In this document: in pieces, positions 1-47,773 of the stretch | Layout of the letters: the number at the start of each line of letters is the position of its first letter | Numbering within the stretch: the stretch's first letter is position 1 | Assembly (NCBI GenBank): GCA_016235605.1 | Contig: JACRJW010000075.1 | Coordinates: forward strand, 1-47,773 | Direction: 5' to 3' | Origin: Candidatus Uhrbacteria bacterium | GTDB lineage: Bacteria; Patescibacteriota; Patescibacteriia; UBA9934; GWF2-40-263 | DNA length: 47,773 nt | Position numbers and translations under genes: made by a program | Notes under the pieces: model-generated | Told to the model about the DNA's origin: nothing | What the model saw: only the letters and a program-made list of their open reading frames with translations | The model's database searches: none

Positions 1-71
1 CTGTCTCCATTGGCACTCAGCCAATCTTTTAGATGCTCACGGAGCACTTCATGTCTTGTCACCATAGTCAT
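1..71 (-). CDS. N-terminal fragment of an ORF running off the left edge (hypothetical)
   Basis: rc ATG at 69-71 opens MTMVTRHEVLREHLKDWLSANGD with no stop before position 1; no family recognised. Confidence 0.2.
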   Translation of the reverse strand, partial: MTMVTRHEVLREHLKDWLSANGD

Positions 72-146
72 ATGGCGACACGGTAACCGAATTAGTATCT
101 ACCCGGAGAGTTTCGGTAACCTTTATTTGTATCTACAACGCAGGTC

Positions 147-175
147 TTGACACTCGTCTGTCCTGGTGGTAGGCT
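147..175 (+). promoter_or_regulatory. sigma70-like promoter
   Basis: TTGACA (147-152), 17-nt spacer, TAGGCT (170-175), just upstream of AAGGAGG/ATG192. Confidence 0.45.
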
Positions 176-191
176 CCCGCAAGGAGGTCAC

Positions 192-755
192 ATGTTCGAT
201 TCGATCCGCCAGTGGTTCTTCGTCAGGCTGTCCGAGCCGCTTCTCAGGCTGATCCAATCTCGGCGAAAAGTCGGCCCGCTCAAAGCGGCCGCGTTCGCCG
301 ACTTCGGAATCGGGTTCCTGCACGCATCGTTTCTTCCCGCCATGTTCTTCGTCTTGGTGTCGATGGGAGTCACGGATCTCTTCGGATCCACGAACATGAC
401 CAGGGGGCTGACGATCTCCTGTGCATTGGGGGTTTTAGTTCTCCTTCCCTCAGCGTTCAGGGCCTATGACCTCATCTGCGTCGCGGATGGACAAAAGTCC
501 GTTCTCAGTGGATGGACGGTTGGGATTGTCTCGACACTGACAGATACGTGGAAGTTCATCCCGGGACTGGTCTTCGTCTCCACGTTCGTCAGTGGTCTGA
601 TGTTCTTCCTTTCCACCCTGGCCGGGGTGTGGCAAGGGTTCGCGATGGGCCTGCTCGTCGGCGGACTTCTTCTCCTCGAGTGTGTCAGCAGCGCCATTTG
701 GCAGAACACGCGCGTACGCAACCTCGTCACGGCATCTACTCCCGCCAGGTACTAA
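192..755 (+). CDS. multi-pass membrane protein, unknown function (GC-richer orphan)
   Basis: AAGGAGG 181-187 then ATG 192 inside ORF-track 147..755; several hydrophobic segments; no family recognised. Confidence 0.55.
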   Translation: MFDSIRQWFFVRLSEPLLRLIQSRRKVGPLKAAAFADFGIGFLHASFLPAMFFVLVSMGVTDLFGSTNMTRGLTISCALGVLVLLPSAFRAYDLICVADGQKSVLSGWTVGIVSTLTDTWKFIPGLVFVSTFVSGLMFFLSTLAGVWQGFAMGLLVGGLLLLECVSSAIWQNTRVRNLVTASTPARY

Positions 756-785
756 CTGGCGGAATTTTATTTTAGAGAGACCTCT

Positions 786-1700
786 TTACACTCTCAAAAA
801 CCGTCTCATGGCCAGAATCGTGGAAAAAATCGAGACCGTGACGAGGCCGAGGAATTCCACTCCGAAAATCATCAAACCGTTTTGCGTAAAATACTCCATG
901 AGACCAGCAGACTCCGTGCCAAAGTAGACGCCAAACTGAGGCTCAAGAACAGACAGAACGGGAAACAAAATCGCGAGCGTGACTGTCAAGGCAATGAAAC
1001 TCATGAGGATCATCTCCAAATAAAACGGCGCTTTGATGAACCCATTGCTGGCGCCAACCAGTCGCATGATGCCGATCTCCTCTCGGTGGATGAAGATGCC
1101 GATGCGCACCGTGTTGAAGACGATGAGGATCGCGATCAGGAGAAAAATGACCGAGAGAGCGACGCCAAACGTCTGGATCCGATCTGTGGTCGTGCGAATG
1201 CGCTCAACGATTTGTTCGTAATCTGAAAAATCTTTATCGCGGATGTCATCGCGGAACTGCGGATTCTCAAGCGCATCCAAGATGACTTCAAAATCCGCGG
1301 CCTTGTTTGCCTTCACGACAAGCGTTGGGCCAAATGGATTCTCCCCGAGCTCCTGAAGCGATGCCATGATCTCCTCGTCGTTCACGTGACGCGCCACGAA
1401 TTGATCGTAGGCTTCTTGCGCCGTGATCGTCTCGACATCCCTCACTTGAGAAAGGCTCCGTAAGTACGACACCGCACCGTCAACGGTTTCCTGTTCGACG
1501 TAATCCTGAAAATAGACTGAGACCTCAACTTTGTCCTCGACCAGCCCAATCGCCTGTTGCGCCACCACGTTCAAGACGAGCAAAATGTCCACGGTCATGA
1601 GTGTCATCGTGAGCATGCTGATCGTGATCACGGACAACCAAAAATTCCTCCAAAAATTTTGAAAGGCAAATTTTGTGACACGGTAGCTGGAGACGAGCAT
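786..1700 (-). CDS. ftsX: cell-division ABC permease-like protein FtsX
   Basis: 304 aa; N-terminal TM, large extracytoplasmic loop, three C-terminal TMs; directly downstream of ftsE. Confidence 0.85.
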   Translation of the reverse strand: MLVSSYRVTKFAFQNFWRNFWLSVITISMLTMTLMTVDILLVLNVVAQQAIGLVEDKVEVSVYFQDYVEQETVDGAVSYLRSLSQVRDVETITAQEAYDQFVARHVNDEEIMASLQELGENPFGPTLVVKANKAADFEVILDALENPQFRDDIRDKDFSDYEQIVERIRTTTDRIQTFGVALSVIFLLIAILIVFNTVRIGIFIHREEIGIMRLVGASNGFIKAPFYLEMILMSFIALTVTLAILFPVLSVLEPQFGVYFGTESAGLMEYFTQNGLMIFGVEFLGLVTVSIFSTILAMRRFLRV

Positions 1701-1739
1701 AAGGTGGAAAAGGTAGATGAGGTGGACGAGGTGGTGAGG

Positions 1740-2420
1740 CTAGAGGCGATAACGTCCTTCTTCAACGTCAGACGTAATCTTTCCATCCTCAAGTGTGATC
1801 ACCCGTTTCTTGAGCGCGTTCACGACTTCACGATCATGGGTCACGAGCGCCACGGTGGTGCCAAACTCGTTGATCTTTCTCAAGAGGTCGACGATCTCCC
1901 GCGTGTTGATGGTGTCCAAGTTCCCGGTCGGTTCATCTGCCACAAGAACCTTTGGTGAGTGCACAAGGGCTCGGCCGATCGCCACGCGCTGCTGCTCGCC
2001 GCCTGAAAGCTGACGCGGATAGCGATCGATCATGGGTTCCAGATTGACGATTTTCAAGACCGCTGGGACGACTTCTCGGATTCGATGCGGTTTCTCCCCG
2101 GCCACCTGCAGGGCAAAGGCGATATTCTCGTACACCGTCTTCATGGGGAGCAACTTGAAATCCTGGAACACCACACCGATCTGGCGGCGAAGGAGCGGAA
2201 CGTCACGATCTTGAATGTTGGTGATATCCCAGCCGCCAATCTCGATGGTGCCGCGCGTGGGACGTTCCTCGGCAAACAAGAGCTTGGCAAGCGTGGACTT
2301 CCCTGTTCCGCTTTTTCCCACAATCGAAACAAATTCTCCAGGACGAATGTGGAGGCTGACGCCCTCAACGCCCACGACGTTTGGGGGATAGATTTTGGAA
2401 ACATGCTTGAGACGGATCAT
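1740..2420 (-). CDS. ftsE: cell-division ATP-binding protein FtsE
   Basis: Walker A GKSGTGKST, ABC signature LSGGEQQR, Walker B LVADEPTGNLD; ATGA overlap with upstream gene. Confidence 0.9.
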   Translation of the reverse strand: MIRLKHVSKIYPPNVVGVEGVSLHIRPGEFVSIVGKSGTGKSTLAKLLFAEERPTRGTIEIGGWDITNIQDRDVPLLRRQIGVVFQDFKLLPMKTVYENIAFALQVAGEKPHRIREVVPAVLKIVNLEPMIDRYPRQLSGGEQQRVAIGRALVHSPKVLVADEPTGNLDTINTREIVDLLRKINEFGTTVALVTHDREVVNALKKRVITLEDGKITSDVEEGRYRL

Positions 2421-3229
2421 TCAAGAAATGTTACGCGTACATCAATGAGTCCGGCACCCAGAGACACAAGTTTTGCAAACGCGACTTTATCCAGATCAAT
2501 GATACGACCAGGATGCACAGAGCGATCTGGACCATAGTCGTTCACCTTCACGGTGACAGATTTCGTTGGATCATCCAGACGCGTGACAACAAGGGAACTG
2601 CCTTTAGGATAATCTGGCGATGCGGCGCAGTCACAACTCTTGTATCCGTACCAACTTGCCTCTCCAACCTCGGGAATCTCACTGTCCTCAAAAATCGCCA
2701 GACGCGCATACGGCAGATGGATGAGCGCCCTCACGGAATGGGTCTCAGGATTATCTGTGGACGGCAAGACTTCCCAATCACTCTTCACGCCGTTGTAAAA
2801 ATAGATCCGTCGGCGACCATGTAATCCAACTTCCAATGTCTCACTTCCAACTTCCAAACTTGGATACTTGATCTCCAGAAAAAAGAAATCGTTTCTGTCG
2901 TAGGAATCCTTATTCAGGATATCAAAAAGATAGATGTTCCCCAAGAGGAGAGGTTGTAGGTCGTAGGTTGTAGGTTCAAAAGATTCAAGAGTATCGGCCA
3001 TGATGGAAGGATCGAGCGTCTTCATGTCTACCCGCGTAGCAGTGGAGAGCGTGTTTGGACGAATGCCCAGTCGCATAAGTCCGTCACTGGATTCAAGCGT
3101 GTAGCCTTTTACGATCGTCTCAGCATCGAACGTTGTGGAGACGATGACTTCTAACTCTTGGGCAAAAACCGATGAAGAAAAAACCGCACAGAAAAAAAGA
3201 ATCGAGAACAATAAAAGTGATCTTGTCAT
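2417..3229 (-). CDS. secreted RlpA-like double-psi beta-barrel (DPBB) protein
   Basis: Signal peptide MTRSLLLFSILFFCAVFSSSVFA; C-terminal SWYGYKSCDCAASPDYPKGS..VKVNDYGPD block typical of the RlpA/DPBB fold; translationally coupled to ftsE. Confidence 0.65.
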   Translation of the reverse strand: MTRSLLLFSILFFCAVFSSSVFAQELEVIVSTTFDAETIVKGYTLESSDGLMRLGIRPNTLSTATRVDMKTLDPSIMADTLESFEPTTYDLQPLLLGNIYLFDILNKDSYDRNDFFFLEIKYPSLEVGSETLEVGLHGRRRIYFYNGVKSDWEVLPSTDNPETHSVRALIHLPYARLAIFEDSEIPEVGEASWYGYKSCDCAASPDYPKGSSLVVTRLDDPTKSVTVKVNDYGPDRSVHPGRIIDLDKVAFAKLVSLGAGLIDVRVTFLE

Positions 3230-3261
3230 AGAATCATCTGTCCACTATGATACCGTCCAAT

Positions 3262-3335
3262 GCGGGATTAGTATAGTGGCAGTATGTCAGCTTCCCAAGC
3301 TGAAGGCGCGGGTCCGATTCCCGTATCCCGCTCCA
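3262..3335 (+). tRNA. tRNA-Gly (anticodon CCC)
   Basis: Acceptor GCGGGAT/ATCCCGC, anticodon arm TCAGC-TTCCCAA-GCTGA, encoded CCA. The T-loop reads TCCGATT, with C at the usually invariant U55. Confidence 0.9.
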
Positions 3336-3403
3336 CCCTGTTCAGCTCGACCAAAAAAAGAGCCTCACTCACGTGGGACTCTTTTTGTGTGAGAGCTGAT
3401 CAT

Positions 3404-3432
3404 TTGACAAAAAGCGGTTTTTCGAGTATGAT
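3404..3432 (+). promoter_or_regulatory. sigma70-like promoter
   Basis: TTGACA (3404-3409), 17-nt spacer, TATGAT (3427-3432); GGAGG 3448-3452 follows. Confidence 0.5.
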
Positions 3433-3456
3433 GGCGCCTCACAATTCGGAGGTGAG

Positions 3457-3879
3457 ATGTCCGAGACTTGGGCGGGTTCCCCGTTTGAGAACCCGAGTGC
3501 ACAGAGGATCGGAAGGTGGATCGGCCTGCTCTTCGACCAGCCGTTCCCGTTCCAAGAAGCCGTACAGAGCGTCCGGGCACAGCGCAAGAGCTGGCAACCG
3601 GGTTACATGCCTCTGTCCAACGTCGTTGAGCTCACGATGGCCAATGACACGAAGATCACCGGAACTTCTTCCCAGGAGACCGCGAGCCTCGATACGGAAA
3701 CGAACGAAGTCTGCGTGATCCTCACGCAGTGGGACGGCCCGTTCTTCACCTGGGCGACTGTCACGATCAATGGCGTCGAGATCCAGGTCGAGGCGTGGAT
3801 GAACCCCGCCGAACCTCGCCGCGAATCGCAACCCCGAAGCCCAATGGTGGTCACCCCTGCACCTGATCCCGAGGACTGA
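3457..3879 (+). CDS. hypothetical protein (GC3-rich orphan between two tRNA genes)
   Basis: ATG preceded by GGAGG at 4-nt spacing; third codon positions mostly G/C; own promoter and terminator; no family recognised. Confidence 0.6.
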   Translation: MSETWAGSPFENPSAQRIGRWIGLLFDQPFPFQEAVQSVRAQRKSWQPGYMPLSNVVELTMANDTKITGTSSQETASLDTETNEVCVILTQWDGPFFTWATVTINGVEIQVEAWMNPAEPRRESQPRSPMVVTPAPDPED

Positions 3880-3899
3880 CCTCACCGCCATCACCTCGC

Positions 3900-3958
3900 A
3901 AGACCCTTCGACGTAGGCCAGCCCAGCTGGCCTCGGCTCAGGGTCTTTTCCTTTTTTT
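3900..3958 (+). terminator. compound hairpin plus T-run
   Basis: AAGACCCT/AGGGTCTT outer stem encloses GGCCAGCCCAGCTGGCC (3916-3932), followed by TTTCCTTTTTTT. Confidence 0.55.
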
Positions 3959-3988
3959 GGTCGTTTGTTATCATCCTCGCGTCCCTAT

Positions 3989-4063
3989 GCCGATGTAGCT
4001 CAGCGGTAGAGCAATGCTTTCGTAAAGCAGAGGTCGTGGGTTCAATCCCCACCATCGGCTCCA
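3989..4063 (+). tRNA. tRNA-Thr (anticodon CGT)
   Basis: Acceptor GCCGATG/CATCGGC, D arm GCTC..GAGC, anticodon loop TTCGTAA, T arm GTGGG-TTCAATC-CCCAC, encoded CCA. Confidence 0.9.
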
Positions 4064-4093
4064 GAAAAAATACCTATCCCTTTGGGTATTTTT

Positions 4094-5065
4094 TCATATT
4101 TCTCCCACGTACCTCTTCACCTCCACCGATGCGAGATACCCTTTCACCACTTCCTCAAGGGTCATTTTGGGTACCGTAATGCTCAAAAGATGAATCTGCG
4201 TATCTTCGTCAGACTCTGTGCGATCTTCTGCTTTGAACACGGCATAGCCTTCCGGCAAGTCAAGCACTTCGGTCATGCTCCCGATCGAGAGCGCATCAAC
4301 GGCCGACGCCCACGACGGTGGAATGATCGAGAGTTTCACATACCCAAGATCCGCTTCCAACCCTGCCTCAAATCCCGCGTTCACTTCCTTCGCCACGGCC
4401 GCAAAATCCTCCCCAGCCAGGACGCGCGCATCGGCGGCATCAATCGTGTCGCGTCGCGGTTGTTGGAGGGCGTTGTCCGCGAGGATCACCTCAGACATCT
4501 GGAGCGCCAGGACGATCGATTCAACCACACGGCTCTTGAATTCCTCCACGCTCCAACCAAACGTGTCGTCCAAGTCCTGGACAAACGCCTCTTCAGATTC
4601 CTGCGAGGCGATCACGTCCTGATAGTACTTCTCTACACGCGCTTGGTCGATCTCAATTCCACGCGCCTGTGCAAGCTGGCGGATCGCGACTTTATTCGTC
4701 AACGTATCGGCGATGGCGGTCTCGAGCTCGTCGGCAGGCGGCGCATCTGCACCCTGACCGTCAAAATATTTTTTGAGCGCGTCATACTCGGTGAGATACT
4801 CTTTCATGGTCACGGTCGTCCCATTCACGGAAAGCGCCGGGAAGGGAAAAATCGACACCATCGTCCGTACAAACGGATCATCCACGGGCCGTGCGTACAC
4901 TTGCTGGCCGGCCACGCCAAGCAACACGACCAAGATCACCACCACGGCAATAGCCTTTCCACGAGTTGTGGAAAAAAATTTTTTTAGCGGTGGAGGGAGA
5001 CGAGACGAAGGAGTCTCTGGAGCAGGCTCAACTACGGCTGACTCAACGGGCGATGCTTCATTCAT
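4094..5065 (-). CDS. membrane-anchored peptidyl-prolyl isomerase (SurA-like N-domain plus parvulin/PpiC domain)
   Basis: ORF-track 4094..5176 trimmed to ATG 5065 (MNEASP), which overlaps the stop of the upstream gene by 8 nt; C-terminal PpiC-like block DLGYVKL..W..AV..L..G..TEV.....GYAVFK. Confidence 0.65.
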   Translation of the reverse strand: MNEASPVESAVVEPAPETPSSRLPPPLKKFFSTTRGKAIAVVVILVVLLGVAGQQVYARPVDDPFVRTMVSIFPFPALSVNGTTVTMKEYLTEYDALKKYFDGQGADAPPADELETAIADTLTNKVAIRQLAQARGIEIDQARVEKYYQDVIASQESEEAFVQDLDDTFGWSVEEFKSRVVESIVLALQMSEVILADNALQQPRRDTIDAADARVLAGEDFAAVAKEVNAGFEAGLEADLGYVKLSIIPPSWASAVDALSIGSMTEVLDLPEGYAVFKAEDRTESDEDTQIHLLSITVPKMTLEEVVKGYLASVEVKRYVGEI

Positions 5066-5534
5066 AAGCGACAAGGTCGTTAAATGTAGATTTATCGAAG
5101 AAGTAATACCACCATTTGAGCGGATTGCCAATGTCCGTTTGCATGCCGTCGGCAGGGTTTCCTGTTGAAGGGTCAATCACATAGTGCAGTGGATCCGTTG
5201 GATCCGTTTCTTCGCCCTGCGCCTGATCCTGCTCGTCATCGCGCAGAACCACCACCGTCTCCCCTGGTTTTTTGAGCCCAAGTTTCAACCTCGCCTCACG
5301 TTCGATGAACGACTCCGTTTGCATGGCGGTTTGCAGTTCAAGCATGGCCTGGTTGTCTTTGGTCAGGTTATCGGCCCGCGCCTGGAGGTCGGCAATCTGT
5401 GCGTCGATGGCGCGACTCCTGACGGTCTCGCGGCCCAAGGACATGCCCAGAAAAAGAATCACAAGCACATTCACGACCATGAGGTATCGTGAACGAATGA
5501 GACGTTGGATGAAGGGAGACCTATTGGACATCAT
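5058..5534 (-). CDS. septum formation initiator FtsB/DivIC-like
   Basis: Single N-terminal TM, coiled coil, then ESFIEREARLKLGLKKPGETVVV motif. Confidence 0.65.
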   Translation of the reverse strand: MMSNRSPFIQRLIRSRYLMVVNVLVILFLGMSLGRETVRSRAIDAQIADLQARADNLTKDNQAMLELQTAMQTESFIEREARLKLGLKKPGETVVVLRDDEQDQAQGEETDPTDPLHYVIDPSTGNPADGMQTDIGNPLKWWYYFFDKSTFNDLVAYE

Positions 5535-6045
5535 GTTGTTTTGCCAGCTCAGCTGGCTTTTGAGCCGTTCGCAGATCGTTTAACAGGTCAGTGATGTACG
5601 CAGGACGCAGGACGTGTGGAACAACGATATCGGCAGATGCCCCGTGGAGCTCAAGCCGCACGGTTCCGTAACGCAAGAGTGTCGGCACAATGCCTTTCAC
5701 CTGATAACTCACTTCATCGATTTGGTCATAGCGGGTTTGCGTCACGACGCGATTGAAAAAGCCTTTCTGTTCCTGATCGACCACACGTTGATCCGTGATC
5801 ACGAAAAGCGTCCTGGACCATTTGAGATATTGACGAAAGAGCAGGATGATGCCAGAGGCAATCCACAGGAAAAAAATGACGATGCCGATCGTGCCTTGCT
5901 TCCACAAAGGGAAGAGAAGAAAAAATGGAAGGACAAGCCAAACGACGCACAGGAAAAATTTGGGAAGGCGCGGCGTGAGAGTCCCGTGGACGACCTCGAG
6001 CACTTCCTCGCGGGCTTTGAGTTCTAAAAATTTAGGAGCCTCCAT
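5521..6045 (-). CDS. membrane protein with bacterial PH (bPH_2/YdbT-like) domain
   Basis: Trimmed to ATG 6045 (MEAPKF); two TMs followed by LFVITDQRVV...YDQIDEVSYQVKGI..TLLRYGTV pattern. Confidence 0.55.
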   Translation of the reverse strand: MEAPKFLELKAREEVLEVVHGTLTPRLPKFFLCVVWLVLPFFLLFPLWKQGTIGIVIFFLWIASGIILLFRQYLKWSRTLFVITDQRVVDQEQKGFFNRVVTQTRYDQIDEVSYQVKGIVPTLLRYGTVRLELHGASADIVVPHVLRPAYITDLLNDLRTAQKPAELAKQHDVQ

Positions 6046-7372
6046 ACAATGCATGAAGAGCCTTACGTGCGGCGACGCGATCATCCCAAGGAATTTTCTT
6101 GCCGCCTGCGACGGCCATGATAGGTTCGCTTCCCTTGCCGGTGATGAGGACAAGATCGTGAGGCACAGCGAGATCGACCGCGAACTGGATCGCCTTCCCA
6201 CGATCCAGAATCTTGAACAGATTCACGCCTTCTTGCTTTCCAGCCGCGCGAGCGGCGTTTGCAACCTCATCGATGATGCTCTCTGGATCCTCATCATACG
6301 GATCTTCGTTGGTGACAATCACGATGTCGTCATGCGCTGCCGCCAGTCTGCCGAGTATCTCACGACGTGCCACATCACGCCCACCGCCAGCAGAACCCAG
6401 AATGTGTATCAGACGTTTATGCTGAACGAGTTTGAGTGTGTCGTATACGGCCGTAAGCGCCGCCGGTTCATAGGCATAGTCCACGATCACCGTGAACGGC
6501 TGGCCTTCGTCGATGCGCTCCAAACGTCCTGGGACAGAATCGAGAGATTCAACACCGTGGCGCATCACTTCCGGTGAGACGCCCAAGACCTTTACCGTCG
6601 CCATCGCTGCAAGTGCATTCTCTAAATAGAACCGACCGGCGGGTTTGAGATGATAGGTTGTTTCGCCAACCGTGAAGGTCGTACAAGATCCCGTAAAATT
6701 TACGTCCGTAGCAGTCATGGGAGTGGTATTCAAGCGTGTGGCAAGAGTTCCCGCCTCGCCCACCGCAAAACCACTGTAACGATCTGCGCCACAGGCAAGG
6801 AACGACTCCGCGTGTGGATCCTGAAGGTTTACCACGATGGACTTTTCGATCACTGTGTCGTTGATCGTCTTGCGCGGCAACCTGCCGAGTCCTTCAAAGA
6901 GCTTGAGTTTAGCCGCCTTGTAATTCTCAAACCCGCCGTGCGCTTCGATGTGCTCGGGCGTGAGGTTGGTAAACACCGCGACGTCGTAGTTGATGCCGAT
7001 GTGGCGAGACTGCGCGATTCCCTGCGATGACGTTTCGATGACGGCATAGCGACACCCCGCAGAGACCATCTCACGCAACAACTTCTGCGTCTGAAACCTT
7101 CCAAGCATGGTCATCTTTTTGTCGTTCACCCATTCACGCTCTGCCACTTTGAAACTCGCGGTCGTCGTCCAACCAACGCGATGCCCTGCGTGCTCCAAGA
7201 GGCGGCCAATGAACTGGACGGTTGTCGACTTCCCGTTGGTTCCCGTGACACCGATCACGACCAGTTTCTCCGAAGGATGGCCATACAAAAAAGCCGCCGC
7301 ACGAGCAAGGCAGTAGTGATACGCCCCAATCACAGATTCAGGCACGAAGCATCTGAGAACGGATTTGAGCAT
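6032..7372 (-). CDS. murE: UDP-N-acetylmuramoyl-tripeptide synthetase MurE
   Basis: GVTGTNGKSTT P-loop, Mur ligase central and C-terminal domains, TNEDPYDEDP (DNPR-like) motif; trimmed to ATG 7372, 4 nt after the murD stop. Confidence 0.85.
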   Translation of the reverse strand: MLKSVLRCFVPESVIGAYHYCLARAAAFLYGHPSEKLVVIGVTGTNGKSTTVQFIGRLLEHAGHRVGWTTTASFKVAEREWVNDKKMTMLGRFQTQKLLREMVSAGCRYAVIETSSQGIAQSRHIGINYDVAVFTNLTPEHIEAHGGFENYKAAKLKLFEGLGRLPRKTINDTVIEKSIVVNLQDPHAESFLACGADRYSGFAVGEAGTLATRLNTTPMTATDVNFTGSCTTFTVGETTYHLKPAGRFYLENALAAMATVKVLGVSPEVMRHGVESLDSVPGRLERIDEGQPFTVIVDYAYEPAALTAVYDTLKLVQHKRLIHILGSAGGGRDVARREILGRLAAAHDDIVIVTNEDPYDEDPESIIDEVANAARAAGKQEGVNLFKILDRGKAIQFAVDLAVPHDLVLITGKGSEPIMAVAGGKKIPWDDRVAARKALHALYGGS

Positions 7373-7376
7373 ACCA

Positions 7377-8843
7377 CTATTTTTTTTGAAGCTTCTGAAA
7401 CTCAGCGATAAATTGATCGCCGCGGTCGAATTCATTTTTGAAGATGCCGAAGCTCGATGTGCCGGGAGAAAGCAGGATGACGTCTCCAAGTTTAGCGTTT
7501 TCGCGGGCGGCCTTCATCGCCTTGTCCATCGAGTTCACCCGGACCGTTGGGGCGCCGTCGCCGATCGCGCGCTCAAAATCGTCCGCGGCCGTGCCGTCAA
7601 ACACCACGACAAACTTACACTGCTCGCCGATCATCTTGCCAAGCTCTGTGAAACTCAATCCTTTTGAGCTTCCCCCGCCGATGAGCACAATGTTCCCTCC
7701 CTTGCCAAACCGTTTGAGCGCGGCCATGACGCCTTCTGGAGACGTGCCGGTTGTGTCGTTCACGAACAGGACGCCCTCGACCTCGCCCAAAATTTCTTGG
7801 CGTCCCGGGAGTCCGGCGAACGACTTCAGTGAGGCATGGATGTCTTCATCGCCCACATGGGCCATGTGGGCACCGAGCGATGCACACAGCGCGTTCATGA
7901 TGTTGTGCTCGCCTGCGAGTTTCAGGTCGTGGACGTGGGCAAACGGTTTCACCTCACCTTCCATGCGACGGACAAACTGGTCTCCGTCGCGATACACGCC
8001 GTTCATTCCCTCAGGGAGCACACGGGCGGAAAACCAATGGACGCGTTTGGAAGGAATACGCCCGGCAATGTCGTGCATAATTTCTTGGTCGGCATTCAAA
8101 ATCGCCACTTGCTCGGATTTCTGTTCCTGGAAAATTAACTCCTTGGCACGGACATAACTCTCGAACGAATCATAACGGTCGAGATGGTCTTTGTATGCAT
8201 TGGTGAGGATGGCGATGTCCGGCCCCAGTCCTAATCCTTCGATGCTTTCTAAGAGCCAAGACGAGAGCTCGAGCACAATGGGCACAGGCGCCTTCTCTTC
8301 AAGCAACCAGTCGAGATCTTCCAGTGGCGAACGCGTGATGTTCCCGGCGACGACTGTTTTTGGATGGAGGTGTTTCAACATCTCACCGAGAAGGGCCGTC
8401 GTCGTAGACTTGCCTCGCGTCCCCGTGACCGAATAAATCGGAAATGGACAATAACGGAAAAAAAGCGAGATGTCGCTTTCAACCGAAATGCCTTGCTCCT
8501 TGGCAAGCAGGACAAACTCTGACTCACGTGCCACCCCAGGATTTTGCATCACCAAATCAACGTCCGTAAAATTGTCCGCCTCGTGCTTACCCAAGACGAA
8601 CACCGGCTGGTAGATCTCACGATCCTTGAATGTCGTGCGATACTCGGTATAGGCGGACATGATCTCCTCGATCGAATCGTGAAGTTCCTCCTGATCTTTG
8701 AGATCGGTGATGACCAGCTGTGCGCCGTGGCGCATCAACCACTTGGCCGCGCCAATGCCACTGCCCTTTTTGTGCCGACCCAAACCCATGACCGTCACGG
8801 CCGCGTCTTGAAAATTTTTGATGGAGGATAAGTCGAGGGACAT
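7377..8843 (-). CDS. murD: UDP-N-acetylmuramoylalanine--D-glutamate ligase MurD
   Basis: N-terminal GLG..GSGIGAAKWL..GA.LVITD Rossmann-like segment, VTGTRGKSTT P-loop, Mur ligase C-domain. Confidence 0.9.
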   Translation of the reverse strand: MSLDLSSIKNFQDAAVTVMGLGRHKKGSGIGAAKWLMRHGAQLVITDLKDQEELHDSIEEIMSAYTEYRTTFKDREIYQPVFVLGKHEADNFTDVDLVMQNPGVARESEFVLLAKEQGISVESDISLFFRYCPFPIYSVTGTRGKSTTTALLGEMLKHLHPKTVVAGNITRSPLEDLDWLLEEKAPVPIVLELSSWLLESIEGLGLGPDIAILTNAYKDHLDRYDSFESYVRAKELIFQEQKSEQVAILNADQEIMHDIAGRIPSKRVHWFSARVLPEGMNGVYRDGDQFVRRMEGEVKPFAHVHDLKLAGEHNIMNALCASLGAHMAHVGDEDIHASLKSFAGLPGRQEILGEVEGVLFVNDTTGTSPEGVMAALKRFGKGGNIVLIGGGSSKGLSFTELGKMIGEQCKFVVVFDGTAADDFERAIGDGAPTVRVNSMDKAMKAARENAKLGDVILLSPGTSSFGIFKNEFDRGDQFIAEFQKLQKK

Positions 8844-8851
8844 AGTGATGA

Positions 8852-8923
8852 GGTCGTAGGTTTTAGGTGGTAGGTGGTAGAAAAATATCCGAATGTGCTC
8901 CCTACAACCTACTCCCTACAACC
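8852..8923. repeat. type-B heptad-repeat imperfect palindrome between GT2 and murD
   Basis: C-less arm GGTCGTAGGTTTTAGGTGGTAGGTGGTAG pairs with G-less arm CTACAACCTACTCCCTACAACC (about 18-19 of 22 positions). Confidence 0.7.
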
Positions 8924-9572
8924 TTTTTCGGATATGAGCGACCCTCACCACCACCATCGCCTTGACGATCTGATACGACATGCGTGCATATTGTAGCACA
9001 GCTCTCAGAATACCGACTTTCTGGTATTTTCGGCGGATCGTGAGGCCTGGAAGTTTGACCGCGCACAAGACGGCTCCGCGAGAGCGACAAAAATAATTGA
9101 GTGCAGATTCGATCATGAAACCGTGAAGGAACCTCCCTGGGACTCCTTCAAACACAGATCGTTGCATGGCCCGTTCACCGGAGATGAGTGGAAGATGTTT
9201 CGTCAAAGATGTGATCCAACGTCCTCGATCACGAAGCCCGACGTTCATGGCACACGCTCCGTCCACCACAGGCGCGACGAGTCGCTCAATATGGTCGACG
9301 TTGAGTCCAATCAAGTCTGCATCGAAGAACACGACGATAGGGGCGTCTGTCTGAGTGACGCCAAAACGCATTGCCTCGCCTTTTCCACTATTTGGAAAAA
9401 GCTCATGGACCCTTGCCCCTGCCGCTCGTGCGACGTGTCCGGTCCGGTCGCTTGATCCGTCTGAGACAACGATCACCTCCTGGATGAAGGGCGACGCCTT
9501 GACGACAGAGACGACGGTCCCAATCGTCACTTCTTCGTCGTACGCGGGAATAATCGCTGTCACTTTTGTCAT
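8916..9572 (-). CDS. family-2 glycosyltransferase
   Basis: IIPAYDEE, VVSDGSSD and FFDADL (DxD) motifs; ATGA overlap with upstream gene. Confidence 0.8.
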   Translation of the reverse strand: MTKVTAIIPAYDEEVTIGTVVSVVKASPFIQEVIVVSDGSSDRTGHVARAAGARVHELFPNSGKGEAMRFGVTQTDAPIVVFFDADLIGLNVDHIERLVAPVVDGACAMNVGLRDRGRWITSLTKHLPLISGERAMQRSVFEGVPGRFLHGFMIESALNYFCRSRGAVLCAVKLPGLTIRRKYQKVGILRAVLQYARMSYQIVKAMVVVRVAHIRKRL

Positions 9573-10240
9573 AGTCTTTTGTTGTGCCGACGCAACAGCA
9601 TCAGTTGCTCTTCGATCGCGTGCTCGAGCATCGCGCCTCGTGATTGCAGGCGCTCCACGCTCTCGAAGTCTTCCATCGTATGCAAAACGCTCGACAGGGA
9701 CTGCCTGACTCTTTGGAGATACGTGAGCGCTAACAGATACTCCCCCTCCGCCACCGTGTCTGCGAGGGGATCATCGTGCATCTGTTCACAGAGCGCGGCA
9801 AAAATCTTGATCGGAATGAGATTCACATTCGCGTAGGCACGGAAAAAATGCTGACGATCGTGGTCGTCCCGATCATACCCAGCTTTGGCAAGACCCCGCA
9901 GGAGTGCGGCCCACAGGCGCGCACTCTGATACAACGGATGCTGACGAATGCCCAAGAGAACATGGTCTTCTTCCTCGTCTGCGTCCGCGGGCGACTCCAC
10001 AACCGGAGGCACAGGATGCCGATCTTCGTGCAACATCCCCATACTCAACTTGAGCGTGAGTTCTGCATCGGCGAGTTCTTCGGTCTGTCGTTGTTCTTGA
10101 AGGACGGCCGCCTCCTGTGTCATCGGCGCTTCACGGGGATCCGTGCCGAATGCGGCATATAAATCATCGAGTTCATCTTCAAGGAGATCGACCTCGTCGC
10201 GATGGAAGAGCCAAGGATATTCGTGATCGTGAAGGGACAT
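9569..10240 (-). CDS. hypothetical acidic helical protein
   Basis: ORF-track 9569..10324 trimmed to ATG 10240 (MSLHDHEYPW), downstream of the ATPase stop at 10272; no family recognised. Confidence 0.5.
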   Translation of the reverse strand: MSLHDHEYPWLFHRDEVDLLEDELDDLYAAFGTDPREAPMTQEAAVLQEQRQTEELADAELTLKLSMGMLHEDRHPVPPVVESPADADEEEDHVLLGIRQHPLYQSARLWAALLRGLAKAGYDRDDHDRQHFFRAYANVNLIPIKIFAALCEQMHDDPLADTVAEGEYLLALTYLQRVRQSLSSVLHTMEDFESVERLQSRGAMLEHAIEEQLMLLRRHNKRL

Positions 10241-10271
10241 AGGAGAAGGAAGGAGGAATTTGGAAGTAGGA

Positions 10272-12899
10272 CTAGAGCTCAGAGCGGCGGAAGAGAAAAA
10301 ACTCCTTTGTGCATTCAATCGCACCGAGCTTGACCAGACTCAACAGCACCATGAATCCCCAAGCAGAAGCCGTAAGCGGCACCAAGTGGAATACGGACTC
10401 GAAAAACGGATGAAGCAGGGCGACTCCCATCAGGGCAAAACCGATTCCAACTCCCGCGAGCATCCATGGATTTGAAAAGGGGTTGATGCGGAAAATGGTC
10501 CTACGAAAACTTTTCATCGAGAAGATGTACAGGAGGGAATCGATGCCCACAGCCGCAAACATCACGGAACGGATCAACGCAATCGACTCGCCTGAATGCA
10601 ACAACCAAAGGTAGGCAGCGAACAGGATCAGATCAGTCGTGACGCCGATGAGAAAAATAATCGTGAGCATTTCCTGATTCATCACCGGTTCGTTTCGTGG
10701 TCGCGGCGGGAGACGCATGACGTCCTTTTCGCCTGGTTCAAGGGTGAGACCGATGCTGGGAAAGCTGTCCGCCACAAGGTTAATCCACAAAATATGGATG
10801 GGAAGCAACGGAACCGGCAGGCCAAGAATGAGTGAACCGCCAATGAGCACAATCTCGGTAAAAGAATCCGCAAGCAGGTATGCGGTCGTCTTCCTGATGT
10901 TGTCGAAGATGACACGCCCTTCCTCGATCGCCGCGGTGATCGTGCCAAGGTTGTTATCAAGGATGACGAGGTCAGCGGACTGCTTGGCCACTTCGGTCCC
11001 TGATTCCACGGCAATGCCGATGTCGGCGGCTTTCAAAGCCGGTGCGTCGTTCACCCCGTCGCCGATCATCGCCACGACTTCCCCGCGTGCGACCCATGCG
11101 TTCACGATCCTGATCTTGTGACGCGGCTCAACGCGGGCGTAGATCGTGATGTCCCCCACACGTTGTGTAAACTCCTCATCACTCCACGCATCCAGCTCAA
11201 CTCCTGTCACGACACTTTGGGCACCTGCCACCAATCCAGCCTGAGCGCCGATCGCGCGGGCGGTTTCCGGATGGTCACCGGTGATCATGATCGTCCGGAC
11301 TCCGGCACGAGCCGCGGCTGCAATCTGGTCTTTCACCGAGGCGCGCAGTGGATCGTGTAAGCCCACGAACCCTAAAAACACAAAATCGGATTGGACATCC
11401 GTTGAAATTTTTTCCACACGTCCAGGTCGATCTTTCTGTGCCAGTGCGACCAGACGAAGGCCTTGGCGCGTGAGGGTCAGCTCTTGCTGAGTGAGCGCGG
11501 CAAGACGATCCGCGGTAAGCGCCACGATCTCACCAGCGAGTTCCATCTTGCTGCACCTGGAAAGAACAGCCCCAGATGCTCCCTTAAGAAGCAGTCGTGT
11601 CTTCCCGTCCCAGGCATGGGCCGTGACCATGAATTTTTTTGCTGAGTCAAACGGGACTTCCGCCACTCGCGGATGCTGCAAAAGGAGACTCGCACGATCA
11701 GCACGAAGATTCACATAACTTTCAAGTAACGCACGCTCCGTTGGAGTCCCTCTGCTGTCTCCGTTGCTTGAAAGAATGGCGTCGTTGCACAGAGCCAAGA
11801 GAGTCAACATCGAGTCGATCGTCTTGGAGGACTCAGGAAGAGAACCGATCGTATAGGCCCCCTCGGCAGTCGCCACATGCGTCACGCGCATCTCCCCTTC
11901 GGTGATCGTCCCTGTTTTATCGGTACAGATGATGGACACGCTGCCGAGCGTCTCGGCTGCCACCAGTTTACGCACCAACGATTTGCGTTTCAAAATGCGC
12001 TGCATCCCGATCGCCAGGATGATCGTGACCGACACGGCCAAGCCCTCCGGAATCGCCGCGACCGCGAGGGCAACTGACAGGGTGTACATCTCAACGGGAG
12101 TGCGTCCGCTCACGATTCCAAGGACAAACAAAACGACGACTAAAAAAAGAATGAGCAGGACAATCCACCGAGCCAGCTGAGAGAGTTGTTGTTGAAGCGG
12201 TGTGACCGTCTCAGGTGTCTTGTCAACGAGTGTGGCAATGCTCCCCAACTCTGTTGCCGCTCCCGTCGCCACCACCAGGGCCCTGCCGCGACCCGCGACC
12301 ACACTTGAACCGGCAAAGACCATGTTGGTGCGATCTCCCACAGGAACCTCGGCGTGGAGTGGATCGATGTGTTTTTGTTGTGGGAGAGACTCACCTGTGA
12401 GAGCGGCCTCGTTGACATGGAGTTCAATCGCTTCTATGAGACGCGCGTCAGCGGCAACCTGGTCGCCTGTTTGTAACACAAGGACGTCACCTGGGACCAA
12501 TGCACGCGCATCAATCTCTTGTTCGCATCCCTCTCGCAGTACCATCGCCCGCGGCTCTATGAGCGACCGCAAATGCTCGAGGGATTGGTTCGCCTTATAC
12601 TCCTGGGCGAAACCAACCATCGTATTCAAAATCACGGCGGCGACAATCACCCAAGCGTCCACGGCCTCTCCCAACGTGAAACTCACACCAACGGCCACCA
12701 ACAAGATCAAGATGAGGGGACTCGCAAACTGTGCAAGGAGCACGCGCATCCATCCTACCGTGTTTTTTTGTGGAAGCTGATTGGGTCCGTAGTGCCTTTT
12801 TCGATCCCGAACTTCATTCTGGGAAAGTCCCTCTGGAGCACTCCCGAGTGCCTGGAAGACGGATGGAAGAGATAATTGGTGCCACGAATGCCCTGACAT
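10272..12899 (-). CDS. P2-type cation-transporting P-type ATPase (Ca2+/Mg2+-type)
   Basis: Cation_ATPase_N-like start, TGES, ICTDKTGTIT, MITGDHP and GDGVNDAPALKAADIGIA motifs; about 10 TMs. Confidence 0.85.
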   Translation of the reverse strand: MSGHSWHQLSLPSVFQALGSAPEGLSQNEVRDRKRHYGPNQLPQKNTVGWMRVLLAQFASPLILILLVAVGVSFTLGEAVDAWVIVAAVILNTMVGFAQEYKANQSLEHLRSLIEPRAMVLREGCEQEIDARALVPGDVLVLQTGDQVAADARLIEAIELHVNEAALTGESLPQQKHIDPLHAEVPVGDRTNMVFAGSSVVAGRGRALVVATGAATELGSIATLVDKTPETVTPLQQQLSQLARWIVLLILFLVVVLFVLGIVSGRTPVEMYTLSVALAVAAIPEGLAVSVTIILAIGMQRILKRKSLVRKLVAAETLGSVSIICTDKTGTITEGEMRVTHVATAEGAYTIGSLPESSKTIDSMLTLLALCNDAILSSNGDSRGTPTERALLESYVNLRADRASLLLQHPRVAEVPFDSAKKFMVTAHAWDGKTRLLLKGASGAVLSRCSKMELAGEIVALTADRLAALTQQELTLTRQGLRLVALAQKDRPGRVEKISTDVQSDFVFLGFVGLHDPLRASVKDQIAAAARAGVRTIMITGDHPETARAIGAQAGLVAGAQSVVTGVELDAWSDEEFTQRVGDITIYARVEPRHKIRIVNAWVARGEVVAMIGDGVNDAPALKAADIGIAVESGTEVAKQSADLVILDNNLGTITAAIEEGRVIFDNIRKTTAYLLADSFTEIVLIGGSLILGLPVPLLPIHILWINLVADSFPSIGLTLEPGEKDVMRLPPRPRNEPVMNQEMLTIIFLIGVTTDLILFAAYLWLLHSGESIALIRSVMFAAVGIDSLLYIFSMKSFRRTIFRINPFSNPWMLAGVGIGFALMGVALLHPFFESVFHLVPLTASAWGFMVLLSLVKLGAIECTKEFFLFRRSEL

Positions 12900-12947
12900 A
12901 GTTTCTCTATCTTACCTGCTTGTGAGCGCAAAGACCAAATCTGACTG

Positions 12948-12976
12948 TTGCCTGAGAAATCAAAACCTGTTATATT
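12948..12976 (+). promoter_or_regulatory. candidate promoter of tRNA-Lys
   Basis: TTGCCT, 17-nt spacer, TATATT, ending 14 nt before the tRNA 5' end. Confidence 0.4.
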
Positions 12977-12990
12977 TTCGGGCGTCGAAT

Positions 12991-13065
12991 GCGCTGGTAG
13001 CTCAGGGGTAGAGCAAGAGCCTTTTAAGCTCGTGGTCGTGGGTTCAAATCCCACCCAGCGCACCA
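12991..13065 (+). tRNA. tRNA-Lys (anticodon TTT)
   Basis: Acceptor GCGCTGG/CCAGCGC, anticodon loop CTTTTAA, T arm GTGGG-TTCAAAT-CCCAC, encoded CCA. Confidence 0.9.
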
Positions 13066-13097
13066 CAATAAAAAATAACTCACTCTTTATAAACTCT

Positions 13098-13250
13098 ATG
13101 GACGACGGAAAAATATGCGGCTCCTGTAAAATGACCAATGGCCAATCCCACGATGACCAAGGCTGTCAGGACTGCAAGGACGGCGCCTGCACATGCGAGA
13201 TGGGCTGTTGCCAGGAGCCAAAACCGGCACAGGAAGCTCCAGTCGAATAG
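13098..13250 (+). CDS. 50-aa cysteine-rich (8 Cys) peptide, metallothionein-like
   Basis: ATG 13098 within ORF-track 12948..13250, whose 5' part is the tRNA; MDDGKICGSCKMTNGQSHDDQGCQDCKDGACTCEMGCCQEPKPAQEAPVE; followed directly by a hairpin terminator. Confidence 0.5.
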   Translation: MDDGKICGSCKMTNGQSHDDQGCQDCKDGACTCEMGCCQEPKPAQEAPVE

Positions 13251-13257
13251 AACAAAG

Positions 13258-13286
13258 TGCACCTCCATGAGAGGTGCATTTTTATT
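13258..13286. terminator. bidirectional intrinsic terminator
   Basis: TGCACCTC-catga-GAGGTGCA followed by TTTTTATTT; lies between the convergent Cys-rich ORF and murG. Confidence 0.6.
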
Positions 13287-14334
13287 TCATCAGCCCTCGC
13301 AGCATTTCCGCAAGCTCGTCGGCGACATCGGTTCGGAGTTTGTTGTGCATTTTTTTCCCGAGCGTTTGACGCTCGCCTTGATCCTGAAGCAGACGCTCGA
13401 TGGTCTCAAGGAGCCTGTCGCCCGTAGTCGATCGTTGATCCAGCACGACACAAGCGTCGTGAACAGCCTGCGCATTTTTTTCTTGCGCCGAGTGTGGAAG
13501 CGGGATCAGGATAGCCGCTTTCCCGAGCGCGGCAAGCTCGGTGATCGTCCCCATGCCGGCTCGACAGACGATCACGTCGGCAATAGCCAAGGCGTCAGCC
13601 ATTTCTTCGCGGAGGAACTCACGCACGGCATAATGCTCACGTGAGAGCTGTGACGTCCTCTTTCCACGCCCGGTGATGTGGATCACGTTGGCCTTGAGTA
13701 GGAGCCGCTCCACGATCTCCACAATGACGGCATTGACCCAACGCGCTCCGGTGCCTCCGCCAAAAATGACAACTGTCGGTTTCCCGCGATCCAACGCGAA
13801 TCGTCCGTAGGCGCTTTCCCGTGATCCCGTCAGGACGCTGTGCCTGACAGGATTGCCGACCACGCGGGCCTTGGCTCCAAGCCTTTGCGCACTCTGATCC
13901 CACGCGACGGTCAGACGATCTCCCAAGGGAGCGGTCAATCTCGTCGTGAGCGTGACATGAACATCCTGAGAGTGGATCCACACAGGGACGTGAAAAAGCT
14001 TGGCGGCGATCACGACCGGCACGGCCGTATATCCACCAGCGGATCCGACAACGTCAGGTTTTTCACGACGGATAATTTGTGCAGCCTTGTAGAGCGCACA
14101 AAAAAACCTGAACGGGAACAGCAACCATTCCACGCTCACGGATCGAACGAACCGCACAACCGGGAGATCATAAAACCGGAACCCGGCTGCCTCGACCACG
14201 ACTCGCTCAGGACCCTGTCGTGTGCCAATCCAAACGCCCTCAAGTGACGAGTCGATTTTTTTCAAGGCTCCATGAACCGCCAAGAGCGGCGTCACGGGTC
14301 CCATGGTCCCTCCGCCAGTGAATAGTAACTTCAT
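13282..14334 (-). CDS. murG: undecaprenyldiphospho-muramoylpentapeptide beta-N-acetylglucosaminyltransferase MurG
   Basis: N-terminal FTGGGTMGPVTPLLAV, C-terminal GT28 domain with CRAGMGTITE. Confidence 0.9.
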   Translation of the reverse strand: MKLLFTGGGTMGPVTPLLAVHGALKKIDSSLEGVWIGTRQGPERVVVEAAGFRFYDLPVVRFVRSVSVEWLLFPFRFFCALYKAAQIIRREKPDVVGSAGGYTAVPVVIAAKLFHVPVWIHSQDVHVTLTTRLTAPLGDRLTVAWDQSAQRLGAKARVVGNPVRHSVLTGSRESAYGRFALDRGKPTVVIFGGGTGARWVNAVIVEIVERLLLKANVIHITGRGKRTSQLSREHYAVREFLREEMADALAIADVIVCRAGMGTITELAALGKAAILIPLPHSAQEKNAQAVHDACVVLDQRSTTGDRLLETIERLLQDQGERQTLGKKMHNKLRTDVADELAEMLRGLMK

Positions 14335-14338
14335 ACTC

Positions 14339-14414
14339 GGGTATTAGGTTGTAGGGAGTAGGTTATAGGGAGAAAATTTCTGCAAGCCTACAACCTAAAA
14401 CCTACAACCTACAA
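14339..14414. repeat. type-B heptad-repeat imperfect palindrome between ftsW and murG
   Basis: GGGTATTAGGTTGTAGGGAGTAGGTTATAGGGAG ... CCTACAACCTAAAACCTACAACCTACAA; the right arm overlaps the last ftsW codons. Confidence 0.7.
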
Positions 14415-15511
14415 TGTTTAGAAACATTCAACATCACTCCCACCGCCGCCATCGAGATCGCGAGCGACGTCCCGCCGTAACTGATAAACGGCAGTGGAAT
14501 CCCCGTCATGGGCATGAGAGCCACCATCGAAGCGATATTTACGAGCGCCTGAATCACGATCCACGCGGCAATGCCAACCACAATATATTTAGAAAATGGA
14601 TCTGGCGCGCGAGAAGCGATCGATAAAGCTCTCCACAAGAATAGCAAGAAGAGGCCAATGAGAAGCGCACTCGTTAACAGCCCCATTTCCTCGCCAATGA
14701 CCGCGAAAATCGAATCACTCCCGACCTCTGGAAGATACTGGAATTTCTGGCGAGAGTGACCGTAGCCTACGCCGAAAAATCCGCCAGAGCCAATCGCGAG
14801 CAAGGCTTGGTTGATGTGATACCCAATCCCTTGTGGATCAAGTTCTGGATGCAGGAACGTGGTGAAACGCGCCGCGCGATACGGCGCCGCGGTAATCAGC
14901 AGCGCCAATCCTGCGATGCCGGTGGTAATGAGACCCAGCACATAGGACATCGGCGCTCCGGCGACGAAATAAACAACCAGTGACATCGCGACGATCACCG
15001 ACATGGTCCCTACGTCCGGCTGGAGAATCATAAGCAACATAATCGCAGAAAGCACGAGGACGAACGGGAGAAATCCTGAGTGCACATCGCGGACGCTGTG
15101 TTTGTCACGTCCGCCCAACCACGCGGCAAGATAAAATAAAAATGTCAGTTTGACGATCTCAGACGGCTGGAGAGAAAAGACGCCACCGATCGTAATCCAA
15201 CTATGCGCAGAGCCGATCCCGGCAGAGAGCCCAGGAATAAACACGAGCACCAAGAGCACAAGTGAGAGGATGAGCAGGTTCCAGGCGTGCGTTTTCCAAA
15301 ACGCGTAAGGGATGCGAGCGAAGGCAAAGAGCGCCGCGATGCCGGGAATGAGCCCGAAGATGACTTGGTGTTTTATAAAATAGTATGAATCCGAAAATTG
15401 CTCGTAGCCACTGGGTGAGGAGGCGGAGAGGAGCATCACCAGCCCAAAAAGAATGATCGTGAAAACGATCCCCAACAGCAGATAGTCCATGTGCCCTGTT
15501 GATCGAGACAT
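14402..15511 (-). CDS. ftsW: SEDS-family peptidoglycan glycosyltransferase FtsW
   Basis: FtsW/RodA/SpoVE multi-TM pattern; ORF-track TTG start 15529 trimmed to the first ATG (MSRSTGH); ATG 15490 is also possible. Confidence 0.85.
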   Translation of the reverse strand: MSRSTGHMDYLLLGIVFTIILFGLVMLLSASSPSGYEQFSDSYYFIKHQVIFGLIPGIAALFAFARIPYAFWKTHAWNLLILSLVLLVLVFIPGLSAGIGSAHSWITIGGVFSLQPSEIVKLTFLFYLAAWLGGRDKHSVRDVHSGFLPFVLVLSAIMLLMILQPDVGTMSVIVAMSLVVYFVAGAPMSYVLGLITTGIAGLALLITAAPYRAARFTTFLHPELDPQGIGYHINQALLAIGSGGFFGVGYGHSRQKFQYLPEVGSDSIFAVIGEEMGLLTSALLIGLFLLFLWRALSIASRAPDPFSKYIVVGIAAWIVIQALVNIASMVALMPMTGIPLPFISYGGTSLAISMAAVGVMLNVSKHCRL

Positions 15512-15521
15512 GTCAGGGACA

Positions 15522-15640
15522 TCTCCCAAAACTCACGATCTTTGCTTTCACGGGCGCCCAGGCACCTCCTCAACGTACGTGTGTAGTACGTTTCGGAGGC
15601 TGCCAGCCCGTTCAAGCAAATCTCATTGAGTTTTGGGAGA
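15522..15640. repeat. about 120-nt rod-like hairpin element, copy 1
   Basis: Perfect 14-bp closing stem TCTCCCAAAACTCA/TGAGTTTTGGGAGA; the interior is near-identical to 43804-43894. Confidence 0.75.
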
Positions 15641-15647
15641 GATCTGG

Positions 15648-16706
15648 TTAGGTAACAAGAGCGTCAAGAAGCGCAAACGAAGCGCCGACGGCAGCAACGA
15701 CCATCGAGATGACCCACAGACGCATCACGATCTGCGGCTCGGGCCAGCCGATGGCCTCAAGGTGATGATGGAATGGTGAAGACCTGAACAGACGGCGTTT
15801 CAAGACGCGACGGAAAAAAAGTTGTACGAGAACCGACAAGGACTCGATGACAAACACAAAACCGATAATCGGTAAAAACAGCGCAGAGTTGGTGAGCATC
15901 GCGACCACACCAAGCGTGACACCCAATGACATCGCCCCTGTGTCGCCCATGAAAAAACTGGCTGGGTGGATGTTGAACCAGAGAAACGCCAGGAGGGCGC
16001 CCAAAATCACTCCGCAAAAAACCGCGAGGTCATAATGCCCTTGGGCAAACGCAATCACGGCGTAGGCGCCAAAGGATGTGAGCAGTGCGCCGCCAGCAAG
16101 TCCATCAAGCCCGTCGGCTTCGTTGACCGAGAAAGCCGTCGAGACAATCACGAGAATGAAGAACGGCACATACCAAAAGCCGATGTTGAAGTCGCCGACA
16201 AACGGGACATGCAAAAGATCCCAGTCGAGTTTCACGCGAAACCACCACGCGCCGATGACGGCGATGGCGGTGTAGATAAGCAGGCGATGGCGCATGCGCA
16301 ATCCCCCGCCCTTGGGCCCGATGCCACGCACGTTGAAATAATCATCGACGAATCCGACGATCGCCGAGGCCACGAGCGCACCCAGAGGCAAGAGCGTTTC
16401 AGATCGAGTTAAAAAGTTTAAGCGTGAAAGCAGAGAATCGGCAGGAAGAAACGGTGCGAGATAGTACAAGACGATCGCGAGCACCAAAACCGTCCACCAA
16501 ATGAGAATCCCTCCCATGGTAGGCGTGCCGCGTTTTTTTTCGTGGAGCTTGGCAAAGACGGGCGCATGTTCTTCGCTACGGATCGACTTGCCAACCTTCC
16601 AGCGATGCAGGGCACGAACCAACAGTGGCGCCCACGCAAATGCCACCACGAACGCCACGGCAGAGAGCAGAAGCACTCGGACGATTTCAAACGATTCGAG
16701 GTTCAT
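15648..16706 (-). CDS. mraY: phospho-N-acetylmuramoyl-pentapeptide transferase MraY
   Basis: Glycosyltransferase family 4 multi-TM pattern, VNEADGLDGLAGG and MGDTGAMSLG motifs. Confidence 0.9.
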   Translation of the reverse strand: MNLESFEIVRVLLLSAVAFVVAFAWAPLLVRALHRWKVGKSIRSEEHAPVFAKLHEKKRGTPTMGGILIWWTVLVLAIVLYYLAPFLPADSLLSRLNFLTRSETLLPLGALVASAIVGFVDDYFNVRGIGPKGGGLRMRHRLLIYTAIAVIGAWWFRVKLDWDLLHVPFVGDFNIGFWYVPFFILVIVSTAFSVNEADGLDGLAGGALLTSFGAYAVIAFAQGHYDLAVFCGVILGALLAFLWFNIHPASFFMGDTGAMSLGVTLGVVAMLTNSALFLPIIGFVFVIESLSVLVQLFFRRVLKRRLFRSSPFHHHLEAIGWPEPQIVMRLWVISMVVAAVGASFALLDALVT

Positions 16707-17101
16707 ACGTTAATAAGAATAGTGAGCAGCATCGCCAAGAGCAAAATACATTGAAGTAATGGATCAGAACCGGCGAAAAAAAGCGAGAGGATTTTTTGAC
16801 GACGAAACGATGCGATTTGGATCACGAGATTCAACACAAGGAAAAAAAGTCCCAGGGCGGGAATCCAAAAAATACTGTAGAGCGAACCGAACTGATCGAC
16901 GCCAAGATAGATGTTGTAGTGCAGGGCAATGAACGGGAGCTCAGAGGAGAGTGGAAGCAGGCGCCAGATGGGAAGCGCGAAGGTGAGCGCAAGAAAAAAA
17001 CACGAGACGATCAGGCTCACTTGTGTGAGACGACTCGTCTTCACGCATTCCACACCGTCCTTAAAAAACTGCTGAAGAGATTTTTTGTAATGGTGCTTCA
17101 C
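16703..17101 (-). CDS. small membrane protein, unknown function
   Basis: GTG start; 3-4 predicted TMs; ATGA-type overlap with mraY. Confidence 0.45.
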   Translation of the reverse strand: MKHHYKKSLQQFFKDGVECVKTSRLTQVSLIVSCFFLALTFALPIWRLLPLSSELPFIALHYNIYLGVDQFGSLYSIFWIPALGLFFLVLNLVIQIASFRRQKILSLFFAGSDPLLQCILLLAMLLTILINV

Positions 17102-17105
17102 ATGA

Positions 17106-17342
17106 CTAAACAGGTATCACTTCTTTTATTTCAGGAATCGCATCTTGCAGGGCTGCTTCGACTCCCATCTTGAGGGTGATCTGCGACATGGGACAGCCCA
17201 CACAGGCGCCTTGCATTTTCACATGGACCGCACCGGTATCTCGATCATACTTCACCAATTCAATGCCGCCGCCATCAAGAGCAAGTGCGGGACGCACGTG
17301 CTGAAGCACACGTTCTATCTGTTGTTCAATCGATTCCGTCAT
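17106..17342 (-). CDS. NifU-like Fe-S cluster assembly domain protein
   Basis: 78 aa; ...RPALALDGGGIELV......V.V.MQGACVGCPMSQITLK.GVE pattern of the NifU C-terminal domain. Confidence 0.8.
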   Translation of the reverse strand: MTESIEQQIERVLQHVRPALALDGGGIELVKYDRDTGAVHVKMQGACVGCPMSQITLKMGVEAALQDAIPEIKEVIPV

Positions 17343-17381
17343 AGCCGTTTTATCATAACTTTTTTTTGTGTTTTGGGCAAA

Positions 17382-17408
17382 CCAAAAACATCCAGCTCAC
17401 CTGGATGT
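17382..17408 (-). terminator. intrinsic terminator after rpmA
   Basis: Minus strand reads ACATCCAG-gtgag-CTGGATGT then TTTTTGG. Confidence 0.6.
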
Positions 17409-17414
17409 CATCGG

Positions 17415-17696
17415 TTATTTTTCAGAGACCATTTTTGCAAATGTCCGATGTTTCAGGACACCATGAAAGTTCGCCATCTTTTTTTGCGTGAATTTCACGA
17501 CGCCTTTGACGCCAGCATAAAGCGTGTCGTCCTTGGCGCGCAAGACGCCGGTGCCTGGATGGATTTTGGTGCCGCGCTGTCGGACAATAATTTGTCCTGG
17601 GGTGGCATACTGACCATCGGCGATCTTCACGCCCAGACGCTGACCGGCAGAGTCGCGTCCAAGCTGGGTAGATCCACCTGCTTTTTTATGGGCCAT
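17415..17696 (-). CDS. rpmA: 50S ribosomal protein L27
   Basis: [24 protein letters not shown]... ; ORF-track 17415..17807 trimmed to this ATG. Confidence 0.9.
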
Positions 17697-17962
17697 ACAA
17701 ATGGAAGTTGGAAGTTGGAAATTAGAAGTTGGAATGAGAGAGGACAGGGAGAATATAACGGAATGCGGAAAAACTGTCAAACGATCAAGTGACGCACTTC
17801 TATCCATATGGTTAAGAGTTCGTCGCGGAGTTTTTTCGATGAGAAAGAAAAACCCCCCGTCGCCCCTCGAGAATCTCGGGGCTATGGTGGGCAGGCCCCG
17901 CCGAACAACGAGTCATCCGTGGGATGTTTCTCGCCTGTTGGCAGGGTCGTTGAGCCGATGGC

Positions 17963-18469
17963 TCAGCAGCCGAGTTGTTCGCGCTGGTAGGGCGAGATCC
18001 CCGTGTCGTCGCAGAGGTCTCGATCCTCACCCTCATCTTGCGCAGGAGGGACTTGTGCAGGGAAAGGAAACACGTTCGCCATGATGGACGGCACGGCCGG
18101 GACGGCTCCCACGAGACGGTCAGCCGTCTGCGTCCAGGTGATGGCGAGGAAGACACCAGTGGTCACGACGATGCCGGTGCGGCCCCATCCCCCACTCACA
18201 TGACGGAACAACCACTCGGAGGCGAAGATCGCACCGGCCGTGGCACACAACTCGGTTACGACGCGCAGGTCGGTCTTGGGACCGCCTTGCATGTACTTGA
18301 CGTACCCGCCGATCGCGACGCCCACGAAGACGAACGAAACCGCTTTCACACCCCAGTGCCAGGGCCGCCCGACGACGAAGATACCGAACCGGATCGCGCC
18401 CCAGATCGCCAGAGTGAACAGGAGCAGGTTGTAGCCAGAGGCGAAGAAGTCTGAAATGGACTGAAGCAT
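17963..18469 (-). CDS. four-TM membrane protein, unknown function (GC-richer orphan)
   Basis: ATG preceded by GAGGAGGAACC; GC3-rich; acidic and Cys-containing C-terminal tail. Confidence 0.55.
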   Translation of the reverse strand: MLQSISDFFASGYNLLLFTLAIWGAIRFGIFVVGRPWHWGVKAVSFVFVGVAIGGYVKYMQGGPKTDLRVVTELCATAGAIFASEWLFRHVSGGWGRTGIVVTTGVFLAITWTQTADRLVGAVPAVPSIMANVFPFPAQVPPAQDEGEDRDLCDDTGISPYQREQLGC

Positions 18470-18497
18470 GGTTCCTCCTCAAGATTAGGAACGCTTC

Positions 18498-18526
18498 AAG
18501 ATAGCACAAGATCACGGTTTTGACAA
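18498..18526 (-). promoter_or_regulatory. candidate promoter overlapping a 9-bp-arm palindrome
   Basis: Minus strand TTGTCA, 17-nt spacer, TATCTT; ATCACGGTT-ttgac-AACCGTGAT (18511-18533) overlaps the -35. Confidence 0.35.
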
Positions 18527-18571
18527 CCGTGATTTTGAAAATTCCCGATTCCGGACCTGACCCCACTACCA

Positions 18572-20191
18572 CTATTTCAACGCGGCGGCGATGAAGGCCT
18601 TAAACAAGGGGTGTGGACTGAGTGGACGCGACCTAAACTCTGGATGGAACTGGACGCCGATAAAAAATGGATGATTTTTTAGCTCCACGATTTCAACCAA
18701 ACCCGAACCGGGATTCACGCCGGTGATCATGAGTCCCTTCTTTTCGATCGCCGCGGCGTAGTCGTTATTGAATTCGTAACGATGGCGATGGCGCTCAGAA
18801 ATGATACTCGCTCGGTAAGCCTTGGCCGTCCGTGTTCCAGGTTTCAATTTGCAATCAAACGCGCCCAAACGCATCGTGCCACCGTAGCGGTTCTCACGGA
18901 TATTCTTGAGCTGGATGGGACTCACATGGATGATCGGATCGATGGTGGCTTCATCCACTTCCACGGTGTGGGCGGTTGTCTTTCCAAGGACGTGGCGCGC
19001 GAATTCCACGCACGCCAACTGCATCCCGTAGCACAGTCCAAAATACGGAACCTTTTTCTCACGGCAATAACGGATGGCTGCGATGATCCCTTCGATGCCA
19101 CGCGTGCCGAATCCGCCGGGCACAAGGATACCATCGTAGGATTTGAGACGGACGATCGATTTGGGGTTCGTTTCAAAATCTTCTGAATTGATCCAGTCGA
19201 GCTGGATCTTGACTTTGTGGCCCCACGCCGCGGCCTTGAGCGCCTCGATGACGGAAATGTAGGAATCCGACAGCGTGTAGTCGCCTGTGGCAAAATATTT
19301 CCCCACCACGCCGATTTTCACCGTACGTTTGGCGGCACTCTGCACCGCGGCCATCGCTTTCCACGTGCGCAGGTCTGTCGCACGTGGCTTTATCCGAAAT
19401 TTTTTCAAAATCGTCGTGGAGAGACCTTGTGATTCAAACAGGGCTGGGATGTCATAGATAGAGGGGACGTCAGGTGCTGTGATGACGGCCTCCGGCTTCA
19501 CATTACAAAACACGCTCAATTTTTCCCGACGCGGTTTATCCATGAACTGTTCCCCACGGCAGACGATAAAGTCTGGATGGATGCCGGCGCTGTTGAGCGT
19601 GCGCGTCGCGTACTGCGTGGGTTTCGTTTTCATCTCTCCCAAATGTTTTGGCACGGGAAGATAACTTACAAGGACAAACAAAACATTCTCAGGATCCTCC
19701 AAGTGCATCATGCGCGCGGCTTCCAAAAACAAAATGTTCTGATATTCCCCAACCGTCCCGCCGACTTCGACCATCGTCACATCGGCTTTGGCGATCTGCG
19801 TGGCATTTTTGATGCGACGGATCACCTCCAATGGAATATGCGGAACGACTTCTACACACTTCCCCTTGTACTCAAGATTGCGTTCCTTCTCAATCACCGT
19901 CTGATAGACACGCCCTGTGGTCATGTAGTTGATGCCTGTGAGATCCGTCTCAAGGAATCGCTCGTAATTGCCCATGTCCTGGTCGGTCTCGTCCCCATCG
20001 TCGGTCACGAATACCTCTCCGTGCTCAACGGGGTTCATGGTACCCGCATCGACGTTCACATAGGGATCAATCTTGATCGCGGTCACACTGAGCCCTCGTG
20101 ACTGCAAAATTTTTCCAATAGAGGCCGTGGTGACGCCCTTGCCCACTCCGGACATGACGCCGCCTACGACAAAAATATATCGATGTTTCAT
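18572..20191 (-). CDS. pyrG: CTP synthase
   Basis: 539 aa; N-terminal synthetase GGV.SG.GKG, C-terminal GATase with GLCYGMQ. Confidence 0.95.
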   Translation of the reverse strand: MKHRYIFVVGGVMSGVGKGVTTASIGKILQSRGLSVTAIKIDPYVNVDAGTMNPVEHGEVFVTDDGDETDQDMGNYERFLETDLTGINYMTTGRVYQTVIEKERNLEYKGKCVEVVPHIPLEVIRRIKNATQIAKADVTMVEVGGTVGEYQNILFLEAARMMHLEDPENVLFVLVSYLPVPKHLGEMKTKPTQYATRTLNSAGIHPDFIVCRGEQFMDKPRREKLSVFCNVKPEAVITAPDVPSIYDIPALFESQGLSTTILKKFRIKPRATDLRTWKAMAAVQSAAKRTVKIGVVGKYFATGDYTLSDSYISVIEALKAAAWGHKVKIQLDWINSEDFETNPKSIVRLKSYDGILVPGGFGTRGIEGIIAAIRYCREKKVPYFGLCYGMQLACVEFARHVLGKTTAHTVEVDEATIDPIIHVSPIQLKNIRENRYGGTMRLGAFDCKLKPGTRTAKAYRASIISERHRHRYEFNNDYAAAIEKKGLMITGVNPGSGLVEIVELKNHPFFIGVQFHPEFRSRPLSPHPLFKAFIAAALK

Positions 20192-20196
20192 AGTTT

Positions 20197-20216
20197 AAAA
20201 CCCCGTGTCCGGGGCC
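20197..20216 (-). terminator. intrinsic terminator after rplI
   Basis: Minus strand CCCCG-gaca-CGGGG then TTTTAAA; it ends only 5 nt before the pyrG ATG. Confidence 0.55.
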
Positions 20217-20217
20217 T

Positions 20218-20661
20218 TTATTTTGCTTCGACAATAATCTTCATTTCCGCTTCAAAGCCGTGGGGCAAGTTCACCGTTGCCGTGTACTCCCCTGGTTCTT
20301 TGATGGGACTCTTCAACTCAATCCAATCTGGATCGACAGCGAAGCCGTCTTTCTTGAGCGCTGACGCGATCATCTTGCCCGTCACAGCCCCAAACAGCAC
20401 TCCACCCTCACTGACCTTCTCCTGGAGCAACACCTCATGTCCTTCCAGCTTGTGCGAAAGATCTCCAGCCATGGAGAGAGCCTTATTCGATTTCCCTGCC
20501 GCGATTTTTTCCCGCTCTGTTCGCTTCTTGAGCGCCTCCGCCGTAGCTGGCACGGCGAGGCTTTGCGGGAACAAAAAGTTGCGCGCGTGCCCGTCTGACA
20601 CCTCGACCACCTCCCCTTCTTTTCCAAGCGGTTTAACGCTTGAGAGCAAGATCACCTTCAT
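20218..20661 (-). CDS. rplI: 50S ribosomal protein L9
   Basis: [33 protein letters not shown]... ; trimmed from ORF-track 20218..20739. Confidence 0.85.
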
Positions 20662-20786
20662 ACTGCGCGGATTATACCACGGCACGTCATTCACGAATGA
20701 CGTGCCACGCAGGCTTATCCACTGAACGCATGGTGTCAAGAGCGTGGGACAGCTATACTGAACGTGTTATTGTTTTACGAAAAAAT

Positions 20787-21782
20787 ATGAGCCCACATGG
20801 AGAACACCCTCTTGAGCAAAGGCAGGTCACCAAACCGGCAAAAACCATCCTTGGCCGACCGGATGATGTTGTAGATACAAAAGGCGTCATCTGGACTCTT
20901 CCAAAAAAAGAAAGCGTCACTCGACGCGAGCAGGCTGTCAGTCAACATGTCCAGGACGTGGTCGAGGCACGCATCAAAACTGGTGCTGACATGGATGAGT
21001 ACAAAAAGCACCTGATCATGGAATTGGAAGAACTGTCCCAATGGCGACACGAGCTTGTAGGAAACAAGCAAGGAACGTCCGCAAATGAAAACCGTCTGAA
21101 TGCAAAAAATGTCGAAGAGCAACTCAAAGTGATCGCGTTGTTTGATGCGCGTGAAAAAGTATCGGCACAACTTGGAAGCGGTGCGGATATTCCTTACTTG
21201 CTTGCACGCGGCAAACAAATCTCTCAAGAGCTTGAAAACAAATTGGAAGAAGCGGACGACCGACAGGCGGAAGCGATCTCTGCAAAGGAACTCATTCCCC
21301 ACCAAGCGTACATGCAGGTGTTGAAAGATCTTCAGAAGAACCCAGAGTCACTGAGCGGATTACGTGAGTCTCAGCGCGCGCTCTTAGATGCTCGACTCAA
21401 AGCCACAGGCGGACTTGGAGGATCCCATGAGGTCTTGGCACCCAAAGAAATCCTGCTGAAAAAATCGGGGGCGATCGGTGGCAGCCACGAGATCATCACA
21501 AAGATGGGAGAGCCGACAGAAGAAAGTTTAGAAGCAAGACGGCAGAGGCTGCTTGAAAAAAAATGGATGATTCTCCGACAAGAACTTCAGGACACAGAAA
21601 AGGAACTTGCCGGGCTTGGCTTTCTCCAAAGGATGTTTGGTGAAAAAGGCCGCATGCTTAAGACGCGGCTTGCTCGCGTGAGAGCTGATCAGGAACGCGT
21701 GTACAAACAGATCCTCCCTGCGAGACAAAAAAAACTCGGAACAGAATTTGAAGCCATGGCACGAGCGACACGAAAAGAATAA
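20787..21782 (+). CDS. hypothetical coiled-coil protein
   Basis: Trimmed to ATG 20787 (MSPHGEH); charged heptad-like sequence throughout; internal duplication GGLGGSHEVLAPKEILLKK / GAIGGSHEIITKM. Confidence 0.5.
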   Translation: MSPHGEHPLEQRQVTKPAKTILGRPDDVVDTKGVIWTLPKKESVTRREQAVSQHVQDVVEARIKTGADMDEYKKHLIMELEELSQWRHELVGNKQGTSANENRLNAKNVEEQLKVIALFDAREKVSAQLGSGADIPYLLARGKQISQELENKLEEADDRQAEAISAKELIPHQAYMQVLKDLQKNPESLSGLRESQRALLDARLKATGGLGGSHEVLAPKEILLKKSGAIGGSHEIITKMGEPTEESLEARRQRLLEKKWMILRQELQDTEKELAGLGFLQRMFGEKGRMLKTRLARVRADQERVYKQILPARQKKLGTEFEAMARATRKE

Positions 21783-21795
21783 TCGAAAAGCGGGT

Positions 21796-22275
21796 CTAGC
21801 TCGCTTTTTTGCTTGTCAGTGTTTTGAGATCCGCGAGGACCTCATCGGCATGCATCTCAGGTTTGACACTCTCGTACACCTTGGCGATCTTACCGTCAGG
21901 ATCAATGAGAAACGACATTCGATTCACTCCCATGTACTCACGGCCCATAAACTTCTTCTTTCCCCAGACGCCATAGGCTTTCACGAGTGACTTGTCCTCG
22001 TCAGCGAGCAGTGTAAACGGCAGATCGTATTTTTTTACAAACTTCCCGTGACTCTTCACCGAGTCCACACTCACACCAAAGACGTTCAGCTTGAGCTTCT
22101 TAAATTTCGGCCATGCATCACGAATCGTGCACGCTTCCTTGGTGCAGCCTGGCGTGTCGTCCTTGGGATAAAAATACAGTAGAACCCAGTTGCCTTTTTG
22201 ATTCTCAAGTGAATGGACCATGCCGTCTTGATCTGGCAGAGAGAACGCCGGTGCCTTTATGCCTGGTTTCATCAT
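21796..22275 (-). CDS. bcp: thiol peroxidase / peroxiredoxin Bcp
   Basis: KAPAFSLPDQDG......GNWVLLYFYPKDDTPGCTKEAC motif. Confidence 0.85.
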   Translation of the reverse strand: MMKPGIKAPAFSLPDQDGMVHSLENQKGNWVLLYFYPKDDTPGCTKEACTIRDAWPKFKKLKLNVFGVSVDSVKSHGKFVKKYDLPFTLLADEDKSLVKAYGVWGKKKFMGREYMGVNRMSFLIDPDGKIAKVYESVKPEMHADEVLADLKTLTSKKAS

Positions 22276-22373
22276 ACGAGAATAGTGTAACACAAAAGCC
22301 GGGAACGAGTCCCAACTTTTGAAGATCCTTCGGCCTTGGATGTGGCCTCAGGATAATGCAACCATGTGTTGCA

Positions 22374-22586
22374 TTACTTACACTTCGTACACTTCTTCTC
22401 GAGCAACACCAGCAGGGCGGAAATACCGACCAGGATGTACACGAGCTTCACCAGCCATGGCCAGCCGCCGAGCAATGAGTCGACGAGGTTCCAGTCGAGA
22501 AGGCCTATAAGGCCCCAGTTGATGCCTCCTACCCAAAGGAGCCACCAGGCGACACAGTGGATGCCGCATCTACCTTGGTTCATCAT
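22374..22586 (-). CDS. DUF378-family small membrane protein
   Basis: 70 aa; VGGINWGLIGLLDWNLV motif; two TMs. Confidence 0.7.
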   Translation of the reverse strand: MMNQGRCGIHCVAWWLLWVGGINWGLIGLLDWNLVDSLLGGWPWLVKLVYILVGISALLVLLEKKCTKCK

Positions 22587-22751
22587 ACGTTACCTCAGCT
22601 TCCAAAAGGGAAAGCTGTAAAGAAAAAATAAATTATGCACCTATCCTAACATTTTGCTGGTCAAAGAAGAAAAATGGTTATCCACAAGGAATGGAAGTTA
22701 AAAGTTGGAGGTTGGGAGTTGGAATACAATATCTGTTATCATAACGGTACT

Positions 22752-24032
22752 ATGAAATTCTCCTACAGCGCCGCGGCGCTTGTTTCTCAGGTAGACCTCC
22801 AGGATCGAGTCCATGCCTTGAGGGATGACACAAAGCGTCTCCTGACAATCTCACAGCAGACCGACTACACACAACCTGAGAGTTCCCTTCGTCTCCCGTT
22901 TGACACCGAGATCCTCCACGCTGTCCGTGACGTCGCACAGTCCATCAAAACCATCACGCTTCAATACGTGGTCGTGATCGGCATCGGCGGATCGAACCTC
23001 GGAACGCAAGCCGTGTATGACGTCGTGGCGGGTTCCATGAACTTGCTCGGAGATCGCCTCCCCAAACTCCTGTTCCTGGACACCGTGAGCGACGAAAAGA
23101 TGACGGCCGTCACACGCACCCTGGAACGCCTGCCAAAAAAAGAGGACTTTGCCGTCATTGTGATCAGCAAGTCCGGCACCACGGTGGAAACCATCGTGAA
23201 CACCGAAATCCTGTGGGCGTTTTTGGCTGAACACTTTGGCGATCCACGCGGGCGATTTGTAGCGATCACCGACGAAGGTTCGAAGCTGTGGAACCAGGCA
23301 GGCGAGAAAAAAATACTACGGCTTTCGATTCCCGCTCAAGTGGGAGGACGCTTCAGTGTCTTCACCGCCGTAGGACTCCTGCCGCTTTTGCTCGCCGGTA
23401 TTGATATGGAAGAACTCCTCAAGGGCGCACGACGGGCGGTTGATGACAACACACAAGAGACGTCCAACAGGAACACCGCAATCGTGAGCGCGATCATCAC
23501 CGACCACCATCGTCGCGCTCTGCGCACGATCCACAATAGTTTCCTCTTCTCTCCCAAGCTCGAGACACTGGGCAAGTGGTATCGCCAGCTTGTGGGAGAA
23601 AGTCTTGGCAAGGACGGCCGCGGGATCACGCCGATTGTCTCGATCGGTTCCACGGACTTACATTCGCAAGCGCAACTCTATTTTGCCGGCCCCGACGACA
23701 AGATGACGCACCTCATGTACTCCATGAGCGGCGACGTGAACCAAGTCCCTCAGCACCTTGCCCTTCCTGGACTCATCCAGGACATCCAAAACAAATCCCT
23801 CGAACAAGTGATGAAGGCCATCGTCCATGGTGTGAAGACGGCGTATGAAGGACTCAAGCGCCCGTATATTGAAATCGACCTCCAAGGCGTTGGCGTGTAT
23901 GAGCTGGGCTATTACTTGCAGTGGCGGATGATCGAGGTGATGTACTTAGGCATTTTGATGGAGGTCAACGCGTTTGACCAGCCACAGGTCGAACTCTACA
24001 AAAACCACGCGCGAAAATTTCTTAAAGGTTGA
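22752..24032 (+). CDS. pgi: glucose-6-phosphate isomerase
   Basis: Trimmed to ATG 22752 (MKFSYS); IGIGGSNLG, ISKSGTTVET and GGRFSV motifs. Confidence 0.85.
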   Translation: MKFSYSAAALVSQVDLQDRVHALRDDTKRLLTISQQTDYTQPESSLRLPFDTEILHAVRDVAQSIKTITLQYVVVIGIGGSNLGTQAVYDVVAGSMNLLGDRLPKLLFLDTVSDEKMTAVTRTLERLPKKEDFAVIVISKSGTTVETIVNTEILWAFLAEHFGDPRGRFVAITDEGSKLWNQAGEKKILRLSIPAQVGGRFSVFTAVGLLPLLLAGIDMEELLKGARRAVDDNTQETSNRNTAIVSAIITDHHRRALRTIHNSFLFSPKLETLGKWYRQLVGESLGKDGRGITPIVSIGSTDLHSQAQLYFAGPDDKMTHLMYSMSGDVNQVPQHLALPGLIQDIQNKSLEQVMKAIVHGVKTAYEGLKRPYIEIDLQGVGVYELGYYLQWRMIEVMYLGILMEVNAFDQPQVELYKNHARKFLKG

Positions 24033-24558
24033 AAGTGAGCGTCGATAAAATTCCATCAAACAGCTCTGCTTCTTGTTCAAAAGTGATGACGATCAACCGG
24101 TCGTCATTTTGCGTGACCAGAAGGCGCGCTGGAGAGCCGCTGGTCCCAGCGCCGTACAGAGCGATCGTTTGTTTTCCATCGATTCTTTCGATCCTCTGTG
24201 CCGCTTCGCCTTTTGGATAGAAAAAAGCCACATGATCGGTCAGCCACTCATGTAAAGATTCGTCCCCTTCCACACCGCGGATCGTCAAGACATTGGTCCC
24301 CTCCCCGGCCACAAACACAATCTCGTCGTCCGCTCCTGCCAGCCGTGCGGTCTGATCTTCGAGGTTCAAAGCATAGACGAGCGTTCCGTCGGGAACCGTA
24401 AACTGGTACCCAAACCGTGCGTTCTGGTAGGTTGTGCCCTGTGGCTGAGCTGGTTGTGTTGTATCCTCAGCCGTTTGTGTGATTGCCGTCGTTTGGCCAC
24501 AACCTACGGATAGGACCAACAAGACGAATAGGACCAATGGAAAAAACCGTGCGGCCAT
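24022..24558 (-). CDS. hypothetical lipoprotein
   Basis: Lipobox LSVGC after an N-terminal hydrophobic segment; no family recognised. Confidence 0.5.
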   Translation of the reverse strand: MAARFFPLVLFVLLVLSVGCGQTTAITQTAEDTTQPAQPQGTTYQNARFGYQFTVPDGTLVYALNLEDQTARLAGADDEIVFVAGEGTNVLTIRGVEGDESLHEWLTDHVAFFYPKGEAAQRIERIDGKQTIALYGAGTSGSPARLLVTQNDDRLIVITFEQEAELFDGILSTLTFNL

Positions 24559-24591
24559 AGTTGCCTCCAGTATACCGAGGCGCGGTTGCCA

Positions 24592-24620
24592 TTGACAGGC
24601 CGCAGGTTTTGTGAGATACT
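24592..24620 (+). promoter_or_regulatory. sigma70-like promoter of the RRM protein gene
   Basis: TTGACA, 17-nt spacer, GATACT; about 85-nt leader containing GGAAC-TTCG-GTTCC (24675-24688). Confidence 0.5.
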
Positions 24621-24706
24621 TTCCTTGCTTCCTCTTGTTCCCTTTGTGGCCAGAGAAGCTTCTAACTCTTTGATGGAACTTCGGTTCCCCTTGTCACTTC
24701 TCTGCT

Positions 24707-24961
24707 ATGAAGAACAAGTTATTTGTCGGCTCCCTCCCATGGGCAACCGATGACGCCGCCCTGATGGAGATCTTCGCCAAGTTTGGTGAAGTCGTCTCAG
24801 CGCGCGTTGTCACTGACCGGGAGAGCGGCCGCAGCCGCGGGTTCGGCTTCGTCGAGTTTGCTGACGACGCTTCCGCTGCCGCCGCCATCGAAGGCGCTGA
24901 CGGTATGATGGTCGAAGGCCGCGCGATCAGCGTGTCCCTCGCCCGTCCCAAAGCGGAATAA
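24707..24961 (+). CDS. RRM-type RNA-binding protein
   Basis: RNP2 KLFVGSL and RNP1 RGFGFVEF motifs. Confidence 0.85.
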   Translation: MKNKLFVGSLPWATDDAALMEIFAKFGEVVSARVVTDRESGRSRGFGFVEFADDASAAAAIEGADGMMVEGRAISVSLARPKAE

Positions 24962-25092
24962 TGTCTGAAACCGGCGATCTGCTCGGGCTTCGGCTCACAA
25001 CAGCCTCACCGTACATCCGTGTACGGCTCGGCCGTTGATCGCCTCCAGCCCGTCGCATCTCATCCGGTTTCCAGCCATTCTTCTCCAGAAGT

Positions 25093-25122
25093 CACTCGGA
25101 TTCGTCCGGGTGGTTTTTGTTT
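25093..25122 (+). terminator. intrinsic terminator
   Basis: CACTCGGA-ttcg-TCCGGGTG followed by GTTTTTGTTT. Confidence 0.6.
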
Positions 25123-25124
25123 AT

Positions 25125-25167
25125 GGGAGCTAAGCTCCCGCGCCACGGAAGCTAGACTCCCGTAGAT
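25125..25167. repeat. 43-bp direct repeat, left copy
   Basis: GGGAGCTAAGCTCCCGCGCCACGGAAGCTAGACTCCCGTAGAT, identical to 26150-26192. Confidence 0.85.
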
Positions 25168-25204
25168 CAATTAAAAACCTGCCATGAAGAACCGAGGACG
25201 TGCA

Positions 25205-25233
25205 TTGACAATCGTCTTAGGTTTCCATAGGAT
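25205..25233 (+). promoter_or_regulatory. sigma70-like promoter of the PNP gene
   Basis: TTGACA, 17-nt spacer, TAGGAT. Confidence 0.5.
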
Positions 25234-25254
25234 TGCGACGCAACTGGAGTTTGC

Positions 25255-26112
25255 ATGCCTCAGAACCGCGATCGTGAACTCGAAGCCTCTCTCGCGTGTG
25301 CGACCATACGCCGCATCCTCGTAGACCATCGATACAGTGTCGGGATGGACACGCATCCCGTCGGTCTGGTACTTGGAACTGGTTGGGGTGACAGTCTCAC
25401 GCTCTACAAGGAAATCGAAATCTCGTTCCAGGATATCCCTGGATTCGAGTCACTAGGAACGGTCGAAGGTCACCATCGTGTCCTTGCCATCGGCTACCTC
25501 GACGAGGCTTGTCAGACCCTCCCCATAGTCGTGCTGCGTGGTCGTGTCCACATGAACGAGAGCCCGGACGATCCAGCCATCCCTCGAATGGTGCGGTTGC
25601 AAATCGCCATGCTCTGCGAGCTGGGTGTCAAACGATTCGTTCTCACCTGCGCTGCGGGAAGCCTCATCGAACGATACCAGGTCGGGGAACTCGTCTTCAT
25701 GCAAAGCTTCGTCGCCTTCGGCAACGAGGTGATGCCGCTGTGGGGTGGCGAGTTCGTCTCACCGGAAGATGTCCTCATGCGGCAGTGGGCGCCACTTGCA
25801 CAGACCGCTGCCAAAGAAGCTGGGCTCACTCTGCATGAGGACGGTGACCACGCCTACGTCCGCGGACCGCACTTCGAGGGTCGTCGCCACGACAAAGGGA
25901 ACCTCGCTCGACTTGGCGCCAAGACCGTAGGCATGAGCGTGAAACCGGAATGCTGCATTGCTGCCCTCTACAGCGCCCAGGTGATGGGGATCGCCTTCAT
26001 CACCAACGATGCCGTTGCGGAGCACTCACACGAAGAAAACGTTGCACGAGCTCATGCCGCCAGTCCCAAGCTCGGCGCGTTCCTCAGAAACGTCGTCTCC
26101 CTTCTCCCCTAG
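25255..26112 (+). CDS. purine nucleoside phosphorylase (PNP/MTAP, PunA-like family)
   Basis: LVLGTGWG, EGHHRVL..G......RGRVHMNE, TCAAGSL and VGMSVKPECCIA motifs. Confidence 0.8.
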   Translation: MPQNRDRELEASLACATIRRILVDHRYSVGMDTHPVGLVLGTGWGDSLTLYKEIEISFQDIPGFESLGTVEGHHRVLAIGYLDEACQTLPIVVLRGRVHMNESPDDPAIPRMVRLQIAMLCELGVKRFVLTCAAGSLIERYQVGELVFMQSFVAFGNEVMPLWGGEFVSPEDVLMRQWAPLAQTAAKEAGLTLHEDGDHAYVRGPHFEGRRHDKGNLARLGAKTVGMSVKPECCIAALYSAQVMGIAFITNDAVAEHSHEENVARAHAASPKLGAFLRNVVSLLP

Positions 26113-26136
26113 AGGTCTCACGGCCTCTTTTTATTT
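26111..26136 (+). terminator. short hairpin plus T-run after the PNP gene
   Basis: AGAGG-tctcacgg-CCTCT followed by TTTTATTT. Confidence 0.45.
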
Positions 26137-26149
26137 CCCTCGATATGAC

Positions 26150-26192
26150 GGGAGCTAAGCTCCCGCGCCACGGAAGCTAGACTCCCGTAGAT
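26150..26192. repeat. 43-bp direct repeat, right copy
   Basis: Identical 43-mer 1025 bp downstream of the left copy. Confidence 0.85.
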
Positions 26193-26195
26193 TAA

Positions 26196-26224
26196 TCAAA
26201 AACCCCACCGCTGATGGGTGGGGC
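26196..26224 (-). terminator. intrinsic terminator of the 26249..27382 gene
   Basis: Minus strand CCCCACC-catcagc-GGTGGGG followed by TTTTTGATT. Confidence 0.6.
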
Positions 26225-26248
26225 TTCCTGGAAGACTCGTACACCTCC

Positions 26249-27382
26249 TCACGAACAATCCTCTGCACAGACTCCCCTCTTGCGCTCCAAGGCTTCACAC
26301 ACGCCGTTTCCACAACCACCGCCGCCCACCGTGCCCCCTGGCTGCGAGGAATCTGAAGCCTCCGCCGCATCGCCATCGAATTTAAAGATATTCGGATCCT
26401 CGTTGTAGGTCGTGTGCCAAATGTCTAACACCTCATCGAATGTGACCCAAACAAGCGTGCCCAGGGCGGTCTCGTCGTCGTAGGTTTCAAGGCGCGCCTC
26501 AAACTCATCCTTGAACGCTTCGTTAAAATCACGTTGATGCGCGTTAATGGCGATGGTGTACATCTTTCCGGCTTCAAGATCACCCGCCTTCTCGTGAGCA
26601 AGCAGGTCGTCCAGTCCATCCCAGTTCGATTCGTAGTAGCCGATTGATGGAATCGGTGCGCCATCATCATTGACGAGATAGTGTTCGTTGTCTTGTGGAC
26701 GCCACACGCCAGAGGTCCACAGCGACTCTTCGTCTTGGTGAAGACTTGTTCCGCCACCGAAAATCGCCTCCGCGGTCCACGTGTAATCAAATTTGTTTGC
26801 TTCCATTGGCTCCCAGAAATCTTCCAGCAGAGAATCCTCGCTCGGCGAGGCGATCATCCCTCCGACAATGCCAGAGGGCGTCACTCCAAGCTGTATCATG
26901 AGGTAACCGACATCTGCCATGTTGTATCCCATGCTCTGATGTGAGTGGATGTCTACCTGTGCGTCTAAATCTTCTGACAGATAGCGCAGCACGTTTTTTC
27001 CATGACTCGAATCTGTCCCTTGGTCAAAGGCTTGGATCGCGAGCAGAAAATTCCAATCAGACTGAAAGTCATATCCCACATGGTGGTCTTTCAACATCTG
27101 CGCGAATTCAATCACGGCTTTGCGATCTGTCCAAAATTCGTCTTCATCTTTTGTGTAATCAGGATCTTTTGTCCCCAAACCATCCTCATTGTGGGTAAAC
27201 ACCGTCACATAAATGACCGGACTTGCCGGTTTCTCTGTCGGGATCTCTACGTCACGCCCGACTGATCCTTCCTGAACATTCCTTGCGTCATCTTGCCCAC
27301 GAGAGACGACGAACATCACGCCTCCCAGAATAAAAACTCCCGCAAGCACAGAGAGCCAAATCATCAAATTTCTTTTCATCAT
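26249..27382 (-). CDS. secreted or membrane-anchored hypothetical protein with Cys-rich C-terminal tail
   Basis: Trimmed to ATG 27382 (MMKRNLMIWLSVLAGVF), abutting the SOD stop; ends GGGGCGNGVCEALERKRGVCAEDCS. Confidence 0.55.
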   Translation of the reverse strand: MMKRNLMIWLSVLAGVFILGGVMFVVSRGQDDARNVQEGSVGRDVEIPTEKPASPVIYVTVFTHNEDGLGTKDPDYTKDEDEFWTDRKAVIEFAQMLKDHHVGYDFQSDWNFLLAIQAFDQGTDSSHGKNVLRYLSEDLDAQVDIHSHQSMGYNMADVGYLMIQLGVTPSGIVGGMIASPSEDSLLEDFWEPMEANKFDYTWTAEAIFGGGTSLHQDEESLWTSGVWRPQDNEHYLVNDDGAPIPSIGYYESNWDGLDDLLAHEKAGDLEAGKMYTIAINAHQRDFNEAFKDEFEARLETYDDETALGTLVWVTFDEVLDIWHTTYNEDPNIFKFDGDAAEASDSSQPGGTVGGGGCGNGVCEALERKRGVCAEDCS

Positions 27383-27963
27383 ACATGAAGCTGTTGAGAG
27401 GCAAACTCCCAATTCACGTGATCCCAAAATCCCTTGATGAAACTTGCGCGGTCGTTTTTGTAATCGAGATAGTAGGCGTGCTCCCAAACGTCCAGTGTGA
27501 GAATCGGTCGCAGATCCGTGCCGACCGGAGTCTGTGCGTCGTGATAGTCTTTTACGAGAAGTTTTCCGGTCGTATCTTGCACGAGCCACGCCCAGCCAGA
27601 ACCAAAATGCGCAGCAGCTGTGGCAGAAAACTGATCGCGGAAGGCATCAAGTGACTGGAAGTCACGGACGATGAGCTTCAAAATTTCGGCAGACGGCTCC
27701 CCACCTCCAGCACTCAAGCAGTTCCAAAAAAAGCTGTGATTAAAATGCTGCGCCGCGAGGTTGAATACTTTTTGGTTTCGATCACGCGAGGCAGCAATGA
27801 CTTCCTCCAGACTCTTGTCGACAGACTCGGTGCCGACCACGGCATCGTTTAACTTACTGACATAACCTGCATGGTGCTTGCCATGGTGAAACTCAAGTGT
27901 CTGCGCACTGGTCCAGGGAGTGAGCGCATCTTTTGCAAATGGAAGGTCTGGGAGAGTAAACAT
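27379..27963 (-). CDS. sodA: Fe/Mn superoxide dismutase
   Basis: FTLPDLPF..DAL.P......EFHHGKHH ... DVWEHAYYLDY motifs; trimmed to MFTLPDL. Confidence 0.9.
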   Translation of the reverse strand: MFTLPDLPFAKDALTPWTSAQTLEFHHGKHHAGYVSKLNDAVVGTESVDKSLEEVIAASRDRNQKVFNLAAQHFNHSFFWNCLSAGGGEPSAEILKLIVRDFQSLDAFRDQFSATAAAHFGSGWAWLVQDTTGKLLVKDYHDAQTPVGTDLRPILTLDVWEHAYYLDYKNDRASFIKGFWDHVNWEFASQQLHV

Positions 27964-27985
27964 AGACTTGATGTATAATAGCGTC

Positions 27986-28384
27986 ATGACGTTTAGAAGA
28001 GCCTTTTATGCGATCCTTGTGGTCGTCCTCGTCCACAGTATACTCCTTTTTACTGATGGTTATTTTTTGATTCAATGGATCGACGGTCCCATGCATCTTG
28101 CTGGCGGCTTTGCGATCGGCATGCTGGCCTTGGCGATCCACCGCTTTGAAACAAACCGAACACACATCAAGCCTGTTTCGATCTGGTACCACTATCTGTT
28201 TGTCATTGGTTTTGTGGCACTCATTGCCGTCCTGTGGGAATTCCACGAGTACATTCTCGATCACACACTTACCGTCTGGATGGGCTGGCCGCAAGCACAA
28301 ATCTCGTTGCAGGATACCATGGCAGATCTCCTGCTAGGATTGTTGGGAGGGACGTTTGCCTTTCTTTGTTATCGAAAGGAATAA
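27986..28384 (+). CDS. small membrane protein, unknown function
   Basis: Trimmed to ATG 27986 (MTFRRAFYAILVVVLV); 4 TMs; TATAAT ends 6 nt before the ATG. Confidence 0.45.
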   Translation: MTFRRAFYAILVVVLVHSILLFTDGYFLIQWIDGPMHLAGGFAIGMLALAIHRFETNRTHIKPVSIWYHYLFVIGFVALIAVLWEFHEYILDHTLTVWMGWPQAQISLQDTMADLLLGLLGGTFAFLCYRKE

Positions 28385-28554
28385 ATCTCTTGTCATGGTC
28401 CGCTCCATCAACTATGATGCAGCCGTCCAAATCTATATAGGGGGTGACACGCATTCTCACACAACACAATACTCGAAGGTCGCCGCAAGGCGGCTTTTCA
28501 TTGAATCAATCTTTGATACAAAAATGGTTATGTTATAATAGTCGTAAGTCAACT

Positions 28555-29223
28555 ATGGTCCACACAAAACAGACAAAAAATAGGGTACGTCAACTCCGTG
28601 AAAAAGGAGAGTCTATTCCGGCTATCGCCAAAAAGATGACACTACCTAAGAGCACTGTCTCACTTTGGGTAAGAGACGTAATTTTGCCATCGAAAGTGAT
28701 GGAAATGCTGCGAAGGAAGGCAATGGATGGACGCAGTAAGGGAAGAATGATGCGGATGGAGAGACGCAAAATCGAGGAAAAGAAGCGGATCAATCACGCA
28801 CGAGTCCTTGTGAAGGAATTGGTACCAACCTTTGATGTTCGGATGTGGCAACTTATTTCTGCACTTCTTTATTGGTGCGAAGGAGGAAAGACACAACTCA
28901 ACACGCTCAGATTTACCAATTCTGATCCACAATTGATCAAAATGTTTCTGCGAGCGCTGCGACAAGGATTCATACTGCAAGAAGAAAAATTTCGTGCCAT
29001 TGTGCATTTGCACGGATATCACAATGACCTACAGCAAAAGGAGTCTTGGTCGAGAACTTCTGGTATCCCAATTTCTCAGTTCTCAAAATCTTATCGAAAG
29101 CCAAATACCGGGAAACGAAAGAGGGCTAATTATCAAGGTTGCCTTTCTGTCAGGTATAATGACGCTCATCTTGCCCGAATGCTTGATGCCTTATATCATG
29201 CGATCGGCAATTCCTTATCGTAG
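28555..29223 (+). CDS. HTH (resolvase-type) plus LAGLIDADG-like putative homing endonuclease
   Basis: Trimmed to ATG 28555 (MVHTKQ); N-terminal GESIPAIAKKMTLPKSTVSLW helix-turn-helix; LLYWCEGGK ... FTNSDPQLIKMFL pattern recalled from LAGLIDADG_3-type proteins, from memory only. Confidence 0.45.
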   Translation: MVHTKQTKNRVRQLREKGESIPAIAKKMTLPKSTVSLWVRDVILPSKVMEMLRRKAMDGRSKGRMMRMERRKIEEKKRINHARVLVKELVPTFDVRMWQLISALLYWCEGGKTQLNTLRFTNSDPQLIKMFLRALRQGFILQEEKFRAIVHLHGYHNDLQQKESWSRTSGIPISQFSKSYRKPNTGKRKRANYQGCLSVRYNDAHLARMLDALYHAIGNSLS

Positions 29224-29295
29224 GGGAGTGGTGAAGCGGTATCACAGCTCTCTCCAAAAGAGCTATCCCGGGTTCGATCCCCGGCTCCCCTGCCA
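29222..29295 (+). tRNA. tRNA-Trp (anticodon CCA)
   Basis: Acceptor AGGGGAG/CTCCCCT, anticodon loop CTCCAAA, T arm CCGGG-TTCGATC-CCCGG, encoded CCA; its first 2 nt overlap the TAG of the upstream CDS. Confidence 0.85.
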
Positions 29296-29447
29296 CCGAG
29301 CTGAGCTCGGTTGGGTGTATGCGGGCCGCGCTGAGCGCGGCCACGTCCCAACCGCCGAGTAGCTCAGCCGGTGAACCCCGCCCAGCGGGGCTTCACCGAA
29401 GATCGGCTCGGTAGCCAAAACAAGTCGTGTGATGCGACTTGTTTTGA
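29296..29447 (+). repeat. array of GCTSAGC-apex hairpins plus a terminator trailing tRNA-Trp
   Basis: CCGAGCTGAGCTCGG (29296-29310); GGCCGCGCTGAGCGCGGCC (29324-29342) inside TTGGG/CCCAA; a nested CCGAG..CGGTGAA..CCCCG hairpin; CAAGTCG-tgtgatg-CGACTTG followed by TTTT. Confidence 0.65.
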
Positions 29448-29462
29448 TATTATGAGAGTTGT

Positions 29463-29735
29463 ATGTTTTTCGTGTACATTCTCTACAGTCAAAAAGACGG
29501 AAGACTTTACATTGGTTATTCAGCAGACCTCGACGAACGGCTGAAGCGACATCGCGTTGGTGAAGTTCCGGCAACAAAGGACAGAAGACCTTTTCTTCTT
29601 ATTGGTTATGAGGCCTTTTTTAAAGAGTCAGATGCCAAACGTCGAGAACGATTTTTGAAAGGAGGTAAGGGTCGAGAGCAACTAAAAGTTCAGTATCAAG
29701 ACGTGTTTGATGAGTTGAATTATCGGTTTAGGTAA
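29463..29735 (+). CDS. GIY-YIG nuclease family protein
   Basis: FFVYILYSQKDGRLYIGYSADLDERLKRH motif. Confidence 0.8.
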   Translation: MFFVYILYSQKDGRLYIGYSADLDERLKRHRVGEVPATKDRRPFLLIGYEAFFKESDAKRRERFLKGGKGREQLKVQYQDVFDELNYRFR

Positions 29736-29767
29736 CAGTCATTTCGAATGAAACAAAGCCCAACTCT

Positions 29768-30089
29768 ATGACCAACGCAAAAAATTTTCTCGGTAACATA
29801 GTTGACGTCACGGTCGATCGTCCTCTTGGTTCGAAACACCCAACTCACGGCTTTACGTACTCAGTGAATTACGGCTTTATCCCGGAGACGAGATCACCAG
29901 ATAGAGAAGAACTCGATGCGTACGTCTTGGGTGTCAACCAACCGCTCAAAACTTTCCATGGTCAGTGTGTCGCTGTCATTCACCGGGCCAACGACGATGA
30001 CGACGATCACCGACGATCGAATCTGTCAAGCGACTCATTTTCAAGAACAATACTTTCAGTCCGATATCATTCGATCACAAGAATCTTAA
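29768..30089 (+). pseudogene. small inorganic-pyrophosphatase-like gene, apparently frameshifted or internally deleted
   Basis: N-part VDRPLGSKHP..F.Y.VNYGFIP......EELDAYVLG....F.G.C.A.IHRANDDDD is in frame 1. The family-like C-end ITDDRICQATHFQEQYFQSDIIR is in the +1 frame from about 30006 and stops at 30087-30089. Confidence 0.45.
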
Positions 30090-30182
30090 CCTTGCTTGCG
30101 AGTACCTGAGACGTCGTTCCCGCCAAAGGCGGGCGCGGCGCGAACGACGTGGCCTGCCATGTACGAACGGTCCGTCTGGTGG

Positions 30183-32252
30183 TTACAACTCGCGTCTGCG
30201 CAACAGGACGGCGTTGATCGCGACGATGACCGTGCTTGCCGACATGAACACGGCCGCCAACGCTGGTTGGAGGATGACTCCCCTAAACGCAAGCACACCG
30301 GCCGCCAATGGGAGTGCGACGATGTTATATCCGGTCGCCCAAAAAAGATTTTGAATCATCTTGACATAAGTCATGTGTGACAACTTGATAATTTTGACGA
30401 TATCCCGAGGATCGTTTCTGACAAGAATAATGCCCGCTGATTCAATCGCAACATTCGTGCCGGCCCCAATGGCAATCCCTACATCCGCTTGCGTTAAAGA
30501 AGGGGCGTCATTGATGCCATCTCCAACCATCGCGACTTTGAGGCCACGACGTTGGAGCTCTTTCACTTTTTCCGATTTCTCTGAAGGGAGGACTCGGGCA
30601 AAATATTCATCAATGCCAAGCTCGTCGCTGACCCACCGTGCGACATCTTCCGAGTCGCCGGTGATCATGGAGGTTTTCACTCCGGCTTTTTTGAGTTTCG
30701 CTATGGCTTCCCGCGATTCCTCGCGGATGACATCTGCCAAAGCGACCGCACCAATAAATTTTCTGTCTTGCACGACAAAAATAACCGTCTGCCCCTTCTT
30801 GCTCGCTTCTTGAATCGACGGTGTCATTTCCACAGGGATCTGTACCTCGATCTGTTCAAGGAGCGCCGACCCGCCGACCATCACGTTTGAGTCCCCAAGC
30901 ATCGCTTGTACGCCGCGACCCTTTAAGGCTTCAAATTTTTTGGGTTCGTTGAGAGCCAGTCCGCGCTTTTTCGCCTCGGCAACCACCGCTCTGGCAATGG
31001 GATGTTCGGATAAGGCGTCCAGAGAAGCGGCCAGCGCGAGGACATCATCTTTCCTTGTGCGATCTACAGACCAGATGTCTATGACCCCAAACGCACCGCG
31101 GGTCAGCGTCCCGGTTTTATCAAAAAGCACGGTATCGATGGTCCGTGCGGCTTCCAGGGCAAGACGCTGCTTTACCAAAAAACCATTTTGCGCCGCCTTG
31201 GTGGTGGAGATGGAAGCGACCAAAGGTACAGCAAGCCCCAAGGCATGCGGACAAGCAATGACAAGCACCGCAACAAGCCGTGCCACGGCAAAGGCGATAT
31301 CGGCTCCAGCCAGAAGCCAAGCGACAAGCGTGATTAAACCTCCGGCAACGGCAATGACCGTCAAATACAACGCCGCCCTGTCAGAAAGCATTTGCAACCG
31401 AGACTTTGAAGCTTGCGCCTGCGCGACCAGGCGCATGACACCGGCAAGGAAGGTCTTCTCCCCGATGTTTGAAACGCTGATCTTCAGCGCGCCATCGCCG
31501 TTGATCGTTCCTGCAATAACGGCGTCGCCGTCTTTCTTTGATACAGGTTTTGATTCACCCGTAACCATGGATTCGTTGACATCGGAATCCCCAACCAAAA
31601 TCGTCCCATCGGCAGGAATTCTCGTGCCCGGCTTTACCAGAACCGTGTCACCCTCCTTCAGCTCCGAAATCGGAATACTCTCTGTCTTGCCATTGCGAAC
31701 GACTTCCGCGACATCCGGGAGCAACTTTGACAGTTCTTTCAGCGCCCCTTGCGCTCCCGAAACAGCCCGCATCTCAAGCCAGTGGCCCAGAAGCATGATG
31801 GTGATGAGCGTCGTCAATTCCCAAAACAACGTTTCGGCTCCGGCGAACTGTGCATACACACTCCAAAGATACGCGGCGGTAATCGCCATGCCGATTAATG
31901 TCATCATTCCGGGCAATCTACCTTTCATTTCTCCCCATGCTCCGGCAAGGAAAACCCAGCCGCCGTAAAAAAATACGATCGACCCAAGGACAAGAGACAG
32001 GAACGCTGATCCGGGAAAATCCGGAGGGGACCACCGAAAAACGTTCTCGAAAACATCGGCAGACAATACGACAGGGACCGTAAGAATCAGGCTGACCCAA
32101 AATTTTCTGAAAAACATAGCCGTGCTATGGCCGGCATGTTTACCCGCCGACATTTGGGCGGTCGCGGGCATGCCATGCCCCTCATGGATGTTCATGCGTG
32201 AATGCTCATGTTGCATAGGTCGGATGTTTACATAGTTCCATCGCTTCGGCAT
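30183..32252 (-). CDS. heavy-metal (copper, CopB-like P1B) P-type ATPase
   Basis: His-rich N-terminus, CPH motif (ACPHALGLAVP), DKTGTLT, GDGINDAPSL; the ORF-track TTG 32297 overlaps the upstream gene, so the first ATG (32252) is used, and ATG 32216 is also possible. Confidence 0.85.
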   Translation of the reverse strand: MPKRWNYVNIRPMQHEHSRMNIHEGHGMPATAQMSAGKHAGHSTAMFFRKFWVSLILTVPVVLSADVFENVFRWSPPDFPGSAFLSLVLGSIVFFYGGWVFLAGAWGEMKGRLPGMMTLIGMAITAAYLWSVYAQFAGAETLFWELTTLITIMLLGHWLEMRAVSGAQGALKELSKLLPDVAEVVRNGKTESIPISELKEGDTVLVKPGTRIPADGTILVGDSDVNESMVTGESKPVSKKDGDAVIAGTINGDGALKISVSNIGEKTFLAGVMRLVAQAQASKSRLQMLSDRAALYLTVIAVAGGLITLVAWLLAGADIAFAVARLVAVLVIACPHALGLAVPLVASISTTKAAQNGFLVKQRLALEAARTIDTVLFDKTGTLTRGAFGVIDIWSVDRTRKDDVLALAASLDALSEHPIARAVVAEAKKRGLALNEPKKFEALKGRGVQAMLGDSNVMVGGSALLEQIEVQIPVEMTPSIQEASKKGQTVIFVVQDRKFIGAVALADVIREESREAIAKLKKAGVKTSMITGDSEDVARWVSDELGIDEYFARVLPSEKSEKVKELQRRGLKVAMVGDGINDAPSLTQADVGIAIGAGTNVAIESAGIILVRNDPRDIVKIIKLSHMTYVKMIQNLFWATGYNIVALPLAAGVLAFRGVILQPALAAVFMSASTVIVAINAVLLRRREL

Positions 32253-32286
32253 CGCCAGCACTTTTGGGCGCCCCACCTGTTCCCGT

Positions 32287-32958
32287 TTACTCTTCAAGAG
32301 TGAAAATCAAATTGAGCGTCAGGGTGAACTCATCCTCAATCAACTCATCTCCCAAATTTTCAAAAAACTTTCCTGAGCCATAGCGTACGTCCCACAGCGT
32401 TCGATCCAGCGTGACGACTCCTGTCATCTCAAGGCCTGCGTCCGTCATCACGAACACGGCAGGAAACGTAATTTCATTTTCGATCCCTTTGATCGCCATC
32501 GTGCCTGTCACTTCATGGCTGGCATCAGCGCTCAGGGCGACGGCTCGAGCTTCTTCAAGGGCAAACGTGGCCGTCGGATACACGGCAACGTTAAAAAAAT
32601 CCTTTGACTTCAAATGGCCGACTAATTTTTTATTGTCTTTCTCATTGGTCAAATCCGTATCCGCGATCGTCCTGGTATCGACCTCCATCCTGCCGCCCGT
32701 GACCGCGCCGCCTTCGATCACCACCGCGCCTTGCTGTGCATTGATGGTCCCAGTGTGGTGGGCACCAACGCGTTTTTTCGCGTTCCACACAATGGAACTC
32801 GATAGCGCATCTAACAGGTAGGTCCCATCCTCAAGGACGACCTCTTGGATCTCTGTGGAACGATCCGTGTCCGTTGAAAGAGACTCCCGTGAACAACCGA
32901 TACCGAGCAAAAGGACGGGAATAAAAAGCGCAGGGAATAAATGCCTGAATATCATCAT
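32287..32958 (-). CDS. YceI-like lipoprotein
   Basis: Lipobox LLGIGC; WNAKK..G.HHTG......G.V........G...VD..TI.T........L..HLKS.DFF....YP.ATF pattern. Confidence 0.8.
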   Translation of the reverse strand: MMIFRHLFPALFIPVLLLGIGCSRESLSTDTDRSTEIQEVVLEDGTYLLDALSSSIVWNAKKRVGAHHTGTINAQQGAVVIEGGAVTGGRMEVDTRTIADTDLTNEKDNKKLVGHLKSKDFFNVAVYPTATFALEEARAVALSADASHEVTGTMAIKGIENEITFPAVFVMTDAGLEMTGVVTLDRTLWDVRYGSGKFFENLGDELIEDEFTLTLNLIFTLEE

Positions 32959-32959
32959 A

Positions 32960-34129
32960 CTAAAGCTCTGTTAAATTCCTCCCCTGAAAGAGCCCGAGGG
33001 TCCATGTGAAGGCAACGCGCAGCTTGTTCCAGAGGCCTGGAGTTTTAAACAAGTACACCGTGCGCCAGAGAAACCAAGCGACCCTGCCTTTGACAACCAC
33101 CGGTCCGATTTTTCCAACCCCATCGCCGAATCCCAAAGAAAACAATGTGCCCATGACGTGTGGCGTATAGCCTTTCATCGCCCTGTGACGCTGATGCTCG
33201 ACAATGTTGTGCGCAACAAGTCGTGCTTCACGCACGGCGGTTTGGGCGAGTTTGGGAAGCGGCACGCCATCCACGGCCGCCACATCCCCCAACGCAAACA
33301 CATGCTCGTCTTGCACGGTTTGGAGGAAGTGATTGACCGGAACGTGACTATGCTCATCAAGCGCAAGACTCCCTCGTGCCCAGTCCGTATTGGGCCGCAC
33401 TCCCGCGCACAGGATCGTGACATCTGAAGGAAACGTGCCCTTGTTCGTGCCGACCTCTGTTTGGCTGATGCGTTCAGCATGCGCTTCACAGACGACCTCA
33501 ATTCCAGAAGCCGTCATGGCGTTGCCGATGTAGGATTGCACCCGCCGCTCATCATTTGAACACAACCCTTTTCCGGCATGGATCACGCGCAAGGTTACGC
33601 GTGTCTCCGGTTGCTTGAGCAACAGGGCTTGATACAGCTGTGCGATCTCGAAAACAAGCTCAATCCCTGTTGGACCTCCGCCAATCACGTTCACGGCAAC
33701 GGTCCGATCTTCCTCTTGCACTTCAGAAATAAGCGCGTGCTTCAGCGCTATGGCATCTTCAACATTTTTCAACACGAATGCCGACTCGGCCCCTTTGATG
33801 GAATAAAAATTGGTCGTGGCGCCTGTGGCGATCACCAACGTCGCATACGGCTCTTCTTGTCCGTCCACATGGACCAGCCGTTTTTCGCGGTCGACCTGGA
33901 TCGCCTGGCCCCGAATGAAACGAAACCGTGGATCGTGGAAAAAACTTTCATACTCAAACACGATATCGTGGCTCAACAGGGATCCTGTCGCGACTTCATG
34001 CAAAAGTGGCGTGAAGGTAAAATAGTTCGTCTCGCTCACGAGGGTCACAGGCTCACGGCGACGGAGAAGTTCGCGGGCGACATATACGCCGGCAAATCCT
34101 CCACCGATGATGACAACGGGTTCGTTCAT
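32960..34129 (-). CDS. ndh: type II NADH dehydrogenase (NDH-2)
   Basis: VVIIGGGFAGV and VIGGGPTGIE dinucleotide-binding motifs; C-terminal membrane-anchoring helix. Confidence 0.85.
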   Translation of the reverse strand: MNEPVVIIGGGFAGVYVARELLRRREPVTLVSETNYFTFTPLLHEVATGSLLSHDIVFEYESFFHDPRFRFIRGQAIQVDREKRLVHVDGQEEPYATLVIATGATTNFYSIKGAESAFVLKNVEDAIALKHALISEVQEEDRTVAVNVIGGGPTGIELVFEIAQLYQALLLKQPETRVTLRVIHAGKGLCSNDERRVQSYIGNAMTASGIEVVCEAHAERISQTEVGTNKGTFPSDVTILCAGVRPNTDWARGSLALDEHSHVPVNHFLQTVQDEHVFALGDVAAVDGVPLPKLAQTAVREARLVAHNIVEHQRHRAMKGYTPHVMGTLFSLGFGDGVGKIGPVVVKGRVAWFLWRTVYLFKTPGLWNKLRVAFTWTLGLFQGRNLTEL

Positions 34130-34158
34130 AGAGTCGCCTCGATTCTACCTGATTTTGC

Positions 34159-34186
34159 CCTGATCTCCAATATCTGATCTCCAATA
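34159..34186. repeat. tandem 14-mer CTGATCTCCAATAT x2
   Basis: Perfect tandem duplication ending 14 bp upstream of the -35 at 34201, in the divergent ndh / 34298 intergenic region. Confidence 0.8.
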
Positions 34187-34200
34187 TCCACTTTTCCACG

Positions 34201-34229
34201 CTTGACGGCCTCAAACGGCAACGGTAAAA
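34201..34229 (+). promoter_or_regulatory. sigma70-like promoter
   Basis: TTGACG, 17-nt spacer, TAAAAT. Confidence 0.45.
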
Positions 34230-34297
34230 TCGCGCCGTGTTTACGAAGACGCTTTTGTTTTCGAACACATCCATGATTCTCTCCTGTCGGAGTTCCC

Positions 34298-34822
34298 TTG
34301 CCGCCCACCGCCCCTTCCCTCCAGAGCCTGTACGAAGAATCCCCCTCCTCCCAGGCTACCCATCATCTCCATTCCTTCCCCGACGAAGCGCGTGCGCAGA
34401 TCGGGACGGAAGGAGAGAGCAGGCACATCAGCAACCTCCTCCCCGAGACGGGCGCCTGCGTGCTCGTCACGGTGCACGACCTGGTCGATGACGCGCGTGG
34501 CATCCGCCGCGTCGTGGACAAGGTCGGAAGCCCCAAGCAGGTCTTCGCGGCCACGTGCTCCCAGCCCAGCTACGGGGAGACGTTCCGCACCTCGATCGAC
34601 TGGGCAAAGAAGATCGGCCACGCGGGCGAAGTGATCCTCGTCTCCCACGAACTCGCGGCGCTCTTGGGCGCACAGGCTCATCACGGCAGGCTTCGCAACG
34701 GCATCGTGATCGTGCACGACGGCAAGATCGTCTGGAGCAAGATGGCGGATGTCCACCGTCCCAACACGCCGCACCTCACCGGCAGCGACTTCGACGAGGC
34801 GTTCGACCGCTACAACCGGTAG
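34298..34822 (+). CDS. hypothetical protein, possibly thioredoxin-fold (GC3-rich orphan); start uncertain
   Basis: Strong G/C bias at third positions in this frame; C-part ..ILVSHELAALLG.......RNGIVIVHDGKIVW resembles the redoxin beta-alpha-beta end; TTG start taken from the ORF track, no ATG nearby. Confidence 0.45.
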   Translation: MPPTAPSLQSLYEESPSSQATHHLHSFPDEARAQIGTEGESRHISNLLPETGACVLVTVHDLVDDARGIRRVVDKVGSPKQVFAATCSQPSYGETFRTSIDWAKKIGHAGEVILVSHELAALLGAQAHHGRLRNGIVIVHDGKIVWSKMADVHRPNTPHLTGSDFDEAFDRYNR

Positions 34823-34837
34823 GACACTCCCCCACGC

Positions 34838-34872
34838 GCCACCCTTCGCGAAAGCTTCGGGTGGCTTTTCTT
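34838..34872 (+). terminator. intrinsic terminator
   Basis: GCCACCC-14 nt-GGGTGGC followed by TTTTCTTC. Confidence 0.5.
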
Positions 34873-34874
34873 CT

Positions 34875-34899
34875 AAGCGAAAACCGCCTCTCGGCGGCT
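34875..34899 (-). terminator. intrinsic terminator after rpmG
   Basis: Minus strand CCGCC-gaga-GGCGG followed by TTTTCGCTT. Confidence 0.55.
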
Positions 34900-35055
34900 T
34901 TACTTGGTCTCTTTGTGCATCACGTGCCCTTTGCACCATTTACAAAACTTCTTCATCTCAAGACGGTCCTTGAGCTTTTTCTTGTTCTTTTTACTTTGGT
35001 ACCCAACGCGCTTGCACTGTGTACACTCCAAATTGACGAGGTTATCTTGTGACAT
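34900..35055 (-). CDS. rpmG: 50S ribosomal protein L33
   Basis: Hand translation gives MSQDNLVNLECTQCKRVGYQSKKNKKKLKDRLEMKKFCKWCKGHVMHKETK (51 aa, CxxC...CxxC); absent from the ORF track because it is under 60 aa. Confidence 0.85.
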   Translation of the reverse strand: MSQDNLVNLECTQCKRVGYQSKKNKKKLKDRLEMKKFCKWCKGHVMHKETK

Positions 35056-35106
35056 AGAGAGGTTATTTCGGTTGAAGACTAACGGGATCGAGTAAAAGTG
35101 TCAATG

Positions 35107-35223
35107 GTCCAGCTCAGCTGGACTTACCTCGCTGAAGAATCATTCGGTTGACTCTCGGCAAAGCTCAGCTTTGCCAATGCAAGTCGAACCGAGCTCAGCT
35201 CGGCAAAGCCGCGCTGAGCGGGG
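35107..35223 (-). repeat. array of four GCTSAGC-apex hairpins trailing the tRNA cluster
   Basis: GTCCAGCTCAGCTGGAC (35107-35123), GGCAAAGCTCAGCTTTGCC (35157-35175), CCGAGCTCAGCTCGG (35189-35203), CCGCGCTGAGCGG (35209-35221). Confidence 0.7.
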
Positions 35224-35298
35224 TGGAGCCGGTGGAGGGATTTGAACCCACGACCTTCACTTTACAAAAGTGTTGCTCTACCCCTGAGCTACACCGGC
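35224..35298 (-). tRNA. tRNA-Thr (anticodon TGT)
   Basis: rc reads GCCGGTG TA GCTC AGGGGTA GAGC .. loop TTTGTAA .. GTGGG-TTCAAAT-CCCTC CACCGGC T CCA. Confidence 0.9.
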
Positions 35299-35411
35299 AA
35301 TAGAGTTTTACTGGCCGAAGGCCATGAGCGATGGTTATCATCAGCCCTTCGACTCGCTTCGCTCGCTCAGGACATTCGACTACCGTCCTCAACAGTACAA
35401 CGGTAGTCGAA
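35299..35411 (-). other. 113-nt structured inter-tRNA spacer
   Basis: Minus strand carries a 12-bp hairpin TTCGACTACCGT/ACGGTAGTCGAA, TGAGCGA/TCGCTCA, and TGGCC-TTCG-GGCCA. Confidence 0.5.
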
Positions 35412-35497
35412 TGGTGGGCAGGGAAGGATTCGAACCTTCGAAGGCGTAAGCCAAGAGATTTACAGTCTCTCCTCGTTGACCGCTTGAGTACCTGCCC
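35412..35497 (-). tRNA. tRNA-Tyr (anticodon GTA), long variable arm
   Basis: rc reads GGGCAGG .. AGAGA-CTGTAAA-TCTCT .. variable stem .. GAAGG-TTCGAAT-CCTTC CCTGCCC A CCA. Confidence 0.9.
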
Positions 35498-35502
35498 AAA
35501 AC

Positions 35503-35578
35503 TGGAGCCGTTGATCGGGATTGAACCGATGACCTCATCCTTACCATGGATGTGCTCTACCAACTGAGCTACAACGGC
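35503..35578 (-). tRNA. tRNA-Thr (anticodon GGT)
   Basis: rc reads GCCGTTG TA GCTC AGTTGGTA GAGC A CATCC-ATGGTAA-GGATG .. ATCGG-TTCAATC-CCGAT CAACGGC T CCA. Confidence 0.9.
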
Positions 35579-35603
35579 AAAAGCGCGAGAATCGTAGCAA
35601 AGC

Positions 35604-36452
35604 TCATCCCTCTTGTGAAGACTCTCCTACGGGTTTCTCGGTTCCGCTCGTTGTCTTCTGGATATACGCGTCTTTCTTTTCCTGAAACCGTCTCTCAAAC
35701 TCTTCGATCTTTTGATTCTCCGGGTTCACGTCTTTGAGCGCAAGAATTCCCTTGCGCGCATCTTTCAAGGATCCCGTCTCAAGAGCGGCATGAATATAAA
35801 AATCCAGGTAACGAGGATTTTTCGGCCGCTTTTCAACCGCCTTGCGCAAAAACGTAAGCGCCTGTTTTGGGTGTCCCTGCTTCATCTCAAGTTCAGCCAG
35901 CGACACGTGCACACTGGCATCGTTGGGTGAGATCCTGAGCGTAAACTGCAGGGTCTCGCGCGCCTGATCAAACTGCCCGCTCTCGATGTACATGTTCCCC
36001 AGCGCCTCATAGGCATCGACGCTCTTGGGATTGTGGCTGATGACATCGATAAAAATTTTCTCCGCAGGGATGAACTCATCTTGGTCGATCAGCTTCTGCG
36101 CTTCTTCGAGCCGCTGTTTGATCCGCTCCTCATTGTAACTGTGCGTGCCTTCAGAGGCCGTGCGCCGGAGCCGTTGATAGGACTGCTCCAATCGATAGAG
36201 CCGTTGGACGGCGCGCCGTCCATAACGCGAAATGATCTTCACAGCCTCGCCGACCATCCGCGCAACGCCCTGCAGTTTGGCGCCGCCTGTACGCTGGAGT
36301 TTCGAGAGGATGATCTGCTCCTTCACTCGTCGCTCATGCTCTTTGGGAATCGAGGCAACGTCAATCACCCGGATCTGTGGGAGCTTGCGCAACACAACCA
36401 CAGCCATGATAGACGCAGAAGCCAAGATGAGCAGAGTGAGGATCCAATTCAT
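35604..36452 (-). CDS. membrane-anchored TPR-repeat protein
   Basis: N-terminal TM; C-terminal tetratricopeptide-like repeats (AYEALGNMYIESGQFDQARETLQ..., ALTFLRKAVE..). Confidence 0.7.
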   Translation of the reverse strand: MNWILTLLILASASIMAVVVLRKLPQIRVIDVASIPKEHERRVKEQIILSKLQRTGGAKLQGVARMVGEAVKIISRYGRRAVQRLYRLEQSYQRLRRTASEGTHSYNEERIKQRLEEAQKLIDQDEFIPAEKIFIDVISHNPKSVDAYEALGNMYIESGQFDQARETLQFTLRISPNDASVHVSLAELEMKQGHPKQALTFLRKAVEKRPKNPRYLDFYIHAALETGSLKDARKGILALKDVNPENQKIEEFERRFQEKKDAYIQKTTSGTEKPVGESSQEG

Positions 36453-36455
36453 AAG

Positions 36456-37229
36456 CTATGTTTGCGCTTCAAGAACTTCACACGCGGCATGGACAATATC
36501 GCGAAACTGGTTGATCTTCACGCTCGCGCCTCCCACCAAGACCCCATCGACTTCTTTCTCCCGAAGAAACCCGTACGCATTCTCCCCATCCACCGATCCT
36601 CCATAGAGGACACGCAGCTGGCTGAGGGTACGCTCACCCAGAATTTCTTGTACCAAAGATCGGATGGACGACTGCATCTCAACAATGTCTGCGACGGTTG
36701 CCGATTCTCCTGTCCCAATTGCCCACACCGGTTCGTAGGCCACAAGCAGGTGATCGGATGGACGCAAGCGGACTCCTGAGAGGGCCGCCTTCAGTTGCCC
36801 CAAGACGACTTCCTTTGACTTCCCTGCTTGACGTTCTTGTTTTGTTTCACCGACACACAGGATAGGAGTCAACTGATGTTCAAGCACATGCAAAACTTTT
36901 TTATTGACCATCTCATCCGTCTCACCCAACTGGTGACGTCGTTCTGAGTGACCGATGATCGCATGGGTCACGCCCAATTCTTGAAGCATGCGCGCGGAAA
37001 TTTCGCCGGTAAAAGCGCCCGCCTCTTCCCAAAAAACATTTTGTGCCCCCAGAAGCGCTCCGGAACGCGCCACGACTTTGCGCACTTCCGAAAGCGCGAC
37101 AGAGGGCGGACAGATGACCAATTCGGGAAGATGTTTGCGTCCACGCAACGTCAAGAGGGTGCCGCGGGCAAGCGCGACAGATTCTCTCACACCGACATTC
37201 ATCTTCCAGTTGGCGATAATAGTTTTCAT
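36456..37229 (-). CDS. tpiA: triosephosphate isomerase
   Basis: ANWKMN, IIGHSERR, AYEPVWAIGTG and YGGSV motifs. Confidence 0.9.
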   Translation of the reverse strand: MKTIIANWKMNVGVRESVALARGTLLTLRGRKHLPELVICPPSVALSEVRKVVARSGALLGAQNVFWEEAGAFTGEISARMLQELGVTHAIIGHSERRHQLGETDEMVNKKVLHVLEHQLTPILCVGETKQERQAGKSKEVVLGQLKAALSGVRLRPSDHLLVAYEPVWAIGTGESATVADIVEMQSSIRSLVQEILGERTLSQLRVLYGGSVDGENAYGFLREKEVDGVLVGGASVKINQFRDIVHAACEVLEAQT

Positions 37230-37244
37230 AGTTCGACAGGCTCA

Positions 37245-38546
37245 CTATCCAGATAATCCTGCGGCCTTGAGAAACGCTTTTTCATCTTTGAACGGCCCAA
37301 TGGCGGCAATAGACATCTTTTTGATATTCAGAATATCTTGTGCGACCTGTTGTACCTCGCTCACAGTGACCGCGTCAATCTCTTTCATTCTTTCCTCAGG
37401 AGTCAGTGCGCGATCAAGCAACAGCTCTTGTCGGACGTACCAATCAGCACGAGCCGACGATTCTTCAAGCTTGAGCAGGATGCGACCACGGTAATTTTCT
37501 TTTGCTTCCCTGAGCTCACACGCCGTGACGCCGGTCTTTTTGATTTTCTCGACCTCAGACAAAATCGTTTTCACCGCATCCTTGAGCCGCGCTTGATCGA
37601 GTCCTGAACGGATCATGAACGCACCCACGTCATCGTACGTCCCGTTTTCGGCACGCACGTGGTAGCACAAACCTTTGCGTTCTCGGACGGAGATAAACAA
37701 ACGAGACGACATGGTGCCTCCCAGAATCGTCGCAAGCAACGACACGGCCGAGTTACGTTTGTCCGACGCCCCGTAGGAGGGAAATCCAAGCGCGAGCTGG
37801 ATCTGTTCGAGTTTTTTGTTTTGGATACGGCAACGGAGCCTTTGTGCCGTTTGCGCCTTTTGCCCCCCTTTGTCTCCCTCTGTGTGAAACCCCTCAAACG
37901 CGACCGGCGAATGCCTCCCCTTCACGGATTCAAATGTTTTTTTCACGAGTGCGAGTGCCTTTTTATCAACGCAACCTGCAAGCCCAACCACCATGCGCGA
38001 CGGCACATAATGCTGATCGCGATAGGTAATGACGTTTTTACGAGTCATGGATAGCATACGTTTCGCGTCGCCGGCAATGTCCCAGCCCAAGGGCGAGCCA
38101 TCAAACATCGTAGCCTCCAAGAGTTCCTCTACGTGCATGACTGGATTCTCGTTGTACATTTTGATCTCCTCGATGATGACGCGCCGTTCGCGGTTCATTT
38201 CTTTGGGGTCGTACGTGGAATGAAAAATCATGTCGTGGAGAAGATCAACCGCGAGCGGCACCTGCGATGACTCGATCGTCACATAGTAACCGGTGTATTC
38301 CTTGCCCGTGAATGCATTGTACTCAGCGCCCACGGCATCGAGGTCACGACTGATGTTGAGCGTCGTCGGTCGACGCTTGGTGCCCTTGAACATCAAGTGT
38401 TCAATAAAATGTGAAGCACCGTTGATCGCTGGATATTCGTAACGTGAACCAACCTTCACGAGCACAAGCACGGTCACGGCTTGCGTTCCAGAGTATGGGA
38501 GAAGATGCACCCGCATGCCGTTTGAAAGGACGAGAGGAGTTTTCAT
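37245..38546 (-). CDS. M16-family (pitrilysin/insulinase-like) zinc peptidase
   Basis: HFIEHLMFKGT (HxxEH) motif plus a second M16_C half. Confidence 0.85.
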   Translation of the reverse strand: MKTPLVLSNGMRVHLLPYSGTQAVTVLVLVKVGSRYEYPAINGASHFIEHLMFKGTKRRPTTLNISRDLDAVGAEYNAFTGKEYTGYYVTIESSQVPLAVDLLHDMIFHSTYDPKEMNRERRVIIEEIKMYNENPVMHVEELLEATMFDGSPLGWDIAGDAKRMLSMTRKNVITYRDQHYVPSRMVVGLAGCVDKKALALVKKTFESVKGRHSPVAFEGFHTEGDKGGQKAQTAQRLRCRIQNKKLEQIQLALGFPSYGASDKRNSAVSLLATILGGTMSSRLFISVRERKGLCYHVRAENGTYDDVGAFMIRSGLDQARLKDAVKTILSEVEKIKKTGVTACELREAKENYRGRILLKLEESSARADWYVRQELLLDRALTPEERMKEIDAVTVSEVQQVAQDILNIKKMSIAAIGPFKDEKAFLKAAGLSG

Positions 38547-38595
38547 AGGGAAAAGGTGGACCAGGTGGATCAGGTGGATGAGGTAGACTCAGGCT

Positions 38596-39930
38596 TCAGC
38601 CTGGGAGTTGCTGCGCAAAATAATTTTCTAACTCATCAATCTTCACGCGCGTCTGTTTCATGGTGTCGCGGTCGCGGACCGTGACCGCGTTGTCGGTGAG
38701 GGTGTCGAAGTCAACGGTCACGCAGTACGGCGTGCCGATTTCGTCTTGGCGACGGTAGCGTTTGCCGATGGATTGCGTTTCGTCATAATCTGTCGCCCAG
38801 CGCTGTCGTAGACGGTCGGCGAGTGGTCCTGCCACGACCGCGAGTTCATCTTTTTTACTGAGAGGAAGTACCGCGATTTTGAATGGCGCGAGAGCTTTGG
38901 GAAGTTTTAGCACGACCCGTTTGTCTGTCTCGCCTTCTTCAGCGGTCGGGGCTGCTTCCTCGTGATACGCTTCCAAGAGCGTGATCAAAACCGTGCGATC
39001 GATCCCAAACGTCGGCTCGATAACGTGAGGAACGTATTTCTCGTTGGTCTTTGGATCGGTGAAGCGCATATCCGCCCCTGACTTTTCCATGTGGCGCTTC
39101 AGGTCAAAGTCCGTCCGATATGCCAAGCCGTAGAGTTCTTTTTGGCCAAATGGATACAGATACTCGATATCAATCGTCCGCTTAGAGTAATGCGCGCGCT
39201 CACCGTCTTCGATTTCGTGAAACACCAAGTGCTCACGATTCACACCACAAAAATCAAGCCAGCTCTTCATTTGCTCAAGCCAATACTCAAACCACTTTTC
39301 CCATTCGCTATCGTGCACAAAATATTCAAACTCCATCAAATTGAACTCGCGAGTGCGAAAAATGAAATTCCCAGGCGTGATCTCGTTGCGAAAACACTTC
39401 CCTTGCTGGGCGATTCCAAACGGCACACGTTTGCGGCTCGCGGTCAGAACCTGGGGAAGATCCACAAACATCGCCTGCGCCAATTCTCCCCGCAGATACG
39501 CAACGGACGCTGAATCTTCTGTGGAACCCACGAACGTTTTGAAAAGTAAATTGAAATTTTTTGGATCTGTGAATCCGTCCTTGGTCCCGCAACGCGCACA
39601 AGCTTTGCCCGTGTCCATTTGATCCGCCCGAAAACGCTCGTGACATTTTTTGCACTCCACGAGTGGATCGGTAAATCCCTCCACGTGCCCCGACGCTTCC
39701 CACACTTTTGGATTCATGATGACGGCCGCGTCAATCCCAACCATATCTCCCCGTGACGTCACAAATCTCTGCCACCACGCATTCATAATGTTGCGCTTGA
39801 GCTCGGTTCCCAGCGGGCCGTAATCCCACGAGTTCGCCATCCCTCCATAAATATCCGAACCCGGAAACACGAACCCCCGCGACTTCGCGAGGGCAACGAG
39901 TTTTTCCATGGTGACTGAGGATATCTTCAT
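38596..39930 (-). CDS. glyQS: glycine--tRNA ligase (homodimeric class II)
   Basis: 444 aa; RGFVFPGSDIYGG, class II motifs, C-terminal anticodon-binding domain. Confidence 0.95.
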   Translation of the reverse strand: MKISSVTMEKLVALAKSRGFVFPGSDIYGGMANSWDYGPLGTELKRNIMNAWWQRFVTSRGDMVGIDAAVIMNPKVWEASGHVEGFTDPLVECKKCHERFRADQMDTGKACARCGTKDGFTDPKNFNLLFKTFVGSTEDSASVAYLRGELAQAMFVDLPQVLTASRKRVPFGIAQQGKCFRNEITPGNFIFRTREFNLMEFEYFVHDSEWEKWFEYWLEQMKSWLDFCGVNREHLVFHEIEDGERAHYSKRTIDIEYLYPFGQKELYGLAYRTDFDLKRHMEKSGADMRFTDPKTNEKYVPHVIEPTFGIDRTVLITLLEAYHEEAAPTAEEGETDKRVVLKLPKALAPFKIAVLPLSKKDELAVVAGPLADRLRQRWATDYDETQSIGKRYRRQDEIGTPYCVTVDFDTLTDNAVTVRDRDTMKQTRVKIDELENYFAQQLPG

Positions 39931-39946
39931 AGGGTAAAACCTTTTC

Positions 39947-40060
39947 TGATCACGGCAAGACAGATGGATTTTCGACGAATGGTCTGGCGAGCCCCACCTG
40001 ACCCGGTAGCGTGGGGTCGGACAGACCTGAGGAGAAAAGACGGCTGTCTTGCCGTGATCA
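39947..40060. other. 114-nt rod-like hairpin between frr and glyQS
   Basis: Perfect 17-bp stem TGATCACGGCAAGACAG/CTGTCTTGCCGTGATCA enclosing GGTCTG/CAGACC and CCCCAC/GTGGGG helices; it abuts the frr stop codon. Confidence 0.65.
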
Positions 40061-40615
40061 CTATACAGTCATTATTTCTTTTTCTTTCGTGTCTCCTGTC
40101 TCTTCCACCTTGTCAATATACTCTTTTGTCATCTTATCAACTTCATCGAACAGCTTAAACTTTTCGTCTTCACTCACGGCTTTGTTCTTTTCCATGTCAA
40201 CGACTTCCCCACGAATTTCCTCTCGCACTTGGCGCAGCGAAACACGCGTCTCCTCCAAAAACTCTTTCATCTTTTTGACCATGGCCTTGCGGTTATCTTC
40301 CGTCATCTGCGGCATCAGAATACGGATGACCGTGCTGTCCACCACCGGCGAGAGGCCAACGCCCGCATCACGGATGCCTTTTTCGATGTTTTTGAGAAGA
40401 CTCTTGTCCCACGGATCGATCACAATCGTTTTCGCATCGGCCGTGGAGATCGAAGCCAAGCCCTTGATCTCCATGGTTGCGTCGTAAGCAGAAACAGAAA
40501 TATTCTCCACAAGCGCTGGTGTGGCACGGCCGGTGCGCAACTGTCCCAACTCTTTTTGGAGATGCAGGAGTGCGGCTTCAAACGCCGGTTTTTTTTCAAC
40601 CAAGATCGCATGCAT
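40061..40615 (-). CDS. frr: ribosome recycling factor
   Basis: 184 aa; ...LRTGRATPALVENI.V.AYD....IKGLASIS... typical RRF sequence. Confidence 0.9.
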   Translation of the reverse strand: MHAILVEKKPAFEAALLHLQKELGQLRTGRATPALVENISVSAYDATMEIKGLASISTADAKTIVIDPWDKSLLKNIEKGIRDAGVGLSPVVDSTVIRILMPQMTEDNRKAMVKKMKEFLEETRVSLRQVREEIRGEVVDMEKNKAVSEDEKFKLFDEVDKMTKEYIDKVEETGDTKEKEIMTV

Positions 40616-40617
40616 AG

Positions 40618-41664
40618 CTAGTCCGTTGCGGAAGCGACACCGAGATACACGACCCCTGACTCATCAGGATCCACGATCATCGCCCGTGGGACGCGAGCGG
40701 TTGGAAGCCGCTCCGTATCCCACGTCGATCCGGCATCGTCTGAATGATAGAACGTCGAGTTCGCGGCGTAGTAGAGCGTGTCAGGATCAGCCACGTCCAT
40801 GCCCACGGCACGGATGGTGACTTGACCGGCGGACGTCACTAACTGAACCGCTTCCCATGTCGCGCCAAAATCTTCTGAACGCACCAGTCCATACCCGGTG
40901 GCCGCGATCACCACTCCAGAATCTTCACTTTGGATCATGGTATACACATCCTGGGACTTTTGCAGGTCGCTCAAGCCGCCATCCACTTCTTCCCAGTTTG
41001 AACCTGCATCTGCGGTTTTGTAAAGACCTTTCCCGTACGTTGAGACAAGGACTTTCCTGGAGTCAGTGGTGTGAATCAAGATACTGGAAATTTCCTCACC
41101 GGTTTTGAGGACTGTCTGCCAGGTGTCGCCTGAGTCCGCGCTTTTGAGCACGTCGCCATTGGAGAGGCCCATCCAGATCGTGCGTGCATTGAACCAGTCC
41201 ACCGTCACCTGCACGACACTCACACCAGAACGGTTATCGACATACGTTTCAGAATCAAACGAACGCATGCAATCGTCCGTGCGGTAGAGACGCGCCCCTT
41301 TGGCCACATAGACCGTGCACACGTCCGTGGGATCCACCTCGATGTGATAAATCAGACCGTCCGCGAGGGCGTCATTCTCCGGTTGCCGCCAGGAGACGCC
41401 GGAATCTTCCGAATACAACATCCCGTTTTGACGCGTCCCAATGTACAGGAACGTATCATCTTGTGGATCCATTTCCATATTGAGCACGTCGGTGGTCGCA
41501 AGCGTTCCGATGCCTGAAGCGGTTGGAACGATCACCGTCTGCGTCCAATCTTGTCCAGCGTTTATGGATGTAAATACTCCGCCGTCGGAGCTAGAGGACG
41601 AGGAGCTGGAACAACCAGCGCCAATGAGTAAAAGAGAAAGAGCGATGAGTGAAAAGCCTTTCAT
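40618..41664 (-). CDS. BNR/Asp-box repeat beta-propeller lipoprotein
   Basis: Lipobox IGAGC plus poly-Ser; repeated SxDxGxTW boxes (SEDSGVSW, SADSGDTW, TADAGSNW, SEDFGATW, SDDAGSTW). Confidence 0.7.
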   Translation of the reverse strand: MKGFSLIALSLLLIGAGCSSSSSSSSDGGVFTSINAGQDWTQTVIVPTASGIGTLATTDVLNMEMDPQDDTFLYIGTRQNGMLYSEDSGVSWRQPENDALADGLIYHIEVDPTDVCTVYVAKGARLYRTDDCMRSFDSETYVDNRSGVSVVQVTVDWFNARTIWMGLSNGDVLKSADSGDTWQTVLKTGEEISSILIHTTDSRKVLVSTYGKGLYKTADAGSNWEEVDGGLSDLQKSQDVYTMIQSEDSGVVIAATGYGLVRSEDFGATWEAVQLVTSAGQVTIRAVGMDVADPDTLYYAANSTFYHSDDAGSTWDTERLPTARVPRAMIVDPDESGVVYLGVASATD

Positions 41665-41667
41665 AGG

Positions 41668-42570
41668 TTAGATGCTCAGAGCAATATGCTCGAGAGCTAA
41701 ATGAGGATTGATATTATGACGGGCCGCTTGGCGGGTTTCACAGAGGCGATTGAGAAAAGATACGAGAGGTGGACAGGTAGATGAGGTGGTGAGGAGAAGT
41801 TGACGGCGGGCGACGGTTTGGAGTTCTGTAATCACTTTCTGTAAACGAGAGGCACTGTTCACTTCACCTTTTGGAATGAACTCCATCACGAGACGCAGAC
41901 GCTCCGGCAAACTCGCGGCGAGAAATGCTTCTGCTTGCGCACGATCCGTTTCACGCACGGCTCGGTACGCACTATCTTTGAGGAACCGCAGAGCGAGTCC
42001 AGGCCGGCCTTCGCTGTGAAGCGCGGCTTCGTGTGCATCTGATTGACTGAACCCAGCGCAGATCAGTCCATCAACGATCGCCGTCTGCGCGACAACCGTG
42101 AAGCGCATCACCTGACAACGCGACGCAATGGTTGCAGGGACATCTTCAAGACTCGGCGCGCGCAGAATAAAAAGCGTCTGACCCTTGGGCTCCTCGAGCG
42201 TTTTCAAAAGCGCGTTCGCGCCGCCCATGGAGAGCTTGTGCGCTTCCTCGATGAAGATGACTTTGGTGTCGCCAGTAAACGATGTCATGGATAGTCGACC
42301 AACGAGATCACGCACCTGTCGCACCGAGATATTCGATTTGCGCTTGCCCGTCTTTTCATCATCGAGGCGCTTGAGCTCGAGATAGTCTGGCTGAGTCTCT
42401 AAATTTTGCACTCCCAGAACCTCACGACACAGAGCCTTTGCCACCATCGTCTTCCCGACGTGATCTGAACCGATAAAAAGCAGGGCATGAGGCAGGGATG
42501 TATGCGCGACCATCTTGCCAAGAACCTCTTTTGCCGGAGTGTGACCGATGATCGAAGAGAAGAGCTCCAT
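41668..42570 (-). CDS. holB: DNA polymerase III subunit delta' (HolB)
   Basis: AAA+ clamp-loader pattern HALLFIGSDHVGKT, IFIEEAHKLS, TLEEP; trimmed to ATG 42570 (MELFSS). Confidence 0.75.
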   Translation of the reverse strand: MELFSSIIGHTPAKEVLGKMVAHTSLPHALLFIGSDHVGKTMVAKALCREVLGVQNLETQPDYLELKRLDDEKTGKRKSNISVRQVRDLVGRLSMTSFTGDTKVIFIEEAHKLSMGGANALLKTLEEPKGQTLFILRAPSLEDVPATIASRCQVMRFTVVAQTAIVDGLICAGFSQSDAHEAALHSEGRPGLALRFLKDSAYRAVRETDRAQAEAFLAASLPERLRLVMEFIPKGEVNSASRLQKVITELQTVARRQLLLTTSSTCPPLVSFLNRLCETRQAARHNINPHLALEHIALSI

Positions 42571-42692
42571 ACGGACAATAGTATAGCACGCTGCCAAAAT
42601 GGCTCTGTGATGTCCAGCATAGTAAACAGATGTTTATCAGCTTATCTTAACTAATTTTAGATAAAATTCGGAAGCTTAGCTCCCGAAGAGTC

Positions 42693-42721
42693 TTGACAAA
42701 GTTGACAAAATATGATAGACT
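42693..42721 (+). promoter_or_regulatory. sigma70-like promoter of the accessory block
   Basis: TTGACA (42693-42698), 17-nt spacer, TAGACT (42716-42721); a GGAAGCTTAGCTCCCG box lies 7 bp upstream. Confidence 0.5.
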
Positions 42722-42758
42722 GCGCCCATACAAGATCACACAAAGCACCATACAAAAC

Positions 42759-42884
42759 AGAAACTTTTGAAAAAAGATGAGATGCGAAGTGCTGGAGGTG
42801 AGTAAAGGGCGAGGCGTAGGTAAATCCTACGGTGAGGTCTTTACGAACCGAAGCACGAGCAGATCGCTTTTTTCAAAAGTTTCT
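42759..42884 (+). ncRNA. 126-nt hairpin closed by a perfect 18-bp stem
   Basis: AGAAACTTTTGAAAAAAG/CTTTTTTCAAAAGTTTCT; inner helices GTAAAG/CTTTAC and CGTAGG-taaat-CCTACG. Confidence 0.55.
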
Positions 42885-42897
42885 AAACATTCTCTGG

Positions 42898-43418
42898 GGA
42901 GAGAGTACTAGGCCAAGTAAATGGCCATCAGGCAAAGGTGTTAGGTATTAGGTTATAGGTTGTAGCAAATAACTACATATCTACGATCTAAAGCCTAATA
43001 CCTAAAAGCCGGTTCCTGCATGTATCTCTCCTAACTCGATGCATTCAGCAACCGGTTTTTTGTCTGCCTACCACCTACAACCTAATACCTACTACCTGAT
43101 TTCTTCAGCCTCATGGAGGAGAGAGTACCCGTCCATCCAATGCTTCGGCAGAGGATGGCGGTGATCGCCAAATGGTCCGACTAGGCCTCGGCTTACTCGT
43201 TCCATATGCATGGCGATCACGAAGCATATTGTCCTTCGGGAGAATCACTGCTTCATCACTACCTCCAGTAGGTTGCAGGGATCATCCGATGCAGAAACTC
43301 GGAGGAGAGAGAAAAGGACCACCAAATGACTCGACTGGGTTTACTCACTCGATTCATACGCCCGGTGATCCTCGGCCTACACCAGCCCTCGGGCAGGTCA
43401 CTGGACCATTCTTCTCCG
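42898..43418 (+). ncRNA. three tandem GGAGAGAG-box structured units (unassigned RNA family)
   Basis: Unit 1 42898-43031, unit 2 43114-43267 (closing helix TGGAGG/CCTCCA around three hairpins, two capped by cUUCGg), unit 3 43300-43418; units 2 and 3 share collinear sequence blocks. Confidence 0.45.
43009..43062 (+). terminator. terminator-like hairpin plus T6 inside the leader (possible attenuator)
   Basis: CCGGTT..TGCAT..ATGCA..AACCGG followed by TTTTTTG; its loop contains the 3' strand (TATCTCTCC) of the unit-1 closing helix. Confidence 0.4.
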
Positions 43419-43489
43419 AATTCCTGTGTCGGACCAGAACCCACCGACCAGAACACCGGCAAGCCACAAACTTGCCAAAGGAAAATCAC

Positions 43490-43711
43490 ATGGATCATTC
43501 GATCCTCCTCCACCGTGCCCCGACTCCGTTCTTCTTCTGCACCGCCGACGAGGACCGCTTCCTGGCAACCGGCATCGCCAACTGCACCGGCACCGAGGTT
43601 CCCAGCGCGGCGCTTCGTCGCCGCTTCGGCGTCCCGGTCTACGTCGTCCCCCGCGGCACCAACCGCATCCCGCCCAGCGCCAACCAGGAGCTGGTGGCAG
43701 TCGCGAAGTGA
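43490..43711 (+). CDS. 73-aa hypothetical protein (first ORF of the GC-rich island)
   Basis: ATG 43490 preceded by AAGGAAA and by hairpin GGCAAG-ccacaaa-CTTGCC; GC3-rich from this point; the upstream part of ORF-track 43172..43711 is the structured leader. Confidence 0.45.
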   Translation: MDHSILLHRAPTPFFFCTADEDRFLATGIANCTGTEVPSAALRRRFGVPVYVVPRGTNRIPPSANQELVAVAK

Positions 43712-43788
43712 ACGGCTGACGCGACCGGGAACTCACGGTGAGGGTGTGCACAACACACTCTCACCGATCCCTCAAAGCACATCAGGAA

Positions 43789-43909
43789 CCTCTGCAAAAC
43801 TCGCGATCTTTGCTTTCACAGGCGCCCAGGCACCTCCTCAACGTACGTGTTTAGTACGTTTCGGAGGCTGCCAGCCCGTTCAAGCAAATCTCATCGAGTT
43901 TTGCAGAGG
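43789..43909. repeat. about 120-nt rod-like hairpin element, copy 2
   Basis: Closing stem CCTCTGCAAAACTCG/CGAGTTTTGCAGAGG; the interior differs from copy 1 at only 2 positions. Confidence 0.75.
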
Positions 43910-43950
43910 TTTGATCAATAACTGATGTCCTTCGAGGGATTACCAAACTC

Positions 43951-44133
43951 TATAGTCATCACACCATGAAAGAGGACTTTAGACGCCACGCCTGTAGATG
44001 GGATGCGCCGTCCTGGAGCGTGGAAAAACCGCAGAGGTATCCGTAGATACCTTGAGGATTTTTCCACGCGAAGGACAAGCAGACCGCCACGGGCGTGGAT
44101 GGATAAATCCTGTTTCATGGTGTGATGACTATA
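43951..44133. repeat. 183-nt rod-like element bounded by perfect 21-bp inverted repeats
   Basis: TATAGTCATCACACCATGAAA (43951-43971) and TTTCATGGTGTGATGACTATA (44113-44133); inner helices CCACGCC/GGCGTGG, GTCCT/AGGAC, CGTGGAAAAA/TTTTTCCACG, AGGTATC/GATACCT. Confidence 0.7.
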
Positions 44134-44269
44134 TTGACCTCCCAGTTCCTCTCGTCAAGGAATACATCTTCAAAAAACCCGGCCAGCTCAGCTGGCCATC
44201 TGGAGCGCTCGGGCTTGGCAGCCTGTGCACGACGAAACTCCAGAAAATTTCCTTAAGGAGGAAAACGCC

Positions 44270-44938
44270 ATGGGAACCAAAACACCAATCGTGATGCCCG
44301 ATCGCGCCGTTCCCCTGCCCGCGCCAGCCCGCAAGTCCAAGAAGCCCGCCAGCCCCCCGACCATCCACCAGGTCGCGGAGTCGGCCAAGCGCTTCTGCAA
44401 GGAGATGAGTCTCGGGGACGCGTTCGTGGCACCGCTCTTCGCCTTCGCGGTCAGTTCGGTCCATACGGCGCAGAGCCTTGTGCGCTTCGCGGTCGCGGCC
44501 GTCCGTGCCGAGCAGGGGCGCAGCAAGCTCCGCGGCGACCGCCACGAAATCGTGAATGCCTTCAAGGACTACCTCGAGAAGAACCGCCAGTACGACTTCA
44601 GGGCTCCCAAGCAGGAGCAGGAGGCTCGCAACCTTCTGCTGCGTGGGATCGAGCAGGGCGAGTTCCTTCGCCGCGGCCCCGCCGTGACCGAGGTGATCCT
44701 CGCGTGGACCATCCCGGCGTTCGACGCGGTGGAGGTGTCCGACTTCGCGCAGATCGATCTCCCCAACATGATCAGGGGGAACCTCCGTCTGGCGGAGTGG
44801 CTCCTCCAGAACGCGCTCAAGGACACGCCGGAGCAGAAGGCGCTCTCCGAGTTCACCGCGGCGTACGAGGCCGCCAAGGCGAAGGACGAGGAGTCCGAAG
44901 AGGACGCCGGGGACGAGGACGAACAGGCAGCGAGCTAG
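44270..44938 (+). CDS. 222-aa hypothetical protein with acidic C-terminal tail (island ORF2)
   Basis: AAGGAGG then 7-nt spacer then ATG 44270; very strong G/C at third positions; no family recognised. Confidence 0.65.
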   Translation: MGTKTPIVMPDRAVPLPAPARKSKKPASPPTIHQVAESAKRFCKEMSLGDAFVAPLFAFAVSSVHTAQSLVRFAVAAVRAEQGRSKLRGDRHEIVNAFKDYLEKNRQYDFRAPKQEQEARNLLLRGIEQGEFLRRGPAVTEVILAWTIPAFDAVEVSDFAQIDLPNMIRGNLRLAEWLLQNALKDTPEQKALSEFTAAYEAAKAKDEESEEDAGDEDEQAAS

Positions 44939-44962
44939 CCATGAACGGCTAGCGACCACACG

Positions 44963-45044
44963 GGGCGAGACGACTCTGTACGAGAGTCGTCTCGCCCAGC
45001 CCTAAGAGATCATGAGGCAAGCCTCGTGAACTGCTAGGGCTTCA
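44963..45044 (+). repeat. 82-nt double-hairpin 3' module, copy A
   Basis: 15-bp hairpin GGGCGAGACGACTCT-gtacg-AGAGTCGTCTCGCCC, then CCCTA..CATGAGG-caag-CCTCGTG..TAGGG. Confidence 0.75.
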
Positions 45045-45107
45045 ACCTTCTGCGCCTTGCCCAAGGCAACTGTTTTTTCCACCAATCACTACAACCAGGA
45101 GTCCCCA

Positions 45108-46259
45108 ATGCGCGAATTGACCTTCGCCGACAACGGCACCGTCGCCCCTGGCGACGAGAACGCTCCCGACCTCTGGGAGCTCGCCCTGGACAATCTCGAC
45201 ATCGAAGTCGAAACCCGCCCCTGGCGCGAGATGGACGAGTTCGAGGCCCCGGAGCAGATCTGGGACGAGACGAACGCGCTCGCGCAGGCCGAGGCGGAAG
45301 CCGAGGCCGACAAGTACAAGTTCGACGACGAGACTGACGAGATCGGCGAGGCGATCTACACCGGTGGCTACGACTACCACCGCCCCCGCGATCGCTTCGA
45401 CGATCAGGCCGACGAGCTCAAGATCCAGAACCACACGCTCGTGCGCAAGTACAGGTTCAAGGTGACGGATATCCTGGGAGTCAACGGACAGCTCCTCGGA
45501 GTCGACTACCTCGCTGTGGTGCTCGCCGCGTGCAAGGCGGCCGACGAGATCGCGGATCTCGCCGGCAACGGTGAGGTCTGCAGGGTCATCGCGCAGGCCA
45601 GCGGCTGGAAGGGCGAACTCCCCACGAGGCTCTCGGGCTTCGGGGTGGAAACGTTCTACCGCAGTGCGGGTGCCCTCCAGACCCGTGTCGCCGAGATCAA
45701 GGCCCGCAAGCCGAAGCACAGCGTCATCGTGATGCCCGACCGTCGCGTCGTAGAGCCCGTCCCCTCGCAGACCCCGAGCCGGTCGAAGGGCGCGCCGGTG
45801 ATCCTCGTGGTCCCGACGCAGAAGCCCGAGGGGAGCGACCTCTTCGGTCGGGTGAAAACCCCATCGGGTCTGGCGTTCCGGTGCGTGTGCGGCTGCGGCA
45901 ATCTCGTTCTCGAGAAAGTCGCCGTCGTACCGCCCACCAGTGCGATGCGCGACCGGCAGAACGGCGGCCGCGTGGGATCGAAAGATCTCTGGCGCCACGC
46001 GTTCGGCGAGCGGTGCATCCGTCGGTTCGGCCGCGGATTCTCCCTCAAGGAGAAGATGAACAAGATGATGGACGAAGAGTCCAAGCGCGAGGCCGCGAAC
46101 CGAACCCTGCGTCCGCGCTTCGGGGACGTCATCGGCCACGGTGGCGCCTTCGGCGGATCGGGCAAGGGCCCCACGCCGGGCCAACTCTCCCACCAGGCCG
46201 CACGGGCGGAGGCCGACCGCCAGCTGCGTCTCAAGATGCAGTCGGCGGGCAGGAAGTAG
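45108..46259 (+). CDS. 383-aa hypothetical protein: acidic N-region, CxCxC cluster, basic C-region (island ORF3)
   Basis: AGGAG then 6-nt spacer then ATG 45108; GC3-rich; shares an IVMPDRxV..P.P segment with ORF2. Confidence 0.65.
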   Translation: MRELTFADNGTVAPGDENAPDLWELALDNLDIEVETRPWREMDEFEAPEQIWDETNALAQAEAEAEADKYKFDDETDEIGEAIYTGGYDYHRPRDRFDDQADELKIQNHTLVRKYRFKVTDILGVNGQLLGVDYLAVVLAACKAADEIADLAGNGEVCRVIAQASGWKGELPTRLSGFGVETFYRSAGALQTRVAEIKARKPKHSVIVMPDRRVVEPVPSQTPSRSKGAPVILVVPTQKPEGSDLFGRVKTPSGLAFRCVCGCGNLVLEKVAVVPPTSAMRDRQNGGRVGSKDLWRHAFGERCIRRFGRGFSLKEKMNKMMDEESKREAANRTLRPRFGDVIGHGGAFGGSGKGPTPGQLSHQAARAEADRQLRLKMQSAGRK

Positions 46260-46301
46260 ATCCACGCGATCTACACGGCCAGCTCAACTGGCCACGGACG
46301 A

Positions 46302-46381
46302 GGGCGAGCGATTCTGTACGAGAATCGTTCGCCCGACCCTAAGAATCCATGAGGCACGCCTCGTGAACTGCTAGGGTTTCA
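46302..46381 (+). repeat. 82-nt double-hairpin 3' module, copy B
   Basis: GGGCGAGCGATTCT-gtacg-AGAATCGTTCGCCC, then CCCTA..CATGAGG-cacg-CCTCGTG..TAGGG; collinear with copy A. Confidence 0.75.
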
Positions 46382-46408
46382 TACCCAAACTCTCTCCCAA
46401 GGAGAAGC

Positions 46409-46447
46409 AAAAAACCGTCCTGAGTTTATCGAAGGGCGGTTTTTTGT
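46409..46447. terminator. bidirectional-type terminator closing the island
   Basis: AAAAA-ACCGTCC-13 nt-GGGCGGT-TTTTTTG. Confidence 0.55.
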
Positions 46448-46473
46448 TTGCCAATATCCTACAACACGACCGC

Positions 46474-46502
46474 TTGACGGACTCCCTGGGGGGTGTTAAT
46501 CT
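46474..46502 (+). promoter_or_regulatory. sigma70-like promoter
   Basis: TTGACG, 17-nt spacer, TAATCT. Confidence 0.45.
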
Positions 46503-46565
46503 GCTTTATCGTTTCTGTGGTGGAAACGTTTCATTGCCTAACCGGCAAGGAGTGAGGAGGATCTG

Positions 46566-46721
46566 ATGGAAAGGAAAAGAGAGAGTCCTTTCGACGCCAT
46601 CGCTTTGCTCCACGAGTACGCAACTCGCTGGGCTCTGCGACTTGTACAAGGTCGGCAACATCTCGTGGATGCAGATCCACGGAGGTTCCAACCAACCTAC
46701 ATTTGCGACGGCGGCGGCTGA
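46566..46721 (+). CDS. 51-aa hypothetical peptide
   Basis: GAGGAGG then 5-nt spacer then ATG; MERKRESPFDAIALLHEYATRWALRLVQGRQHLVDADPRRFQPTYICDGGG; own promoter and terminator; below the ORF-track cutoff. Confidence 0.4.
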   Translation: MERKRESPFDAIALLHEYATRWALRLVQGRQHLVDADPRRFQPTYICDGGG

Positions 46722-46776
46722 CGACCTTTCCCTCTTTTCTCTCCTGAATTCCTCACCACAGACCTGACCACGACGA

Positions 46777-46806
46777 ACGGATCGCACGCGATCCGTATTA
46801 TTTTTG
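46777..46806. terminator. hairpin plus T-run between the convergent small ORF and trmB
   Basis: ACGGATC-gcacgc-GATCCGT followed by ATTATTTTTGG. Confidence 0.5.
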
Positions 46807-47592
46807 GGTGGATTGCTTCACGGGATATTCTTGGGCGCCTCGCCAGGCAAGTTCAAACATCGCCCTGACGACTTCCGCGATCTCGTGGCTGATAATGACA
46901 CAAGCCAACACGGCCGACTTATAAGAAAAAAGAAACACATGATTTCCACGGACTGTGACTTCGCCGTGGATGGGAAACTCGCTCCGAGGGAGCATACGCA
47001 CTTGCCCAACTCCCATATTTTCGTTTTCCAGTTTGGATGGATCGTCAACCAAAATAAGTTTCCGGGCAGAGACACCTGCCTTTCCTTCTTGATGGCGCAG
47101 GCGTTGCATGTGCTCAAGACGGCCGTGGACAAATTCCTCGGTCGCCAGTACGTCTTCACGCGGATAAATCTGTATAAAATCTCCAGGAAGTTTTTCAAAA
47201 ATCTGCCGTACCGTCTCTATCCCTTCTGGCCCTTCCAAATATCGCACTTGCGGCTTGGCCCCTTCAGCGTTGTAGAGATTTGTCAGCAACGGCATCACCT
47301 TCCCAAGCTCGAGTTCTTTTTCTGCCAACTCCTTCTGCTTGACCTGAATGATCGACATCAACCGATCTGGGCTCTCGGAAACATAAAATCGTCTCTTGCC
47401 TTTTTGGAACGTGGACATGAGCCCACGACTGGCAAGTGATTCGATCATCACATAGGTCGTCGCACGGTTGACGTGGGCCTTGTGGGAAATGTCTTGCACG
47501 GGAGAGGGTCCAAGCTCAAGAGCGGCGAGATAGACCCGCGCCTCTTTGTCGGAGAGCCCCAAGTGTTCAAGTTCTTGTTTGAGTTCGTCCAT
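46798..47592 (-). CDS. TrmB-family transcriptional regulator
   Basis: Trimmed to ATG 47592 (MDELKQELEHLGLSDKEARVYLAALELGPSPVQDIS...), a winged-helix TrmB N-domain. Confidence 0.8.
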   Translation of the reverse strand: MDELKQELEHLGLSDKEARVYLAALELGPSPVQDISHKAHVNRATTYVMIESLASRGLMSTFQKGKRRFYVSESPDRLMSIIQVKQKELAEKELELGKVMPLLTNLYNAEGAKPQVRYLEGPEGIETVRQIFEKLPGDFIQIYPREDVLATEEFVHGRLEHMQRLRHQEGKAGVSARKLILVDDPSKLENENMGVGQVRMLPRSEFPIHGEVTVRGNHVFLFSYKSAVLACVIISHEIAEVVRAMFELAWRGAQEYPVKQSTQK

Positions 47593-47603
47593 AATGGCTG
47601 ACA

Positions 47604-47773
47604 CTACACCATGGCTCTCAAACTGTCCAGAGTCTGCGCCGCTGTGCGTTCCCAAGAGAAATCTTGGACGCGTTGTCTGCCTTTTTGGACAAGCTCAGCA
47701 CGCAGGCTTCCCTCTTTGACCACCCGCGAGAGCGCATGCGCCCAAGCTTCTGGTTCCCCAGGTGGCACCAAAA
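47604..47773 (-). CDS. C-terminal fragment of a glycosyltransferase (GT1-like), 5' end outside the window
   Basis: rc frame open from the window edge: ..LRAELVQKGRQRVQDFSWERTAAQTLDSLRAMV, stop at 47604-47606; the FSWE..A pattern is typical of GT1 C-termini. Confidence 0.45.
   Translation of the reverse strand, partial: LVPPGEPEAWAHALSRVVKEGSLRAELVQKGRQRVQDFSWERTAAQTLDSLRAMV

Follow-up and report, generated by a model that had tools for sequence, protein, structure and literature searches.

The window, that is the whole 47,773-nt stretch of DNA analysed here, is a contig from groundwater Patescibacteria (CPR), and its affinity is to an Uhrbacteria/Magasanikbacteria-like member of Patescibacteria. 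Two expression syntaxes probably coexist in this genome: an SD-less housekeeping set, and a clade-specific set of GC-rich, SD-led genes that forms a second, clade-conserved expression class resident in the lineage. A distinct regulatory class was the fallback reading of the first-pass annotation, and it fits the association of SD with GC3, the synteny and the kept signals.

SD motifs and promoters in the window

The eight SD-like motifs and the seven TTGACA-like-N17-TAnnnT promoters listed in the first-pass annotation are all present where it placed them. SD strength was scored as the hybridisation energy (dG) to the canonical 16S tail, which may differ from the tail of this lineage. Seven of the eight SDs had been called strong; by dG five are, those of the starts 192 (-12.5), 3457 (-14.9), 18469 on the minus strand (-11.5), 44270 (-11.1) and 46566 (-13.8), while 25255 (-5.9), 43490 (-6.2) and 45108 (-6.9) are weak. 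In the window, an SD-like site is seen in 8 of 9 genes with GC3 of at least 0.70 versus 7 of 41 others (Fisher p = 9e-5), and a strong SD in 5 of the 9 (Fisher p = 0.003 versus genes with GC3 < 0.70). Among the 41 genes with GC3 < 0.70, 7% reach dG <= -8.5, compared with 9.6% at random positions. Backbone genes are thus at or below the chance rate, in agreement with the earlier claim that they lack SDs. The two backbone genes that depart from this, with an SD motif, are lipo24558 and ndh2, where the motif is directly 3' of a -10 box that ends 10–12 nt from the ATG.

The strict promoter pattern (at least 5/6 of TTGACA, N17, TAnnnT) occurs 13 times in the window, against 1.6 ± 1.5 times in dinucleotide shuffles. 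Canonical promoters are also found upstream of the backbone genes rpmA (17780) and rpmG (35104), whose leaders have no SD. This indicates that the SD, not the promoter, separates the two classes.

The class difference behind the proposed bimodality is real, but strict bimodality is weak in the window: a two-component mixture gains only 4.5 BIC units for dG and is not favoured for GC3 (51 genes). The description as GC-richer suits most of the genes listed earlier, but not PNP (GC3 0.67, in the backbone range) or gene 46566 (GC3 0.54). The two classes are not sharply bounded: gene 46566 has an SD without being GC-rich, and the RRM gene is GC-rich without an SD. Two members can be added to the earlier list, DUF378 (22586-22374, minus strand) and an ORF at 34298-34822 (plus strand).

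The SD-less backbone

The SD-less backbone (786..42597, minus strand) includes ftsXE, mur/fts genes, rpmA, rpmG, pyrG, rplI, tpiA, glyQS, frr and holB. Thirteen backbone genes are coupled to the one upstream, at distances between a 14-nt overlap and a 4-nt gap. In 12 of about 15 backbone first genes, a TAnnnT box ends 7–13 nt (mode 9) before the ATG, which is predicted to be a leaderless-type start. A few backbone genes have G-poor leaders of the CCACCT/CCTAC type. Transcription of operon first genes probably starts from a -10 box placed about 9 nt before the ATG and yields leaderless or near-leaderless mRNAs. Operon-internal genes are coupled via overlaps or gaps of 1–4 nt, and a few genes, among them rpmA and rpmG, use leaders free of SD. 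Housekeeping translation probably proceeds without SD pairing.

SD-led units outside the island

The second class would consist of small, mostly monocistronic, clade-specific genes for membrane proteins or proteins of unknown function, plus a four-gene module adjoining trmB. Each unit would have a full -35/-10 promoter, a leader of 10–60 nt with an SD 4–8 nt from the ATG, and a terminator to itself. The GC-rich genes do show promoter, SD, ORF and terminator hairpin, as expected from the earlier description of self-contained expression units.

Unit 1 (147..755, plus strand) has the promoter TTGACA-N17-TAGGCT (147-175), the SD AAGGAGG (181-187) and a membrane-protein CDS (192-755; 187 aa, GC3 0.74). 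Homologues show 31–39% identity, and the one in L088 also has a promoter and the SD CCGGAGG. Unit 2 (3404..3960, plus strand) contains the promoter TTGACA-N17-TATGAT, the SD GGAGG (3448-3452), a CDS (3457-3879; 140 aa, GC3 0.76) and a terminator hairpin. It is flanked by tRNA-Gly(ccc) at the 5' side (3262-3335) and tRNA-Thr(cgt) at the 3' side (3989-4063). Its homologue, a Candidatus Uhrbacteria protein, is encoded in the identical slot between these tRNA genes in GCA_016205975.1. The orthologue is in the same slot in L082, L083 and L084 with promoter, 5'UTR and SD kept; the protein is 42% identical to it, and neighbouring proteins are 62–96% identical.

Unit 3 (17830..18526, minus strand) is situated between pyrG and rpmA, with the promoter TTGTCA-N17-TATCTT (18526-18498), the SD GAGGAGG (18480-18474), a membrane-protein CDS (18469-17963; 168 aa, GC3 0.78) and a terminator. 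L119 (GCA_023246355.1) carries the orthologue in the same slot, with promoter and AGGAGG SD kept. Between the two genomes this protein is 37% identical, while PyrG is 94% and RpmA 98%. The DUF378 small membrane protein (70 aa, GC3 0.76, dG -10.4) is 93% identical to its orthologue in L119, which lies in the same pgi/bcp slot. The stretch 34202..34822 (plus strand) is composed of the promoter TTGACG-N17-TAAAAT, the ORF with a TTG start (174 aa, GC1/2/3 0.65/0.46/0.85, weak GGAG) and a terminator. A longer minus-strand ORF over it has antisense-type composition. No homologue of the plus-strand ORF was found among the related loci compared, and no Pfam match.

The RRM RNA-binding protein unit (24596..24961, plus strand; CDS 24707-24961, GC3 0.73) has a canonical promoter and a pyrimidine-rich leader of about 80 nt without SD. 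It had been taken for an acquired orphan; it is 98% identical in L119, and so is native and conserved. The PNP unit (25125..26204, plus strand; CDS 25255-26112) has a promoter at 25205 and a weak SD, GGAG (25246-25249). Direct repeats of 55 nt (25125-25179 and 26150-26204, 96% identical) enclose it, and the close relative L119 has one repeat copy and no PNP at the corresponding site. The PNP unit looks like a repeat-flanked insertion. Every named PNP homologue is from Patescibacteria, and the one in L121 is 70% identical with GGAG kept. Judging from these comparisons, PNP and RRM are native Patescibacteria genes.

The island between holB and trmB

A strong promoter, TTGACA-N17-TAGACT, drives a non-coding stretch (42693..43081, plus strand) that ends in the terminator aaccggtttttt, includes an inserted hairpin element of about 110 nt (42769-42875) and has no Rfam match. 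L116 retains the promoter and the sequence around it but is without the hairpin element. The GC-rich island (43082..46436, plus strand; 60–65% GC) follows, with 29-nt direct repeats on either side (43053-43081 and 46437-46465). Its genes, all on the plus strand, are C (43490-43711; 73 aa, GC3 0.86), B (44270-44938; 222 aa, GC3 0.89, SD AAGGAGG at 44255-44261) and A (45108-46259; 383 aa, GC3 0.88, AGGAG at 45097-45101). A structured repeat of about 90 nt is located 3' of B (44952-45046) and of A (46318-46381). The island genes have no Pfam, PHROG, PADLOC or IMG/VR match. The gene D unit (46474..46721, plus strand) consists of the promoter TTGACG-N17-TAATCT, a 5'UTR hairpin, the SD GAGGAGG (46554-46560) and a small protein (46566-46721; 51 aa).

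Conservation in relatives

Families A, B and C occupy the same locus in L086, L087, L089–L115 and L116–L118. In 18 related loci a GC-rich island adjoins trmB, with GC3 0.73–0.96 and backbone GC3 0.29–0.84. In 15 loci, 79% of 34 island ORFs (GC3 of at least 0.70) reach dG <= -6, while among 177 backbone genes 16% do (Fisher p = 7e-13), a strong class difference in these related loci too. These genes came from a simple home-made gene finder, with starts set at the first ATG blind to SD and about 80% agreement with manual starts of the window genes it found. D homologues adjoin trmB in 15 loci, and GGAG, GAGG or AGGAGG is upstream in 13 of 13 with a readable start. The SD is also kept in orthologues of 3457, 18469, 44270 and 45108. 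Conserved slots in close relatives are tRNA-Gly/tRNA-Thr, pyrG/rpmA, pgi/bcp and holB/trmB. Class proteins are 37–60% identical to those of relatives, while neighbouring backbone proteins are mostly 80–98% identical.

Conservation of the SDs across relatives would imply a ribosome with a working anti-SD, and functional SD pairing in the GC-rich class may be supposed from the motifs. The class resides in fixed syntenic slots with promoter, 5'UTR and SD kept, its proteins diverge several-fold faster than those of neighbours, and its synonymous sites remain GC-rich at any genome-wide GC.

Origin of the GC-rich class

It had been proposed that cassettes were recently and repeatedly imported from an organism outside the lineage with higher GC and SD use, e.g., the host of an episymbiont. 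The higher GC3 and canonical signals would suit this, and the homologues of the gene at 192 (L088, of unestablished taxonomy) and of PNP (L121) are on contigs of about 65% GC with several SD genes. L121 shows features of the CPR type, namely an LTD-domain gene and G-poor repeat leaders. The supposed orphans have homologues in six of six cases tested, every named one from Patescibacteria. Best-hit taxonomy places the best homologues within the same lineage, and acquisition from a host donor is therefore not supported. Orthologues are at identical slots with conserved regulatory DNA, and the island spans a clade with trmB identity down to 52%. The high-GC relatives L113–L115 also have SD-less backbones, thus the SD is no signature of a donor genome. 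That relatives carry these genes at unchanged positions indicates a resident gene class, and import from outside is very unlikely. It is possible, if rather doubtful, that units are replaced at fixed hot spots with alleles of other Patescibacteria, some of them high-GC, through site-specific or flank-anchored homologous recombination, so that composition reflects this pool and not vertical descent. Cassette turnover within the clade does occur, as seen in the PNP repeats, the absence of PNP in L119 and the variable gene order and content of the island (L116 and L087 have another order). The PNP unit, gene A and the island as a whole lie between direct repeats of 55, 53 and 29 nt, respectively, the structured repeat punctuates cassettes in the window, L086 and L087, and L119 carries one more GC-rich SD-led gene, of 51 aa. 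Some relatives are high-GC (L002, L113, L114, L121), and detected transfers into Patescibacteria are mostly from other Patescibacteria (PMC12455944). The identities of trmB and family A disagree in some pairs (93% and 57%; 69% and 67%, respectively), but family A identity correlates positively, if loosely, with trmB identity (rho 0.57). No integrase, transposase or phage gene is present in any island of the window or related loci, and nearly all relatives carry the same families at the same locus. In promoter and 5'UTR, conservation is roughly at the level of the backbone, whereas in the coding sequence it is not, a pattern unpredicted by whole-cassette import.

Strong promoters and strong SDs could also suggest a highly expressed class whose GC3 is due to codon optimisation and not to its history. 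The classic highly expressed genes of this contig are nevertheless not GC3-rich (rpmA 0.53, rplI 0.64, frr 0.59). Highly expressed genes normally evolve slowly, and the low identity of the class proteins beside their neighbours makes translational selection hardly credible. An artefact of chance motifs, spurious ORFs or chimeric assembly is largely refuted and can practically be dismissed. GC-rich DNA does raise the chance SD rate (13% at dG <= -8.5 in the island), and long antisense ORFs also arise in it. Against this, the ORFs are periodic (GC3 > GC1 > GC2), their lengths and exact sequences are recorded as called genes with homologues and invariant residues, and SDs are at conserved positions in orthologues. 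In an independent assembly of the source run, island and backbone have equal depth (about 7x), and one contig spans the left junction of the island.

Comparison with known systems

The resident second class resembles integron gene-cassette arrays in its single-gene units split by a recurring structured repeat and its variable content at a fixed locus. Unlike in integrons, no IntI integrase is nearby, and every unit comes with a promoter and an SD, while the cassettes of integrons mostly lack a promoter. The structured repeat presumably lacks the attC end consensus. Genomic islands of Patescibacteria (PMC12455944) likewise have an atypical composition, direct repeats or tRNA genes at their flanks, accessory content without known function, and donors that lie mostly within Patescibacteria. 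Differences from these are the absence of mobility genes, the presence of the island at one locus in every relative compared, the near-constant island composition across genomes with GC3 0.29–0.84, and the conservation of regulatory but not coding DNA.

GeneMarkS-2 group C genomes, e.g., Actinobacteria and Deinococcus, have leaderless transcription and dual gene-start models (PMC6028130). Similar here are the Pribnow box about 10 nt upstream of first-gene starts, a second start model with SD for leadered genes, and a separate class of genes of atypical composition. In group C, however, most non-leaderless genes use SD, while here operon-internal genes also lack it and SD is confined to a small clade-specific, fast-evolving, mostly GC3-rich class.

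Bacteroidota have a sequestered anti-SD, and strong SDs are limited to a few of their mRNAs. About half of Parcubacteria have lost the anti-SD motif, and these are likewise SD-poor (Tsurumaki et al. 2022, PMC9297842). The present genome is similar to both, with housekeeping genes SD-less genome-wide and a handful of genes with strong SD. Unlike in these lineages, the SD-led genes here are clade-specific, of unassigned function and at fixed loci, and are not ribosomal-protein genes; their SDs are kept across species, which argues for a usable anti-SD. Among 67 pyrG loci from Patescibacteria, 60 have no more than 22% SD-led genes, and these rare SD-led genes are enriched for homologue-less genes (62% versus 32%, p = 5e-5).

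Shine–Dalgarno Signals and Codon Composition of Window Genes

The gene table contains 51 manually compiled window genes, whose starts are based on Pfam profile coordinates and gene overlaps. The hybridisation energy (dG) of each start-upstream region was computed against a canonical 16S tail, which may not equal the tail of this bacterium itself, with cut-offs of −8.5 kcal/mol (strong) and −6 kcal/mol (weak or better). The SD motifs and promoters reported in the first-pass annotation are all present at their positions. Five genes, designated by their start coordinates (192, 3457, 18469, 44270, and 46566), have strong SDs: GGAGG, AAGGAGG or GAGGAGG with dG of −11 to −15 kcal/mol. The motif is 4–8 nt from the ATG in all strong cases, and orthologues keep the same spacing. 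Seven of the eight SDs had been called strong; three (25255, 43490, and 45108) are weak, with dG of −6 to −7.

The backbone, that is, the housekeeping genes, was described as SD-less, and this is confirmed. The dG of −8.5 is reached by 7% of the 41 genes with GC3 below 0.70 versus 9.6% of random positions, which indicates no SD signal in the backbone. Among the nine genes with GC3 of 0.70 or higher, the −8.5 cut-off is reached by five and the −6 cut-off by eight (Fisher's exact test, p = 0.003 and 9e-5, respectively). The proposed bimodality is formally weak with 51 genes; it is seen for dG (delta-BIC 4.5) and not for GC3. The list of SD-led orphan genes was incomplete, since the DUF378 gene (22586–22374, minus strand) and the ORF 34298–34822 also belong to this class. 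A longer ORF antisense to the latter was rejected as a composition artefact. Codon models trained on the backbone choose the wrong strand in the GC-rich genes.

The strict promoter pattern is found at 13 sites versus 1.6 expected. Six of them precede class members, and others precede rpmA, rpmG, and one non-coding transcript; thus the SD, not the promoter, discriminates the two classes. The rpmG gene (34900–35058, minus strand), encoding the 52-aa ribosomal protein L33, had been overlooked. Its promoter is a perfect TTGACA-N17-TAGTCT at 35104, with 21 nt between the −10 box and the ATG, and it has no SD.

The orphans are real genes and complete expression units. Their codon periodicity is GC3 > GC1 > GC2, and a terminator-type hairpin lies downstream of each. 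Homologues were found for all six orphans tested against 1.84 billion representative proteins, and the orphans themselves already have database entries with identical starts. Pfam, PHROG, and PADLOC assign no function to them; the single PHROG match is weak and concerns the DUF378 gene.

Start Signals of Backbone Genes

Coupling to the preceding gene is seen for thirteen backbone genes, with spacings that range from 14 nt of overlap to a gap of 4 nt; four of the 13 have ATGA overlaps. A TAnnnT box ends 7–13 nt before the ATG (mode 9) in 12 of about 15 backbone first genes. In related loci this box is about 2.3-fold positionally enriched at 6–11 nt upstream of the start (175 backbone genes). 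Such a TAnnnT box near the ATG is what GeneMarkS-2 treats as leaderless transcription (PMC6028130). None of the RNA runs searched for the window sequence carries the region.

G-poor leaders of the CCACCT or CCTAC type precede murD, murG, the M16 peptidase gene, ftsX, and rpmA, and correspond to the 3' arms of long hairpins. One long-hairpin family consists of GGTTGTAGG / CCTACAACC repeats between operons (2934–2981, 8848–8924, 14340–14427, and 42936–43100), and its C/A-rich arms are the leaders of murD and murG. A related family with GGAAGTTGG / CCAACTTCC is seen at 17700–17735, 22690–22739, 2825–2857, and 10238–10273.

In L119, a locus of GCA_023246355.1, the public gene calls start pyrG and murG at internal ATGs after GGAGG, which encodes Gly-Gly, and both genes are truncated (6277–7860 and 11903–12925; window 14304 versus 14334). 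SD-based start priors are therefore misleading in these SD-less genomes.

Relatives of the Window and Orthologous Slots of the Orphans

The window has a GC content of 53.7% and contains ftsXE, the mur/fts cluster, rpmA, pyrG, rplI, pgi, sodA, tpiA, glyQS, frr, and holB, in addition to seven tRNA genes. Among GTDB species representatives, the nearest pyrG sequences are from Patescibacteria, mainly Candidatus Magasanikbacteria and Uhrbacteria, with 57–67% identity. The locus with the best-preserved gene order is L021, from Uhrbacteria. Backbone proteins of GCA_016205975.1 (locus L082) are 62–96% identical to those of the window, and proteins of GCA_023246355.1 (loci L116 and L119) are mostly 80–98% identical. 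The exact window sequence is present in a public groundwater metagenome run.

In L082 (Candidatus Uhrbacteria) the homologue of 3457 lies between tRNA-Gly(ccc) and tRNA-Thr(cgt), as in the window, and the DPBB and SurA genes flank this slot. The protein is 42% identical, while its neighbours are 62–96% identical. The promoter, the 5'UTR, and GGAGGTGAG-ATG are almost unchanged, and GC3 is 0.86 versus about 0.75 for the backbone. The homologue of 18469 in L119 is likewise in the same pyrG/rpmA slot. Here the protein is 37% identical and the neighbours 94% and 98%, and the promoter and AGGAGG are conserved. A 127-aa gene of the 23S-rRNA-IVP/bAvd family lies between rplI and pyrG in GCA_023246355.1 (L119 5812–6195; L120 28–411) and is missing from the window. 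L119 also contains the DUF378 gene in the same pgi/bcp slot (93% identity) and, at the same place, the RRM gene (24707–24961 in the window), which is 98% identical at the protein level and has no SD. Every named homologue of the orphans is from Patescibacteria, and the same is true of every named homologue of the PNP unit (25125–26204).

A low-GC segment (43–47% GC, GC3 0.35–0.48) is seen at 28390–30109 around tRNA-Trp (29222–29295). It codes for a 222-aa protein whose N-terminus is weakly HTH/HNH-like and for a GIY-YIG nuclease, and contains an inorganic-pyrophosphatase ORF that is truncated. The segment is a probable separate insertion, and its compositional bias runs in the opposite direction.

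The holB–trmB Island

The GC-rich stretch at 43.1–46.5 kb between holB and trmB is here called the island. Its GC content is 0.60–0.65 versus 0.537 for the window, and its GC3 is 0.86–0.89 versus 0.58 ± 0.07. Intergenic DNA in the island is only 52–57% GC, so the GC excess lies mainly in coding sequences and is strongest at third codon positions. In an independent assembly of the source run, the island has the same depth as the backbone (about 7x), and its left junction is spanned by one contig (40956–43688).

Four families are arranged in a fixed order: C (43490; about 70 aa), B (44270; about 230 aa), A (45108; about 380 aa, with a CxCxC motif), and D (46566; about 50 aa). A scan of metagenome contigs with trmB yielded 27 loci. 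Contigs extending past trmB show a 4–6 kb GC-rich stretch with opposite-strand genes and then holB-BNR-frr-glyQS. In 18 related loci a GC-rich island lies beyond trmB, and on every contig that is long enough it continues up to holB; L086, L087, and L116–L118 have the same arrangement. Across related loci, GC3 of the island is 0.73–0.96, while the backbone of the same loci varies from 0.29 to 0.84. With the first ATG taken as the start, dG of −6 or below is seen in 79% of 34 island ORFs versus 16% of 177 backbone genes (Fisher's exact test, p = 7e-13). All 13 loci with a readable start of D have a GGAG/GAGG-type site upstream of it.

Compared with L116, the closest relative, identity is 82–91% for holB and the adjoining genes as far as the TPR gene, versus 49% for A and 42% for C. 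The trmB gene (46798–47592), across the island from holB, also shows a mosaic ancestry, as it is only 70% identical to trmB of L116 and 89% to that of L087, and trmB of L116 is 93% identical to that of L089.

B (44270–44938) and A (45108–46259) share a short motif, (I)VMPDR-x-V-x-P-x-P, after which comes a basic stretch rich in Pro and Ser. The motif is located near the N-terminus in B and in the middle of the chain in A. The CxCxC motif of A is zinc-ribbon-like and its tail is basic, while the tail of B is acidic. As a guess made with low confidence, A might be a nucleic-acid-binding protein and B its acidic partner. The AlphaFold2 model of family A, built on a six-sequence alignment, has a mean pLDDT of 51.7, too poor to be used.

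Origin of the SD-Led Class

The GC-rich units had been proposed to be imported from a host. The best homologues lie within the same lineage, which makes import from a host very unlikely. The data rather fit the alternative offered at the same time, a distinct expression class. This class is resident in the clade, with fixed slots, conserved signals, and fast protein evolution.

There is also evidence for turnover within the clade. The PNP unit is bracketed by 55-nt direct repeats, and L119 has a single copy of the repeat and no PNP there. The island is bracketed by 29-nt direct repeats (43053 and 46437), and 3457 lies between two tRNAs. In composition and in these flanking repeats and tRNA sites, the class resembles a horizontally acquired genomic island. 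A conserved two-hairpin repeat punctuates the differently composed arrays of L086 and L087, and identity of family A tracks that of trmB only loosely (rho 0.57), with discordant pairs. High-GC members exist in the group, and transfer into Patescibacteria is mostly from other Patescibacteria (PMC12455944). Against a purely mobile origin, an integrase is absent, and conservation is seen in the promoter and 5'UTR but not in the coding sequence. No mobility genes were found among the island proteins by Pfam, PHROG, and PADLOC, or among the called island genes of L086, L087, and L116–L118. Unlike a horizontally acquired island with patchy presence and foreign homologues, this one is present in 18 related loci, and the named homologues are all from Patescibacteria. 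An integron cassette array would have attC-type imperfect inverted repeats between promoterless ORFs; here a two-hairpin repeat of about 90 nt follows B and A, but the units have their own promoters. Instead of IntI and attI, the island is flanked by holB and trmB, and no recombinase domain was found. Phage hallmarks are not seen either; the PHROG match of the DUF378 gene is weak, and family A has no relative in IMG/VR.

The cause of the GC3 offset can be narrowed. Class members are present on both strands, so strand bias was rejected. Ribosomal-protein genes are not GC3-rich, and therefore typical expression-linked codon bias was rejected as well. A candidate cause is GC-biased gene conversion at hot spots of recombination. 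It can be speculated, as a rather improbable reading in our view, that a family-level clade keeps a compartment of vertically retained, hyper-evolving genes. They would be the sole SD users, with GC3 held at about 0.75–0.95 by a dedicated process, independently of the genome's 0.29–0.84. One example of such a process would be GC-biased gene conversion at recombination hot spots for which the conserved promoter and terminator elements serve as anchors; selection linked to the SD pathway would be another.

Separate descriptions already exist of SD-poor Parcubacteria, leaderless start models, and genomic islands of Patescibacteria. Literature searches gave no account of an SD-led, GC3-rich gene class with conserved synteny in CPR. 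The resident class gives a concrete and testable picture of an SD-poor CPR bacterium dividing translation initiation between gene classes. At the holB–trmB locus mainly, and also at the tRNA-Gly/tRNA-Thr and pyrG/rpmA slots, protein, synonymous composition, and regulatory DNA are under visibly different regimes across the clade. Such loci lend themselves well to work on rapid evolution, or perhaps on interaction with a host, in uncultured episymbiont-like bacteria.

SD Use in Patescibacteria

SD-led genes account for 22% or less in 60 of 67 pyrG-centred loci of Patescibacteria, and many loci have none. The few SD-led genes of these 60 loci are shorter, and they lack homologues in the other loci twice as often (62% versus 32%, p = 5e-5). 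They show no GC3 shift (p = 0.25), which indicates that the link with GC3 is specific to the clade of the window.

About half of Parcubacteria are reported to lack the anti-SD motif (Tsurumaki et al. 2022, PMC9297842). No 16S 3' end is contained in the window or in the 120 loci examined (1.66 Mb). That the SDs are conserved between species with about 70% DNA identity would indirectly suggest a usable anti-SD, and the SD-led class points to the remaining use of the SD in an SD-poor CPR bacterium. Conserved SDs on a few genes would thus predict a functional anti-SD in a group of which half has reportedly lost it.

Repeats and Structured Elements

The two-hairpin repeat is located at 44952–45046 after B and at 46318–46381 after A, and separates cassettes in the relatives L086 and L087, with compensatory changes. 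It consists of GGGCGAG...CTCGCCC followed by CCCTAAGAG.CCATGA-stem-CGTGAACTGCTAGGG. A terminator, a processing site, and a recombination site are candidates for its role. A likeness to the hammerhead core was judged by eye and rejected. Rfam detects only tRNAs, both at the gathering threshold and at E ≤ 1 on 42.6–44.3 kb.

At 42693–43081, a near-consensus promoter (TTGACA-N17-TAGACT) is followed by a non-coding stretch and a terminator; this candidate small RNA matches nothing in Rfam. L116 retains both the promoter and the flanking sequence. Copies of the motif GGGGAGAGAGTAC / GGAGGAGAGAGTA are seen near 42905, 43113, and 43300. A hairpin element of about 110 nt is present in two copies, about 79% identical, at 42769–42875 (plus strand) and 24966–25071 (minus strand), with compensatory changes in the inner stem. 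The former copy is absent from the orthologous site of L116, and the latter, beside the RRM gene, is absent in L119; in this behaviour it resembles a mobile structured RNA or a small insertion element.

The region 43951–44133 upstream of B is an inverted repeat with 45-nt arms (80% complementary) enclosing 93 nt. The outermost ~20 bp of the arms are perfect (TATAGTCATCACACCATGAAA...). It is a candidate structured RNA or DNA element, again with no match in Rfam. A 109-nt repeat, 96% identical between copies, is seen at 15527–15635 between mraY and ftsW and at 43795–43903 inside the island, and a fragment of it at L085 1–26 abuts the homologue of 18469. The assembly depth at 43639–44231 is 37x versus about 7x elsewhere, indicating that the 109-nt repeat is multicopy in the community.

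Follow-up and report, generated by a model that had tools for sequence, protein, structure and literature searches.

The rod-like DNA repeats described here are probably members of a large family of ~125-nt palindromic, non-autonomous mobile elements of the ERIC/Correia/RPE/REPIN kind, expanded in a clade of Patescibacteria comprising relatives of Candidatus Uhrbacteria. They were found in a 47,773-nucleotide stretch of a Candidatus Uhrbacteria genome (contig JACRJW010000075.1; here called the window). Copies have been gained at new sites, where they fill spacers of only a few bases between packed genes, at least one has entered a gene in frame, and some have been inherited vertically for a long time. 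The members are multiple and dispersed, 121 to 127 nt long, and contain neither an ORF of their own nor a transposase gene. We found no description of such repeats in the literature on Patescibacteria and the candidate phyla radiation, and the family is apparently undescribed.

Copy 1 (15518-15644, minus strand) is a 127-nt rod that lies between mraY and ftsW, as in the original prediction, and fills their spacer, with the mraY stop at 15648 on one side and the ftsW ATG at 15509-15511 on the other. Relative to the dcw genes it is sense oriented, where "sense" refers to the strand carrying the conserved motifs, the window minus strand for both copies 1 and 2. Copy 1 scores 137.6 bits with a covariance model (R1) built from copy 1, copy 2, and a copy in a related genome (L003), and 96 bits with a second model (R2) built from 88 members; copy 2 (43786-43912, minus strand) scores 104.7 bits. 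The copy 2 core is 96% identical to copy 1 over 109 nt, and its outer stem is common to two metagenome members (L186 and L124). Most of the initial description of this pair stands: a shared 91-nt interior with two differences (15537-15627 aligned with 43805-43895) has exactly two mismatches, the closing stems are unlike between the copies and each is perfect (TCTCCCAAAACTCA/TGAGTTTTGGGAGA and CCTCTGCAAAACTCG/CGAGTTTTGCAGAGG), and the listed interior helices are all found in the minimum-free-energy folds. The mismatches are a loop G/T and a stem G/A; this G-to-A stem change is real but lies at 43820, not at 43817 as first given, and the A.C that it creates on the plus strand is indeed a G.U on the minus strand in the fold of copy 2. 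Copy 1 folds at -69 kcal/mol on the plus strand and -74.8 to -75.8 kcal/mol on the minus strand, and copy 2 at -67.6 and -77.6 kcal/mol, respectively; for both strands of both copies the z scores are -8.6 to -11, and none of 200 shuffles folds equally well.

The element had been thought to be present twice, but covariance-model searches show five clear members in the window plus a degenerate sixth rod, with three on each strand. The R1 search added two window members (42759-42884, plus strand, and 24958-25081, minus strand) together with members at three other loci (L005, L006, and L027), and the R2 search added 43985-44099 (plus strand) and the weak rod at 39946-40061. Two members belong to a second subfamily (GAUGAGAUGCG type). 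One is at 42759-42884 (plus strand; 108.5 bits with R2) and forms one arm of inverted repeat I4/I5; the other, at 24957-25082 (minus strand; 91 bits with R2), overlaps with its 3' end the stop codon of a convergent gene (24707-24961, plus strand) coding for a protein with an RRM_1 domain. A long 183-nt variant (43951-44133, plus strand; core 43985-44099, 62.3 bits with R2; inverted repeat I6) is inverted relative to copy 2, 38 nt away, and folds at -115.5 kcal/mol (z, -13.5). The degenerate rod (39946-40061, plus strand; 26.9 bits with R2) has weakened core motifs (CAGAUGGAU ... AGACGGC) and folds at -68.1 kcal/mol (z, -7.3). A promoter-like site (42693-42721, plus strand; TTGACA-17-TAGACT with a TG extension), identified by its consensus match of 10 of 12 positions, is 37 nt upstream of the member at 42759 on the same strand.

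We note several features of the DNA around these members. A 67-amino-acid "ORF" (43915-44118) inside the 183-nt rod is a false ORF created by the rod. A 179-amino-acid ORF (43172-43711) between the inverted members at 42759 and 43786 was considered as a partner gene and rejected, being of low complexity (Pro/Arg/Gly rich) with no Pfam match; from its sequence it is probably not a gene, and the region between these members (43100-43780) may be noncoding. A GGAGAGAGTAC motif is repeated at about 42897, 43117, and 43303.

Scanning a metagenome collection with a degenerate DNA pattern from the conserved core yielded at least 120 loci, with ~95 distinct full-length members among those listed (median length, 125 nt; 5th to 95th percentile, 121 to 127 nt). 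Because one sequence pattern was used to gather the members, conservation of the motifs within it is partly ascertainment; the member statistics given below treat related copies as independent and are thus inflated, and the flanking genes are simple ORF calls. Longer variants of 165 to 185 nt with the same core are present in marine-sediment contigs. The MraY protein of the window is 83% identical to those of two Candidatus Uhrbacteria metagenome-assembled genomes (L002 and L003), and the L003 copy is 71% identical but at a different site, between murG and a tRNA-Lys gene, with 13 base pairs compensated in the three-sequence alignment. Only 4 of 80 other Patescibacteria mraY loci (620 kb) carry a member (L003, L005, L006, and L027), and the expansion has therefore occurred in the lineage of the window. 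Exact 22- and 23-mers of the core have no match in genome or metagenome contig collections, and the degenerate core pattern has none in viral contigs. An Rfam hit to a known RNA was a stated way of refuting the original prediction, and there is no Rfam match at any threshold: at the gathering threshold, Rfam 15 reports only tRNAs in the window, and permissive searches of copy 1 (E values up to 10) and eight member loci (E values up to 1) return only noise. Tandem or hybrid copies occur at two loci (L159, 7788-8039; L138, 104-363), in which adjacent members have an identical 3' half and different 5' halves, and a further member lies between tRNA-Ile and tRNA-Phe genes (L150, 755-1053).

The members share a common anatomy. 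An outer stem of ~17 to 18 bp has free sequence around an AAAA/UUUU core, and inside it GAUGAGAU pairs with AG(A/G/C)UCGC to give a bulged A, a U.G wobble, and a tandem G.A/G.A loop. The middle of the rod has two or three further covarying helices with small purine loops between them, and the apical part consists of CCGAG-N-CGUA, the apical loop, and UACG-K-UGAGG. One strand thus carries a fixed asymmetric core (the bulged A, the U.G wobble, the tandem G.A/G.A loops, CCGAG-CGUA...UACGKUGAGG, and AGNUCGC), and the 3' motif AGNUCGC is at least 90% conserved though absent from the search pattern. The outer 10 to 12 bp are the most variable alignment columns, with only the AAAA/UUUU core recurring, and there is no conserved terminal inverted repeat across the family alignment; the arms are nonetheless complementary within each copy. 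In a plain MAFFT alignment of 88 distinct members, standard pairs occupy 92.3% of pair cells compared with 65.5% in column shuffles, 29 of 32 pairs have double-sided changes, and the covariation score is 0.664, as opposed to 0.166 for shuffles and 0.09 to 0.16 with partners slid by one to three columns. Uncompensated changes in further copies had been named as evidence against a structured element, and these additional copies instead keep compensated stems.

The pairing is also strand specific. The U.G wobble is present in 85 of 88 members, and in the variable outer stem of the sense strand, wobble pairs outnumber A.C/C.A by ~62 to 22. The sense RNA fold is the more stable in 93 of 94 members (mean, -64.0 versus -50.7 kcal/mol for antisense), with 350 G.U pairs in sense folds compared with 113 in antisense folds; the weak hint first given, that the minus strand is the relevant one for copies 1 and 2, thus finds strong support in the family as a whole. 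Folding with DNA parameters also gives the sense strand the greater stability, and RNA and single-stranded DNA are therefore indistinguishable in this way. On the antisense strand of the elements, stop codons are depleted, with 124 open frames compared to 93 ± 6 in dinucleotide-preserving shuffles (93 members), and the sense strand has 41 compared to 35 ± 5; the antisense depletion may be related to insertions overlapping or entering coding sequence.

The mraY-ftsW junction is empty in relatives of the window. The mraY gene (15648-16706, minus strand; Pfam Glycos_transf_4 and MraY_sig1) is upstream of copy 1 and ftsW (14402-15511, minus strand; Pfam FTSW_RODA_SPOVE) is downstream, and the minus-strand order is mraY stop, 3 nt, copy 1, 6 nt, ftsW start. 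The longest ftsW ORF (14402-15529) starts at a TTG within copy 1, but N-terminal alignment to L002 and L003 gives the ATG at 15509-15511 as the real start. In 10 relatives, including the closest two (L002 and L003), the spacer is -4 to 13 nt and the site is unoccupied; in the closest relatives, 1 to 12 nt separate mraY and ftsW, and the L002 junction reads "CTAAC ATG." A candidate target-site duplication flanks copy 1, with the left copy, TACCTAAC, at 15647-15654 (minus strand) including the mraY stop TAA, and the right copy, TCCCTGAC, at 15512-15519 (minus strand) followed directly by the ftsW ATG. These match at six of eight positions, and at five of six in the core (CCTAAC/CCTGAC), and the position of the ATG directly after the CCTGAC repeat is like that in the undisturbed L002 junction. 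A Logan contig with an identical MraY ends 45 nt into the element, a typical assembly break at a repeat. Unrelated palindromic inserts of 80 to 184 nt are present in the mraY-ftsW spacers of other Patescibacteria (L004, L006, L011, L024, and L028), with which L175 2900-2990 is also listed, and hairpin insertion at this junction has therefore arisen repeatedly.

Target-site duplications had been proposed as a check, and across the family, flanking direct repeats with at least six of seven matches are present at 16 of 89 elements compared with 3 to 8 in shifted controls, a weak 6- to 8-bp excess, and most copies have none. In one locus (L103), a member is in frame inside the gene coding for NAD-dependent DNA ligase (ligA); residues 10-277 and 336-459 of the predicted protein align with residues 6-274 and 282-405 of E. 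coli LigA, and the element encodes 42 residues between the aligned parts. This is a single case among the ~95 members listed; candidates for further in-gene insertions (L179/L106 and L121) were rejected, as the open frames on either side of them lack homology and are short.

No partner enzyme is evident at these loci. The window genes are ordinary housekeeping genes, and a Pfam scan finds among them no integrase, transposase, or reverse transcriptase; nor does either of the latter two, or any other partner, adjoin a member in the member loci scanned. Searching the window and 1.3 Mb of loci yields neither a parent insertion sequence nor a trans-acting transposase, and the Y1_Tnp domain is absent from every scanned ORF. 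The genes beside the elements are diverse, with no ORF family in more than five loci (clustering of 85 member loci), and solo half-elements, including any flanking a gene, are absent except at contig ends (nhmmer with half-element profiles). A link to a known transposase family, which would have tied the rods to an existing class, is thus not seen in either the window or the member loci.

The gene contexts of the members are not uniform. Between co-directional protein genes there are 16 sense and 30 antisense members, with 14 between convergent and 8 between divergent protein genes. At tRNA genes, 14 sense members lie 0 to 8 nt upstream, compared with two antisense members upstream and one member downstream (binomial P values of 0.004 for orientation and 0.0003 for position, 16 upstream versus 1 downstream). 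Several of the tRNA-upstream members have promoter-like sites 16 to 45 nt further upstream, although across the members the sense-side excess of upstream promoter-like sites is not significant (16/86 versus 10/87). Neighboring stop codons are closer to the 3' end of the element than to the 5' end (medians of 0.5 and 8 nt; P = 0.0007), and neither this asymmetry nor the tRNA bias is explained by random insertion alone. There is no T-run after the rods on either strand, and a terminator scan finds none at the element ends. As for the structured small RNA or processing site of the original prediction, most copies are unlikely to be independent small RNA genes, since promoters would not fit and the elements are in either orientation relative to protein genes; a cis-acting role in processing, stability, or tRNA leaders is possible.

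Old copies are also retained. Another locus (L157) is syntenic with window positions 18 to 25 kb (amino acid identities of 85% for CTP synthase, 59% for phosphoglucose isomerase, and 73% for the RRM protein), and its member at 6121-6247 is orthologous to that at 24957-25082, being in the same place and orientation with the RRM stop codon overlapping the 3' end. The two are only ~65% identical, yet both are complete rods (sense, -72.4 and -71.8 kcal/mol; antisense, -54.2 and -60.1 kcal/mol for the window and L157 copies, respectively), so that selection, or else conversion from other copies, must have preserved the pairing at this site. Similarly, L003 and L006 each have a rod at the murG/tRNA-Lys junction, with very different sequences. 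Such in situ retention of structure over deep divergence, as judged from these comparisons, suggests a host-level function.

Of the identities first proposed, an ERIC- or MITE-like palindromic unit is supported by the multiple copies, the empty sites, the degraded flanking duplication, and the in-frame ligase insertion. MITEs are shorter than about 400 bp; their terminal inverted repeats, which serve as transposase binding sites, are conserved, and a target-site duplication flanks each copy. The rods resemble them in having dispersed short copies without a transposase gene, and in presence or absence between relatives (the 10 empty mraY-ftsW junctions and the ligA insertion), but have no conserved terminal inverted repeats. 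Correia elements (Neisseria MITEs) are likewise rods, of 100 to 155 bp, but they carry promoters and an IHF site as well as a TA duplication and conserved 26-bp terminal repeats, none of which was found in the family here. They are co-transcribed with neighboring genes and cleaved by RNase III in mRNAs (PMC10969869), and serve as the model for the RNA-level effect proposed below. Rickettsia palindromic elements (RPEs) can be inserted in frame in protein-coding genes that survive the insertion (PMC10969869). The likeness to our family includes palindromic repeats of 100 to 150 bp, a reduced genome, the lack of a known transposase, and in-frame insertion (here in ligA of L103). Nearly half of RPE copies are in genes, however, compared with one case among the ~95 members listed here, and the sequences are unrelated.

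ERIC sequences are ~127-bp imperfect palindromes in transcribed intergenic regions, in either orientation, with copy numbers differing among related genomes, and form long RNA stem-loops able to alter mRNA decay (PMC3184786, PMC10969869); they are flanked by TA or a TA duplication, and their terminal inverted repeats are conserved (PMC3184786). Our family is similar in length, in its intergenic location in either orientation, and in its variable copy number, but has variable termini, a conserved asymmetric interior, and any duplication is 6 to 8 bp; moreover, the host is in another phylum, the sequences are dissimilar, and neither Rfam nor BLAST connects the two. REPINs are hairpin repeats with compensatory changes, long vertical persistence, and a presumed single-stranded intermediate, and have conserved ends, a variable middle, and a linked RAYT gene (PMC3116915). 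The rods conserve the core and vary at the ends, and there is no RAYT among the scanned ORFs. With neither the conserved termini of MITEs nor the conserved ends of REPINs, the family is therefore placed in no named family.

Several other identities were considered and, on inspection, rejected. Integron attC sites have R''/R' boxes (RYYYAAC ... GTTRRRY) in a fixed orientation after cassette ORFs, whereas the rods have variable termini lacking R boxes and are in both orientations within housekeeping operons. A likeness to the hammerhead core (CUGAUGA...GAAA) is present only in window copies, which have no three-way junction, and a likeness to group II intron domain V (GAGCCGUA/UACGGU) is seen only in a subset, at a covarying position. 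A K-turn or box C/D is excluded by the lack of a 3-nt bulge and by failure of the alternative pairing, and SRP RNA and 6S RNA by the multicopy occurrence and the lack of an Rfam match.

The interpretation of the rods as mobile repeats leaves some observations unaccounted for. Random insertion does not predict the sense and position biases at tRNA genes. The termini, in contrast to those of classical MITEs, are the least conserved part of the element; only a weak duplication signal is seen, missing from most copies, and no partner enzyme was found in the window or beside any member. A tentative alternative, to which we give limited weight, is that the rods are host-serving, cis-acting structured RNAs, forming a processing or stability module at transcription unit boundaries (for example, as a double-strand RNase substrate) and at tRNA leaders, which spread by duplication and is now selected as sense RNA. 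This would accommodate the massive stem covariation around an asymmetric core with its U.G wobble and tandem G.A loops, the consistently greater stability of the sense strand, the 14 sense members 0 to 8 nt 5' of tRNA genes (several with promoter-like sites), the full rod kept by an orthologous copy at ~65% identity, the diverged rod at murG-tRNA-Lys in L003 and L006, and the sense orientation of copy 1 inside the dcw operon. It fits poorly, however, with the 30 antisense and 16 sense members between co-directional genes, such that most operon mRNAs carry the weaker antisense rod, yet the sense features are kept. The member within a coding sequence, the lack of room for a dedicated promoter at most copies, the short (0 to 13 nt) mraY-ftsW junction in most relatives, and the lack of an Rfam family also count against it. 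A host-serving role and a mobile origin can coexist, through domestication.

Other explanations differ in how the rods would move. The hairpins of IS608 and REP that are recognized by Y1 transposases have bulges or mismatches at fixed places, and Y1 transposition makes no target duplication. The strand-specific imperfect hairpins here, with a bulge and mismatches at fixed places, would suit mobilization as folded single-stranded DNA by a single-copy HUH/Y1 transposase (of the RAYT or IS200/IS605 type) encoded elsewhere, as would the lack of both a conserved terminal inverted repeat and a linked gene. The compensatory changes and long vertical persistence also resemble those of REPINs (PMC3116915). 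We nonetheless regard this as unlikely, given that REPINs conserve the hairpin ends and vary the middle, the reverse of the pattern here, that there is no conserved GTAG/CGTC-type terminal tetranucleotide, that a weak 6- to 8-bp duplication signal is present, that no protein scanned has a Y1_Tnp match, and that the window members are not one-stranded (three minus, three plus). SINE-like spread, with sense RNA from tRNA-leader master copies trimmed at the 3' end by RNase P and reverse transcribed to give daughters in either orientation, could explain the sense bias, the positions 0 to 8 nt ahead of tRNA genes, themselves preceded by promoter-like sites, the G.U-tolerant strand-specific pairing, and the tighter abutment of the element 3' end to its neighbors (0.5 versus 8 nt to stop codons; P = 0.0007). 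This evidence is circumstantial, and with no reverse transcriptase near any copy scanned, no poly-A or other 3' tail, and no 5'-truncated copies found, we consider it very improbable. The rods are intergenic hairpins, as are ordinary transcription terminators, but for these to be terminators or a chance likeness of two hairpins is barely credible in light of the missing T-run, the 96% identity of copies over 109 nt, the approximately 100 members with shared conserved motifs, and the z scores of -8.6 to -13.5.

If the rods are non-autonomous mobile repeats, as we favor, their propagation would need a folded single strand, either single-stranded DNA or RNA, whose core is presumably recognized by an enzyme encoded elsewhere. 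Once inserted, an element would be co-transcribed with its neighbors as a rod of ~55 bp, which could be a natural double-strand RNase substrate or a 3'-end protector, by analogy with the Correia and ERIC elements. Insertion of copy 1 would have broken an original stop-start overlap of mraY and ftsW, so that the two genes are now separated, and would have brought a Shine-Dalgarno-like GGGAGA run, base-paired within the stem, to a position 10 nt upstream of the ftsW start.

Other repeats are also present in the window. A second, unrelated palindrome family has AGGTTGT/AGGTWRT-like units (2934-2975, 8848-8924, 14340-14427, 42936-43005, and 43056-43100) that form hairpins of 65 to 85 nt (z, -4 to -7), one of which fills the ftsW-murG spacer, which is 0 to 1 nt in L002 and L003. 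There are also short GGGAGCTAAGCTCCC-type hairpins (25125-25179, 26150-26204, and 42667-42687), of which two 55-nt copies, 96% identical, are on either side of a purine/uridine phosphorylase gene, and one terminator-like copy follows the DNA polymerase III delta' gene. The 44000-46400 region is 64% G+C compared with about 53% elsewhere, has two long ORFs without Pfam matches (44129-44959 and 45042-46265, with both strands open in the second), and is bracketed by direct repeats of 53 nt (44992-45044 and 46329-46381) and 22 nt (44177-44198 and 46273-46294).

The genomes of Patescibacteria are very small and tightly packed, and in the usual view they are poor in repeated DNA. A single 48-kb housekeeping stretch nonetheless has six rods of one family together with a second palindrome family, even inside a cell wall and division operon. 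More speculatively, the rods could be an undescribed class of strand-specific structured elements of Patescibacteria (with a bulged A, an invariant U.G, three tandem G.A loops, and freely covarying stems) that has been domesticated as transcription unit boundary modules at tRNA leaders and operon junctions, kept at orthologous sites over deep divergence, and read by a dedicated protein, either for RNA processing or as a new hairpin-specific mobilizing enzyme. At the practical level, the repeats break assemblies, create false ORFs (as at 43915-44118), and shift start codon calls (as for ftsW). With about 100 natural variants showing clear covariation and absent from Rfam, the family is a ready case for asking which protein reads an asymmetric hairpin core. 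It is also relevant to the ways in which minimal genomes keep selfish hairpins or come to benefit from them, and may shed light on the processing of tRNA and operon transcripts among uncultured bacteria.

Follow-up and report, generated by a model that had tools for sequence, protein, structure and literature searches.

A heavily folded, non-coding leader with two copies of a three-way-junction RNA domain precedes a lineage-specific operon in Patescibacteria

The region analysed here is the non-coding, heavily folded 5' leader of a lineage-specific operon in ultrasmall groundwater bacteria of the Patescibacteria (CPR). The locus combines a new RNA fold that has strong comparative support and is present in two copies, a predicted attenuator, and two mutually complementary boxes, one near either end of the predicted transcript.

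Setting, promoter and coding status of the leader

Throughout, the window is the whole stretch of DNA that was analysed (47,773 nt, from a Candidatus Uhrbacteria-like genome), and L-numbers (L001 etc.) denote the related loci compared with it; homologues came from 4 genomes and 20 metagenome contigs, with groundwater sites such as Rifle and Hainich as sources of the related contigs. The RNA locus lies between holB and a trmB-like regulator gene, an arrangement common to Uhrbacteria-like relatives among the Patescibacteria. The synteny of holB, RNA locus and trmB is maintained down to about 34% holB identity, with the RNA locus single-copy and at the same chromosomal position in every lineage compared. 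Operon GC content is 63% versus about 53% in the surrounding genome.

The first-pass annotation had listed a promoter, a perfect-stem hairpin and three structured units on the + strand, and each of these was found at the positions given. The + strand of 42725-43495 folds at -311.1 kcal/mol against -213.5 +/- 7.7 for shuffles (z = -12.6), so that its structure is indeed above chance; the - strand gives z = -7.6. The view of the region as a single 770-nt unit of four elements has to be given up; about 200 nt of it are insertions in this genome alone. Its non-coding character is borne out by substitution that is flat over codon positions (mismatch 0.19/0.19/0.19) and by frequent 1-2-nt indels among orthologues; wobble-position mismatch in the control genes holB and trmB is 0.46-0.51. 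The promoter, the leader start and the genome-specific segments are as follows.

42693-42721, + strand: sigma-70-type promoter, TTGACA-N17-TAGACT; the -35 box is duplicated (TTGACAAAGTTGACA), and an extended TG precedes the -10 box TAGACT
42726-42739, + strand: conserved leader start CCATACAAGATCAC; the same block lies 3' of the -10 box in 7 related loci
42759-42884, + strand: 126-nt hairpin with a perfect 18-bp stem (42759-42776 / 42867-42884), a genome-specific insertion
42936-43005, + strand: AT-rich (TAGGT)n hairpin, a genome-specific insertion into unit 1's variable linker
43068-43097, + strand: CTACC-rich pyrimidine tract; its complementarity to the AT-rich hairpin's 5' arm spans 30 nt (87%)

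The promoter, a 10/12 match with TG upstream of the -10 box, is the sole sigma-70-like site within 42300-44200, and its TTGACAnnnTTGACA occurs a single time in the window. Consistent with the promoter-driven leader proposed earlier, the block TCTTGACARAGTTGACAAAAnnTGrTAkAnT is kept in eight lineages (window, L001, L002, L003, L007, L008, L014 and L018).

The 126-nt hairpin and the AT-rich hairpin are passenger insertions, outside the conserved leader. The former is missing from every related locus, where the leader passes directly from ...ACAAC to TAAACA...; the 18-bp inverted repeat noted in the first pass is thus real, but it is not part of a conserved leader element. The hairpin's core has one paralogue in the window (24966-25064, - strand, 75% identity), in which the outer stem differs and yet is still complementary, and no more copies turned up in related loci or, by pattern scan, in viral contigs. 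Judged as a MITE, the hairpin offers its perfect 18-bp inverted repeat and AAAC on both flanks, which may be a target-site duplication, whereas the different outer stem of the single paralogue and the lack of further copies speak against it; an Rfam search of the paralogue returned nothing relevant. The AT-rich hairpin, missing from L001, L002, L003, L007 and L008, belongs to a dispersed GTAGG/CCTAC repeat also found at 8848-8880 and 14340-14414, and the CTACC-rich tract is present only in the window and L001. The element at 43782-43903 is another genome-specific insertion, with paralogues elsewhere in the window.

Searches against known RNA families gave little. With Rfam 15 at gathering thresholds, the whole window yielded only 7 tRNAs, all elsewhere in the window, and a tmRNA/tRNA scan likewise returned 7 tRNAs and no tmRNA. 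Relaxing the search to E <= 10 on 42500-44100 added only miRNA-like matches on the AT-rich hairpin, the best at 27 bits against a gathering score of 79. The lack of an Rfam family suspected in the first pass therefore held at both settings of the covariance-model search, and no model for glycine, THF, yybP-ykoY, T-box, RNase P, tmRNA, SRP or 6S RNA reached threshold. Literature searches on RNA motifs of Patescibacteria, Uhrbacteria or Parcubacteria turned up neither a description of the element nor any published structured RNA that is specific to Patescibacteria (CPR).

Further classes of RNA were considered and set aside. A retron or other reverse-transcriptase RNA was rejected, no reverse-transcriptase gene being present. 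Type III toxin-antitoxin RNAs consist of near-identical tandem repeats of about 36-45 nt, followed by a terminator and then an endoribonuclease toxin gene; here the units are of 140-175 nt and are divergent paralogues, the terminator precedes them, and there is no match to a toxin or defence family. A phage DNA similarity search and viral-contig scans for the domain and the hairpin core gave no match and hence no support for a phage origin.

Unit 1 and the complementary boxes

Unit 1 and the 3' end of the operon contain the following features.

42890-42906, + strand: unit 1 purine box GGGGAGAGAGT with 5' flank TTCTCT; flank and box can form a small hairpin, UCUCU / AGAGA
42898, + strand: unit 1 box GGAGAGAGTA, read at this position
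42911-42926, + strand: unit 1 small hairpin GGCCA-AGTAAA-TGGCC, conserved in the window, L001, L002, L003 and L008
43008-43061, + strand: unit 1 intrinsic terminator, a long hairpin and T6, with apex TATCTCTCC at 43023-43031 complementary to the purine box
46389-46398, + strand: 3' pyrimidine box ACTCTCTCCC, exact reverse complement of unit 1 GGGAGAGAGT
46415-46445, + strand: terminal intrinsic terminator, CCGTCC...GGGCGG and T6, read directly from the sequence

On present evidence unit 1 is a putative transcription attenuator. There is no room for a promoter after its terminator, so downstream RNA would need read-through. In the window the hairpin (43008-43056) and T6 (43056-43061) give -24.2 kcal/mol, a stable hairpin with a U-run between promoter and genes. 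Across nine lineages the terminator hairpins range from -24 to -36 kcal/mol, each with a U-run (U4-U6 in 9/9) and an apex complementary to the purine box (9/9), and compensatory changes occur at 13 of the 32 predicted pairs of unit 1. The purine box GGGGAGAGAG itself is invariant across 9 lineages; at this box the consensus fold contains the predicted UCUCU / AGAGA hairpin. The neighbouring GGCCA-AGTAAA-TGGCC hairpin is replaced by a different one in L007, L014, L018 and L023. Pairing of box and apex leaves the lower terminator stem intact, and unit 2 begins 5-45 nt past the U-run. What had been noticed of the terminator, a loop complementary to a 5' purine box, thus extends to nine lineages, although the AT-rich hairpin within the unit is an insertion. 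The idea that unit 1 is a third copy of the type of units 2 and 3 fails: the covariance model gives it just 12.4 bits (E = 0.21), and only the purine box is shared with those units.

As in attenuators built on intrinsic terminators, unit 1 places a strong GC-rich hairpin and U-run between the promoter and downstream sequence, and has an upstream segment complementary to the terminator. It differs in that this segment targets the apical loop, a pseudoknot-like geometry, rather than the 5' stem, and in that no classical antiterminator, leader peptide, T-box or known attenuation-protein motif is evident.

A second candidate partner for the unit 1 box lies 3.5 kb downstream: a conserved, complementary ACUCUCUCCC box found just 5' of the terminator that ends the operon. 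Complementarity between 46389-46398 and 42897-42906 is perfect over 10 nt, and extends to 11 nt in L007. The 3' box, conserved in 8 lineages, precedes the terminal terminator in the window, L001/L016, L002, L003, L014, L007 and L020, with a variant in L005/6/21. The extended duplex of 5' and 3' boxes is predicted at -18 to -27 kcal/mol in 7 lineages (z = -4.1 to -6.9). Hairpin-plus-T-run equivalents of the terminal terminator are found in all relatives; a simple terminator scan left out the copy at 46415-46445, as its loop is longer than 8 nt. Both the purine and the pyrimidine boxes have low sequence complexity, hardly vary and show little covariation, and their complementarity could reflect something besides pairing.

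In Staphylococcus aureus, the 5'-UTR and 3'-UTR of icaR mRNA pair, with cleavage by RNase III (PMC3868564). The present locus resembles icaR in having a terminator-adjacent, C/U-rich 3'-UTR box whose complement, a purine-rich box like a Shine-Dalgarno sequence, lies in the 5' leader, and the predicted duplex would be long enough for an RNase III substrate. Unlike in icaR, the putative 5' partner is the attenuator box, which lies about 590 nt upstream of the first start codon (43490), and not the RBS; the predicted transcript is a 3.7-kb operon.

The three-way-junction domain of units 2 and 3 and its neighbours

Units 2 and 3, and the elements that follow them in the operon, are located as follows.

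43105-43278, + strand: unit 2, a domain copy with an extra P2 hairpin, closed by P0 and P1, CAGCCTCATGGAGG / CCTCCAGTAGGTTG
43286-43432, + strand: unit 3, a minimal-form domain copy with a closing stem of about 24 bp, CCGATGCAGAAACTCGGAGGAGAG / TTCTTCTCCGAATTCCTGTGTCGG
43490-43711, + strand: small ORF of 73 aa with RBS AAGGAA, 58 nt past unit 3
44963-45044, + strand: intercistronic double hairpin, copy 1, 87% identical to the copy at 46302-46381
46302-46381, + strand: intercistronic double hairpin, copy 2, located 3' of the 400-aa ORF

The domain is a three-way junction of 140-175 nt with a closing stem of about 20 bp. Unit 2 scores 163.8 bits with covariance model R1 and 146.3 bits with R2, its reverse strand reaching at most 24 bits, and contains the TGGAGG/CCTCCA closing helix, three hairpins and two cTTCGg tetraloops (43143-43148, 43234-43239). 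Unit 3, with a CGGAG/CTCCG closing helix, scores 131.5 bits (R1) and 140.1 bits (R2); its closing-stem duplex is calculated at -25.7 kcal/mol (z = -5.8).

Twenty-three distinct copies of the domain were found in the 4 genomes and 20 metagenome contigs, which supplied the homologues and covariation that the first-pass annotation had named as a check on its reading. In their alignment pairing is kept in 95.7% of pair cells, and compensatory changes on both sides occur at 27 of 38 pairs; with the first 8 sequences covariation was already present at 21/38. None of 500 shuffles did as well, and slid controls gave 31-44%. The signal is strand-specific, matches on the + strand scoring 54-175 bits and the reverse strand at most 28 bits. 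The closing stem runs about 13 bp past P1, with in-register pairing of 74% against 38-46% when shifted, and is long in 20/23 copies. Hairpin loops are variable or are stable tetraloops, whereas the junction and internal loops are invariant; invariant nucleotides there include GGAGGAGAGAG, AA-RUGG, a C.C mismatch and YACACC/GGUCAMUG. A single G.U pair likewise stays unchanged in 23/23 copies, and further conserved blocks are ACU..GG, CU.ACU and UCAMUG.

Scanning the window and all loci with R1 and R2 never returned more than 1-2 copies per locus. Units 2 and 3 are ancient paralogues of one RNA domain. Their earlier description as tandem duplicates is supported by the collinear blocks and strong covariation, but the duplication is not a recent one, and in L001 and L002 a gene of 204-214 aa separates the two copies.

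In the lineages that carry unit 1 (U1), the ORFs after units 2 and 3 start 30-80 nt downstream and encode small or uncharacterised proteins; no RBS sequestered by either unit is visible. In the window, L001, L002, L003, L007, L008, L014 and L018 a domain copy is followed by an ORF of 46-73 aa with the motif D-x-[DE]-R-[FW]-L-x-[TG]-G..[CA]TG. The 73-aa ORF of the window matches no database family, exact-protein look-ups of this ORF and of holB returned no record, and homologue searches with the 73-aa and 223-aa proteins retrieved only themselves. Searches of the operon proteins with Pfam, PHROGs, NCBIfam and PADLOC gave no families except a marginal MotA-like match in L004, and neither an RNA-binding nor any other recognisable domain was detected in them. 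A homologue search with the 400-aa protein found only 7 relatives, and the family that co-occurs with the domain is lineage-restricted (7 proteins among 5.8 billion). This family had no significant match in the PDB, either by Foldseek or by an HMM search of the sequences there, and its AlphaFold2 model (mean pLDDT 56.7) is too poor to use. The intercistronic double hairpin has homologues in L001 (3 copies), L002, L003 and L014.

Possible roles of the leader

Our best guess at the role of the leader, held at somewhat below even confidence, is cis-acting attenuation together with cistron-specific control or processing. The conserved promoter would start a + strand transcript, and the unit 1 terminator would gate all downstream RNA. 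Units 2 and 3 may then act as constitutively folded binding modules that set the stability, processing or translation of the next cistron; their partner would most likely be an operon-encoded protein and less likely a small ligand, and their long closing stems would be plausible entry sites for RNase III. Purine boxes at the 5' edges of all three units are matched by candidate pyrimidine partners, namely the apex of the unit 1 terminator, the 3' strands of the closing stems and the ACUCUCUCCC box before the final terminator. Competition among these pairings, which would include a contact between 5' and 3' ends like that of icaR mRNA, might link read-through at unit 1 with transcript completion. 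Read-through, processing and the 5'-3' contact are all predictions from sequence. A comparable layout is found in the autogenous leaders of ribosomal-protein operons, where conserved structured elements lie 5' of cistrons, may be repeated in the operon and are conserved in the manner of protein sites; by contrast, the downstream proteins here are uncharacterised and lineage-restricted, and rRNA mimicry is not part of the case.

Alternatively, units 2 and 3 may be stable trans-acting or scaffold RNAs, excised by RNase III at their closing stems and assembled into an RNP with operon proteins, the neighbouring cistrons not being regulated by them. This we consider unlikely on the whole, although several observations favour it. 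The long closing stems are unlike the short, switchable P1 of riboswitches and recall the processing stalks of rRNA and T7. In RNase III stalks (rRNA operon stems, phage T7 R sites) imperfect stems of about 20 bp likewise bracket structured RNA or separate cistrons; they differ in that no conserved three-way junction with invariant loop nucleotides lies inside, and cleavage is here only presumed. Invariant junctions beside variable or tetraloop-capped hairpins, and co-occurrence with a tiny lineage-restricted protein family, would also suit an RNP. In L005, L006 and L021 some 170 nt devoid of ORFs separate the domain from the terminal terminator, and in L004 an intrinsic terminator comes about 35 nt past the domain; a free-standing RNA explains these layouts at least as well as a 5'-UTR element does, if not better. 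Against it, the lineages with unit 1 regularly place domains 30-80 nt before start codons, and the operon proteins have no detectable RNA-binding domain.

A broader reading, and a doubtful one, is that the locus represents a sensory RNA class exclusive to Patescibacteria, either a riboswitch or a sensor of a dedicated protein, joined to an attenuator with a competing pairing network. The terminator loop, the 5' purine box and the distant 3'-UTR box would then compete, possibly through a pseudoknot or triplex.

The narrower proposal, in which units 2 and 3 form a tandem of aptamers from a new class of metabolite or ion riboswitch that controls the downstream genes and unit 1 is an extra transcriptional gate, seems rather improbable. 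Variable, covarying stems around invariant junction and internal-loop nucleotides form a pattern typical of aptamers, the domains sit in 5' UTRs, and in L004 a terminator comes about 35 nt past the domain. Two copies per locus are found, as in the tandem glycine (RF00504) and THF-I (RF01831) riboswitches, which also set two homologous structured domains serially in a 5' leader and have a GGAGAG-type 5' strand, a three-way junction and invariant junction nucleotides. However, a closing helix of about 20 bp is implausible as a ligand-switched P1, at most loci no terminator or RBS overlaps the 3' strand, and the only conserved terminator is upstream of the domains. No Rfam riboswitch model matches, and the annotation of the associated genes includes no metabolic or transport function from which a ligand might be guessed. 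Compared with RF00504 and RF01831 in particular, units 2 and 3 find no Rfam match even at E <= 10, have closing stems of about 20 bp, lack an overlapping expression platform or a ligand suggested by context, and in some genomes have a gene between the copies.

The region could also be a mosaic of mobile DNA, with MITE-like hairpins and a cassette bounded by terminal inverted repeats TTCTCTGGGGAGAGAGT ... ACTCTCTCCCAAGGAGAA, its RNA structure being a by-product. For the conserved modules this is largely refuted, and overall it is very improbable. The 126-nt hairpin, the AT-rich hairpin and the 43782-43903 element are genome-specific, each with paralogues in the window; the operon departs from its surroundings in GC content (63% versus about 53%), and a 17-nt imperfect inverted repeat brackets it. 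Yet the locus is single-copy and syntenic in all lineages to about 34% holB identity, the supposed inverted repeats enclose neither the promoter nor the terminal terminator, searches detected no transposase, integrase or phage family, viral contigs gave no match, and units 2 and 3 carry compensatory substitutions that require selection for pairing in the RNA.

That the region encodes a protein can practically be dismissed: mechanical ORFs overlap units 2 and 3 (for example 179 aa at 43172-43711 and 199 aa at 43326-43925), but mismatch is flat over codon positions (0.16/0.19/0.17 and 0.18/0.15/0.14), orthologues carry frequent 1-2-nt indels, there are no family matches, and substitutions preserve RNA pairs rather than codons.

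The Patescibacteria (CPR) are uncultivated and have few recognisable regulators, and in this lineage the RNA locus precedes genes without known relatives outside it. With a seed alignment of 23 sequences and a consensus structure, the domain is ready as a new RNA family even if it stays an orphan. Sensing of a ligand or a protein by this RNA, if it occurs, would offer a first handle on the role of a conserved, fast-evolving, GC-rich operon, and the leader could serve as a native regulatory part in genetic tools for Patescibacteria. Should the reading as a sensory RNA be true, the lineage would carry a self-contained RNA regulatory circuit at one chromosomal site.

Modules of the leader region and their relatives

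The first-pass annotation described 42693-43489 as a single promoter-driven, ORF-poor leader of ~770 nt, and each feature that it listed was found in place. The TTGACA-N17-TAGACT promoter with an upstream TG (42693-42721) is the sole sigma-70-like site in 42300-44200. Also confirmed were the inverted repeat of the perfect 18-bp stem (42759-42776 / 42867-42884) and, in unit 1, the terminator-like hairpin plus T6 (ending at 43061); unit 2 has its annotated closing helix, its inner hairpins and both cUUCGg loops, and unit 3 its closing helix. GGAGAGAG boxes lie at 42898, 43118 and 43304; this octamer occurs 7 times in the window against 1.85 expected, with three of the seven inside the leader region. 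The + strand of 42725-43495 folds at -311.1 kcal/mol versus -213.5 +/- 7.7 for shuffles (z = -12.6), and the - strand has z = -7.6. Structured parts, inserts and ORFs are as follows, related loci (genomes or metagenome contigs) being numbered L001 to L023.

Features of the leader region and operon
42759-42884, + strand: 126-nt perfect-stem hairpin, absent from every relative
42890-43061, + strand: unit 1
42936-43005, + strand: AT-rich (TAGGT)n hairpin in the variable linker of unit 1; dispersed repeat family, not conserved
43068-43097, + strand: CTACC tract, in the window and L001 only
43105-43278, + strand: unit 2
43286-43432, + strand: unit 3
43490-43711: 73-aa ORF
44225-44938: operon gene, ORF of 223-237 aa
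45057-46259: operon gene, ORF of 383-400 aa

Three related genomes were retrieved with a holB query, two of them labelled Candidatus Uhrbacteria (holB identity 74-82%), and the intergenic region is alignable and syntenic in all three. The left flank carries frr, a BNR-repeat protein gene and the leftward holB; on the right, further off, is a leftward trmB-family regulator gene. A further 20 metagenome contigs matched a pattern of positions common to units 2 and 3, and the holB/trmB neighbourhood is kept in those with enough flank, down to ~34% holB identity; the exception is L004 (9.2 kb), in which tblastn with the window's proteins found none. This shared neighbourhood, among sequences that all come from one lineage and are in many cases metagenome fragments, marks the locus as a long-standing part of the chromosome in this Patescibacteria lineage, passed on by vertical inheritance. 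Phage and viral sequence searches gave no match to it. L001 (CAYHRJ010000007.1) is titled 'uncultured Gammaproteobacteria bacterium', yet is syntenic with the window with proteins 80-93% identical; the title is probably a taxonomic mislabel of a metagenome-assembled genome.

The single ~770-nt leader did not survive comparison. The hairpin inserts are missing in relatives, and L001 and L002 carry a 204-214-aa gene between units 2 and 3, so the region is a string of independent modules rather than one RNA unit. Judged by alignment, its conserved parts are the promoter block (TCTTGACARAGTTGACAAAAnnTGrTAkAnT, kept among relatives) with the CCAUACAAGAUCAC that comes next, and units 1, 2 and 3.

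Just 5' of the promoter lie the palindrome CTAATTTTAG (42651-42660; CTAAWTTTAG in most relatives) and a GGAAGCTTAGCTCCC hairpin (42667-42687), which could be operator sites, e.g. for the adjacent trmB-like regulator. A GGGAGCTTAGCTCCC hairpin at ~25124-25138 resembles the latter. On the - strand (42570-42600), what appears to be a conserved extended -10 box, TGCTATACT, precedes the holB ATG by only ~9 nt, a position that suggests a leaderless or nearly leaderless holB mRNA.

The RNA domain of units 2 and 3

When units 2 and 3 of four genomes were aligned, a three-way junction emerged as the consensus, with compensatory changes in 21 of 38 pairs. The resulting covariance model finds exactly two copies in each of these genomes, at 131-175 bits on the + strand and at most 28 bits on the reverse. 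Metagenome loci bring the distinct copies to 23, in which 95.7% of pair cells are standard pairs and both sides have changed in 27 of the 38 pairs, counts from an alignment that was fitted to the model and so favours the structure. The same helices were recovered in the first, model-free MAFFT alignment. The covariation score of 0.544, versus 0.205 in shuffles, was reached by none of 500 shuffles, and pairing falls to 31-44% when partners are slid by 1-3 columns. One G.U pair is invariant (23/23 copies), which also fixes the strand of the domain.

Elements of the domain
P1: GGAGG/CCUCC
Joining strand: AGAGAG(UA), with an optional P2 hairpin
Long arm, P3-P4-P5-P6: AA / AYRCNN internal loop and a conserved C.C mismatch
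Short arm, P7-P8: 1x3 loop (YACACC / GGUCAMUG)

The idea of tandem duplicates holds insofar as units 2 and 3 share this one domain, and fails as to tandem arrangement where L001 and L002 place a gene between them. Unit 1 had been taken for a third like unit; a second model, built on all 23 copies, scores it at only 12.4 bits (E = 0.21) and found no further copies. No Rfam family matched the leader region at gathering thresholds, and at E <= 10 the sole matches were sub-threshold, miRNA-like and on the AT-rich hairpin. The region failed membership in every named family open to testing, and searches of the literature on Patescibacteria, Uhrbacteria and Parcubacteria RNA motifs turned up no account of the element. 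Units 2 and 3 very probably represent a real structured RNA family that is absent from existing catalogues, and the region can be classed as a structured regulatory leader around an RNA fold without an Rfam match.

Outside P1, P0 adds ~13 further pairs of many types (74% paired in register versus 38-46% shifted), giving a closing stem of ~20 bp in 20 of 23 copies. Such long stems would suit stable excised RNAs or ribonucleoprotein scaffolds, as would L004 and L005/6/21, in which a terminator, or no ORF at all, comes after the domain; we regard this as the less probable reading. A new tandem riboswitch is more doubtful still. Every terminal loop is either variable or a stable tetraloop, which leaves the junction and internal loops as the only sites of conserved nucleotides; this conservation pattern speaks for a riboswitch, whereas the ~20-bp closing stems and a domain without an expression platform speak against it.

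Inserted repeats and operon genes

The leader of relatives passes straight from ...ACAAC to TAAACA..., without the 126-nt hairpin. The core of this hairpin has a single paralogue at 24966-25064 (- strand), 75% identical, with an outer stem that differs yet is complementary, compensatory changes being kept. The paralogue, without a match in Rfam, belongs to the 3' UTR of a gene for an RRM-type RNA-binding protein, between stop codon and terminator; it is antisense to the local transcript, in the opposite orientation relative to transcription. Absence in relatives and a paralogue elsewhere mark the hairpin, annotated as a leader element, as a repeated element in its own right that was inserted here. 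That the whole region is a mosaic of mobile DNA is very improbable, the description being valid for the inserted hairpins only.

Other repeats occur in the window. Dispersed intergenic hairpins of (GGTWGTAG)n / (CTACWACC)n lie at 8848-8905, 14340-14414, 42936-43005 and 43068-43097, and L001, 5' of its unit 3, has a related tandem array of CTACTTCCTAATTC in which a run of Ns marks an assembly gap. Two copies of a 123-nt long-hairpin element (43782-43903 and 15513-15635) are 93% identical; the 15513 copy has an orthologue in L003 (13419-13541), and the 43782 copy, within the non-coding part of the operon, seems to have been inserted recently. Two long imperfect palindromes of ~180 nt each (43951-44133 and 43767-43940) fill the ORF-free stretch between the 73-aa and 237-aa ORFs.

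Protein coding can practically be dismissed for units 2 and 3, whose codon-position mismatch is flat (0.19/0.19/0.19, with many 1-2-nt indels) versus 0.46/0.09/0.14 for holB and 0.51/0.10/0.20 for trmB, in agreement with the annotation of the region as ORF-poor and free of coding signal. Two mechanical ORFs overlapping these units were rejected on equally flat mismatch.

A 46-73-aa ORF with the common motif D-x-[DE]-R-[FW]-L-x-[TG]-G..[CA]TG follows a domain copy in eight lineages, and in L001, L002 and L009 unit 2 is followed by a protein of ~204-214 aa. The 223-237-aa and 383-400-aa ORFs are GC-rich (63% versus ~53%) and fast-evolving; GC is 56-65% across 43400-46400, versus ~53% in the rest of the window. 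Codon periodicity is weak in the 400-aa ORF (0.23/0.21/0.33) and absent from the 237-aa ORF over ~105 aligned sites per codon position. Conserved double hairpins lie 3' of both (44963-45044 and 46302-46381). Pfam, PHROG, NCBIfam and PADLOC hold no family for the operon proteins, and of 5.8 billion proteins 7 belong to the 400-aa family; by database comparison the operon proteins are essentially without relatives beyond this lineage. A C-x-C-G-C...W-R-H...C block is conserved in the 400-aa family; structure and sequence searches gave no match, the predicted model being too poor to interpret.

Complementary boxes and a model of the leader

In unit 1 the GGGGAGAGAG box is invariant across nine lineages, usually with UCUCU just 5', and is followed by a variable hairpin and then a long hairpin (-24 to -36 kcal/mol) and its U-run; across unit 1 as a whole, 13 of 32 consensus pairs show compensatory changes. 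Unit 1 is likely a functional terminator. Only 5-45 nt separate the U-run from unit 2, with no room for a promoter, so read-through is the only way in which units 2 and 3 and the genes could be transcribed; unit 1 has the layout of a putative attenuator. The complementarity annotated between its 5' box and the 3' strand in the terminator loop recurs in 9/9 lineages, the apex being pyrimidine-rich (-11 to -18.5 kcal/mol, z = -1.4 to -3.9). Such base pairing would create a loop-to-5' pseudoknot, not a classical antiterminator.

At the other end of the operon, ACUCUCUCCC (46389-46398), directly 5' of the terminal terminator (46415-46445), is the exact complement of the GGGAGAGAGU of unit 1. The 3' box has the same position in L001/L016, L002, L003, L014, L007 (11 nt) and L020, with a variant in L005/6/21. 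With flanks, the two elements could form a 16-17-bp duplex (-18 to -27 kcal/mol, z = -4.1 to -6.9), a pairing that we infer from boxes both near-invariant and low-complexity, with little covariation. A functional precedent is the S. aureus icaR mRNA, whose 3' UTR has a UCCCC box that recruits RNase III by pairing with the Shine-Dalgarno region at the 5' end (PMC3868564).

Beyond the operon terminator, 46470-46796 is a possible second small transcription unit (terminator 46777-46796). Its 51-aa ORF (46566-46721), whose versions in relatives bear VDEDPRRFCPCYICPGG, is flanked by purine-rich and pyrimidine-rich tracts; the downstream tract, CTCTTTTCTCTCCTGAATTCCT, is similar to the 3' strand of unit 3.

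The leader region bears likenesses to tandem riboswitch leaders, intrinsic attenuators, icaR-type UTR pairing and RNase III processing stalks. Established are a conserved promoter, a conserved terminator that needs read-through, two conserved, autonomous, tightly closed RNA domains, and purine and pyrimidine boxes that are conserved and complementary. The model that we tentatively prefer is a leader acting in cis. Unit 1 would restrict entry to the operon, and the domains would be constitutively folded binding and processing modules that decide the fate of the next cistron, an operon-encoded protein being their most economical partner. Pyrimidine boxes may compete for the purine boxes, which would tie attenuation to completion of the transcript.

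Follow-up and report, generated by a model that had tools for sequence, protein, structure and literature searches.

A GC3-extreme, RNA-rich and Shine-Dalgarno-led orphan operon at a fixed locus beside holB in Candidatus Uhrbacteria

Three plus-strand ORFs (43490-43711, 44270-44938 and 45108-46259) in a 47.8 kb contig of Candidatus Uhrbacteria, the whole of which is referred to here as the window, differ from the surrounding backbone genes in both composition and translation signals. An earlier note on this DNA had read them as an orphan island and a self-contained accessory unit, which raises the question of whether the block (hereafter the island) is foreign to the genome or a resident of it, and what such a unit might do.

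Locus and distribution

The holB flank named in the earlier note was confirmed by a PF13177 match. On the other side, the gene called trmB encodes a TrmB-family HTH regulator (PF01978) and not the tRNA methyltransferase. Homologs of ORF3 or ORF2 lie in the neighborhood of holB or the TrmB-GT4-MreB genes in 9/9 independent Uhrbacteria contig contexts examined (both flanks being visible in seven of the nine), and in every sufficiently long contig the ORF2/ORF3 homologs lie between holB and the TrmB-family regulator gene. The same block thus occupies the same locus in all relatives, with backbone protein identity among them reaching down to ~51% and gene order within the locus varying by lineage, which speaks against an insertion.

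No integrase, att site or flanking tRNA was found at the locus, no transfer machinery near it, and no direct-repeat boundaries apart from the terminator tails (repeat D6). Relatives of integrases, replicases, capsids or terminases were not found among the island proteins. Viral and plasmid collections, to which the earlier note had pointed as a possible source of relatives, contained neither the island proteins nor the RNA motifs, and no ORF2/ORF3 homolog outside Uhrbacteria was present among ~15 billion proteins. A viral or plasmid origin of the island is not supported. The operon is fixed at one place in every sampled Candidatus Uhrbacteria genome.

Base composition and translation signals

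GC content rises to 0.63-0.65 across 44-46 kb, compared with 0.537 for the whole window, and GC3 is 0.865, 0.888 and 0.878 in ORF1, ORF2 and ORF3, respectively, versus 0.58 in the neighboring backbone genes. Leaving aside overlapping alternative-frame island ORFs, the only other window ORF of at least 150 aa that reaches island GC3 lies at 34298-34822. The block is therefore GC-richer with third positions mostly G/C, as first described, but the excess is limited to the ORFs: non-coding DNA of the island (2 kb in the window) has a GC content of 0.504, under the window average, and this value is 0.45-0.55 across lineages. GC3 of island and backbone, calculated from the two large ORFs or from three ORFs where three were called, was 0.87-0.89 and 0.58 in this window, and 0.88-0.90 and 0.53, 0.94-0.96 and 0.42, 0.98-0.996 and 0.52, 0.74-0.78 and 0.35, and 0.90-0.95 and 0.44 in the other five lineages. 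Island ORF GC3 is hence extreme in every lineage (0.74-0.996), independent of backbone GC3 (0.35-0.58). Because this holds in all lineages while non-coding GC is ordinary, the anomaly is a wobble-position bias and not a regional or foreign composition. Of the two properties that the earlier note would have expected of a native block, presence at the same locus was found in relatives, but composition matching the backbone was found in none of them, so the anomaly is actively maintained at the locus rather than a trace of recent transfer.

The codon pattern of the island is NNC > NNG >> NNU, NNA. Preference for NNC among pyrimidine-ending codons is universal, and the residual U-ending codons are CGU and GGU, a pattern shared with strongly expressed genes in GC-rich bacteria. 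The sole ribosomal protein gene in the comparison, rpmG, reaches a GC3 of no more than 0.65 by hand count, and rpmG, RRF and other housekeeping genes are without island-type bias. Against the explanation preferred below, the extreme wobble bias could instead stem from selection on translation toward very high expression, or from adaptation to a different tRNA pool.

Shine-Dalgarno (SD) motifs are clear for ORF2 (AAGGAGG, 44255-44261) and ORF3 (AGGAG, 45097-45101) and weak for ORF1 (AAGGAAA, 43478-43484), as had been reported. When the window was pooled with six related loci, GGAG or GAGG occurred at -20..-4 in 21/29 island genes versus 2/64 backbone genes (Fisher p = 2e-12), in agreement with the remark that the backbone lacks such motifs. 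Leaderless-looking -10 boxes precede several backbone genes.

Organization of the operon and its RNA elements

The features of the island are listed below; all are on the plus strand, and related loci are given as L numbers.

42693-42721, plus: operon promoter, TTGACA, 17-nt spacer, TAGACT, with extended -10 TG
42728-43004, plus: short 5' leader, conserved core 42885-42930
43005-43066, plus: intrinsic terminator, CCGGUU...AACCGG then U tract, immediately before leader A
43102-43283, plus: leader RNA type A, predicted four-way junction, closing helix CAGCCUCAUGGAGGAG paired with CUACCUCCAGUAGGUUG
43289-43454, plus: leader RNA type B, predicted three-way junction, closing helix GCAGAAACUCGGAGGAGA paired with UCUUCUCCGAAUUCCUGC, directly upstream of ORF1
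43490-43711, plus: ORF1, 73 aa, weak SD
43727-43772, plus: hairpin 3' of ORF1, GUGAGGG/CUCUCAC in the window, GCGAGGG/CUCUCGC in L007
43787-44133, plus: two long near-perfect hairpins in the ORF1-ORF2 spacer (43787-43911 and 43951-44133; inverted repeats I7 and I1)
44139-44269, plus: conserved, structured 5' UTR of ORF2, SD AAGGAGG preceded by complementary UUUCCUU
44270-44938, plus: ORF2, 222 aa, basic N-terminus with PxR motif, helical core, acidic tail ending AAS
44958-45044, plus: 3' module copy 1, GC hairpin, then CCCUAAGAG..CAUGA[hairpin]UCGUGAACUGCUAGGG
45108-46259, plus: ORF3, 383 aa, acidic N-region, helical domain, PxR linker, Cys-cluster domain, basic tail
46296-46381, plus: 3' module copy 2 (model R2)
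46388-46449, plus: operon end, invariant ACUCUCUCCCAAGGAG mini-hairpin, then bidirectional terminator 46405-46449 (inverted repeat I10)
46474-46805, plus: separate downstream unit, promoter-like TTGACG, 17-nt spacer, TAATCT (46474-46502), SD GAGGAGG
46566-46721, plus: small ORF of the downstream unit, 51 aa, ...DPRRF.P.YIC.GGG
46777-46805, plus: terminator of the downstream unit

The TTGACA/TAGACT site, the only promoter-like site found in 42500-46900, is conserved in sequence in L001, L005, L011 and L009 (alignment A9) and reads as a strong, near-consensus sigma-70-type promoter. The core of the 5' leader is 88-94% identical to L001, L005 and L011 and contains an invariant UCUGGGGAGAGAGUAC at 42893-42908, kept in 7/7 aligned loci. 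Two lineage-specific hairpins (42747-42884 and 42931-43003; z = -10.9 for the 42750-42895 hairpin fold), which align to gaps in L001, L005 and L011, interrupt the leader; its conserved length is ~110 nt, ending in the intrinsic terminator. A stem and U tract stand at this position in L001, L005, L009, L011, L015, L016 and L018, with leader A beginning ~10-45 nt past the terminator and no promoter intervening in the same loci, and the terminator may serve as an attenuator.

For leader A, RNAalifold on 8 loci predicted 61 pairs, 32 of them with compensatory changes; 93.8% of alignment cells were paired, compared with 33-43% in slid controls, and 0/500 shuffles attained the observed value. Leader B, aligned over 9 loci, gave 48 pairs (19 compensatory), and its covariance model R1 detected a single copy in each locus (E = 1e-28 to 1e-38). 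Leaders A and B are paralogs; model R1 cross-matches type A and has no further match in the window. The P1 strands of both leaders are invariant, and the 5' end of each carries a GGAGG that resembles an SD but lies a long way from any start codon downstream and is base-paired in the closing helix. Neither leader matched any of the 4227 Rfam families, even at E <= 5.

The hairpin after ORF1 is conserved, with compensatory changes in L007 and a BLAST match spanning the region. The long hairpins of the island fold with z of ~-10 to -11. Those of the ORF1-ORF2 spacer (z = -10.3) are confined to this lineage; L005 and L007 lack them, and there the conserved sequence on either side runs on without a break. 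Model R2 recovered the 3' module at 77 bits (E = 8e-19; fold z = -6.6) for copy 1 and 74.9 bits (E = 3e-18; fold z = -5.7) for copy 2, and the 53-nt core of the two is 87% identical. The family alignment of 23 copies was 95% paired, with 9/15 pairs compensatory and invariant internal-loop nucleotides. Such a hairpin-plus-motif module lies behind nearly every cistron, and the covariance-model matches are found inside islands only, all strong ones on the coding strand. The conserved leader with its terminator, leaders A and B and the 3' module are the RNA modules that make up the operon; absent from Rfam and supported by covariation, they include several new structured RNA elements. The earlier note had correctly recognized the long hairpins between the ORFs and the recurrence of one 3' RNA module after each large ORF, and its view that the block, with its structured leader and recurring RNA modules, forms a single self-contained unit holds.

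At the operon end, the ACUCUCUCCCAAGGAG motif is exact in L001, L005, L006, L008 and L011 and above chance in the window, and ACUCUCUCCC (46389-46398) and GGGAGAGAGU (42897-42906) of the leader core are perfect complements. The promoter, SD, ORF end and terminator of the separate downstream unit are conserved in L006, L011 and L001 (A6); the leader-B model had no match over this unit.

Proteins of the operon

As the earlier note had stated, none of the three ORFs belongs to a recognized family, with no match in Pfam, PHROG or PADLOC. ORF1 has relatives in L001, L005 and L007 that share the motif RAPTPFFF..ADED.FL.TG..NCTGT. A small hydrophobic peptide gene takes its position in distant loci, and small membrane peptides are among the cistrons in some lineages. 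The 5' UTR of ORF2 is 87% identical to L005 and 81% to L007, while the downstream ORF bodies are unalignable; the UUUCCUU preceding the SD may sequester it. L009, L015, L016 and L018 carry ORF2 family members at the locus (A7), and profile comparison relates ORF2 to 204-234 aa proteins of L001, L005, L007 and L011 (hhalign 98.3%, E = 2.6e-14, 17% identity). Its acidic tail, and the acidic N-region, FRCVCGCGN cysteine cluster and basic C-region of ORF3, are as first described.

The N-region of ORF3 carries a charge of -22 over residues 1-95 and is followed by the helical domain (~96-200). The close group keeps the cysteines C259, C261, C263 and C303 without exception, and the fourth ligand changes from Cys to His in distant members, consistent with a putative Cys3(Cys/His) Zn site. 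The family comprises 29 representatives at the 50% identity level, and all members with a source name come from Uhrbacteria or Patescibacteria. The AF2 model has a pLDDT of 79, with both domains >90. Searching PDB and BFVD with this model, as the note had suggested, gave no match with E < 0.1, nor did a sequence search against PDB find one.

The segment shared by ORF2 and ORF3, which had suggested module duplication, is present as IVMPDR and matches at the DNA level over 17 nt (94%; repeat D11). Clade-wide, however, (I/L)V(M/L)PxR...P is conserved in both families, N-terminally in ORF2 proteins and within the linker between the two domains in ORF3 proteins, and the term short linear motif suits the similarity better than module duplication.

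Rate of evolution and cassette exchange

Island dN is 0.33-0.36 versus 0.10-0.16 for the backbone, or ~3x faster, with an island dN/dS of 0.35-0.83; the RNA modules are conserved better than the island proteins. Conservation relative to L005 is mosaic, with UTRs at ~80% and the ORF2 body at 40-55%, and identity drops sharply at the start and tail of ORF2. The ORF2 of the window shares 39% identity with that of L009 (backbone 58%) and <20% with those of L001 and L005 (backbone 81-85%), and the relationships of trmB and holB are incongruent. ORF2 has been exchanged between lineages at conserved RNA flanks, between which cistrons are shuffled or replaced.

Discussion

Recent acquisition from a GC-rich donor, the reading implied by the first description, is now highly improbable, and the synteny of the block across relatives refutes it. 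Atypical composition, orphan proteins, own promoter and terminators, and housekeeping neighbors are all features of horizontally acquired genomic islands or morons; unlike these, the locus is fixed clade-wide down to ~51% backbone identity, has neither mobility genes nor att sites, is GC-rich at wobble positions and not in its non-coding parts, and has no donor lineage or homolog beyond Uhrbacteria. A resident selfish or domesticated virus-like element is also quite unlikely. ORF3 would there act in a Gag- or nucleocapsid-like manner, packaging its own structured RNA via the repeated modules; in a variant, the unit would be a cassette for expression in another (host) cell, which would account for its universal bacterial signals (SD, GC-rich codons). 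Orphan proteins with confidently modeled, apparently novel folds, repeated RNA signals on the element's own transcript, expression signals that differ from the backbone, and a separate promoter and terminators fit this picture, and the helical domain, Cys-rich putative Zn site and basic tail of ORF3 offer a functional analogy to Gag-nucleocapsid and Zn-knuckle RNA-packaging proteins. However, ORF3 has no fold or sequence similarity to them, its CxCxC...C/H spacing differs from CCHC knuckles, and the island is without RT or protease. The fixed locus in all genomes, the missing integrase, replicase, capsid and terminase relatives, the absence of proteins and RNA motifs from viral and plasmid collections, and the lack of repeat boundaries (beyond D6) and nearby transfer machinery likewise speak against it.

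A recombination hot spot, at which diversifying selection (e.g. phage or host-cell conflict) drives cassette exchange in Uhrbacteria and GC-biased gene conversion incidentally lifts GC, would explain the closer relation of ORF2 to L009 than to L001 and L005, the identity breaks against L005, the lineage-dependent gene order, the trmB-holB incongruence, and the elevated dN and dN/dS. Co-oriented ORFs each followed by a related structured repeat, with order and content varying at a fixed chromosomal site, also recall integron cassette arrays and CALINs, but the island has no IntI integrase, and its repeats lack attC R/L-box features (by eye) and show RNA-type covariation on the coding strand. 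We consider the hot spot unlikely as the explanation: regional conversion should also lift unconstrained non-coding sites, whereas only third codon positions show the GC excess, the SD sites and conserved RNA domains are left unexplained, and no known defense family matches. It is likewise doubtful that the locus is no more than the protein operon with the highest expression in the cell, encoding for example an abundant pair of cytoplasmic structural or nucleoid proteins. Its promoter, SDs, optimal NNC/NNG codons and mRNA stabilizers would then all serve yield, and no protein of the operon would partner its RNA modules. The near-consensus promoter with its extended -10 and the NNC preference with residual CGU and GGU agree with that idea. 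So do the 5' closing stems and 3' hairpins, which resemble known mRNA stabilizers such as the B. thuringiensis cry3A STAB-SD 5' element, cry 3' retroregulator hairpins, ompA 5' stem-loops and puf/pap intercistronic hairpins in combining an SD-like GGAGG far from starts with a strong hairpin per cistron on an apparently long-lived transcript. Yet the island GGAGG is paired in the closing helix, and the 3' element includes a further domain whose internal loop is conserved; the invariant nucleotides of this loop, together with the invariant leader P1 strands, suggest specific recognition beyond mere stability. In addition, rpmG, RRF and other housekeeping genes do not share the bias, weak translational selection is expected in CPR bacteria, and fast protein evolution with allele replacement is unusual for abundant structural proteins. 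A few genes keeping strong SDs in an otherwise SD-less genome have a parallel in rpsU of Bacteroidia, an SD-led exception where SD pairing is otherwise unused, but the exception in Uhrbacteria is a whole orphan operon with distinct codon usage and no known ribosomal protein link.

The explanation we prefer, tentatively and taken as a whole at a little under an even chance, is that the operon is no insertion but has been inherited vertically and defines the Candidatus Uhrbacteria lineage, and that it gives rise to a highly structured and stable mRNA which depends on SDs and regulates itself, its encoded proteins binding the RNA modules of that same mRNA. Leaders A and B are like known cis-regulatory leaders (riboswitches, ribosomal-protein leaders, and tandem aptamers such as the glycine riboswitch) in being covarying multi-helix junctions in a 5' UTR, arranged as tandem paralogs and accompanied by an intrinsic terminator and SD-complementary strands. 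They differ in matching no Rfam family, in their invariant rather than covarying closing-helix sequences, and in having no ligand or genetic association that hints at a sensed signal. The position of the terminator upstream of the large domains, where classical riboswitch leaders have it downstream, counts against our explanation, as does the lack of a fold relative of ORF3 among known RNA-binding proteins. RNA stabilization, attenuation and protein-RNA binding are all read from the anatomy of the locus: promoter, leader with terminator, leaders A and B, then SD-led cistrons (ORF1-like, ORF2 family, ORF3 family). On this basis, the leader terminator would gate transcription of a polycistronic RNA made unusually structured and long-lived by closed 5' domains, a 3' hairpin module per cistron and G/C wobble positions, and ribosome loading on each cistron of this structured RNA would require SD pairing. 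ORF3, via its Cys3(Cys/His) domain and basic tail, would be the likeliest RNA binder, with the acidic-tailed ORF2 pairing with it through the PxR motif common to both. The operon products would then bind the operon's own repeated RNA modules and may constitute a self-regulating or self-assembling RNA-protein system of Candidatus Uhrbacteria.

An operon at a fixed locus

The three open reading frames (ORFs) form a plus-strand operon that lies between two minus-strand flanks, with the following features.

Left flank, − strand: TIM–M16 peptidase–aaRS–RRF–BNR protein–holB (holB at 41668-42597, PF13177)
42693-42721: near-consensus promoter
43005-43066: intrinsic terminator that ends a leader of ~110 nt
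43102-43283, + strand: leader A, four-way junction, 61 pairs, 32 compensatory
43289-43454, + strand: leader B, three-way junction, 48 pairs, 19 compensatory
43490-43711, + strand: ORF1
44270-44938, + strand: ORF2
44958-45044, + strand: 3' module
45108-46259, + strand: ORF3
46296-46381, + strand: 3' module
46474-46805: separate downstream mini-unit, outside the block of the earlier note, with a promoter-like site, a strong GAGGAGG Shine-Dalgarno (SD) site, a terminator and, between these, a small conserved ORF (51 aa)
Right flank, − strand: TrmB–GT4–MreB–DUF4012–GT2 (TrmB-family gene at 46798-47655)

This neighbourhood recurred in every contig long enough to judge. Homology searching returned five close homologues of ORF3, and an exhaustive profile search gave 29 representatives; all members with a source name come from Candidatus Uhrbacteria or unclassified Patescibacteria. 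A word-indexed search with profile A2 yielded mostly low-complexity candidates and added one protein. For ORF2, a single homologue was detectable by sequence search. Synteny was compared in nine independent contexts among the related loci (L001, L005, L008, L009, L011, L015, L016/L017, L018 and L020), with both flanks visible in seven and L008 and L020 breaking inside the island and showing the TrmB side only. The genomes are deeply diverged, with holB identities of 51-85%, and all nine contexts carry the block at the same holB/TrmB locus. The earlier note had described the block as an orphan island and a self-contained accessory unit, and proposed to check whether it is an insertion; we abandon the insertion reading because relatives carry the same block at the same place. 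The right-flank 'trmB' was ruled out as a tRNA methyltransferase, as it encodes a PF01978 HTH regulator domain instead.

Many ORF3-bearing metagenomic contigs (L006, L007, L008, L012, L014, L019 and L020) stop within the island or at its border; assembly there may be hindered by the repeats and hairpins, or by a heterogeneous population at the locus. In L015, the aaRS gene is separated from the M16 peptidase gene by an extra gene of 441 aa (1382-2707), which is missing from the other loci and has no Pfam match. L011 (CAYHRJ010000007.1) is labelled 'uncultured Gammaproteobacteria', yet it carries an Uhrbacteria backbone and the island, and is probably mis-binned or mislabelled. Extended islands with extra SD-led small genes occur at L015 9648-13478, L009 10071-10654, L001 9485-9613 and L007 3179-3459. 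These genes are likewise rich in G/C at third codon positions (GC3 0.75-0.89), and many of their products are hydrophobic or membrane peptides, such as those with a common ...GPHLRGII C-terminus and one DUF5658 protein.

Codon use and translation signals

The window has a GC content of 53.7%, rising to 63-65% at 44-46 kb. The impression of a GC-rich block with G/C third positions was borne out by GC3 values of 0.865, 0.888 and 0.878 for ORF1, ORF2 and ORF3, respectively, versus 0.58 for neighbouring backbone genes, and the same offset recurs in the related loci.

GC3 of island and backbone genes in five related loci
Locus: island; backbone
L001: 0.88-0.90 (island genes); 0.53
L009: 0.94-0.96 (two large ORFs); 0.42
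L015: 0.98-0.996 (two large ORFs); 0.52
L016: 0.74-0.78 (island genes); 0.35
L018: 0.90-0.95 (two large ORFs); 0.44

Codons in the island follow the order NNC > NNG >> NNU, NNA, with TAC, TTC, ATC and TGC accounting for ~100% of their codon pairs. The non-coding DNA of the island (2-2.7 kb per locus) has a GC content of 0.45-0.55, near the genome average; in the window the values are 0.504 for the island and 0.532 for the rest. A foreign origin would be expected to leave its mark on the spacers too, as would a regional bias in mutation or conversion; since the spacers are unaffected, a codon-level force is at work on the island genes in all lineages. As an expression reference we used rpmG, the sole ribosomal protein gene in the window, which has a GC3 of 0.65 by hand count; it took the place of 32960-34129, whose translation showed that it is not EF-Tu.

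Among the other window ORFs of at least 150 aa, setting aside alternative-frame ORFs inside the island, only 34298-34822 matches the island GC3. This second small orphan gene (region 34240-34880, + strand, up to 174 aa, GC3 0.87) is flanked by rpmG and, on the other side, by a housekeeping gene of the minus strand. A GGAG lies 6 nt upstream of its TTG start, and it has a promoter (TTGACG-17-TAAAAT) and a terminator to itself. GC3-rich, SD-led genes are thus suggested to be a small class in the window genome that extends beyond one locus.

The SD sites read earlier in the island were found in place. When the window and six related loci were pooled, GGAG or GAGG occurred at -20 to -4 in 21 of 29 island genes versus 2 of 64 backbone genes (p = 2e-12), in agreement with the earlier claim that the backbone has no SD sites. 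In several backbone genes (holB; others in L001, L005, L016 and L018), the ATG follows a TATAAT- or TATACT-like box at a distance of 6-10 nt, a sequence pattern that suggests widespread leaderless mRNAs in these Uhrbacteria.

Leader RNAs, 3' modules and hairpins

The ~110-nt leader that follows the promoter contains an invariant UCUGGGGAGAGAGUAC, and the arrangement of promoter, leader and terminator is kept in seven other loci. The next RNA begins ~10-45 nt past the terminator U tract, with no promoter in between; from this layout we infer that expression of the ORFs would depend on terminator read-through, that is, on attenuation.

Leader A has 93.8% of alignment cells paired, compared to 33-43% in slid controls, and none of 500 shuffles reached the observed value. 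A covariance model of leader B (R1) found one copy of B per locus, a cross-match to leader A and nothing more in the window; this cross-match identifies leaders A and B as paralogues. In both, an invariant GGAGGAGA forms the closing helix with a strand that resembles an anti-SD sequence (CCUCC or CUUCUCC), and SD-complementary strands lie in P1 and ahead of the ORF2 SD site, with the terminator upstream of both leaders. Leaders A and B have the conserved, covarying 5'-UTR structure that characterizes riboswitch-type leaders. A third leader-type RNA considered at 46512-46805 had no R1 match, and that region holds a conserved small ORF, the downstream 51-aa reading frame, which ends ...YICDGGG and is Cys-rich in relatives.

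The repeated 3' module seen earlier behind the two large ORFs holds up well, as the folds of the module copies and of the long hairpins are far more stable than those of shuffled sequence (z -5.7 to -10.9). The module comprises a GC hairpin, followed by CCCUAAGAG..CAUGA[hairpin]UCGUGAACUGCUAGGG. Its covariance model retrieved 23 copies at E < 1e-5, all on the plus strand and all within islands, placing the module behind nearly every cistron, including those of the distant loci L009, L015, L016 and L018. Pairing covers 95% of the alignment cells, and 9 of 15 pairs show compensatory changes. At the operon end, close relatives share an invariant ACUCUCUCCCAAGGAG, the first ten bases of which are perfectly complementary to the 5' GGGAGAGAGU.

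Known RNA classes gave no counterpart: Rfam at the gathering threshold found only tRNAs, at E <= 5 over 42550-46850 it returned only chance miRNA and sRNA matches, and leaders A and B and the 3' module were without a match. The 3' module was rejected as a hammerhead or other small ribozyme, as the core motifs misfit and Rfam has no match, and as an integron attC site, as the repeats carry CCUAAGAG...CUGCUAGG with no GTTRRRY core and no R or L boxes by eye; the locus has no recombinase domain and no IntI. Instead of the repeats of a type III toxin-antitoxin system, the locus holds just two diverged leader paralogues (~180 nt), and Pfam and PADLOC showed no ToxN or AbiE-type protein.

The long hairpins that the earlier note placed between the ORFs are present, but they fall outside the conserved design. 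The largest (42747-42884, 43787-43911 and 43951-44133) are insertions in the window lineage only, relatives lacking them at exactly these points, and similar hairpins at 39947-40060 and 14340-14411 show that they are not specific to the island. The island's three and the one at 39947-40060 are long, near-perfect hairpins of 114-183 nt inserted in non-coding DNA; one shows a possible AAACA duplication on either side, and the ends of another form perfect inverted repeats of 21 nt starting TATAG. They could be palindromic insertions of a MITE-like kind. Tandem-unit hairpins (TAGGTTR / CCTACAA and similar) also recur across intergenic regions of the window genome and its relatives (window 42936-43097 and 14340-14411; L011 ~5080-5300; L005 ~7100-7200).

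Protein families

Consistent with the earlier failure to recognize a family for any of the three proteins, ORF1-3 and their relatives matched nothing in Pfam, PHROGs or PADLOC. ORF3 begins with a variable region that is strongly acidic (charge -22 over 95 residues), continues through a helical domain and a linker to a conserved C-terminal domain, and ends in a basic tail. In 6 sequences C259, C261 and C263, which form a CxCxC, and C303 as the fourth Cys do not vary, the C303 position being His in distant members (for example P0022, P0026, P0028 and P0029); the four conserved Cys/His ligands make the C-terminal domain a putative zinc site. An AF2 model reached a pLDDT of 79 with a 30-sequence alignment, both domains exceeding 90, compared to 52 with 6 sequences. 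The 30-sequence HMM profile gave only a chance match (E = 0.1) against PDB sequences, and Foldseek with the pLDDT 79 model returned nothing at E < 0.1 in PDB and BFVD, with only weak matches of ~70 residues such as a TRAF-type zinc finger (probability 0.77). The C-terminal domain has no known Zn-ribbon, knuckle or treble-clef relative by any of these searches.

In ORF2, a helical core separates a basic N-terminus from an acidic tail. The ORF2 family occurs at every locus, in two subtypes linked only by profile-profile comparison (98.3% probability, 17% identity). The segment that the earlier note saw in both ORF2 and ORF3 does recur, as an (I/L)V(M/L)PxR...P motif at the N-terminus of ORF2 and in the linker of ORF3. 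In place of the module duplication proposed for it, the shared motif suggests a common docking partner.

Divergence and exchange between lineages

Island proteins diverge ~3-fold faster than the backbone (dN 0.33-0.36 vs 0.10-0.16), with ORF3 identities of 52-67% where backbone proteins reach 76-93%; the corresponding dS comparison is uninterpretable because island synonymous sites are saturated in a C/G-only alphabet. Conservation is higher in the RNA modules than in the proteins. Compared with L005, the leaders are 77-83% identical and the ORF2 5' UTR 82%; identity falls to 40-55% over the ORF2 body, returns to ~70% at the tail of ORF2 and the 3' module, and stands at 72-84% in the core of ORF3. 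Furthermore, the window ORF2 subtype is that of distant genomes and not of its closest relatives, island gene order varies between lineages, and trmB and holB relationships are incongruent. Together, these observations indicate that cistrons have been exchanged through recombination at the conserved RNA flanks. The TrmB-family gene is 89% identical between the window and L006, 68% between the window and L001, and 83% between L001 and L016, though holB of the latter pair is only 54% identical; this incongruence implies that the right flank of the island was also exchanged between lineages.

Discussion

The operon shown here is self-contained and spans the clade, and it combines translation signals and a codon dialect of its own with new RNA classes and new protein families. 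The most economical reading is that the closed 5' domains, the hairpin module behind each cistron and the G/C wobble positions would together give an unusually structured, nuclease-resistant polycistronic mRNA, on which initiation would need SD pairing and to which the leader terminator would control entry. The invariance of both paired strands and internal-loop bases points to specific recognition of the RNA modules, most plausibly by the Zn/basic ORF3 protein working with acidic ORF2.

Recent foreign acquisition is refuted. The block does have the atypical composition of a genomic island, but its GC excess is at wobble positions only, and its distribution is not patchy, as it is absent from none of the 9 contexts. 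Pfam found no integrase or transposase domains, no tRNA lies within 7 kb of the island, and the only flanking repeat (D6, a direct repeat in the window) consists of two terminator tails. The viral and plasmid relatives that the earlier note proposed to look for did not appear: PHROGs gave no match, tblastn against phage and plasmid records none either, IMG/VR none by protein profile or by two RNA patterns, and BFVD no fold match. PADLOC-DB anti-phage models matched none of ORF1-3, the small ORF and the long ORF3 variants. A domesticated virus-like or host-directed cassette is an attractive idea that we consider very unlikely.

A plain high-expression operon would explain the promoter, SD and codon signals, but it fits poorly with the fast protein evolution and with the unbiased rpmG, and we consider it unlikely. 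We would put a hot spot of recombination and biased conversion, with diversifying selection acting on it, at a similarly low probability, as it accommodates the swaps of ORF2 and other cistrons but neither the wobble-only bias nor the SD sites. Our analysis also raises, as a very unlikely reading, a second, orthogonal gene-expression regime at a fixed locus together with a self-recognising, Gag-like RNA-protein particle made of the transcript and the Zn/basic and acidic proteins, or else a cassette decoded outside the normal cell context, for example in a host cell or a dormant state. Under such a regime, fast-evolving genes would stand out by signals universal among bacteria (a consensus promoter, SD sites, NNC/NNG codons and cistrons bounded by hairpins) in genomes where initiation is otherwise SD-less or leaderless and codon use is unbiased.

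A literature search on Uhrbacteria and Patescibacteria with SD, GC content and RNA motifs found nothing corresponding. Neither the proteins, nor the RNAs, nor their combination have a counterpart in the searchable literature, in the protein and RNA databases (Pfam, PHROGs, PADLOC, PDB, BFVD and Rfam) or in the collections of phage, plasmid and viral sequences.

Uhrbacteria are presumed episymbionts, and selection is thought to be weak in these organisms. For molecular evolution, a GC3 of up to 0.996 held clade-wide in genomes of ~42 to 53% GC, with spacers at ordinary GC, is among the clearest examples of synonymous sites under sustained selection or some other force specific to codons. For translation biology, the locus contrasts SD-led with SD-less initiation inside one genome, and for RNA biology it provides three covariation-supported structured RNA classes new to Rfam. 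For the biology of CPR bacteria, it adds two Uhrbacteria-specific protein families with confident models and no sequence relatives, ORF3 also having no fold relatives; both adjoin cell-envelope and replication genes and are obvious candidates for what sets Uhrbacteria apart.

Follow-up and report, generated by a model that had tools for sequence, protein, structure and literature searches.

The window analysed here is a stretch of 47,773 nt from a Candidatus Uhrbacteria bacterium (contig JACRJW010000075.1), and within it positions 42693-46449 form an island that constitutes one promoter-to-terminator unit. Apart from the repeated RNA module that is the subject of this report, the unit contains the following features:

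42693-42721, + strand: sigma-70-like promoter (TTGACA, 17-nt spacer, TAGACT, extended -10 TG), the only one in the island
43490-43711, + strand: small island ORF, 73 aa, GC3 0.86
43708-43719, + strand: GTGAACGGCTGA box, read from the sequence, overlapping the stop codon of the small ORF
44270-44938, + strand: ORF1, 222 aa, GC3 0.88
44941-44952, + strand: ATGAACGGCTAG box, between the ORF1 stop codon and module copy A
45108-46259, + strand: ORF2, 383 aa, GC3 0.88, dN/dS ~0.5-0.7
46379-46404, + strand: conserved 3' tail of the island transcript, TCATACCCAAACTCTCTCCCAAGGAG, 3' of the last module
46405-46449, + strand: island terminator, AAGCAAAAAACCGTCCT ... AGGGCGGTTTTTTGTTT

By eye, the same promoter sequence occupies the same place in four related loci (L001, L007, L009 and L015). 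A terminator-like hairpin, or leader attenuator, lies upstream in the island, and the 5' part of the transcript contains two more large covarying RNA domains that are unmatched in Rfam; much of the untranslated island sequence that was folded consists of long hairpins or conserved domains. The 3' tail also follows the last module in L007 and L012, where an equivalent of the terminator is visible as well, and a variant of the tail is found in L020. The tail contains CTCTCTCC, which is complementary to the GGAGAGAG boxes at the 5' end of the transcript, and these 5' boxes are complementary to CUCUCUCC at the 3' end. A group I intron guide sequence was considered for GGAGAGAG/CUCUCU and rejected, with no intron matched in Rfam. 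In several genomes the box at the end of the small ORF recurs, as (A/G)TGAACGGCTAG, 3' of the stop codons of the small ORF and ORF1; its sequence is similar to that of the 3' half of module hairpin 2 (GAACTGCTAGGG).

The three island proteins are orphans. Profile searches of Pfam, PHROGs, PADLOC and the PDB returned nothing usable for the small ORF, ORF1 or ORF2; ORF1 had no match in Pfam or PHROGs, ORF2 had none in any of the four, and a look-up of the exact ORF2 sequence found no record. For the small ORF, L001 contains a homolog (42% identity), and tblastn gave matches in L007 and L013. ORF1 is homologous to protein P0008 of L015 (39% identity), and since it aligns collinearly, at ~20% identity, with a 214-aa island protein of L001, L007, L009 and L013, we infer a distant relationship between the two. 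A set of 1.84 billion representative proteins includes 29 clusters of the ORF2 family. ORF2 itself combines a conserved cluster of Cys residues (CxCGC ... C) with a basic, Gly-rich C-terminus, and an AF2 model built from a 6-sequence alignment was too poor to use (mean pLDDT 52).

The island is no recent insertion: at least ten related genomes of Uhrbacteria-like Patescibacteria have it at the same site, flanked by holB and a TrmB-family gene. It is a lineage-specific operon of these uncultured groundwater bacteria. Its gene content and order vary: small ORF-ORF1-ORF2 in the window, L007 and L013, ORF1-small ORF-ORF2 in L001 and L009, ORF2-ORF1 plus others in L015, and eight ORFs in L020, while L012 has a deletion with one end inside hairpin 1 of a module. 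In the five genomes checked, the GC3 of island ORFs is 0.74-0.99 as against 0.32-0.67 in their neighbours, and it is high whatever the GC3 of the flanks. Together with the folded untranslated stretches, this composition suggests RNA stability as a theme of the island. Recent horizontal transfer was rejected as the source of the GC3 anomaly because the island occupies the same site in ten genomes, its divergence tracks that of the flanks, and the anomaly is present in 5/5 genomes checked. A phage origin was also rejected: among 50,697 phage records ORF2 had no tblastn match and the island gave one 51-nt chance blastn match. The module pattern is likewise absent from IMG/VR contigs. The bacteria that carry the island are presumably episymbiotic.

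Each of the three ORFs is followed by a copy of a two-hairpin module. Copy C follows the small ORF, copy A follows ORF1 and copy B follows ORF2:

43736-43766, + strand: copy C, hairpin 1, CGGTGAGGGTGTG / CACAA / CACACTCTCACCG, 13 bp
43767-43940, + strand: copy C, hairpin 2, base (AT)CCCTC/GAGGG(AT), internal loop AAAGCA/TCCTTC, inner stem CATCAG/CTGATG
44963-44997, + strand: copy A, hairpin 1, GGGCGAGACGACTCT / GTACG / AGAGTCGTCTCGCCC, 15 perfect pairs
44998-45041, + strand: copy A, hairpin 2, base AGCCCTA/TAGGGCT, internal loop AGAGAT/AACTGC, covariance-model score 91.1 bits
46302-46334, + strand: copy B, hairpin 1, GGGCGAGCGATTCT / GTACG / AGAATCGTTCGCCC, 14 pairs, one of them G.U (G.T)
46335-46378, + strand: copy B, hairpin 2, base GACCCTA/TAGGGTT, internal loop AGAATC/AACTGC, covariance-model score 89.2 bits

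Copies A and B had been recognized in a first-pass annotation of this DNA and are present as it claimed; we place them at 44963-45041 and 46302-46378. Reading the sequence bore out its description of hairpin 1, a perfect 15-bp stem with a GTACG loop in copy A and 14 pairs in copy B, where a C-G to T-A double change and one G.T pair are all found. Copy B is indeed one pair shorter than copy A, but the 'lost A-T pair' by which this had been explained takes a different form when the family is compared. Hairpin 1 in its commonest form carries a single bulged base on the 3' arm; in copy A this bulge is filled by an extra A, and relative to the family copy B has lost one C, leaving the G.U. Hairpin 2 is also as described: within CCCTA...TAGGG, both copies keep the inner stem CATGAGG/CCTCGTG with its T.G (U.G) wobble while the loop changes from CAAG in A to CACG in B. 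RNAfold predicts the double hairpin for both copies, with folding energies on the + strand of -58.3 kcal/mol for A (z -9.2) and -44.8 kcal/mol for B (z -6.0) and weaker values on the - strand (-53.0 and -43.4 kcal/mol, respectively). A 29-nt core occurs exactly twice in the window, as compared with 0.00 occurrences expected. The annotation had allowed that the two copies might stem from one duplication including flanking sequence; the flanks of A and B are unrelated and fail to align, so a segmental duplication is not their source.

Copy C, at 43736-43940, is divergent and was detected as a covariance-model match of 47.1 bits (E 4e-9). The apex of its hairpin 2 holds a 135-nt insertion, most of which is a 125-nt inverted repeat at 43787-43911. 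The proposal that a module follows each large ORF of the island is thus correct as far as it goes, but the restriction to large ORFs does not hold, as copy C follows the 73-aa ORF.

Searches with covariance models identified 28 copies of the module in ten genomes (E <= 1e-4), all on the strand of the ORFs, with 2-5 copies in each complete island. The loci, each covered with about 6-10 kb of flank, were all found through ORF2 homologs, and the co-occurrence of module and island is therefore partly a matter of ascertainment. The same models found no module outside the island, either in the whole 47.7-kb window or in the flanks of the ten loci. The first-pass annotation had proposed a search for further copies and asked whether they always follow orphan ORFs; they follow an island ORF in 26/26 cases in which an upstream ORF could be assigned. 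The module starts 3-196 nt past the stop codon of the island ORF in these 26 copies; the next start codon may be as near as 10 nt or as far as 417 nt, so the constant relation is to the end of the upstream cistron. The same ORF types precede copies at corresponding positions in genomes whose flanking proteins are 53-95% identical, and in L020 five copies lie 3' of five different ORFs.

Covariation is strong whether or not the alignment is guided by structure. Canonical pairs fill 95.9-96.1% of pair cells in the structure-guided alignments, with changes on both sides in 20-21/25 pairs; none of 500 shuffles matched this, and register-shifted controls were only 30-41% canonical. A structure-blind MAFFT alignment gave 93.1% canonical cells and changes on both sides in 11/21 pairs. 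The module therefore behaves as structured RNA under purifying selection, being 93-96% paired with compensatory changes above those of the controls. As to strand, G.U cells outnumber A.C cells by 32 to 8, scores for the opposite strand of these sites are lower by roughly 20-65 bits, and every copy is in the sense orientation relative to the single promoter, all of which agrees with the sense-strand argument originally made from copies A and B. Copies, position and covariation together bear out the view of the module as a selected structure in the 3' UTRs of island ORFs, and we consider it very probable that it is a selected sense-strand RNA.

The consensus that emerges is a module of roughly 80 nt, in which two adjacent hairpins, separated by 1-2 unpaired nucleotides, are kept by compensatory change. 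Hairpin 1 is a strong, G+C-rich stem of 9-20 bp with free sequence and a variable loop; in one subtype it is near-identical in several genomes (GGCGATCGA-CACGAAA-TCGATCGCC). Hairpin 2 is an irregular helix of ~19 base-pair steps, which we estimate to be roughly two turns. Above its 6-bp base, two 2x2 loops, the first of them usually A.C + G.G, enclose an AG/CU mini-helix that hardly varies; the inner stem that follows, CAUGA/UCGUG, extends to 5-7 bp or more and in most cases keeps a U.G. The apex of hairpin 2 accommodates 1-135 nt, and the linker is also variable. Several known motifs were considered for these elements and rejected. By eye, there is no K-turn, the tandem G.A pairs beside a helix being absent, and no loop E or sarcin-ricin motif. 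CCUAAG of the 11-nt GAAA-tetraloop receptor is there, but its partner is CUAGG, not UAUGG, and the loops in the window are not GNRA. TIGR arrays do not fit, as successive copies are separated by ORFs of >1 kb and form no array with short spacers.

The module belongs to no catalogued Rfam family. At gathering thresholds Rfam 15 matched only 7 tRNAs in the window; at E <= 5 the island gave only chance miRNA or sRNA matches far below threshold, and at E <= 1 the islands of L001 and L020 gave nothing relevant. The module had also been judged not to be a plain terminator on the ground that no T-run follows. That ground is not strictly accurate in the window, since a weak hairpin and T6 lie past copy A (45054-45079) and the operon terminator (46405-46449) begins ~25 nt past copy B, but the judgement itself still holds because there is no conserved U-run across 26 copies in the 70 nt 3' of each. 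A terminator scan lists none at the modules themselves, in which the linker and hairpin 2 come directly after hairpin 1. The module is neither an intrinsic terminator nor a dispersed repeat or attC site.

What it does is addressed here through its shape and position, from which we tentatively propose a signal for the processing and stability of cistron ends. The module would be a cis-acting element of the sense RNA, a single polycistronic transcript that is heavily structured and has one copy 3' of each cistron; it would define and protect the 3' ends of the cistrons. Hairpin 2 may be the recognition site for a double-strand-specific endonuclease of the RNase III type, or for another protein, with a cut in or near its internal loops; hairpin 1 and the remnant of hairpin 2 would then be left on the upstream cistron and block 3'-to-5' exonucleases. 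In this way the cistrons would gain separate stable ends and separate lifetimes, as the T7 early genes do through their RNase III signals. An irregular hairpin of ~19 steps with conserved internal loops, placed between cistrons, is consistent with such a role.

In the early precursor of phage T7, roughly 7000 nt long, E. coli RNase III cleaves at five signals, and single-strand cleavage in the loops of signals of this type leaves a 3' hairpin that stabilizes the upstream message (PMC3867540). Like the module, these signals are repeated, related, irregular hairpins with conserved internal loops, situated between the cistrons of one transcript, and hairpin 2 has their length of about two helical turns (by our estimate). 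Hairpin 2 thus fits the T7 format in shape and position, a functional comparison and not one of homology: the two have no sequence similarity, the module has a second, perfect hairpin 5' of the irregular one, and it is chromosomal, in Patescibacteria, instead of phage-borne, with cleavage here only putative. Counting against an RNase III reading, the 47.7-kb window contains no RNase III gene. Moreover, the strongly conserved unpaired or non-canonical positions (AG/CU, A.C, G.G and U.G) and the near-identical hairpin 1 subtype are explained by a site for a sequence-specific protein no less well than by a generic site for a double-strand-specific nuclease. Stem-loops after a cistron have another precedent in Rhodobacter puf and E. 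coli malEFG, where single, idiosyncratic intercistronic hairpins set segmental mRNA stability; in contrast, the module is two-part, has conserved non-canonical positions, and is present in 2-5 copies per complete island throughout a clade. In 4 copies the next start codon is a mere 10-16 nt away, and these may also affect translation of the downstream cistron.

The main alternative, possible if somewhat doubtful, is that an island protein, be it ORF2, ORF1 or the small one, recognizes the irregular helix of hairpin 2; the purpose might be autoregulation, RNP assembly or packaging of the transcript. A near-invariant AG/CU flanked by A.C and G.G, together with U.G and a conserved hairpin 1 subtype, is typical of operators; fast evolution of the island proteins contrasts with the conservation of the RNA elements; and the Cys cluster and Gly-rich basic C-terminus of ORF2 could bind nucleic acid. 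All known modules belong to islands of the ORF2 family, a co-occurrence biased by the way in which the loci were found. None of the island proteins, however, has a detectable RNA-binding domain, the ORF2 model being too poor to help, and simple autoregulation needs no site after every cistron. An extension of this idea, which we regard as a long shot, is that the modules are repeated recognition or packaging signals of a self-contained RNA-protein system whose transcript is built for extreme stability; it draws on wobble positions nearly devoid of A/U in every lineage irrespective of genome composition, the folded untranslated stretches, the two 5' domains and the complementarity of 5' GGAGAGAG with 3' CUCUCUCC. 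If it were true, the fast-evolving island proteins would bind the transcript via the double hairpins and could form a particle, or the mRNA could persist or act outside the normal translation of its producer, for example in a host cell. An action on RNA polymerase is improbable. The put RNA of HK022 consists of two stem-loops with 1-2 unpaired nucleotides between them and acts in cis on the nascent transcript from promoter-proximal sites upstream of terminators; the module shares the paired stem-loops and short unpaired joint, and processive antitermination or pausing could in principle secure read-through to the next cistron, given the terminator-like hairpin in the leader and the weak hairpin with T6 past copy A. 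The modules are, however, 3' of each ORF and not promoter-proximal, the terminator-like sites past them are not conserved, and neither sequence nor Rfam offers a match. Antitermination would also be pointless at the last module, because the operon terminator follows it directly. Self-cleavage of the polycistronic RNA by a small ribozyme would suit the intercistronic position and the high conservation of several internal-loop nucleotides of hairpin 2, and is very improbable all the same: even at E <= 5 no Rfam ribozyme matched (these families are assumed to have been included in the scans), hairpin 1 is just a plain helix whose loop varies, there is no conserved pseudoknot or second loop for an active site, and apex and linker vary freely.

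Of the three roles that the first-pass annotation had suggested (processing or stability, protein binding, cassette boundary), that of a cassette boundary at the DNA level is the least supported, and it is improbable that the module is a recombination site, whether an attC-like folded single strand or a cruciform, bounding shufflable gene cassettes. Two features recall integrons: the ORFs lack promoters of their own, share a single one upstream, and each have a structured site of uniform orientation at the 3' end; and genomes differ in which ORFs they carry and in what order, with modules lying at the boundaries. In addition, the L012 deletion ends inside a hairpin 1. Set against these likenesses, neither the ~36 ORFs of the window nor the gene tables of the ten related loci contain an integrase (Phage_integrase), another recombinase domain, a transposase or an HUH gene. 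The copies begin with GGGCGAG and end with CTGCTAGGG(C/T)TT, and by eye they show no R'/R'' core and no GTTRRRY/RYYYAAC sites; there are two hairpins in place of one imperfect hairpin, and the wobble pattern, with its excess of G.U, favours RNA. Island and flank divergence run together, as under vertical descent, and homologous recombination between 80-nt repeats would rearrange genes anyway. The remaining explanation, a neutral repeat that arose by recent duplication or as a dispersed element of the MITE or REP type with its structure unselected, is scarcely credible. REP/BIME and the Correia elements of Neisseria are palindromic intergenic repeats that stabilize mRNAs or are processed in them, and they are mobile and dispersed in tens to hundreds of copies per genome. 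The module is likewise palindromic, repeated, intergenic and transcribed 3' of ORFs, and like them a possible 3' stabilizer or RNase III target, but it is confined to one operon and occupies corresponding positions across genomes whose flanking proteins are 53-95% identical. Unrelated flanks, covariation and the restriction of copies to the island within the window and the locus flanks searched already contradict the idea.

Our literature search found no account of this motif or of a comparable RNA element in Patescibacteria or Uhrbacteria. The two-hairpin motif is unmatched in Rfam, shows unusually clean covariation, stands after every cistron of one operon, and is conserved in a clade. If it is the processing and stability signal that we propose, these bacteria with reduced genomes segment their polycistronic RNA by a T7-like strategy, and a specific RNA site would provide a handle for finding the responsible nuclease or binding protein. 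The operon itself is odd, with orphan, fast-evolving proteins, extreme GC3 in 5/5 genomes checked, further RNA domains and a leader attenuator, and the module may be the most tractable entry point to an uncharacterized, RNA-centred system.

The 47.7 kb around the module is ordinary chromosome, with genes for mur ligases, ftsW, murG, mraY, pyrG, tpiA, a class II tRNA synthetase, frr and holB together with 7 tRNAs; no recombinase was found in the window. The island forms a plus-strand unit with the region's only promoter-like site, a single strong terminator and three ORFs, each of which has a good Shine-Dalgarno sequence and none of which matched Pfam, PHROGs, PADLOC or PDB sequences.

Island unit and its neighbours
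41668–42597, minus strand: holB, left neighbour
42693–42721, plus strand: promoter-like site, 10/12 matches, extended −10
43490–43711, plus strand: small ORF, 73 aa
44270–44938, plus strand: ORF1, 222 aa
45108–46259, plus strand: ORF2, 383 aa
46405–46449, plus strand: terminator
46798–47655, minus strand: TrmB-family regulator, right neighbour

The neighbourhood is identical in every contig with enough flank (glycyl-tRNA synthetase, frr, a BNR-repeat protein, holB, the island, TrmB, GT4, mreB), and the island is old and fixed at one locus. A separate small unit (46476–46721), conserved in L001, L009 and L012, three of the related Patescibacteria loci, lies 3′ of the terminator; its promoter-like CTTGACG precedes a 51-aa ORF (46566–46721, plus strand) whose end reads ...HLVDADPRRFQPTYICDGGG.

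Direct reading of positions 42000–47773 confirmed the two copies of the double hairpin described in the first-pass annotation (A and B). A third, copy C, was matched by R2, the second of two covariance models (R1 was built from six copies, and R2 from the hits of R1).

Module copies in the window
44963–44997, plus strand: copy A, hairpin 1, 15 perfect pairs, loop GTACG
44998–45041, plus strand: copy A, hairpin 2
46302–46334, plus strand: copy B, hairpin 1, 14 pairs, one of them G.T
46335–46378, plus strand: copy B, hairpin 2
43733–43941, plus strand: copy C, R2 match, 47.1 bits, E 4e-9

Hairpin 2 of copy C carries a 135-nt apical insertion, mostly a 125-nt inverted repeat (43787–43911). For copies A and B, the minimum-energy and centroid structures from RNAfold were both the double hairpin; the plus strands folded at −58.3 kcal/mol (z −9.2) and −44.8 kcal/mol (z −6.0), respectively, and the reverse strands more weakly (−53.0 and −43.4 kcal/mol). 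Even at a tolerance of 3 mismatches, the window has just two occurrences of the 29-nt core CATGAGGCANGCCTCGTGAACTGCTAGGG (expected, 0.00). When A and B were aligned with 60–90 nt of context, their likeness started sharply at GGGCGAG and stopped a few bases past TAGGG. Because it is confined to the module, a segmental duplication that took the flanks along, the alternative raised at first pass, is ruled out.

R1 gave 18 sense-strand hits in seven genomes, rising to 27 after more distant loci were added, and R2 gave 28 sense-strand copies in ten genomes (E ≤ 1e-4). Minus-strand hits were the same sites at scores ~20–65 bits lower, and neither the rest of the 47.7-kb window nor the flanks of the loci contained a copy outside an island. 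The earlier annotation had asked whether further copies always follow orphan ORFs. Copies always follow island ORFs: in 26/26 with an assignable upstream ORF, the module starts 3–196 nt after the stop codon. The next start codon comes at a variable interval, 10 to 417 nt (26 copies tabulated), and at L020, a related locus with eight ORFs in its island, five copies follow five different ORFs. The constant feature of the module is its position just past a cistron within a single transcription unit. The remaining 2 of 28 copies, which have no assigned upstream ORF, both come from L012, a short contig whose end truncates one of them; the other sits behind a deletion. In L012 (220–300 and 360–420), loss of the small ORF and of hairpin 1's 5′ arm has fused domain 3, a structured RNA described below, directly to ...CGTCTCGCCC and hairpin 2. 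ORF2 of this contig has an in-frame TAG in its N-terminal part, and L012 illustrates how a module can decay or be rearranged.

Covariation supporting a paired structure was found in all three alignments tabulated here. Model-guided alignments are biased towards the model structure, and the structure-blind MAFFT alignment serves as an independent check.

Pairing in module alignments and their controls
A12, R1-guided: 25 distinct copies; 96.1% canonical cells; 20/25 pairs changed on both sides (96 cells); 0/500 shuffles reach the observed value; slid register 33–41% paired
A13, R2-guided: 28 distinct copies; 95.9% canonical cells; 21/25 pairs changed on both sides; 0/500 shuffles reach the observed value; slid register 32–40% paired
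A4, structure-blind MAFFT: 12 distinct copies; 93.1% canonical cells; 11/21 pairs changed on both sides; 0/500 shuffles reach the observed value on 4/5 measures; slid register 30–41% paired

In hairpin 1, each of the 13 pairs varies at both positions, and at least three sequence types can be told apart, each with a stem of 9–20 bp. In hairpin 2 the outermost pair can be G-C, A-U, U-A or G.U, the fifth alternates between A-U, C-G and G-C, and the inner-stem pairs between G-C, C-G, A-U and U-A. The wobble pairs had been taken as a sign of plus-sense RNA, and the 18-copy alignment A7 agrees: G.U cells outnumber A.C cells by 32 to 8, and pairing is therefore better when read as the plus strand (95.8%) than as the minus strand (89.9%).

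The two hairpins differ in kind. Hairpin 1 is a plain strong hairpin; 1–2 nt past it begins hairpin 2, an irregular helix of ~19 base-pair steps, roughly two turns by estimate, with conserved non-canonical positions.

Hairpin 2 from base to apex, 28 copies
Base: 6 bp, N-CCCU-A / U-AGGG-N
First 2x2 loop: usually A.C + G.G; also A-U, U-A, U.G or A.G
Two-pair helix AG/CU: near-invariant; CU in 28/28, AG in 27/28 (exception, window copy B)
Second 2x2 loop: free sequence
Inner stem CAUGA/UCGUG: third pair U.G in 19/28, G.A in 2, Watson-Crick in the others
Apex: any length from 1 to 135 nt

Several known classes of element were rejected. The first-pass statement that no T-run follows the module is too strong for the window, where a weak GCCTTGCCCAAGGC hairpin with T6 lies 12 nt 3′ of copy A (the operon terminator is ~25 nt 3′ of copy B), and holds across genomes, with no conserved U-run behind the 26 tabulated copies; on this ground we rejected an intrinsic terminator, as that annotation had. 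A dispersed REP or MITE repeat was rejected since, within the window and the loci searched, copies occur solely in the island, a phage-related element since no similarity was found, and a coding function because of the 2-nt length difference between A and B. No match between the module and Rfam families, ribozymes included, came up when three islands were scanned permissively.

ORF2 has few relatives; a k-mer-indexed search returned 8 proteins, and 29 clusters were found among 1.84 billion representatives. Identity to the window at L001, L007 and L009 is 67–95% for flanking proteins and 42–63% for island proteins, and at the more distant L015 it is 53–67% and 29–38%. Island identity falls alongside flank identity, and thus the island diverges with its genome, only faster; dN/dS for ORF2 is ~0.5–0.7. 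Codon-position GC in the window's island ORFs (~0.67/0.45/0.88) has the periodicity expected for real coding sequence. GC3 is 0.86–0.88 in these ORFs versus 0.42–0.67 in 33 other window ORFs examined, and at L001, L015, L017 and L020 it is 0.74–0.99 in island ORFs versus 0.32–0.57 in flanks, the exception being a 63-aa L015 island ORF at 0.62. Island GC3 is high whatever the genome's own GC, with GC1 and GC2 just slightly raised. Since the excess recurs in four other genomes, it is a maintained property at an apparently vertically inherited locus, and recent transfer was rejected as its source.

Gene order varies: small ORF-ORF1-ORF2 in the window, L007 and L013; ORF1-small ORF-ORF2 plus a further small ORF of 42–70 aa (hydrophobic in L001) in L001 and L009; and ORF2-ORF1 plus two extra ORFs in L015. 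The closest match to window ORF1 (39% identity) comes from L015, the most distant genome, and nearer genomes carry a collinear form just ~20% identical to it. The peptide IVMPDR (LVLPAR or LPTR in relatives) is common to the N-terminus of ORF1-type and the middle of ORF2-type proteins; its sites at 44288–44304 and 45726–45742 are identical at 16/17 DNA positions.

The island transcript holds other structured RNA. Domain 2 (~43106–43290, about 190 nt, starting GGAGGAGAGAGUA) has compensatory changes in 27/60 predicted pairs across five genomes. Domain 3 (~43293–43470, about 150–180 nt), just 5′ of the small ORF, has them in 17/53 pairs across six genomes; it looks related to domain 2, judging from the shared AAUGG..GACUNGG..UUACUC..CAUA, and is relocated together with the small ORF in L001 and L009. 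Neither domain matched Rfam. The leader (42885–43065), kept in L001, L007, L009 and L015, resembles those of the attenuator or riboswitch type; its GGGGAGAGAGUAC could pair with a UUCUCU further 5′ or, alternatively, with AUCUCUCC within the loop that caps a terminator-like hairpin (GCCGGUU...AACCGGUUUUUU). Long hairpins, near-perfect and with 17–45-nt arms, several of low complexity, occur at comparable places (window 42759–42884, 42936–43097, 43787–43911 and 43951–44133; L007 7110–7195; L001 7715–7790; L009 4075–4290), with sequences unrelated between genomes, like expansion segments. Such long dsRNA is unusual inside bacterial mRNA.

Just 5′ of the terminator, the window (46379–46404), L001, L007, L009 and L012 share a conserved 3′ tail, ACUCUCUCCCAAGGAG, of which L015 and L020 have variants. 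Three 5′ GGAGAGAG boxes (42896, 43116 and 43302) are complementary to this tail, so that long-range 5′–3′ pairing of the ~3.7-kb transcript is possible. The ORF1 5′ UTR (44134–44269; CCCAGUUCCUCUCGUCAAGGAA ... CUGGAG ... CUCCAGAAAAUUUCCUUAGGAGG) is near-identical in L007 and L013, where this RNA is better conserved than the ~20% identical protein downstream. Relatives carry an optional conserved ~110-nt element between stop codon and module (CUCACAGCCCNCCGU ... GGAAACCGAAAGGGUGAG, a hairpin and an A-rich stretch; L001 5226–5330; L007 5449–5570 and 6975–7060; L009 3825–3985 and 6135–6225; L012 1465–1550; L013 1371–1485 and 2984–3090), which is missing from 3/3 window copies. At or just past the small-ORF and ORF1 stop codons of most genomes lies a box, (A/G)UGAACGGCU(A/G)(G/A) (window 43708–43719 and 44941–44952), which shares 10/12 bases with the 3′ half of the second hairpin (GAACUGCUAGGG) and is also readable as a mini-ORF, M-N-G-stop.

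In format, the module is like those RNase III signals whose cleavage on a single strand leaves behind a stabilising hairpin at the 3′ end, for which T7 is the classic case; the ~7000-nt early precursor of this phage is segmented by five RNase III signals (PMC3867540). Because its position and shape match such signals, we propose, with somewhat less than even confidence, that the module would mark and protect cistron 3′ ends. Third codon positions in the island are almost never A or U, and those untranslated stretches that were folded proved to be hairpins or covarying domains; both fit 3′-end protection and are expected of RNA selected for nuclease resistance. The main rival, a sequence-specific binding site for an island orphan protein, is slightly less probable, although the conserved non-canonical positions of hairpin 2 suit it as well as they suit processing or stability.

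Three further readings appear very unlikely: Put-like antitermination by the module, self-cleavage, and recombination of cassettes at the DNA level. As to the last, an attC site was rejected: no integrase was found in the window or in the gene tables of the related loci, the module has two hairpins and no visible core sites, and its wobble bias points towards RNA.

The module belongs to a familiar general kind, the cis-acting intercistronic or 3′-UTR structures; a matching motif was found neither in Rfam nor in the literature searched. Its known spread is small, at ten genomes. It is unusual in having a two-part design, in recurring behind every cistron, and in belonging to a narrow clade of Patescibacteria, within an operon that is itself strange.
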